DNA from: Pseudomonadota bacterium
GTDB lineage: Bacteria > Bdellovibrionota > Bdellovibrionia > Bdellovibrionales > SG-bin7
Direction of reading: 5' to 3'
Assembly: GCA_034439715.1 (NCBI GenBank)
Contig: JAWXAY010000003.1
Location: forward strand, 1 to 25,715
Length of the DNA: 25,715 nt
How positions within the stretch are numbered: position 1 is the stretch's first letter; every line of letters starts with the position of its first letter. The notes beneath the pieces are model-generated. The model saw only the letters and a program-made list of their open reading frames with translations. It was not told the origin of the DNA and ran no database searches. Position numbers and translations under genes: made by a program. This document shows positions 1-25,715 of this stretch, piece by piece.

Positions 1-82
1 AGACTTGCAAGTCGTGGTGAACAAGTGCCAACACCACTCGAACACGCCCGCAAAACTCGAGCCGCATAGTCAATAACCGCCC

Positions 83-124
83 TTATGACTTGGTTACGGG
101 CATGAAAGAGCGAAAACGTTCCAT
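83..124 (-). CDS. Putative 13-aa small ORF/leader peptide (MERFRSFMPVTKS)
   Basis: ATG at 124 with AGGAGG just upstream and TAA at 85-83; lies downstream of a sigma54-like promoter. Confidence 0.3.
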   Translation of the reverse strand: MERFRSFMPVTKS

Positions 125-210
125 TTTTACCTCCTAAGCAAAGACAAGTTACTCTCCCTTGCGTAGCACAAATGCGCAGAGCAAAAGTAAAAAACACTTC
201 CTTTTTTGAT

Positions 211-227
211 TGCAATAAGGGAGCCAA
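211..227 (-). promoter_or_regulatory. Sigma54 (-24/-12) promoter candidate
   Basis: Minus strand reads TTGGCTCCCTTATTGCA, i.e. TGGC-N7-TTGCA with the correct GG-N10-GC spacing. Confidence 0.55.
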
Positions 228-311
228 GTTACGGAACGATTGAGCGCGCTGCGCATTGGTCTGCTGAAGCTCGATACTGTCGGTTAAACGAGTGACACTG
301 GTAGTGGCAAG

Positions 312-659
312 TTACCTAAATTTACAATTATAGTACCGTCCCGGAGGCAAACTCCCTCTTATAACTAAAATATCGACTGTCTTTGAAGCGCTATCTTCTC
401 TTAGAGAAATACCATTTCCTTCAAAAATACCATTTGCACTTTGAATTAATGCATAGGTGCCGTAGCTGCCTTCAACGAGGTAACAAGCCGAATCCAAACA
501 TTGAATGCCGGAAAGTTGAAAGGCAGTATCTTTTTGCATCATTAAAATTCTATTTCGACCATTCTGACATTCGTAGAGATTCTTCCAATTATCGGCTGAT
601 CCAAGTGAAGGAATGAAAAAAACAAAAAAAGAAAATACTAAACTTGAATACTTGCTCAT
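312..659 (-). CDS. Small secreted hypothetical protein
   Basis: 115-aa ORF with hydrophobic signal peptide, four Cys and AGGAG RBS. Confidence 0.7.
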   Translation of the reverse strand: MSKYSSLVFSFFVFFIPSLGSADNWKNLYECQNGRNRILMMQKDTAFQLSGIQCLDSACYLVEGSYGTYALIQSANGIFEGNGISLREDSASKTVDILVIRGSLPPGRYYNCKFR

Positions 660-768
660 CGAAATGCTCCTTTAAATGAGAATTCTCCTACAACCAGTAG
701 GCGATGTTTACTCTGGGCGCAACGAATTAATGAATATCAGTATCATAACTAAAATTTATGATTAGGTT

Positions 769-1251
769 CTACTTTAGCGAGCGCAAGCATTTTGCTATTT
801 GCCGCTCGAGCGTAGTTTCAATGGACTGTTGGCGTCTCACAAGAAACACACTTTGAAGGCTTTTTCTCTTCGGCATTGGCACCTCAAGCTCCTTAAGTCT
901 AAAATCAGGTTTTGTGCTTTCGTTGTGAAGATCGACTACAAATTCTGGGAGGTAAGCAACGGCGTAACCTCCGCGGCAAAGTTCTAACGCTGATTCCATC
1001 ATGGTGACTCGAAATTTAACTTGTCTAGGAATTTTATGGTCAGGCCATCCATCTAACCCAATAACTTTTGACGGAGTGCCTTCCGTTGGTAAAAGTGGAA
1101 TTGCAAATGGCAGCAATTCAAAAGCATGCCCCTTAAAATTGTCGAGTCGTCCAAAAACCCCCATTCGGATCTTTGCGACTTCAACAAACTCAACGCCGGA
1201 TTTGGGGATTGGAGCATATGTAATTCCGATATGCCATGACTCTGACCTCAA
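769..1251 (-). pseudogene. 5'-truncated LysR-family regulator (substrate-binding domain only)
   Basis: IGITYAP...ESALELCRGGYAVAYLPEFVV resembles the LysR C-terminal domain; no HTH, and an in-frame stop lies a few codons upstream. Confidence 0.65.
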
Positions 1252-1398
1252 TCGCCCTAAATATTTAAATTAAATCCAACACGACATCTTTTCTGACATA
1301 TAGGGGCCCCTCCACCAACACCCCTTCAAACTTCTCTAGCGGCTGTAATACCGCCAGGTATTGCATACAACACTCTTTCTCTCTTCTAATATAATACC

Positions 1399-1441
1399 TT
1401 GCACTAATATACGATATATTGTATACATATACTTGTATGTA
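1399..1441 (+). promoter_or_regulatory. Promoter and palindromic operators of the HigBA-like operon
   Basis: TTGCAC-17-TATACA; inverted repeats TATAC-N8-GTATA (1408-1425) and TACATA-N6-TATGTA (1424-1441). Confidence 0.5.
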
Positions 1442-1451
1442 GGGGGACGTT

Positions 1452-1769
1452 TTGTCGTTAAAAGAAGTTGTTTGGCTGGGTAACAGTAAAGAAACCTTAA
1501 GCGAGTTCCCACCTGCCATTAGAGAGGATCTTGGCTTTCAACTTTACAGAGTACAACAAGGCAAGATGCCTTTAAGAAGCCGTCCCATGAAAAGTATTGG
1601 CAGCGGGGTATTTGAACTGAAGGAGCAAGACCATCAAGGCTGGTATAGGGTTATTTACACGATTCAAGTGAAGAACAAAATTTATGTCCTTCACTGCTTT
1701 AAAAAACAAAGTGCAAAGACTCCAAACGCTGACCTTGAACTTGCCAAAAATAGGTTAAAGAAAATTTAA
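1452..1769 (+). CDS. RelE/ParE-family (HigB/Gp49-like) toxin
   Basis: GSGVFELK...YRVIY...IYVLHCFKKQSAKTP motifs; precedes an HTH gene. Confidence 0.9.
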   Translation: MSLKEVVWLGNSKETLSEFPPAIREDLGFQLYRVQQGKMPLRSRPMKSIGSGVFELKEQDHQGWYRVIYTIQVKNKIYVLHCFKKQSAKTPNADLELAKNRLKKI

Positions 1770-1781
1770 TAGGAGGTACTT

Positions 1782-2063
1782 ATGAAAAAAAATAAATCTG
1801 TTTTCCACGATATGGGTTTTAGCGAGCAAGAGAGCTTAACCCTGACTGTTAAGGCAGACATTTACGGTAAAATTCTTGATGTTGTTGAAAAGCAAAAAAT
1901 TAAACCCCGTGATCTTGAAAAAATACTCGATGTACCACAACCACGAGTTAGCGAACTTTTACGAGGAAAAATGTCTTCTTTGAGTATTGAAAAGTTACTG
2001 TCTTACCTTGAAAAGATGGGTGTTCAAACATCCGTTTCATTTAAGACAAAAAGGGCGAGCTGA
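1782..2063 (+). CDS. XRE-family HTH antitoxin (HigA-like)
   Basis: LDVPQPRVSELLRGKMSSLSIEKL HTH; AGGAGG RBS; toxin-first gene order. Confidence 0.9.
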   Translation: MKKNKSVFHDMGFSEQESLTLTVKADIYGKILDVVEKQKIKPRDLEKILDVPQPRVSELLRGKMSSLSIEKLLSYLEKMGVQTSVSFKTKRAS

Positions 2064-2079
2064 GTTCTCCCCTTTTTGT
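2046..2079 (+). terminator. Hairpin overlapping the antitoxin stop codon
   Basis: ACAAAAAGGG...CCCTTTTTGT inverted repeat. Confidence 0.55.
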
Positions 2080-2081
2080 TT

Positions 2082-2116
2082 GACGAGGCCATGAGTCCGC
2101 AAGACCAAGCCTCGTC
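2082..2116. repeat. REP-like repeat, copy 1
   Basis: GACGAGGC-CATGAGTCCGCAAGACCAA-GCCTCGTC hairpin; related to copies at 3518, 3963 and 5049/5088. Confidence 0.6.
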
Positions 2117-2289
2117 CTCTGACACTTCTTCAAGAGTGGTGCCACAGCTCTAAAGGCCTTAGATTGATCTATTCAGCTTTGTCCGGCCGCTTAGCAGACG
2201 AGGAGGCTTCCCAGAGGAAAAGCATTGGGTGTTTGACTTTTAGAATCACTTAAAAGACCATTAAAGGATAATCAGTTCGGGGAGGTTTC

Positions 2290-2637
2290 ATGCGGTTTTC
2301 TATTTTACTAATACTCTTTTTGTCGACGTCGTCTTTTGCTGCTACCGAAAGGGAAGACGTCCGATCTGTCGTTAAGGAACATTTGAAAGATGTTAAAATT
2401 TGTTATTCAGAAGCATTAGCTAAAAAGCCTGAAATTGAAGGTAAAGTTGTAGTTGACTGGACAGTCAGTGATACTGGAGCTGTTACGAAAGTTTCTATAA
2501 ACGACGCAAAGACGACGTTAAAAGATTTAGAAGTTCAATCATGCATTACGGAGAAATTTAAATCATGGAAATTTCCCCCGGCCCAGAAGGACCAAGTAAT
2601 CACTGTATCCTATCCGTTTGTCTTTACCCGAGATTAG
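2290..2637 (+). CDS. Secreted AgmX/PglI (TonB C-terminal-like) domain protein
   Basis: Signal peptide; CYSEAL..KPEIEGKVVVDWTV...CI...WKFP...VSYPFVF pattern. Confidence 0.85.
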   Translation: MRFSILLILFLSTSSFAATEREDVRSVVKEHLKDVKICYSEALAKKPEIEGKVVVDWTVSDTGAVTKVSINDAKTTLKDLEVQSCITEKFKSWKFPPAQKDQVITVSYPFVFTRD

Positions 2638-2662
2638 AAAAATCTAAGATTAGGAATTAAAA

Positions 2663-2965
2663 ATGGTTCGACGTATTCTAATGACAGCAATTGCGATGGT
2701 TTACTTAAGCTTGCTTGGCTGCGCTTCAACCATGAAAGCAGTCACTCTTAAAAGAGCAACCTTTGATTTGGATTGCCCCGAAGACCAGCTTCAAATTCAA
2801 GAGCTCACTACAGATACCTGGGGCGTAAAAGGTTGTGGCAGGAGAGCAACATATATAATTGAAGGTGACTGTTGGATTGAGAACTCCTGCAGAGCAATTA
2901 TGAACAGCGGGGAAACGAAGGATGAAAAAAACCCTGATCTCATTACCAACGCCACCGCAACGTAA
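2663..2965 (+). CDS. Small Cys-rich lipoprotein
   Basis: Lipobox LLGC; RATFDLDC...GVKGCGRRATY. Confidence 0.75.
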   Translation: MVRRILMTAIAMVYLSLLGCASTMKAVTLKRATFDLDCPEDQLQIQELTTDTWGVKGCGRRATYIIEGDCWIENSCRAIMNSGETKDEKNPDLITNATAT

Positions 2966-3081
2966 CTTCCGTTTTCCCTATCCCCCGAATCACCCACCAT
3001 GCCTTTCTCAGCTGGCCCTGCGCTTGCATTCTTTTTCCCTCTATATAGAGCTTCATTATATTCGAATCCATAGGGGAAATA

Positions 3082-3531
3082 TTGCAAAATATACAAGCTA
3101 CGTTCGCCCCAGAGACCAAAAATGCAAACGGCTATGTGCTTAAAAGAACTGTTGAAGGTTACCAGTTTGAGCACAGACTCGTAGCAGAGGAAATTTTAGG
3201 GTTTCGCCTACCTCCATTTGAACACGTCCACCATATTAATTTTGATAAAATGGATAACAGTCCAGAAAATTTATGTGTAATGAATGATGAAGATCATTTA
3301 ACTTTTCATAAGATGCTCAGAATCTACAAAAGGGCCTTTAAGAGTTTGCCACACCCAATAACCCAGTTGCGGCTACTGAAAGAGCAATTCAATGGTGTTT
3401 TACTCTGCGAAGCAAAACAAACGCAAGTAGGCATGGTGGAATTTGCTCGAGCTAGAATTGTTCAGCTAAAAAAAAACAAAGATCGTTGGACAAAAACGGT
3501 TAATTCTCTTCGCTATCGACGAGGCACTTGA
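3082..3531 (+). CDS. HNH endonuclease-domain protein
   Basis: EHRLVAE...VHHINFDKMDNSPENL motif; start codon uncertain. Confidence 0.8.
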   Translation: MQNIQATFAPETKNANGYVLKRTVEGYQFEHRLVAEEILGFRLPPFEHVHHINFDKMDNSPENLCVMNDEDHLTFHKMLRIYKRAFKSLPHPITQLRLLKEQFNGVLLCEAKQTQVGMVEFARARIVQLKKNKDRWTKTVNSLRYRRGT

Positions 3532-3547
3532 GTCCGCAGTCGCTTGG
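3518..3547. repeat. REP-like repeat, copy 2
   Basis: GACGAGGCACTTGAGTCCGCAGTCGCTTGG; contains the HNH stop codon. Confidence 0.65.
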
Positions 3548-3601
3548 CTGTCCTTTTTTTGACCATGAATAATTTCTTTGATGACCGGTGCCCATTGACA
3601 G

Positions 3602-3955
3602 ATGCACTCCTTTGGAAAACAATTACGTATGACACTAAACTTTTATGAGATGGGCACTTTCATATGCCTAGATGGCGCTGCAAAGACCAAAGGATTAAAG
3701 CCCTCTCAGATTAAAGTGTGTTTTGTCACCAGAGATCAAAAATTATTGATCGATATTTTAACGAAATTATCTGAACAACCTGACTGCTATTTTGTTAAAT
3801 ATTCGAAAGTACCAAAAGATGAAATGTTCCTTGGTAGATGCTTTTTTACCGCCGCAGAAAAAGCCGGAGGTGTGTGGGCTGAATTTAAGTCACATCCAAA
3901 ACTAATGGTCCACCTTCAGGACGATACTTTCGCTGCAAACTTTAGATCCAGATAG
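3602..3955 (+). CDS. Hypothetical protein
   Basis: 117-aa ORF, true start possibly a downstream Met; bracketed by repeat copies 2 and 3. Confidence 0.6.
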   Translation: MHSFGKQLRMTLNFYEMGTFICLDGAAKTKGLKPSQIKVCFVTRDQKLLIDILTKLSEQPDCYFVKYSKVPKDEMFLGRCFFTAAEKAGGVWAEFKSHPKLMVHLQDDTFAANFRSR

Positions 3956-3962
3956 GCAATCC

Positions 3963-3991
3963 GACGAGGCCATAAGTCCGCAGTCGCTTGG
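3963..3991. repeat. REP-like repeat, copy 3
   Basis: GACGAGGCCATAAGTCCGCAGTCGCTTGG; 17 nt identical to copy 2. Confidence 0.65.
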
Positions 3992-4054
3992 ATGGCCCTT
4001 CTTTCAGTGCCAGCCCGGTATGAATCTGGATAATAATCTTTTGGATTTAGAAAA

Positions 4055-4906
4055 TTAAGGATTCAAGCGACTTACTTTTTCGATCCAGTTATCGAGTTCC
4101 TTGAGTACATCGTTTAAATTTTTAACGTCCGTTTTATAATAACCTGCTCGAAGTCTATTGCCTGATAACTCTTTCGCGGCGTTGAAGGTTTGGACAGAGT
4201 TCTCGACAAGTGCCTTTGTTACCATTACGTTTTGCGCCTTCTCAGCGCTGTACCAACCTTCAAAGCTGAGAGGCTGAATACCTAATTCGCGAACGCAGTC
4301 TTCTAGATAATATTTATGAGCGAGTCCAAAAACGATCAGGACAGGCCCTTTAGAAAATTTTTCTTTTTGCCTTTTTATATTCTCGCAAATATGCGCATCC
4401 CGTTTTCGGAGCGCCGTAAGTCCGTGACTAGCCATTATGTCATATCTTTTACGAATTATATTTTGGGTGTCAGGACTTTGAGATTCAACGAGAGAGCTAA
4501 TACTTCTTTTGAAATGATCAAAAAGAGGCTGAATTTCCTTTTTGAAAGTTTTTGCCTTTTCGTAATTCTGATCATTTTCCAAATTGTACTCATCGTTATG
4601 CCAGTCTACCGGCACCACCTGCGCACCAGACTCTTTGGCGTAAGCGTAGACAATGCTTTGCTCGACTGCCCCATGTATAACGCCATCGATGGCATCGAAA
4701 TATTCTGGACGTACTTCGGTTAAAATAAGAGTGGGTTTGTAAATATAAAGAACAGAAATGAAATCGTGAAGAGTATAGTTTGGCTCGTCCAGCATGGCAC
4801 CATGAATTGATCCCAGTACATAAACTGCGGGCGGTCTATCTTTTACGGTAAGACCGGTGCAACTCAAAAGAAAACTTAAAGCAAAAACAAAGCAAAACGA
4901 TTTCAT
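4055..4906 (-). CDS. Lipoprotein, possibly TraB/GumN/ChaN-like fold
   Basis: Lipobox LLSC; VYVLGSIH...ILTE...R...VLIVFGLAH pattern; ATG at 4906 preferred. Confidence 0.6.
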   Translation of the reverse strand: MKSFCFVFALSFLLSCTGLTVKDRPPAVYVLGSIHGAMLDEPNYTLHDFISVLYIYKPTLILTEVRPEYFDAIDGVIHGAVEQSIVYAYAKESGAQVVPVDWHNDEYNLENDQNYEKAKTFKKEIQPLFDHFKRSISSLVESQSPDTQNIIRKRYDIMASHGLTALRKRDAHICENIKRQKEKFSKGPVLIVFGLAHKYYLEDCVRELGIQPLSFEGWYSAEKAQNVMVTKALVENSVQTFNAAKELSGNRLRAGYYKTDVKNLNDVLKELDNWIEKVSRLNP

Positions 4907-5051
4907 GGCACTCAAAACTTATCGGGCAGTAACTCTTTGGTCAATTTCAATCAACTGTTAGTTTTAGCATCCACTTGTTGGAACAAGATTCTACATTTTT
5001 ATTTCTGGGAAGGGGTCATCCAAAAACAACTGGTTTAACAGCCCTGGTATC

Positions 5052-5156
5052 CGACAAGCCATAAGGAGCGCCGCGCGCTAAGCTGCCGACGAGGCAGGAA
5101 GCGGGAGTGCGGGACGCACGGGAGCTGAACTAGCGCGCAAGCTCCGAAGCTTGTCG
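5052..5156. repeat. About 105-nt nested imperfect palindrome (REP/MITE-like)
   Basis: Nested arms CGACAAGC/GCTTGTCG, GGAGC/GCTCC and GCGCGCTA/TAGCGCGC; GC-rich in AT-rich context. Confidence 0.7.
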
Positions 5157-5158
5157 AC

Positions 5159-5851
5159 CTATATCGGATTTAAAAGGTCCCGCGTGTTATTCCTCACCGA
5201 ATTCACCATCGTTGACACCTCCACCGCCACCGCCACCATCTTCCCCGCCGCACATGGCTTTAGCAACTTCTGTAAACTCTCGATGTTCTCATTTTCCGGA
5301 TCTAACCACTGATCTATATCTTGGTCTTTTAAAATTACCGGTATCCGGTCGTGGATACTCTCCATTAATGAATTAGCACTTGTCGTAATGATAGAAAACG
5401 AATCTACCACTTCCCCGTCGTCTTTACTCTCCCAATGCTCCCACACCCCTGCTACACTTAGTATATTTTGATCTTTTAATGATATCGCAAATGGCCTTTT
5501 TTTATCTTTTGTCCTCTTCCACTCATAAAATCCACTTAGCGGAATGATACATCGTCTTTTTTTAAAGGGTGTCTTGTACGTACGCTTCTCTGTAATCTCC
5601 TCACCCCTCGCGTTTATTAGACTGTACTTTGCCGCACTTTTAATGTCTTTTGCCCACTGGGGAACAAGGCCCCATCTAAAAAGCTCTATTGTCTTTTTAT
5701 TATCTCGGATAAGAACTATTGGGGACGTCTGAGTCGGCGCCATGTTGTAATTGGGCTTAAGATCTCTTAATAAAGGAAGCCGTACGGTTTTACTTAAGTA
5801 CCGCATTTCTAACTCTTCATCGGTGTAAGTTTCATAAGCTCTGCCGCACAT
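5159..5851 (-). CDS. SOS response-associated peptidase (SRAP/YedK/HMCES family)
   Basis: N-terminal MCGR (start at 5851), WGLVPQW, INARGE, GFYEW, HDRIPVIL. Confidence 0.95.
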   Translation of the reverse strand: MCGRAYETYTDEELEMRYLSKTVRLPLLRDLKPNYNMAPTQTSPIVLIRDNKKTIELFRWGLVPQWAKDIKSAAKYSLINARGEEITEKRTYKTPFKKRRCIIPLSGFYEWKRTKDKKRPFAISLKDQNILSVAGVWEHWESKDDGEVVDSFSIITTSANSLMESIHDRIPVILKDQDIDQWLDPENENIESLQKLLKPCAAGKMVAVAVEVSTMVNSVRNNTRDLLNPI

Positions 5852-6027
5852 TTTGAGCCTCATTGTTAGGTGTGTTTGGTAAATTTGATTTTTCAAGCTT
5901 AAGACGTTTATCGACATTTATTAATATTTGAAAAATCCTTACGAGAGATTGAGTTTCTTCTGGGTTTAGCGTGAAGTTGTTAATTGAGTCTGTCTCATTC
6001 ATGGCTTACCCTTCTCAGCATACAACT

Positions 6028-6801
6028 TTATTTAATAATATCCTTAACCGCCGTTTTTATCTTTTCAGGTAAAATACAAATCTTACCATTCCCAATTTTA
6101 GCAATTGCCAAACCGACATCTTTATCGCTAGTTACAATTGCATCAAATTTTGAGCACAAAAACATATTAACGATCATTGCATCTGAGCTGGATAACCCTT
6201 GGCTTTCCATAATCTTAATTGCATCTGCCCAGTCTGGAGCCTTGTCTAGATGCTTCGTTGTATCTTCGTTTTGCGTACTAAGTATATTTAAACCCAGCTC
6301 ATCCTCTGCATCTGTCCAGACCCCCGTTAACTTGTTTCCTACGCGATTTTCACAAAGCTCAGTCCACAAATCTTTTTTTTCAAATTCTATCTGCAACATC
6401 TCGATTTTATATTCTTTTAGCTCAGCCTCACCTAAACGAATAGGTGGTTTTAACTCTCTTTTGTTCTTGTTACTTTTCGCTCTCAGGGAGCCAAGTTTAT
6501 TTGAAAACTCAATGGGCAAGAGATTTTTATCTACTAAAGATTCCAAATCAAGCAGAGATTCCGTAAAGATAATTCTTCTGTGAATCTCAAGGAACTCCAT
6601 TTTAACATTGGAATTATAATAGAGAGGAATTTTATTTTCAAAAACCATATCTAAGAATTCAATCGTTGGCTCATAAAACGAATCAGAATCATAGGTGGCA
6701 GAGATTAAAACATTGGTATCTACAACCAAACCGCTTTTTAGATTCGATCGTTCTTCCAGTAACGTCAGTAAATCACTATACCCCCAAACATTCGACATCA
6801 A
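6028..6801 (-). CDS. PIN-domain nuclease (large, 257 aa)
   Basis: VVDTNVLI, conserved E, SSDAMI, IVTSDKD acidic PIN residues. Confidence 0.85.
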   Translation of the reverse strand: MMSNVWGYSDLLTLLEERSNLKSGLVVDTNVLISATYDSDSFYEPTIEFLDMVFENKIPLYYNSNVKMEFLEIHRRIIFTESLLDLESLVDKNLLPIEFSNKLGSLRAKSNKNKRELKPPIRLGEAELKEYKIEMLQIEFEKKDLWTELCENRVGNKLTGVWTDAEDELGLNILSTQNEDTTKHLDKAPDWADAIKIMESQGLSSSDAMIVNMFLCSKFDAIVTSDKDVGLAIAKIGNGKICILPEKIKTAVKDIIK

Positions 6802-6983
6802 ATATCCAGATCAGATTTTGGTTTAGCCGACTTCTTGTTGGGAACTGATTTGGGACTCTGGTTGGCCTTCTCAATAATATCAAAAATATTTTTAGAGAGC
6901 GGTTCCCTTCGCATGGCTGCAATCTTTTGAGCAACGCGTTTTGCTCCGCCCTTTTTGCCTATCTTAGGTTTTTGGTCTGCCAT
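6798..6983 (-). CDS. Small basic protein, candidate antitoxin/partner of PIN
   Basis: 61 aa, AGGAG RBS, 4-nt overlap with the PIN gene. Confidence 0.55.
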   Translation of the reverse strand: MADQKPKIGKKGGAKRVAQKIAAMRREPLSKNIFDIIEKANQSPKSVPNKKSAKPKSDLDI

Positions 6984-7048
6984 TTTAAAACTCCTTGTTA
7001 CCTAATCAATATACCATAAAATCCATGACGCCAAACATACTGAATTTA

Positions 7049-8341
7049 CTATGTATTTTTAAGCAAGACGTCCACCGAATAGGACTCTGACCTAGGATAT
7101 TTTTTTATCACTACACATTGCCCGACTTCAAGAGATTTAATCATGTTTGGGTGAATGTTAAATTCCTCAGTTTCCCTTGATGAATTGTCTCCAGTCGCAA
7201 CATCCCACCACAGTATCCGCTTTGTTCGTAATGTCTTTTTCCATACGGTCCTTGTCCCTGCAATCCCCGATATTATCTCTGCACTCTCGGGGCGCTTTTG
7301 TAAGAATGCATAGAGGGTTGAAGTGTTTCCCATAAGCCTTCCGGCAAATTCAGGACTGATACGAATTAGATCAGACAGCTCCTGATGTGCCACTACTACA
7401 CCAATTTTAGAACTTCGTGCCCGATCTAAAAAGCCAATAAAATCTTCTTGGGCAAGGTCTGCGAACTCATCGATGATGACAGTAAAGGGTTTGCGTAACT
7501 CTTTCGGGATTTCGGAGTCGATCCTTGCGGATGTAGATTTCAGGTCTTGAAGGATAAACTTTCCTATTGCCTTGGAGCTCTCTCCGTACCGCCTTGAGTC
7601 TAAAAAAGCGAATACAATTTTACCTTCGGTAGCTGCTCTAAATAAATCAATGGAATCTTCGGAGCCAGCAATCTTATCTCCAAAGTCAGATAATACAAGT
7701 GACTCTAATTGTGTGCGAAGCCCCTGAAGAGAGCGAAAGTTTTGTTCATCTTTTATAAACCTTAGGGCTTCATCAAAAATCTTCGAAGTACTTTGATCAG
7801 CAATCTCTTTTAGCCATACCTTAAAGAAGTCAGCTGATTTTGTCCCTTCAAGTATTACCTCCAAATCAAAGGGCACATTCTTATTATCTCTAAGCCAACA
7901 AAGTCCTATTAGAAGCTTCAACAGAAAACTTGCCGATTGATTCTTGTAGTACTCCTCACTCCAGCAAAGGGACAGCATTAACCTGTCCCGGAGCTGGGTG
8001 GCGGTCCCGCCACTTACTAAGTTGTACTTTGAAGATGGCACATCCTGATTTAAGGAAAACACTCTTAAATCTTCCTCGCGATTAGCTTTTTGAACTTCGT
8101 CCTTTAGTTCGCGAAGCATTTCACGTTCACCCTTTAAATCAATAAACATTATTCCAAGCCCATTTCGAATGCGATCCCGTAAAATATGCATCAGCAGGAC
8201 TGTCTTTCCAAAACCACTGGCGCCCACTATGTGCACATGATGATTAAGTTGTGAGTCTGTGAGCCTTTCAAAACCTAAAAGTTTATTCTTTTTTTTCCCA
8301 AGTAAGATTCCTTCCTTATTTCCAAAAGAAGTTCCCAGCAT
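7049..8341 (-). CDS. TraD/VirD4-like type IV coupling ATPase lacking TM anchor (copy A)
   Basis: Walker A GASGFGKT, FIDLKG, Walker B IIDEFA, RARS..VVVAHQ. Confidence 0.85.
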   Translation of the reverse strand: MLGTSFGNKEGILLGKKKNKLLGFERLTDSQLNHHVHIVGASGFGKTVLLMHILRDRIRNGLGIMFIDLKGEREMLRELKDEVQKANREEDLRVFSLNQDVPSSKYNLVSGGTATQLRDRLMLSLCWSEEYYKNQSASFLLKLLIGLCWLRDNKNVPFDLEVILEGTKSADFFKVWLKEIADQSTSKIFDEALRFIKDEQNFRSLQGLRTQLESLVLSDFGDKIAGSEDSIDLFRAATEGKIVFAFLDSRRYGESSKAIGKFILQDLKSTSARIDSEIPKELRKPFTVIIDEFADLAQEDFIGFLDRARSSKIGVVVAHQELSDLIRISPEFAGRLMGNTSTLYAFLQKRPESAEIISGIAGTRTVWKKTLRTKRILWWDVATGDNSSRETEEFNIHPNMIKSLEVGQCVVIKKYPRSESYSVDVLLKNT

Positions 8342-8342
8342 T

Positions 8343-9112
8343 TTACACCTCCGTCTTTTCTAAAAAGAAATCGGGAGCCATTTCAATTTTAAACAAATCT
8401 CCATATGGCTGGGCCTCTGATCTAATATTTTTATAAACGATATCTTTGGTGCAGACAAAGTGAACTTGGTTTGCGGTGGGAACGGTACTTTTAGAATACT
8501 TAATTAGGTCCACATAGCCTTTTATTTTTCTCGGTACCGAGCTTTCGCCTTTGCCGCAATTTCAAACTCAAACGCTATTTTTTTACCATCCGAAAGTATA
8601 TAGAGACCGTCAGGACGAAGCTCTTTTGAAAATTGCTCTTGGTACTCATTATTTTCGGATAAGTGCTTTTCTGAAATCCAACAAACACCTAGATTTTGAG
8701 ATTCAATTACCATGCGTGAAATTAAAACTTGTCTGTCGTGATCAAACGTAAAGAAATCTGTTTCACGAACGGGCCTACAGTAAAATCTAAAGGGTTCAAT
8801 TGCGGATACCACAGCGAAGCCCGCGTCTGAAACTGCATAATACCGTCGAATTTCAGAAAAGGTGCGAAGGCGTAAAAGAAAACCAGCCTTTTCTAATTGT
8901 AACAGGCGCTTTCTAGCCCAAAGAACACTTACTGATTTGCGACCCGAACGAGTGATCTTAAAAAATTTCTGGTGTATTTCATCTACTGAGACAAACTTCA
9001 TTTCTAAAATAAAACTGAGAACCTCGACGTCACGACTGGTTACTGCAATCTCAGATTTAAAATCACTTTCAAATCCCGCCATCGGAATCTTTTCTTTCAT
9101 AGCTACATACAT
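8343..9112 (-). pseudogene. Replic_Relax/MOB_C-like relaxase (copy A), frameshifted
   Basis: wHTH plus HD...PDG...AFEFE nuclease motif; homology to copy B continues in another frame after the A5 run at 8525-8529 until TAA at 8345-8343. Confidence 0.8.
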
Positions 9113-9164
9113 ATCTATTCCTCCTATTTATAATCCTGTCCTCATGCTTACTTTCCTTACTTCA

Positions 9165-9253
9165 TTCCGGTTGTGGGAAGCTTTAGGCCCCTGACCACCT
9201 TCAATCGTAGATTGGGGGTGGTCAGGAGCCGTCCAAAGCAGGCGCAACCGGAA
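9165..9253. other. Long hairpin, oriT candidate (copy A)
   Basis: Inner 48 nt (9184-9231) match copy B at 44/48; outer stem TTCCGGTTG/CAACCGGAA. Confidence 0.65.
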
Positions 9254-9355
9254 CCGCGAGATTTTTTGGCCACTTATGAATGCTTCACTGTGACCAAATA
9301 ACCTATTTCAAGAGATGACCCAGAATCTGAGTGTGGAGCTGTCTTGGTTAACCCC

Positions 9356-9452
9356 GTCAGCCAAGCGTCAGCCAAAGTCAGCCAAACTGTAGTGACTTCG
9401 AGTGACCTCGTGTGACCTTCAAGGTCACATGAAGAGAGATAACCTATTGAAA
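9356..9452. repeat. att-arm repeats (copy A): 3x GTCAGCCAA, 3x GTGACYT, IHF-like site
   Basis: 9-mers at 9356/9367/9377; GTGAC at 9392/9402/9412; TAACCTATTGAAA at 9440. Confidence 0.75.
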
Positions 9453-9507
9453 CTCCTTGTTATGGATTTCAAGTATTTAGGTTTTTTTTAGGATTTTAAG
9501 AAGAAGG

Positions 9508-9519
9508 AAAATGGGGTGA
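9508..9519 (-). other. Putative att core (tRNA-His 3'-end-like TCACCCCATTTT)
   Basis: Identical 12-mer at 24491-24502 in the equivalent position. Confidence 0.65.
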
Positions 9520-9639
9520 TAGTAGCTCGCCCCAGAAAATTCACCAACTTAGGACTTAAGTTGACATCGAGAAAGCTAATCTGCAAGTTTTTTTCCATTT
9601 CAGAACCAATATTTCTCACTTTAAAGTCTCCGTTAATAA

Positions 9640-10815
9640 CTAGTCGCGACTTGGAACGTACTTTTTCTGCATTCTAAAGTCCGTAAGGTTTGCGACCTTC
9701 ACTTCTTGTCGACTGGGAGCAACAAAGCTTAAGCCTTCTGTCGCCCCTCTCACATCAATACCCGCTAATCGAATATACCTTGTCATAACCTTCTCATCCG
9801 TCCAACCGCAGATCTTCTTCACAATAGGGCTTGTGACCCCCGCATTTAGTAAATGCGTTGCAAAGCAAGCTCTAAGAGCGTGAAAGTTTACAGAGGTAAT
9901 ACCGATGCCGCTACAAAATCCGCGAAGTACCCTAGCTGCATCACCACGCCTCCACTGATTTATTCGTGGAAGGACGTGCGCATCTTTGGGAGCAATGGCT
10001 CTGCGTTCGATTAAATACGCCTCTAATTCTTGGTTAATTGGAATCTTCCTCCAGTAACCTGCCTTAGTGGATTTAATTATATCCATGCGTCCGTTATAGG
10101 ATTTTGAACAAGTAATCATCTTACCTTCAAAATCTATGTCGTTCCATAAAAGCGCATAGAGCTCACCACTTCGCATTCCCGTGTGCAGAGCCATAAACCA
10201 AATTGGGAACCAGGCATGATCCATCTCCCTTGCCGCATCCAATAACTTTTGAATTTCGGTAAGAGACAAAATCAAAGGTGGTTTCTCGTCATTGACTCGG
10301 CCCAAAACAATTCCTTCTGCCGGACTATTTCGAACATTTAAAACCGTTCCGTCTTCAATTCCCCACTTAAAAACAGTGTTGATCGCAGACCTTACGGCTT
10401 TCAATCTGCTTCGTGAATATCCTTGATTGACCATTTCTTGCAGAAGTTTTCTCACGTCGCCCGGCATAACTTCGTTACAAAGTTTTTTGTCCCATGGTTT
10501 GGTAAATCGCCTTAATGTGCCGATTGTCTCCCAAATTGTCGAACGCAAAATATGTTTAGACCTAAAGTCATCGCCTCGATTCACGAGTTCATACTCTTCT
10601 AAAAGATCGCCCCAGGGAAGGCCTGACCCCTCTCGCCTGGCGACCTCAGCGGCGCAGTATTGAAGCGCTTCCTTTTCAAAGATTTGGGCTTCACGCATAC
10701 TAGTAATAAAACTTTGTTTGCGAGAAACCTTTATCTTTCTTTTGATTCGACTTCGTGAACTAACAGTAACTACGAAGTACTTCGTACCATTGATTACAAC
10801 TTTTTTAATTCCCAT
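9640..10815 (-). CDS. Tyrosine recombinase/integrase (A)
   Basis: TGMRSGE, FHALR, CGW and catalytic Y in RYIRL; N-terminal arm-binding-like region. Confidence 0.95.
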   Translation of the reverse strand: MGIKKVVINGTKYFVVTVSSRSRIKRKIKVSRKQSFITSMREAQIFEKEALQYCAAEVARREGSGLPWGDLLEEYELVNRGDDFRSKHILRSTIWETIGTLRRFTKPWDKKLCNEVMPGDVRKLLQEMVNQGYSRSRLKAVRSAINTVFKWGIEDGTVLNVRNSPAEGIVLGRVNDEKPPLILSLTEIQKLLDAAREMDHAWFPIWFMALHTGMRSGELYALLWNDIDFEGKMITCSKSYNGRMDIIKSTKAGYWRKIPINQELEAYLIERRAIAPKDAHVLPRINQWRRGDAARVLRGFCSGIGITSVNFHALRACFATHLLNAGVTSPIVKKICGWTDEKVMTRYIRLAGIDVRGATEGLSFVAPSRQEVKVANLTDFRMQKKYVPSRD

Positions 10816-11123
10816 CTTTTTCTCCCTCTTGGTTGTGGAACGTTAATTCCAGAGTGAGACTCTACAGGCCCGTGTCCTGTGTGAGATCTTTCGATGAGTT
10901 GATCCAGAAGCTCGCGGTCAAAGTAAAGGCGTCCACAAAATTTATGGGCCGCCAATTTACCTCTTTGGTAAAGTTTTTTTACCGCCTCGCGAGTTGAGCC
11001 TAAGTACAAAGCCACTTCATCAGTTCTTAGCCATCTCTTAATTTTCAAAGAACTATGTTTCAGCTGAATTTCGCGAAAAGGATCTTCGCCTAATAAAGCT
11101 GAAGCATTACTTAATGTATTCAT
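10794..11123 (-). CDS. Excisionase-like HTH protein
   Basis: WLRTDEVALYLG...KL.AHK..GRLYFDRELLD; RBS-supported ATG at 11123; overlaps the int start. Confidence 0.85.
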   Translation of the reverse strand: MNTLSNASALLGEDPFREIQLKHSSLKIKRWLRTDEVALYLGSTREAVKKLYQRGKLAAHKFCGRLYFDRELLDQLIERSHTGHGPVESHSGINVPQPRGRKRWELKKL

Positions 11124-11143
11124 AACAGCCCCCTCCGGTCTGA

Positions 11144-11506
11144 TCAACTGACAACCTGGTTATTAAATTCACTTTCCTTAATTTCACCGCGCAAAAGCTT
11201 GCCAACAAATTCATCAAAAGATAACTTACCGTTTCTCTTTGCATAAGACTCAAAAGCAATATTGAGCCTATCCATTTCTGAATATGTTTTTTCCTGAAGC
11301 TTTTTAATATGTTCGTCGGTAATTAGGTTTAAACCAAGAGAGATAATCTCTCGGTCCATTACCTTACGCCCGTAACCTTTTTGATTTATCTTGTCGCGAA
11401 GCAAATAGAGCTTATTAATAGTGACAGGATCTAATTTTTTAGATGCTGCCTGCTCCTTTTTATCACTCCTTTTTTTATCAATTACTTTACTTATTGCCAC
11501 TTCCAC
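11144..11506 (-). CDS. Hypothetical basic protein, first gene of the xis-int operon (probable DNA-binding regulator)
   Basis: GTG start with AGGAGG at 11512-11517; Lys-rich; co-oriented with xis/int. Confidence 0.65.
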   Translation of the reverse strand: MEVAISKVIDKKRSDKKEQAASKKLDPVTINKLYLLRDKINQKGYGRKVMDREIISLGLNLITDEHIKKLQEKTYSEMDRLNIAFESYAKRNGKLSFDEFVGKLLRGEIKESEFNNQVVS

Positions 11507-11612
11507 TTCTTCCTCCTTTATTTAAAATGAATGGGGGATTTTCACCTCCCCCTTATTCATTTCGCCGATTTTAGTTAAACTTTAAGACCCGGTAATAAAA
11601 ATTTTTTATTTG

Positions 11613-11726
11613 TTACGAATAAGTAAAAATATGACTAATTAGTAACACTCATACGAATTAGTAAACCTGTTGCGAATATGTAAAAACAATGCGTTAAAGT
11701 AAAAAAACGACTAATTCGTAAAGCCA
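11613..11726. repeat. Six tandem 19-bp units with palindromic core TTACKAATTMGTAA
   Basis: GTAA recurs at 11623, 11642, 11661, 11680, 11699 and 11718. Confidence 0.85.
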
Positions 11727-11837
11727 TTTAGACAAAGTCTATTAGAATTTTCACAAAAACTACCTCCTTTGCCATTTAATTCGCTCTTGCAACCCTAACG
11801 AATAATCAGAATCGATATAATCACTTTTTTCACATTG

Positions 11838-11910
11838 TTTCTAAATAGGAATACAAACCCTAATTAGGAACACAGAACCTAATTCGATGTGAAAGTTGCT
11901 AATTAGGAAA
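11838..11910. repeat. Second array, four units with core CTAATTAGGAA
   Basis: CTAA at 11841, 11860, 11879 and 11899 (period 19, 19, 20). Confidence 0.7.
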
Positions 11911-12046
11911 AGAATTTATCGAATAACCGCCTCTAGGACTTGGTTACGTTCAAGAATCGTTAAATTTGTTGAGTGTCACCGAGCTAGAATCGTAACTTGG
12001 AACCTGATCCGGTGTGGTTTTCGATAGGAATTTTGGGAATTTTTTG

Positions 12047-12073
12047 AAAATGGCGGCCACGAAATGGCCACCA
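12047..12073 (-). terminator. Rho-independent terminator of the RHS locus
   Basis: TGGTGGCCA-TTTCG-TGGCCGCCA-TTTT immediately after the stop at 12078. Confidence 0.75.
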
Positions 12074-12077
12074 AAAC

Positions 12078-12605
12078 CTATTTTTTGGTCTCTAAAGGGA
12101 TTAAAAAATCTTTCAACTGGCGATCAGAGCGTTTTAAACCGCCAACAATCAAAGTGAGCTTTTGAAGATCGGGTTTGCTCATAATATGTAGCGGTGGCAT
12201 CAGAGGAGTTGGGTTGTAGTTAAAAACAAGTGACTTGGTTTCACCCGGTCCAATTTCGACAGAATCAGCTAAACTCACTTTCTTAAAATCCTGTCCTTCT
12301 TTAACTTGCATAGACTTCAATTCCATAGTTTGGTTTTTCGTGGTGCTTTTGAGTAAGACTTTTTCTGGGGCAATGACTAGCTTTTTGGAAGAGAGATTGT
12401 TTATATTGAGCCAAGCAGTCATGTTATAGTTAAACAATGAAACCCGTCCGCTAAGCTCAACCTCTTCACCTTTGTCCTTTTTTATGAACGACGTCTGCTC
12501 ATTTGCCGCTGGAAAGGCCGGATCTCTGTAAATCGAAAGAGTATCACAGCCCATTAAATTGAATACGAATACAAAAAAAGTAAACCTTCCAATAACTTTT
12601 ACCAT
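12078..12605 (-). CDS. Lipoprotein, candidate immunity protein for the orphan RHS tip
   Basis: Lipobox LMGC; overlaps the RHS stop. Confidence 0.7.
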   Translation of the reverse strand: MVKVIGRFTFFVFVFNLMGCDTLSIYRDPAFPAANEQTSFIKKDKGEEVELSGRVSLFNYNMTAWLNINNLSSKKLVIAPEKVLLKSTTKNQTMELKSMQVKEGQDFKKVSLADSVEIGPGETKSLVFNYNPTPLMPPLHIMSKPDLQKLTLIVGGLKRSDRQLKDFLIPLETKK

Positions 12606-14170
12606 GTGCTACCTAACCAATCTGCCGTTGCTTCCCACCATTGTCCCGCACTTGTAAAACCAAGAGCTCCCAGTCCTATGTAAGCTTCGGCACCTTGTGG
12701 TCCCGCTGCACTTAGAGCCATGAACTGCATAGTATGACCCAAAGAGTGACGTAATAAATCTTGGTAACCTCCTCCAAAGTATGCACTAGTTCCGATGGTC
12801 AAGTCACCACCTCCAAAACCTAAAATATTTGTTTTAGAGCCCACCATGCCCTGGTACCAGCTATTTGCCCCGACCTCTTGGATACCGCCACCCCAGAAGT
12901 GACCTCCTATAGCCGAAAGACCTAGAAATCCCGCTGATACGTTGAATATCGATTCCGCATTTTTCCAAAAGTCTCCCCCTTTGCCCGATATTCCACTGTA
13001 AATAGCCGATGCCGCAAGAGCCCCTGCGAATGTTGCTCCTACTGCAGCTAATGCTCCTATGGCACTGCCACTGGTTATAGCTAAAGAACTAAAGGCAAAT
13101 AGTGCTGCAAATAAGAACCTTCCAGTCGGGTCTGTAAACATAAGCGGATTATTTGAAACATATATGTATTTATTAATCACCGTCGACGGCATACTAAGCT
13201 TACCCGGCTCTGGATCTTGTTGTAAAAACCTTCCTAAACTCGAATCATAAAATCTTGCTCTATAATAATAAAGGCCACTCTCTTTATCTAACTCTCTCCC
13301 CGTAAATGTATAGCTTGTATTTAGCACCGGATTAGCAACGACACTTACACCAGCTCCGTTGACTATATCTCTGATATCGCCAAACGCAGAATACGCATAC
13401 CTCTGCACAACATTGCCACCACCGTCTATAATGTCTGTTGTAGTGCCGATACTGTCTTTGAGGAAGAAATAAGTCCCACTGCTTTGAGCTAATTTTTGCG
13501 CAACTCCCGCCGAACTTATATTTACCGAAAGCACGTCATCGGTTCTAAGAGTAGAATGTGTGTACCTTGCTAAGAGCGAATTGGTACCATCGAATTCCAG
13601 CAATACCTCTTGACCGTCGTACGCATACTTCCTCGTAAACGTTTTGCCTGTGTCCAAAAGAAAATTCTGATCGACAACCTTCTTTTCAATTCTTCTAGCC
13701 AATGCATCGTAGGTGTAATCAATAGATTTATGAGCCTGAGAACTAAGCGAAGCTGAATACTCTATTTTTATTAACTGATTTTCTGACGAATAAGAGTACT
13801 TAGTTACTTCTCCCGTTCCCTTTGCAATTTTTAAGATAAGATTTCCGTTATTGTCATAGGTGTAATTGTTTTTATAATCCTCACTCAATAATTGCCCCGT
13901 CAGATCATAAACGTAATTCCCATTTTGATCAGTTATGCGATTGCCAAGCGAGTCATACGTATAGGTTTCAGCACCACTGATGGGTCTGTTTGCACTACTT
14001 AAATAACTATTCAAATCATAGGCAAAACTGTGAGCACCCAAACTCGAACTGATATCTGTCACGTGTCCGAGTTGATTTCTCGAATAGTTAAAAAATGATT
14101 TCGTCACTGCATCCGATTTATGGGTAATGCTTTCAATAAAATTCCCACTGCCAAAAGCAAAGTCGTACAT
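12599..14170 (-). CDS. Orphan RHS/YD-repeat fragment with variant C-terminus
   Basis: YD repeats, FTGRELDKESGLYYYRARFYD...GRFLQQDP...DPTG; collinear with the C-terminal part of 14583..18032. Confidence 0.9.
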   Translation of the reverse strand: MYDFAFGSGNFIESITHKSDAVTKSFFNYSRNQLGHVTDISSSLGAHSFAYDLNSYLSSANRPISGAETYTYDSLGNRITDQNGNYVYDLTGQLLSEDYKNNYTYDNNGNLILKIAKGTGEVTKYSYSSENQLIKIEYSASLSSQAHKSIDYTYDALARRIEKKVVDQNFLLDTGKTFTRKYAYDGQEVLLEFDGTNSLLARYTHSTLRTDDVLSVNISSAGVAQKLAQSSGTYFFLKDSIGTTTDIIDGGGNVVQRYAYSAFGDIRDIVNGAGVSVVANPVLNTSYTFTGRELDKESGLYYYRARFYDSSLGRFLQQDPEPGKLSMPSTVINKYIYVSNNPLMFTDPTGRFLFAALFAFSSLAITSGSAIGALAAVGATFAGALAASAIYSGISGKGGDFWKNAESIFNVSAGFLGLSAIGGHFWGGGIQEVGANSWYQGMVGSKTNILGFGGGDLTIGTSAYFGGGYQDLLRHSLGHTMQFMALSAAGPQGAEAYIGLGALGFTSAGQWWEATADWLGSTW

Positions 14171-14197
14171 TAATGATAACGCCTTTTCTAAAAAATT

Positions 14198-14569
14198 TCA
14201 GTAACTATACTTCTTTCGAATTTCGATCGGACATCTAAAGCCCTTGCCCTCTAAGATCGGGAAGCGCCAAAACGTTGTGGCTGACGAACCTGTTTTGACA
14301 ACCACGTTTGCTCCGGCCCGCCCTGCTGCAGTTCGTAGAGCCTTACTTGCTACCCCGTCTTTTACTTTTTCGTCCTCAAACTGGAAAACTGAAACCTCAA
14401 CTTTAACATTGCCGACAAACTCACAGCTACTCAACTCTTCAACAGTCTCGGCAACCTTTACGTGACTTCCGTATTCTGCAAATGACCAATCCATTTCCCA
14501 TTCCGAAGGGACACCTACGCATGAAATCAGAAAAAAACAACCTAAGAATATTAATTTATCAGCGCTCAT
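14198..14569 (-). CDS. Lipoprotein, candidate immunity protein for the first RHS tip
   Basis: Lipobox LISC; C.FVG.V...LRTAAGRAGANVV...G.GFRC pattern; directly downstream of RHS. Confidence 0.7.
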   Translation of the reverse strand: MSADKLIFLGCFFLISCVGVPSEWEMDWSFAEYGSHVKVAETVEELSSCEFVGNVKVEVSVFQFEDEKVKDGVASKALRTAAGRAGANVVVKTGSSATTFWRFPILEGKGFRCPIEIRKKYSY

Positions 14570-14582
14570 TACTTTCTCACTT

Positions 14583-17500
14583 TTACCAAGATACCGACGT
14601 TACACCTTCAATCGCATTTGGGGTGGGAGGCTCTGGATCGGGCCACGGAGTACGCCTAATTATTCCTGCAAATATCTGACTATACAAACTCACCTTTATG
14701 TTAAATGGACTTGTATTATTCAATTTTGCTACCCCTGAGAAGATAAGTGCCGAACCAGAAAATACAGTTAAGCTGGAACCCAATGCACCTTCAAATGCAA
14801 ATACCCCAAAATAAGTAAGTACTGCAATTACAACAAAATCAACCACAAAATTCTCAGCCCAATTTTCAAAAAAGTTTCCCCCCTCAAAGGCCGCTTCAAT
14901 ACCCGAAACAACTGCTGCCACAATAAATATTGCTAACCACGGAAACCGTCCCTGTGGATCTATAAAATTTGCGGGGCTATTTTTGGCATAGCCATATTTG
15001 TTAACTACAGTCGTGGGACTAATCATTCTCCCCGGATGTGGATCTTGCTGTAAGAACCTCCCAATATTAGAATCATAATACCTTGCTCGATAATAGTAAA
15101 GTCCGGTCTCTTTATCAAACTCGCGTCCTGTAAATGCATAACCAGTCGCCACTAACGGGCTACTGGTTATGTTATTCCCTGTGCCGTCTTTAATCTCAAG
15201 AATTGTCCCATACGCGCTGTAAACGTATCGTTGAATCACATTTCCGGCTGCATCAGCTACATCTCTGATTGACCCTAAGTGATCCTTTAAATAAAAGTAG
15301 GAACCGGCACTACTTGCTAATTTTTGACCAACTCCACTTGCAGTCACATTTACGGCAAGCACATCGTCCGTCGCAAGCCCACTATGCGTGTACCTAGCAA
15401 GCAATTGATTAGTACCATCAAGCTCTAGTAGATTTTCTTGATTGTCATAAACGTATCTTCTAGTAAATGTTTTCTCAATATCGGCGGGACTTGTATTATC
15501 AATTACATTTTTCTCAAGACGCCTGCCTAAAGCATCATATGCGTATTTCACTGACTTCGAAGCGCTTGCCGAAAAATTCGGTAAATAGTCAACACCCACA
15601 AGTTGATTTTCTGATGAGTAGCTAAACTTCACAGTCTCTGACGAAAATTTTGAAAATTTAAAAGTCATGTTCCCATTATTATCATATTGGTAATTATATT
15701 TATAGTCCTCTAGCAATAGCTGACCAGTGCCATCATAAACGTAATTTCCATTTTGGTCGGTAATCCGGTTTCCTAGTGAATCGTAAGTGAATGTTTCAGT
15801 TGTGCTCATTGAACTACTAGCTTGGCTGAGAAAATTATTCGAATCATACACGTAAGCGTAATTACCAAGAGTCGTCGTCATAGTTGAAACCTGTCCTAAG
15901 CCGTCGCGAGTGTAACCTAATGTAGATTTTATTTGCCCACTCGCCTCATGGCTTATTGACTGCAAGTAATTAGAGGTACCGTAGCTATATGTAGAAAGGC
16001 CGCCGGGTCTAGTTGACTGAGTAAGCCTGTTTTGACCGTCATAGCTAAAGCCAAAATTTTCTCCAAAGGAATTCGTCAAGCCGACCATTTCTCCAGTTAC
16101 CGAATAAGAATAATTTGTCGCCCCACCTAATGAATCCCCCATTGCAATTCTTTGGTTATTCGAGTTGTAGGAATAGTTAATACCTACCTGCGGTAAATCA
16201 ATTGCACCAACTCCAACAACACTTGTACTTTGCACTCGCCCGGCAGAGTCAACCCCAAAAGAAACTTGTGAGTTTTTATTCGAAGCAAAAATAAGATTTC
16301 CCCTGATATCGTAGGCGTATTGATAGAGATCGTCAGGAAGAATCTTTTTAGTAAGTTTATCAATGGCGTCGTACTCGTACGACTTTAAATTACTGTTAGG
16401 ATCTATCTCTTGCGCTAGGTTTCCAACGGCGTCATAATTAAACTGCCAAACCTTTCCTCTCGTATCTGTTTTTCTAACGAGCCTGCTCATTTCGTCATAA
16501 CTGAATATAACTATTTGACCCTTGGGGTCTGTGATTTTTTCTAACTCGCCAGTAGTTAAATATGCGTACGACGTCGCCTCTCCTTTTGGAGATATCACCG
16601 AAGTCAGTCTATTAAAAATGTCATAGGTGTAAACTGTAACGAGGCTTGTTCCTACGCTGCGAACTTCAGTTTTTTTAATTATATTTCCGGAGGCGTCATA
16701 CGCGAAGTGCAAATCGAGACTTGACGAGTCTGTAATACGTTTTACTCGTCCCAGAGCATCGTATTCACTGTTACTACTCACAGTCGTGGATGCTCCCGTC
16801 TGACTTACAACTGATGTTCTAAGCCCTAGAGCATTATAACTACTCGTGATCTTAAAGCCATTTGGAGCGGTTTGTGAATTCAATTGTCCGGTAGTATCGT
16901 CAAACTTTCTAATTATTGAAAGCCCTGTATTGGTAATTTCTTTGGTTAAGTTTCCAAACGAGTCGATCTCATAGGTTCTAGAACTTCCCGACGCTGAGTC
17001 AGAATTGGAGATCAAATCGTGGGTTGCTGGATCATAGACAAAGTCGGCATGGGTGCCATCGGGTCTTTCAACTTTTAGAGGTCGCCCTTGAAGGTCTCTT
17101 TTAATTAGTGTCGATTGGTTCTTGCCATCAATCACTTCAGTCACGAAACCATCAAAATTAGGAACAAGTTTTGTTTCAACACCTTTTGGATTAATTATGC
17201 CGTCATAGGTTTGATTATGTCCGGCTTGAATGGATTTTACAGTGCCAACTACGCCTGAGGTAAAATCGTTGACAACAGATCCACTTGCAAAGTCATTTAC
17301 CTGAAATGGTAGTCCGTTTGGAGGGATAACTTTTTCTATCCTACTCCATTTGTTATATTCAAATCTGGTAATAAAATTTCTTTGATTTTTTTCTTCAATT
17401 AAGAGTCCATTGTTGTATGTGAAATATTTCGAAGAACTATCAGGAAATTGCACGGATCTTAATTCATTTCCCGAATAAGAAAATGACGATGTTTTTCCCG

Positions 17501-18032
17501 AAGGATCCGTAATTGAACTAAGCAAGTCACCTGCATAATTATATGTGATAGTTTGTCCCACTGGATCGGTAATTGTGGTCAAGTTACCGTCGCCATCGTA
17601 TGTAAACAAAGTACTGCGATTAACTCTATCTGTAACTGAAGTTTGCTTTCCGCTTGAATTAAAGAATGAAATAGTTCCACTACGAAGTCGTCTTTCCCAA
17701 GTACCATCAGAGTTTCTTTTTAGATTTGAAAGATCGCCGTTATCTGAAGAATAAGCCACAACACCTGTGGTAGGGCGATTGAAAATCACTCGTCTGATTT
17801 TCTCGTGACCACTATCAACGACCAACAGGTTCTTGCTGTCATCCAAACCTAACCATGTAGGACTACATAGTGAGGCAGCTAATGCTGACCTATCGTCTCC
17901 GATATCTCCAGCTACACAATTACCACTTCCCGCGACTGTAGCAGCGGTGCCCGTAACCATATTAATTTGAACTACTCTGTGATGTCCGGTGTCGGCAATA
18001 TACAAAAAGCTATTTTCCTCATCTATCGCCAT
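14583..18032 (-). CDS. NHL plus YD/RHS-repeat protein (C-terminal part of a teneurin-like protein)
   Basis: LYIADTGHHRV NHL repeats, YD repeats, RHS core ending DPQG; frame is open upstream to about 18110. Confidence 0.9.
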   Translation of the reverse strand: MAIDEENSFLYIADTGHHRVVQINMVTGTAATVAGSGNCVAGDIGDDRSALAASLCSPTWLGLDDSKNLLVVDSGHEKIRRVIFNRPTTGVVAYSSDNGDLSNLKRNSDGTWERRLRSGTISFFNSSGKQTSVTDRVNRSTLFTYDGDGNLTTITDPVGQTITYNYAGDLLSSITDPSGKTSSFSYSGNELRSVQFPDSSSKYFTYNNGLLIEEKNQRNFITRFEYNKWSRIEKVIPPNGLPFQVNDFASGSVVNDFTSGVVGTVKSIQAGHNQTYDGIINPKGVETKLVPNFDGFVTEVIDGKNQSTLIKRDLQGRPLKVERPDGTHADFVYDPATHDLISNSDSASGSSRTYEIDSFGNLTKEITNTGLSIIRKFDDTTGQLNSQTAPNGFKITSSYNALGLRTSVVSQTGASTTVSSNSEYDALGRVKRITDSSSLDLHFAYDASGNIIKKTEVRSVGTSLVTVYTYDIFNRLTSVISPKGEATSYAYLTTGELEKITDPKGQIVIFSYDEMSRLVRKTDTRGKVWQFNYDAVGNLAQEIDPNSNLKSYEYDAIDKLTKKILPDDLYQYAYDIRGNLIFASNKNSQVSFGVDSAGRVQSTSVVGVGAIDLPQVGINYSYNSNNQRIAMGDSLGGATNYSYSVTGEMVGLTNSFGENFGFSYDGQNRLTQSTRPGGLSTYSYGTSNYLQSISHEASGQIKSTLGYTRDGLGQVSTMTTTLGNYAYVYDSNNFLSQASSSMSTTETFTYDSLGNRITDQNGNYVYDGTGQLLLEDYKYNYQYDNNGNMTFKFSKFSSETVKFSYSSENQLVGVDYLPNFSASASKSVKYAYDALGRRLEKNVIDNTSPADIEKTFTRRYVYDNQENLLELDGTNQLLARYTHSGLATDDVLAVNVTASGVGQKLASSAGSYFYLKDHLGSIRDVADAAGNVIQRYVYSAYGTILEIKDGTGNNITSSPLVATGYAFTGREFDKETGLYYYRARYYDSNIGRFLQQDPHPGRMISPTTVVNKYGYAKNSPANFIDPQGRFPWLAIFIVAAVVSGIEAAFEGGNFFENWAENFVVDFVVIAVLTYFGVFAFEGALGSSLTVFSGSALIFSGVAKLNNTSPFNIKVSLYSQIFAGIIRRTPWPDPEPPTPNAIEGVTSVSW

Positions 18033-18097
18033 CCCCGTAGGAGAAAGCAGAGCTATCTCCTCTTTTGCAACTTTACCTGATAAAACTCCGCCTTCCT

Positions 18098-20941
18098 CTA
18101 CATGTTTGTTTCAGCGGGTAACTCATGGTCATTTGGAAGAGTTAATGCTACCGGCTCACTGAACTTCAATCCTGACGGCTCAAGAGAAACAACAGTTGTC
18201 GGAGTAGCAAACTCCGGATGAGGTACGGTGGTTTTCTCAGCGGAAACAATTCCTATACTAATTGATCCAGAATCTGTTCCATCAGGAAACTGAACTACGC
18301 CAGAAGGAATATTTATAGAAACACCAGGCGCATGTGGACTTGTGACTATCGCACTGGCTCCGGCAGCAATTACTGTTTCAGTCCCATCGATATACTGGGG
18401 TGCTAAATAAATAGGTCTTGCTAAAACATTACTTTGCGAAAGACCTATACTGATGGGCACAGTTACTTTGTTATACCTTTTCTGAGTTCCAATTACGGCC
18501 ACCGGAATAGTCGAAGGATCAATTAATATTGTTTGATCGCCAGTTGAAATGGGGCCTGGAAACACAAACATTCCGCCGGCATCCGTAGTTACCGATTGAG
18601 TTAAGCCTATCATACTTACTATTACACCAGGCAACGGATTATCATCAGTGTCTCTCACACTGCCCGATAATTTTGTGTCGACGATGAAAGACAAATTCAT
18701 TGATGCAGATTCACTTGTTGAGTTATCAGTAACCGTAAGCGTAGCCAGATTAAAAAAATCAGTTTCAATTGAAAAGCTACCCTCTGAGCTCGAGGTTGTA
18801 ACAAATGATTTAAAAAGTCCCGTTTGAACCTTCACTTCAATGCCAGCGCGCACGGCGCCAGCTCCACCTAATATAGTTAATTTGTTTCCTGAAGAACCTG
18901 GACCCACCATTACAAGTTCAGGAATCAGCAGTCTAGGCTGAACATCCACATTTACTGCCAAACTAGTCGTGTTTCCAATTAAGTCTGTTGCAATAACATT
19001 AACCGTATTTGGCCCCTCAACAAGTGCCGTCACAAATCCGCTAAAACTAGTTTTTGCAGAATTTAGAGTTAAAGCCACACCATTTGCAGTCACTGAAGAA
19101 AGTGGCTCACTACTTGTGCCAGCAATATCTATTTTGAGACTTCTAATAACCTCATCTGGTTGAGGCTTTGTTAAACTAATAATTGGCGCCACAGAATCAA
19201 GCGTAATATTGCTTAAATTAATTATTTCGGAATCATTTCCAGCTCTGTCTTCAGACATCACGTGAAAATTGTTTAAACCTTCAATCAATTGAGTATCAAA
19301 AACAAATGACGGCGCTGCAGTTTGAAATACCACTGAGCCATTGTGAACAATTTTTGTCAAAATTGGCGATGAGTCGACAACATCTACTCTTATTTGATAA
19401 CTTGAAATTTTTGTTGTGAAATTACTTTGAGCAATAACAGCAATTGTAGGATCTAATTGATCAACTGTTAAGTTGAAATTAATGTTTTGATTTGCGAGGT
19501 TTCCAGCAAGATCCACCCCTTCAAACGCTAAAGGTATTTCGCCAGGCGCTAAAAAGAATACATTTCCAAAGAAACTTTTCTTATCTGGAGAAAGGTTTAA
19601 AGCTACACCGTGGGCTTTTGCACTTTGAAGCGCCTCATTAGAAAAGCCAGACACCTCTATCACGTTTGAGTTTTTATAAATTACTTCACCCTCAAAAGGA
19701 CTAAAACCAGACAAAACTGGTAAAATGGTATCTAAAAAGACTGCCCTTAAAATTTCACTACTATTTTGTGCACTATCTGTACTTTTTATTGAAATAGTGT
19801 TGCTTCCCTCTAGTAGCGAAGCACTCGCAACAAAACTACTTCCAGATATTGAGGATTGAATAATTCCATTTACTTTTACTTCACTTGTTACACTCGTTGC
19901 ATCAGCTATAACTACGTTAAACGAAAAGTTTGTCTGATTGGTTATTTGATTTTCATCAACCTGTGCAGTGATAATGGGCGCAGTTTTATCTATCGTTAAA
20001 TTTACTGGATCGGCAACGCCCTTATTCTGGAACTGATCCGAAATGCTCGCCTCTATTTTATTTACACCTTCTTGAAAATTTGCAGTAAGCTCAGACGCCT
20101 CATCACTTATTGAAAAAAAATGCTTTGATTCAACTCCGTTAATTAGTATCGATAAGCTACTTAACACCAATGTCTGATCATTGTACTCAACTCTAACTGT
20201 TTGGCTTGATTGGTTGGTGATTTGCGAGGCTGGGCTCACAATGGCAATTGTGGGATCACCACTGTCCTCCACCATTCCGTCTATTCTGATTACTGGTTTT
20301 AATATGTACTTACCATTTCCAGTTTGGTGAATACTTTTGTCGGGGTTAAACCTTAGAGTTAGCGAGATAATTTGGCCTGTCACAACTGTGAAAGTACCGT
20401 TAAGCTTAAGACCTGATCTGTGTGATGACGGGATTTTTATCGCTACTGTTTTGCCATCTACAATGCCGGTCACGTCCTCTTTTAGTTTTAATCTTATTTT
20501 GTTATAAGTACCGGCAGGCAGTCTTACATTGCCAAGTACCGACACTGCATTTGTGCTTAAATTTATCAAATCTACAGTCTGCTCAGTGGTGGTAACGGTC
20601 TGCCACTCGTACTGCTCTGAATAAACCGACACTTCCGTAATAGTCATTGATATCGAAGTAAATGTCCCCGAAGAGCTGTCTTTAGGCTTTTGAAAAGTAG
20701 ACGTGGATAAAGCCGGAGCCACTTCTCCAGAGGCTACAACTTTTAACCAACCTTTTGGTGCATCAACTATTGGCCCATTTATAGGCTGTGCGGGATTTGT
20801 TCCAGTTTCGGGATTTGCGGGCGCAGGCACGACCCCTGCGCTTGAGTTCGAAGTGGACTCTTTACATCCAGCTAAGACAATTAGAGAAAAGACCACATAT
20901 AATAGACATCTGATCGTAACATTCATTTTTGCTGCCGCCAT
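18098..20941 (-). CDS. Large lipoprotein with DUF4382-like, Ig-like, carboxypeptidase-regulatory-like and ZU5-like domains (N-terminal part of the teneurin-like protein)
   Basis: Lipobox LAGC; LPAGTYNKIRL...GNGKYILKPVI; repeated EG.N.I...D...N Ig units; ends abruptly after SLEPSGLKFSEPVALTLP. Confidence 0.8.
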   Translation of the reverse strand: MAAAKMNVTIRCLLYVVFSLIVLAGCKESTSNSSAGVVPAPANPETGTNPAQPINGPIVDAPKGWLKVVASGEVAPALSTSTFQKPKDSSSGTFTSISMTITEVSVYSEQYEWQTVTTTEQTVDLINLSTNAVSVLGNVRLPAGTYNKIRLKLKEDVTGIVDGKTVAIKIPSSHRSGLKLNGTFTVVTGQIISLTLRFNPDKSIHQTGNGKYILKPVIRIDGMVEDSGDPTIAIVSPASQITNQSSQTVRVEYNDQTLVLSSLSILINGVESKHFFSISDEASELTANFQEGVNKIEASISDQFQNKGVADPVNLTIDKTAPIITAQVDENQITNQTNFSFNVVIADATSVTSEVKVNGIIQSSISGSSFVASASLLEGSNTISIKSTDSAQNSSEILRAVFLDTILPVLSGFSPFEGEVIYKNSNVIEVSGFSNEALQSAKAHGVALNLSPDKKSFFGNVFFLAPGEIPLAFEGVDLAGNLANQNINFNLTVDQLDPTIAVIAQSNFTTKISSYQIRVDVVDSSPILTKIVHNGSVVFQTAAPSFVFDTQLIEGLNNFHVMSEDRAGNDSEIINLSNITLDSVAPIISLTKPQPDEVIRSLKIDIAGTSSEPLSSVTANGVALTLNSAKTSFSGFVTALVEGPNTVNVIATDLIGNTTSLAVNVDVQPRLLIPELVMVGPGSSGNKLTILGGAGAVRAGIEVKVQTGLFKSFVTTSSSEGSFSIETDFFNLATLTVTDNSTSESASMNLSFIVDTKLSGSVRDTDDNPLPGVIVSMIGLTQSVTTDAGGMFVFPGPISTGDQTILIDPSTIPVAVIGTQKRYNKVTVPISIGLSQSNVLARPIYLAPQYIDGTETVIAAGASAIVTSPHAPGVSINIPSGVVQFPDGTDSGSISIGIVSAEKTTVPHPEFATPTTVVSLEPSGLKFSEPVALTLPNDHELPAETNM

Positions 20942-21235
20942 ATACGTACCTCTTCAGCATTTAATAAATTCTATTTAAATATATCGGCGTCTTAATATAT
21001 GACTTGATAGCAAAAAGTTAGACGGTTTGGTTCTCCATTTGAGATTGGCTTTAAATACCGATGGGTTAGTTATTTGTCTCAATAAATTATTTTTGTTGGC
21101 ACACCTTTGCTTTTTTGTAATGTCTATTTTTAAGATTTAACTATTTTTTGTTTGGTAGAAACAGTTCATTTGGTTTGAATTTATTTACAATAGGTGAGCC
21201 ACAAGGGCTAATCCCGCGATGGCAGAAGTCTGCAG

Positions 21236-21652
21236 TTACTCTTCAATTAAAACTTTATGAGTTTCAAACCAATTGATTAATTCTTCCTTACCAATTTTAC
21301 TGGCAGCGCAGTTATCGATGATTTCAGCTAGTTCGTTGACGTTTTTCTTTTCATCTAGGGGATAGCGAAGGTCCATGCCGTGCTGATTTAGAAATGAAAT
21401 TGCTGCCAACGCGCCAGTTCGTTTATTGCCATCTACAAATGCATGACTTTTTACTAGGTAAAAACATAGCGCCGCTGCAACTTTTGCAAGACCGCCGTGA
21501 ATAAACGGATACGTGCCAGGATAAAATGCGGTACTAATGGCACTTTCAATTTTTCCAACATCATAGCAGTGGTGAGGATTGCCGCCCATTTCACAAACGT
21601 ACATATTCACAGCCAACACTGCGTCGGCTGTGGGGATAAATATAACTCTCAC
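21236..21652 (-). CDS. Doc/Fic-family toxin
   Basis: HAFVDGNKRTG Doc-type motif. Confidence 0.92.
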   Translation of the reverse strand: MRVIFIPTADAVLAVNMYVCEMGGNPHHCYDVGKIESAISTAFYPGTYPFIHGGLAKVAAALCFYLVKSHAFVDGNKRTGALAAISFLNQHGMDLRYPLDEKKNVNELAEIIDNCAASKIGKEELINWFETHKVLIEE

Positions 21653-21876
21653 TTCAACTTATCCATTGCGTTTTTATGTTTTTTAAACGCCTTTTTTGCC
21701 GTCGCCAAGAAGTCCTTGGTATCCACTGGTACAAGCCTTATTGTTTGCGGCTCAGTAATGAATTTCTCCACAGCCATATTTACAAGTTGAGCAAACTTTA
21801 TCCCGTTAACGTCAAGGTACTCTTCAACCTTCTTTTCAAGATCATCATCAAAGCGCACTGTTTTTGGAACTCCCAT
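21649..21876 (-). CDS. RHH-like antitoxin
   Basis: KTVRFDDDL strand-helix start; 4-nt overlap with doc; AGGAGG RBS. Confidence 0.75.
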   Translation of the reverse strand: MGVPKTVRFDDDLEKKVEEYLDVNGIKFAQLVNMAVEKFITEPQTIRLVPVDTKDFLATAKKAFKKHKNAMDKLK

Positions 21877-21973
21877 AGAGCCACCTCCTGTGTATTAAAT
21901 ATACTACATATGAATACATTTGGCAATACAAGGAGTAACATATTGTTATTGTTATTGTATTCAGACACCTACA

Positions 21974-23275
21974 TTAGCATTTTACTCTCACAGAATATGA
22001 CAACGCTCGTGGGTATTTTTTAATACAAACACACTCACCCACCTCTAAACTTTTTATTCTATTCGGGTGAATATTAAATTCCTCCACTTCCCTGAGCGAG
22101 CTCTCTCCGCTACGCACATCAAAGAGCCACCATCTTTCGGCTTTTACTGTTTTTTTCCAAACTGTCCGCGTCCCCGCCATGCCCGAAATCATCTCTGCAC
22201 TCTCTGGCCCTTTTTGCAAAAATGCATACATCGTAGAAGTATTACCACTGAGCCTTCTGGCAAACTCAGGACTTATTCGCTGCAGATCACTCAGCTCCTG
22301 ATGAGCTACCACCACCGAAAACCGGCTACTTCGTGCTCGGTCCAAAAATCCGATAAAATCCTCTTGGGCAAGGTCTGCAAACTCATCGATGATTACCGAA
22401 AATGATTTTCGTTTTTCAGACGTGATCTCGGCATCGACTCTTGCTGATGTTGCTTTAAGATCCTGAATGATAAATTTACCCACGGCCTTGGCCGATTCGC
22501 CATACCTTCTAGTATCAAGAAATATAAAAGTAATTTTTGAGTCATTTACCGACTTAAAGAGATCAATGCCATCGGTATTATCTGAAAGCAGTCCGCCAAA
22601 GTCAGAGAATACTAACGACTCAATTTGAGCGCGAAGGCCTTGCAGAGATTTAAAATTTTCTTTGTCTTCTAAGAATACAACCGAGTCCTCAAAAAGGAAC
22701 TTAATCCGCTCCTCAGCTAATGGCACCTGACTGCCAAGGCCTAAAAGTTTGTCTACCTTTAAACAGCATTCTAAAATCAAGCTCAAAGTTACCGAAAGTT
22801 TCTTGTTGTCTCTTAGCCAACATAAACCGATTAATAGCTTTAACAGAAAACTCGCACTTTGGTTTTTATAATATTCTTCTGACCAAATGAGCGACAGCAT
22901 TAACCTGTCGCGAATTTGATTTGCTGTGCCCGTCCCAACTAGATTGTAAGCTTTAGAAATAGTAGCATCCGCCAAAGAAAAAATCTGAAGATCCTTTTCG
23001 CGATCACATTCACGTGCAAATCCAGAAAACTTTTTTAAAGTCTCACTATCGCCCTTTAAGTCTATATAAAGTAATCCTTTACCCTGATGAATGCGTTCGT
23101 GAATGATATGCGAAAGTAATACAGTCTTGCCATAACCGCTTGCGCCCACCACATGAACGTGATGATTAAGCTGTCCATCGGTTAAAACCTCCCTTTTAAA
23201 AAAATTTCCTTTAATCTTACCAAGAGTTATGCCCTCAGATTTTAGATTTGAATTCCTATTTAAAAAACTTAGCAT
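21974..23275 (-). CDS. TraD/VirD4-like type IV coupling ATPase lacking TM anchor (copy B)
   Basis: GASGYGKT; IIDEFADLAQEDFIGFLDRARSS identical to copy A. Confidence 0.85.
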   Translation of the reverse strand: MLSFLNRNSNLKSEGITLGKIKGNFFKREVLTDGQLNHHVHVVGASGYGKTVLLSHIIHERIHQGKGLLYIDLKGDSETLKKFSGFARECDREKDLQIFSLADATISKAYNLVGTGTANQIRDRLMLSLIWSEEYYKNQSASFLLKLLIGLCWLRDNKKLSVTLSLILECCLKVDKLLGLGSQVPLAEERIKFLFEDSVVFLEDKENFKSLQGLRAQIESLVFSDFGGLLSDNTDGIDLFKSVNDSKITFIFLDTRRYGESAKAVGKFIIQDLKATSARVDAEITSEKRKSFSVIIDEFADLAQEDFIGFLDRARSSRFSVVVAHQELSDLQRISPEFARRLSGNTSTMYAFLQKGPESAEMISGMAGTRTVWKKTVKAERWWLFDVRSGESSLREVEEFNIHPNRIKSLEVGECVCIKKYPRALSYSVRVKC

Positions 23276-24081
23276 TTTACACCTCCGTATTCGCCCAAGT
23301 AACCATCAGCTAATTCAATTTTAAAAAGATCCGAGTAAATTCCAGAAAAATGCTCAAGATGCCTTTGGGTCGTGGGACTCATAACTACGTAATGAACTCT
23401 AGTAAAGGCCGATGGGTCCTGCCGATGCTCGCGAATCCAAGCAACGTATCTTTTAATTTTTTCTTGGTAGCGAGACTTAGCCTTTACAGCGATTTCAAAT
23501 TCTAAAGCGGTCTTTGAACCGTCGCGATGGGTGATAACTGCATCCGGCGAATAGGCTTCGCCTAAATGTGAAAGGATACCCGTCTGAACCTTGATGGTGC
23601 GGTCTGAAAGCCAGTGAACGACTTCGCCTTTTTCTTCAAGGACAAGCCTTAATTTCAGTAAAAGATAATCGTGTACAATAGTTCGGCTATCAATTGAGCC
23701 AGAAGGTCGCGCGAATTCGTGACCTGGGTATATTTCCCTTAACGCTGAAAGCGCCCGTCGAGTTGCAAAAAATAACCTTTTAGACTCGCTAAAGGCTTTT
23801 GTAGATTTTAGAAAGTCACTTCCGGCTAACTGCACAAGCCTTTTCTTAGCATAATGAAATCCCATTTCTTTTCCCTGAGAATCAATTGTCTTAAAAAATT
23901 TTCGGTATACTTCATCGACAGAAGCAAACTTCATTTCTAGAATAAAATTTAGAACATCAAAATCGCGCTGAGATAAAACGATTCTCTTTTGTTCTTTCTC
24001 TTTTAACTTTCTCTTAACCTCACTTATCTCCTCAAACGGAAATTCCACTTGCGAAATATTACTAAGCATATTCATATCCAT
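23269..24081 (-). CDS. Replic_Relax/MOB_C-like relaxase (copy B)
   Basis: RDFDVLNFILEMKF wHTH; HD...PDA...ALEFE..K...Y..K motif; overlaps the coupling-protein start. Confidence 0.8.
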   Translation of the reverse strand: MDMNMLSNISQVEFPFEEISEVKRKLKEKEQKRIVLSQRDFDVLNFILEMKFASVDEVYRKFFKTIDSQGKEMGFHYAKKRLVQLAGSDFLKSTKAFSESKRLFFATRRALSALREIYPGHEFARPSGSIDSRTIVHDYLLLKLRLVLEEKGEVVHWLSDRTIKVQTGILSHLGEAYSPDAVITHRDGSKTALEFEIAVKAKSRYQEKIKRYVAWIREHRQDPSAFTRVHYVVMSPTTQRHLEHFSGIYSDLFKIELADGYLGEYGGVKC

Positions 24082-24117
24082 CCTCTTCCCCCTTTTTTGA
24101 TTAATATAAAAAAAAAA

Positions 24118-24272
24118 TTACCGCCCTCTAGGTTCATAACTCCTGGTTTCTTACTTTTTGTGCTCGCTAGGCTCCTGACCACCCTCAATCGTAGAGTGGG
24201 GGTGGTTAGGAGCCGGAAAAAGCGAGCACCGGTCCTAAAAAGTAAGCAAAGCGGACACTTAGAGGGCGGTAA
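24118..24272. other. About 155-nt nested inverted repeat, oriT candidate (copy B)
   Basis: TTACCGCCCTCTA/TAGAGGGCGGTAA, CTTACTTTTT/AAAAAGTAAG and GTGCTCGCT/AGCGAGCAC surround the conserved 48-nt core (24168-24215). Confidence 0.7.
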
Positions 24273-24341
24273 ATGTCCCCAAAATGTCCGCTGACTGAGA
24301 TGACTTTGCTGATGAGTGGTTTCGTATATATGCGTTTTCAG

Positions 24342-24435
24342 GTTGGGCCACAGTTGGGCCAAGTTGGGCCACGGAAGTCCCGTGGTGTCCCTTTGAGTCC
24401 CTGATACGCAAATAGCCTTGAACAACCCATTGATA
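24342..24435. repeat. att-arm repeats (copy B): 3x GTTGGGCCA, 3x GTCCC, IHF site
   Basis: 9-mers at 24342/24353/24363; GTCCC at 24377/24387/24397; CAACCCATTGATA at 24423 matches YAANNNNTTGATW. Confidence 0.75.
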
Positions 24436-24490
24436 TTGGGTTCTGAGGGAATTCGAAAACTTAGATTTTTAGTGGATTCTCGATGCGCGA

Positions 24491-24508
24491 AAAATGGGGT
24501 GACTGACG
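24491..24508 (-). other. Putative att core (tRNA-His 3'-end-like CGTCAGTCACCCCA)
   Basis: Reads as T-arm 3' side, acceptor strand, C discriminator and CCA; shares a 12-mer with 9508-9519. Confidence 0.65.
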
Positions 24509-24575
24509 CCCTATGCGTAAGTCACCGTAATTACTCAGAATCGTAGTCTGCTTGTCATCATCTGTCATCTTTGTT

Positions 24576-25676
24576 TTACCGCTTTCCGAAATTTACTGAA
24601 ATGACGTTCTCCTGATCTGCTTCTTTTGGCGTCGAATAGCCCAAAGCCTCAGTTGCTCCCTTAATATCGACCCCAGCCAGTCTTAAATAAACGTCCGTTG
24701 TTTCCATTTTCTTATGACCAACGATGGCCATGACTTTTACTAACGGGACGCCTTGAGCCAGCATATTGGTAATAAATGTTGCCCTTAAATCGTGAAACTT
24801 GATCGAAGTTATTCCAGTCGCTAGACAGAAATCCCGAATTACCTTTGCCTGATCGCCATGCGTCCATTCCATTAACCTAGGCAGCACGAATTCACTTGGA
24901 TCTTTCTTTGCCCTAAGTTCACTTAATAGGTCTTTCAAGTTTCCGCTTATAGGAACAACTCGCCAATCGCCGGTTTTCAATTCGTGATACTCGTCCTTAT
25001 TGGTCCATTGTTTATTGACCGAAATAATACCTGCATCAGAATCAATGTCCGTCCACTTAAGAGCATACATTTCGCCAGATCTCATTCCAGTCATCAGTGC
25101 AAAAGCCCAAACATAATAGAAACGATGGTTCACGCTATTTGCCGACTTCAAAAGTATATCAACCTCGCGGGCTGATAAAACCTTCTGCATTGTTTGAGGA
25201 ACCTTAATCGAGATTCCTCTAGTCGGGTTTTTCGTAACTAAACCATCATCCATAGCTGCCTGAAACATCCTGCGAAGCATTTTCAAAATATTCTTTTGAG
25301 AAATGCTTCCTAACTTTATACTGGATTTCTGCAACAATTCATAAACTTCATCAACAGTAATTTGCTCCATTGATTTATTAAGCCAGTCTTTGGGAATCCA
25401 TTTTTTAAGATAGCCATCGTAATTAGCAACGGTTGAATTTTTATAATTCAGCCGAATTCGCTTCAAGAACTCTTCGTGCCAATTCTCCCAAGTCCAAGAT
25501 GGCTTTTGGTCAGCGATACTTCTAAGTTCCGATTTGAATTTAAATTCAACTTCTTTGGCTTCTCGATCAGATGTAATTCCACGTTTACGCTTTGCAATTA
25601 ATTTCTTATTTTGATCGCGTTCGGCTACATAAACTTCATAGAGCTTTTGTTTTCCATTCATATAAGATTTGATCAT
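24576..25676 (-). CDS. Tyrosine recombinase/integrase (B)
   Basis: TGMRSGE, FHDLR, VGH and catalytic Y in VYLRL; C-terminal RLAG.D..GATE.L shared with integrase A. Confidence 0.95.
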   Translation of the reverse strand: MIKSYMNGKQKLYEVYVAERDQNKKLIAKRKRGITSDREAKEVEFKFKSELRSIADQKPSWTWENWHEEFLKRIRLNYKNSTVANYDGYLKKWIPKDWLNKSMEQITVDEVYELLQKSSIKLGSISQKNILKMLRRMFQAAMDDGLVTKNPTRGISIKVPQTMQKVLSAREVDILLKSANSVNHRFYYVWAFALMTGMRSGEMYALKWTDIDSDAGIISVNKQWTNKDEYHELKTGDWRVVPISGNLKDLLSELRAKKDPSEFVLPRLMEWTHGDQAKVIRDFCLATGITSIKFHDLRATFITNMLAQGVPLVKVMAIVGHKKMETTDVYLRLAGVDIKGATEALGYSTPKEADQENVISVNFGKR

Positions 25677-25681
25677 CTCTT

Positions 25682-25715
25682 TTATCCCTTCCGAGAAAAA
25701 AGAGCGTTCACATCA
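25682..25715 (-). CDS. 3' end of an upstream gene (position expected for xis), partial
   Basis: Open frame ...DVNALFSRKG-TAA ending 5 nt before the int ATG; identity inferred from synteny only. Confidence 0.3.
   Translation of the reverse strand, partial: DVNALFSRKG

Follow-up and report, generated by a model that had tools for sequence, protein, structure and literature searches.

Repeated gene order and attachment site

To which mobile element does an integrase gene belong when a relaxase gene lies directly beside it, and when the arrangement recurs about 15 kb away? This question is raised by a window of 25,715 nt, one entire contig from the genome of an uncultured Bdellovibrio-like predator. 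Every element gene in the window lies on the minus strand, and the array is described here in the tRNA sense, which is that strand; features below are on it unless stated otherwise. The order integrase, repeat, arm repeats, hairpin, relaxase-like gene, TraD/VirD4-like ATPase and toxin–antitoxin pair occurs twice. An earlier reading, made from the sequence alone (the sequence-only reading), had noted this order with diverged proteins, and we confirmed it: the integrases of the two copies are 33% identical, the relaxase-like proteins 38% and the ATPases 64%, and the hairpin regions share 88% identity over 56 nt. A toxin–antitoxin pair is indeed present in each copy, but the two pairs are of unrelated types (Doc and PIN). 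One Logan contig spans 15968 to the window end and continues for 2019 nt past it.

We found the 12-mer AAAATGGGGTGA at two junctions. Junction 1 (24491-24508) contains it at 24491-24502, and 14 nt of this junction (24495-24508) match the 3' end of tRNA-His; junction 2 (9508-9519) is the same 12-mer. The only tRNA-His of the genome, a predicted gene on contig C71, ends in ...CAGTCACCCCA, as the sequence-only reading had anticipated in assigning the repeat to a tRNA-His 3' end. Its terminal sequence, CGTCAGTCACCCCA, recurs over 14 nt in junction 1 and over 8 nt plus the T-run in junction 2, where TCACCCCA equals the tRNA end. Junction 2 is spanned by Logan contigs from two runs. The 8-mer TGGGGTGA has 67 occurrences on both strands of the 3.26-Mb genome, or about 0.5 expected per window; given this rarity and the same gene-order position of both copies, the repeat is not explained by chance. 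The 12-bp repeat (9508-9519 and 24491-24502) is the 3' end of tRNA-His. Neither an excised circle nor an empty site was seen among the assembled contigs, from which rare forms drop out.

Element boundaries

We then compared the positions of integrase, relaxase and tRNA genes in related loci. The relaxase–ATPase pair is directly preceded by tRNA-His in 12 of 30 related public loci, and an integrase stands upstream of it in four, two of these with the core between, as in the window. Among seven loci fetched from relatives, four have tRNA-His upstream of this head and a fifth has a tRNA-His fragment; two of the four share their contigs with public loci already counted among the 12. In the relatives G052 and G033, an ortholog of the integrase at junction 2 (int2) lies on the strand and contig of the head, 35 and 74 kb downstream, respectively, and the tRNA end recurs after it as a direct repeat. 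In G052, where the ortholog is 60% identical, this repeat measures 12 bp, and the next gene is a peptidase gene of the ordinary chromosome and not a relaxase gene. Since tRNA-His takes the place of the integrase in 12 of the 30 loci, the adjacent integrase and relaxase genes belong to different elements, and the boundary drawn between them by the sequence-only reading is borne out.

The window could otherwise be read as two copies of an integrase-first element, with the integrase and the downstream relaxase–ATPase pair as one unit and the repeat internal to it. The order that occurs twice and the four public loci with an upstream integrase fit such a unit. It is contradicted, however, by the tRNA-His-adjacent public and relatives' loci, by the right end in G052 and by contig C38, where excisionase and T4SS genes precede the integrase int1 at junction 1; we regard it as very improbable. 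With boundaries between integrase and relaxase, junction 1 forms the right end of one element (E1) and the left end of a second (E2), and junction 2 forms the right end of E2 and the left end of a third (E3). E2 is complete by its ends (9508-24502; 15.0 kb), and both the tRNA-His loci and the integrase position in G052 uphold this att-delimited interval as a single element, in agreement with the sequence-only reading.

E1, an ICE continuing on another contig

The tyrosine integrase gene int1 (24576-25676; PF00589, 4e-24) encodes a protein in which the catalytic R, H-x-x-R, H and Y align. Contig C38 overlaps the window end by 99 bp, and the first 20 residues of Int1 are also encoded at the C38 end, where T4SS genes and an HTH_17 excisionase gene precede them. 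Just upstream of int1, C38 encodes a TrbC pilin, a VirB4/TraC ATPase, TrbI, an FtsK-like ATPase and the HTH_17 excisionase. On this contig evidence, E1 is an ICE with its T4SS on C38, ending in the window with xis-int1 and junction 1, and not the minimal element that had been supposed. Its right arm carries two GATGACA repeats (24553-24569), candidate integrase arm-type sites; at least two matches to the motif occurred in the 73-nt arm in 4 of 2000 shuffles. The same motif, as TGATGACA, recurs on C71 in three copies 125 bp downstream of tRNA-His. This shared motif is the one feature suggesting that C71 and C38, which are unconnected in the assembly, adjoin each other.

The head of E2

The left arm of E2 contains ATCAATGGGTTG (24423-24434), at a position conserved in related loci, which by the IHF consensus would be an IHF-like site. 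It is followed by three GGGAC repeats (24377-24401) and three TGGCCCAAC repeats (24342-24371), each set with 10-11 bp spacing. The two-set layout, with other sequences, is present in most of 20 related junctions inspected. Instead of integrase arm sites, the triple repeats might be a relaxase-binding site within oriT, read by a winged helix as in TraX of pAD1. According to passages of PMC12857230, TraX carries a winged helix at its N terminus, and the five direct repeats that it binds lie 70-120 bp from nic; moreover, the repeats differ between the two relaxase genes of the window, rel2 and rel3, whose products are as diverged as stated above. On the other hand, the same threefold repeat stands in E1, also at about 125 bp from the core, where no relaxase gene adjoins it, the E1 motif recurs next to int1, and the motif of the G052 element likewise recurs by the integrase (9 of 2000 shuffles match). 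We therefore consider relaxase binding a somewhat unlikely explanation of the repeats as a whole. As two repeat sets are present, integrase-arm and relaxase-site functions could both hold, one per set.

A conserved long hairpin (24145-24239, core 24170-24214; DNA fold z -5.1, -7.8) is the candidate oriT of E2. Among 19 loci, five of the 14 stem pairs show compensatory changes, and pairing is kept in 96.6% of cells. At one stem position, the E2 hairpin carries A, whereas the remaining 18 loci have G. The hairpin might instead serve as the operator at which a dimeric regulator controls the relaxase–ATPase operon, or be a structured RNA. Symmetric palindrome changes are also expected of a dimer binding site, and the fold is stable on both strands; however, the loop carries a conserved, asymmetric motif, and no Rfam family matches the hairpin. 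Its position upstream of a MOBC relaxase gene also fits a preprint (10.64898/2026.01.13.699239) that locates MOBC oriT in the interval separating the relaxase gene from the T4SS operon. A role other than oriT thus seems quite unlikely.

The gene rel2 (23269-24081) encodes a 270-aa candidate MOBC (Replic_Relax)-type relaxase that matches NCBIfam NF041423 with E 9.9e-13 and a score of 47.9, far below the cut-off of 200. Pfam Replic_Relax gives no direct match to either relaxase-like protein of the window even at E <= 10, and Rel2 has no Pfam match at all. Of 36 profile-found relatives that were scanned, 17 match PF13814, seven of them above its cut-off. The structure model of Rel2 shows a MarR-like winged helix (Z 10.1) and weak nuclease-fold matches. 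From the NCBIfam match, the PF13814-matching relatives and passages of PMC5357655, we regard Rel2 as a candidate MOBC-type nuclease-fold relaxase. The Replic_Relax assignment of the sequence-only reading accordingly stands by way of NCBIfam and the relatives, but not by a direct Pfam match.

The gene of the VirD4/TraD-type coupling ATPase T4CP2 (21974-23275, 433 aa; PF12696 and PF02534 above cut-offs) overlaps rel2 by 7 nt. Its Walker A motif begins at residue 44; the protein contains no hydrophobic window and thus no membrane anchor. A hydrophobic segment is found in none of 31 members of this ATPase family, whereas the ICE-type ATPases on contigs C7 and C36 have two; the best match between T4CP2 and ICE coupling proteins is at 27-28% identity. 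A predicted complex of Rel2 and T4CP2 scored 0.33, compared with 0.01 for the best control. Of 157 solved complexes, 116 reached the score mark, as did 2 of 215 mismatched pairs; at 0.60 or under, only 18 of the 157 solved complexes reached it, together with both passing mismatches. Contact agreement between runs was at least 96% and partner pLDDT at least 79. These predictions lend weak support to a Rel2–T4CP2 complex. Next comes a gene for a 75-aa Phd-like antitoxin (21649-21876), which has no significant family match and is the partner of a Doc toxin (21236-21652; Fic/DOC, 1.7e-8).

E3, a decayed remnant

The left arm of E3 (9356-9451) has a presumed IHF-like site (9440-9451) and the repeats 3x GTCAC (9392-9416) and 3x TTGGCTGAC (9356-9385). 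Its hairpin (9161-9255, core 9186-9230; z -5.9, -5.2), also a candidate oriT, has standard pairs at 14 of 14 counted stem positions. The relaxase gene rel3 (8342-9112) is frameshifted: residues 34-208 and 200-264 of Rel2 match in two frames, with a stop and frame change near codon 196, in an A-rich run. The rel3 sequence is identical in Logan contigs of two runs. The coupling ATPase T4CP3 (7049-8341, 430 aa; PF12696 above cut-off) is 64% identical to T4CP2 and has no hydrophobic window and thus no anchor. A 61-aa ORF and a PIN-domain protein (5.3e-5, just above its cut-off) form a VapBC-like pair (6028-6983). An IS terminus lies at the contig end (1-98), identical over 96-99 nt to the ends of contigs C10, C32, C76 and C80. 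Below 9519, neither an integrase gene nor a further junction is found within the window. The sequence-only reading had taken this third element as a head, and it does run from the relaxase onward; however, E3 is a decayed remnant, its relaxase frameshifted, cut by an IS.

Cargo, tail and status of E2

By ORF and domain calls, the cargo of E2 (12078-20941) encodes a 947-aa surface protein (DUF4382, Ig-like domains), an 1149-aa RHS protein, a DUF4156 lipoprotein, a 523-aa RHS fragment and a 175-aa ORF. The tail comprises orf120 (11144-11506; no Pfam match), 50% identical to a 116-aa gene upstream of xis-int in G052, the HTH_17 excisionase candidate xis2 (10794-11147; PF12728, 5.7e-8; 52% identity to its G052 counterpart) and the tyrosine integrase gene int2 (9640-10815; PF00589, 4e-19; catalytic residues present). 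Orthologs of int2 with 50-60% identity were found in 4 of 5 relatives searched. The segment 9640-11509 aligns collinearly with the block of int, xis and the 116-aa gene in G052, just upstream of which lie pilin and VirB4-like genes. In three relatives, the int2 ortholog has a VirB4-like gene at a distance of 3.9-4.3 kb. The window itself is without T4SS genes, as had been stated earlier. In relatives, a compact set of T4SS genes lies between this head and this tail. The family is therefore an ICE family of Bdellovibrionota, of which E2 is a T4SS-less derivative, and not the compact family of mobilizable elements that had been proposed. By this comparison, E2 is a deletion derivative that has lost its own T4SS genes.

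In E1 and in the G052 element, the respective arm-repeat motif recurs in the right arm; TGGCCCAAC has no match with <=1 mismatch in the right arm of E2. The head and tail of E2 may therefore differ in descent. One explanation is that a deletion, perhaps IS-mediated, fused the head and tail of two elements into an immobile fossil or chimera, capable of neither excision nor transfer. Homology to the G052 ICE stops at 11509, beside an AT-rich gap with a remnant resembling an IS terminus (11922-11956, plus strand), which shares 83% identity with the IS end at 72-106 and matches the end of contig C61 over 30 nt. The missing right-arm repeat, the unique change in the hairpin stem and the plainly decayed neighbour E3 point the same way. 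Against this, rel2, T4CP2, xis2 and int2 are all open, the integrase keeps its catalytic residues, both junction cores are intact and the addiction module is kept. An immobile fusion is a serious possibility, though the lesser one, and we favour a T4SS-less derivative that may still move.

Comparison with known systems

We found no published description of this element family in the literature searched. Tandem accretion at one att site is reportedly the subject of Pavlovic et al. 2004, for ICESt1/ICESt3 of Streptococcus thermophilus. As there, related elements are stacked at the same att site, with decayed members that lack transfer or recombination genes; the present array differs in phylum, attachment site and gene families, and its integrases come from two lineages with only 33% identity. 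Like E2, CloDF13 bears its own coupling protein, MobB, beside the MOBC relaxase MobC. A source on MOBC relaxases is said to be Francia et al. 2013. In TraX (pAD1) and MobC (CloDF13), according to passages of PMC12857230, a winged helix at the N terminus is combined with a restriction-endonuclease-like catalytic domain. The Rel2 candidate shares the winged helix and nuclease-like fold, as well as direct repeats away from the presumed nick region, but it is far from curated models (no Pfam match; NCBIfam 47.9 versus 200), and it belongs to an integrative element whereas the known TraX/MobC examples are plasmid-borne.

As described in passages of Coluzzi et al. 2017 (PMC5357655), streptococcal IME_Class_8 has a serine integrase and a canonical VirD4 coupling protein. 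Like E2, it is a compact integrative mobilizable module with a PF13814/MOBC relaxase, a VirD4-type coupling protein and an integrase. As far as those passages go, E2 differs in its tyrosine integrase and excisionase at tRNA-His, its coupling ATPase without a membrane segment, its host phylum (Bdellovibrionota) and the location of relaxase and integrase at opposite element ends.

The array and its possible mobility

The window very probably represents the distal part of an array in which three integrative elements stand in tandem and use a common att, the 3' end of the single tRNA-His: E1 an ICE, E2 a T4SS-less derivative and E3 a remnant. What the sequences show directly is the gene content, the junctions, which tRNA is involved and that head and tail keep their places in relatives; we infer that E2 is excised, nicked and coupled, which helper it uses and whether it still moves. 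Int2 and Xis2 would recombine junctions 1 and 2, releasing a circle, which Rel2 would bind and nick at the hairpin. T4CP2 would then pass the DNA to a borrowed T4SS, and Int2 would insert the circle into tRNA-His of the recipient. Without its own T4SS, E2 would need one of the four T4SS clusters of the genome to transfer. One of these is directly adjacent in E1, and the T4SS genes upstream of int1 on C38 thus make the neighbouring ICE a candidate helper for E2.

Two diverged copies of one gene order

The window of 25,715 bases is the whole of contig JAWXAY010000003.1 (C3), part of a 111-contig, 3.26-Mb assembly, and its minus strand holds nearly all of its long ORFs from 4 kb onward. Pfam searches of 20 ORFs and a repeat scan confirmed the sequence-only reading that one order (integrase, 12-bp repeat, arm repeats, hairpin, relaxase, coupling ATPase, toxin–antitoxin genes) occurs twice with diverged proteins. 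The high-coordinate copy comprises the integrase gene int1 (24576–25676), the 12-mer AAAATGGGGTGA (24491–24502), two direct-repeat sets of three units each (24342–24401), a hairpin (24170–24214), the gene of a 270-aa relaxase-like protein (rel2, 23269–24081), a TraG-D_C ATPase gene (T4CP2, 21974–23275) and, after it, a Phd-like/Doc pair. The low-coordinate copy comprises int2 (9640–10815), the same 12-mer (9508–9519), direct repeats (9356–9416), a hairpin (9186–9230), the relaxase-like gene rel3 (8342–9112) and the ATPase gene T4CP3 (7049–8341), followed by a 61-aa ORF and a PIN protein. The two copies share 33% identity in the integrases, 38% in the relaxase-like proteins and 64% in the ATPases. 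Both integrases match PF00589 (4e-24 and 4e-19), and the catalytic residues (R, H-x-x-R, H/W and Y) show no change across an alignment of five integrases. We labelled the elements E1, E2 and E3 in the sense of the tRNA, from high to low coordinates, which reverses the A and B labels of the sequence-only reading. The rel3 gene is frameshifted near codon 196, with identical sequence at this place in Logan contigs from two runs, and E3 is clearly decayed.

Within the window, ARAGORN found no tRNA and Rfam gave no match at gathering thresholds. A phage-satellite reading was dropped, as the scanned ORFs yielded no capsid, terminase or replication gene. The leftmost 6 kb of the window is a mosaic of accessory genes. 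An IS terminus opens it (1–98), and the ends of four other contigs (C10, C32, C76 and C80) carry the identical terminus. A truncated LysR gene with the substrate-binding part only (769–1251) adjoins a Gp49/HigB-like toxin gene (1452–1769) and an HTH_37 antitoxin gene (1782–2063). A 30-nt direct repeat of 87% identity (3531–3560 and 3975–4004) comes after two small plus-strand ORFs and may be due to recurring terminators or to duplication of the end of a cassette.

The tRNA-His site and the ends of the elements

ARAGORN predicted 42 tRNAs in the genome, including a single tRNA-His, on contig C71. Its 3' end is CCCCGTCAGTCACCCCA, and a tRNA-His with such an end had been predicted from the window. 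Junction 1 (24491–24508) copies 14 nt of the tRNA-His end, and junction 2 (9508–9519) copies 8 nt plus the T-run after it. E2 is therefore bounded by direct repeats, the 12-mers at 9508–9519 and 24491–24502, both of which match the tRNA-His end. No third junction was found, there being no core copy with two or fewer mismatches left of 9508 in the window. Core-like matches on C94 and other contigs were rejected, as no integrase adjoins them. A 15-nt inverted copy of the tRNA-His 3' end is located on C71 (1335–1349), some 200 bp past the tRNA gene and inside the presumed left arm of E1.

We compared these ends with related loci. Among 61 genomes from the order of the source genome, the relaxase-like family profile (alignment A1) matches 22, the source genome included, and the records of all 30 related public loci are named as Bdellovibrio, Pseudobdellovibrionaceae, Bdellovibrionales or Bdellovibrionota. 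In five relatives, four of seven loci have tRNA-His directly upstream of the relaxase and ATPase genes in the same orientation; one has a tRNA-His 3' fragment beside tRNA-Met, and two have neither. Among the 30 public loci, two of which (L032 and L043) share their contigs with loci already counted in the relatives, a full tRNA-His lies within about 650 bp upstream in 12 and an integrase takes its place in four; several with ample flank have neither, and in five the upstream sequence is too short to judge. The core is situated between the upstream integrase and the relaxase in L036 and L047, as in the window. The ATPase gene follows downstream in 22 of the 30 loci, and the hairpin is present in 21.

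Orthologs of int2 (50–60% identical) exist in four of the five relatives searched. In one relative (G052), the ortholog is found 35 kb downstream of the head, that is, the hairpin–relaxase–ATPase end, on the same strand; about 110 bp past it comes TCACCCCAATTT, and then a peptidase gene. In another (G033), CACCCCATTTTTAGG follows the ortholog, which is located 74 kb downstream of the head. The tRNA-His upstream of the heads and the repeat after the distal int2 orthologs indicate, on this comparison, that the head is the tRNA-proximal end of the element and that the excisionase–integrase (xis–int) pair is the distal end. Junctions 1 and 2 delimit one 15.0-kb element, E2. Two earlier proposals are upheld: an integrase and its adjoining relaxase belong to different elements, since tRNA-His occupies the integrase position in 12 of the 30 public loci, and 9508–24502 is one element, complete by its ends, as shown by the 12-mer junctions and the placement of heads and tails in relatives. 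The gene following the G052 element has no ortholog in the source genome, only 26% paralogs, and the far flank of the array was not located by this route. Two G052 contigs, C1 and C11 (loci L019 and L020), each carry two tandem relaxase paralogs upstream of a single coupling ATPase gene, with no tRNA nearby.

An ICE ends at junction 1

Contig C38 ends in the reverse complement of the window's final 99 bases, one of only ten contig-end overlaps found in the assembly; such overlaps join the window to C38 only, and none was found for C71 or for the start of C38. One Logan contig spans from 15968 to the window end and 2019 nt past it. The genes along C38, in order towards the window, are those of a TrbC/VirB2 pilin, a DUF3487 protein, an 805-aa VirB4/TraC ATPase, a TrbI/VirB10 protein, an FtsK/SpoIIIE-type ATPase, three small proteins, an HTH_17 excisionase and, last, the first codons of int1. 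This order, from T4SS genes through an excisionase to the start of int1, shows that int1 closes an ICE, E1. Thus, the element ending in int1 is not minimal as had been supposed, for T4SS genes precede it on the overlapping contig.

Three TGATGACA repeats are found on C71, 125 bp downstream of the tRNA-His end, and the motif occurs twice between the int1 stop codon and junction 1 (matched by 4 of 2000 shuffles of the arm). We infer from these repeats that C71 probably carries the left end of E1, the C71–C38 link being unassembled. The genome has four T4SS clusters, on C38, C7, C14 and C36. Those on C7, C14 and C36 are close relatives of one another; they carry xis–int genes of their own and VirD4-type coupling proteins anchored in the membrane. 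Weak hhalign matches of the relaxase profile to a 268-aa C7 protein (probability 71%, E 3.7e-5) and a 308-aa C38 protein (21%, E 0.001) hint, too weakly for a claim, that these ICEs might also use MOBC-like relaxases.

E2 as a probable pore-less derivative of an ICE family

The E2 tail (9640–11509) is collinear with the integrase, excisionase and 116-aa genes of G052 (60%, 52% and 50% identity). Directly upstream of this tail, G052 has eight genes, including those of a TrbC pilin, a 96-aa protein and a 721-aa VirB4/TraC-like ATPase; the remaining five ORFs are without family matches. The distance from the int2 ortholog to a VirB4-like gene is 3.9–4.3 kb in G052, G033 and G047; in G014, such a gene is located at the contig start. 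The homology of the window to G052 ends at 11509, and an AT-rich gap and then RHS cargo follow. This gap contains a diverged 30–35-nt remnant (11922–11956) resembling an IS terminus.

No mating-pore gene was detected in the window by Pfam searches of 20 ORFs, and tblastn searches with the T4SS proteins of C38 and C7 hit only the coupling ATPases on C3, in agreement with the earlier remark that T4SS genes are lacking. In content, E2 fits an IME, having its own integrase and relaxase and no mating-pore genes. The relatives' islands look like ICEs in their gene content: one end carries the candidate oriT with the relaxase and coupling ATPase genes, and the opposite end the mating-pore genes and xis–int. 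T4SS genes adjoin the tails in relatives and are missing in E2, which argues on gene content that E2 is a derivative of this ICE family without pore genes. The idea of a compact family of mobilizable elements had to be given up, since the relatives' head and tail enclose T4SS genes. The compact pore module of the relatives may itself be incomplete. In the complete genome G058 (locus L017, 5960–9300), a tRNA-His 3' fragment and CACCCCAATTT flank a 3.3-kb unit beside tRNA-Met that holds only the hairpin, the relaxase and ATPase genes and a single small ORF; no int2 homolog was found in G058 at E ≤ 1e-10.

E2 carries as cargo an RHS toxin system together with the gene of a large surface protein. 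The RHS region (12078–18032) encodes a 1149-aa RHS protein, a DUF4156 lipoprotein, a 523-aa RHS fragment and a 175-aa ORF, and a 197-nt stretch is repeated in it at 70% identity (13116–13312 and 14944–15140). This region resembles a main toxin gene accompanied by an orphan tip and by an immunity gene. The islands of G052 and G014 (loci L018, L022 and L026) carry an AcrB/CzcA-type pump, a cation-efflux protein, an HMA-domain P-type ATPase and MerR-like regulators. The cargo of the family thus varies by host, with an RHS system here and metal handling in relatives.

The relaxase and its coupling ATPase

The sequence-only reading had called rel2 a Replic_Relax relaxase. Homology to that family stood, by way of relatives and one NCBIfam model, but rel2 itself scores below the cut-offs of both family models (PF13814 and NF041423). 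It has no Pfam match even at E ≤ 10, and its match to NF041423 ('MobC family replication-relaxation protein'; 47.9 bits against a cut-off of 200, E 9.9e-13) spans the catalytic half. It has 17 close homologs, and a profile of rel2 and 15 homologs retrieved 961 representatives at E ≤ 0.001. Thirty-six of the 150 listed representatives were scanned; PF13814 (Replic_Relax) matched 17 of them at E ≤ 0.1, seven above the 25.3-bit cut-off. Homology of rel2 to MOBC family members is thus demonstrable at the level of sequence comparison. One passage of PMC5357655 equates PF13814 with the MOBC relaxase superfamily, and one of PMC3424549 places it in the PD-(D/E)XK superfamily.

In an AlphaFold2 model of rel2 (mean pLDDT 80.5), residues 35–122 form a MarR-like N-terminal winged helix-turn-helix (77 residues aligned to MarR at rmsd 1.8, Z 10.1). 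Foldseek found no match of the model in the PDB at E ≤ 0.001; the C-terminal domain gave weak matches only, to SfsA, FokI, PspGI and BstEII (E 0.003–0.013). The relaxase-family profile matched no PDB sequence at E ≤ 10. H137, D138, D180, E194, E196 and K200 (rel2 numbering) are invariant across 16 sequences. By analogy with MOBC relaxases, rel2 would nick the candidate oriT of E2.

T4CP2 and T4CP3 match PF12696 (TraG-D_C) with 39.7 and 38 bits (cut-off 22), and T4CP2 also matches PF02534 (T4SS-DNA_transf) with 26.4 bits (cut-off 20.1). Their Walker A motifs start at residues 44 and 40. The description of the coupling ATPases as anchorless proved correct for both, neither having a transmembrane anchor as judged by 19-residue windows at Kyte–Doolittle 1.6. 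A hydrophobic segment is present in 0 of 31 members of the ATPase family, and the 552–559-aa homologs on C7 and C36 have two each. The family comprises at least 419 clusters, and every named one is from Bdellovibrionota. A complex prediction for rel2 and T4CP2 scored 0.33 (best control, 0.01). Of 157 solved complexes, 116 attain that mark, as do 2 of 215 mismatches; at 0.60 or under, only 18 of the 157 do so, along with the two mismatches that passed. Contact agreement between runs is at least 96%, and the partner pLDDT is at least 79. The prediction thus lends weak support to a possible rel2–T4CP2 complex.

Arm repeats and a candidate oriT

Most of 20 junctions share one layout after the tRNA end: an IHF-like site, then three 5–6-mers at 10-bp spacing, then three 8–9-mers at 10–11-bp spacing, and a hairpin about 100 bp past the repeat sets. 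The repeat sequences vary between elements. E1 has the outer set at the same distance from the core with no relaxase there, and the outer motif returns in the integrase-side arms of E1 (4/2000 shuffles) and G052 (9/2000); the recurrence is weak in G033 (86/2000) and absent in E2. Because E1 has the outer set with no relaxase beside it and the motif recurs in integrase-side arms, we assign it, with moderate confidence, to integrase arm sites. The inner set may be used by the excisionase or by the relaxase.

The hairpin folds with z scores of −5.1 to −7.8. Compensatory changes occur in 5 of 14 stem pairs over 19 loci, and 96.6% of the hairpin cells are paired (84.9% after shuffling); none of 500 shuffles attained the observed score. 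Its loop has a conserved asymmetric motif. At one position of the stem, the E2 hairpin is alone in carrying A in place of G. We infer that the hairpin region is a candidate oriT. This fits a passage of PMC12857230, in which the MOBC relaxase TraX binds direct repeats 70–120 bp from nic, and one of 10.64898/2026.01.13.699239, which places the MOBC oriT upstream of the relaxase gene.

Activity and implications

Both junctions are bridged by assembled contigs in more than one public run, and the excision joint from about 9520 to about 24490 was not found in assembled contigs of four public runs. Among the 11 public runs listed with this DNA, all represented by assembled contigs, none is an RNA run. 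A single reported joint (22396 to 25344) was rejected as foreign because of its 20-nt sides and the much deeper contig. Every gene of E2 is open; its arms are mismatched and its hairpin is uniquely changed. E2 may be capable of excision and helper-dependent transfer.

Tandem integration at one att site is already described in a passage of 10.64898/2026.01.13.699239, as are mobilizable elements pairing a MOBC relaxase with a VirD4 coupling protein in one of PMC5357655. The streptococcal IME_Class_8 has a serine integrase, whereas both integrases here are tyrosine recombinases. In full-text literature searches, we found neither a description of this ICE family nor any ICE or mobilizable element of Bdellovibrio whose att site is defined; a passage of PMC3539863 only suggests ICE-like elements at Bdellovibrio tRNA genes.

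We offer, tentatively and with more doubt than conviction, the following picture. Bdellovibrionota would harbour a widespread, undescribed ICE family whose sole coupling protein is a soluble, anchorless VirD4-like ATPase, paired with a tRNA-proximal MOBC nuclease-type relaxase, and whose pore genes and xis–int lie at the far end. These ICEs would repeatedly decay into oriT–relaxase–ATPase hitchers (down to about 3.3 kb) that stack up after unrelated ICEs and use a foreign pore by means of a coupling protein of their own. The family poses the question of how an anchorless coupling ATPase reaches the secretion channel. Gene exchange among predatory bacteria is little known, and this locus and its relatives supply precise ends for an element family, a candidate oriT backed by covariation, and a natural series from a full ICE through a pore-less derivative to a remnant.
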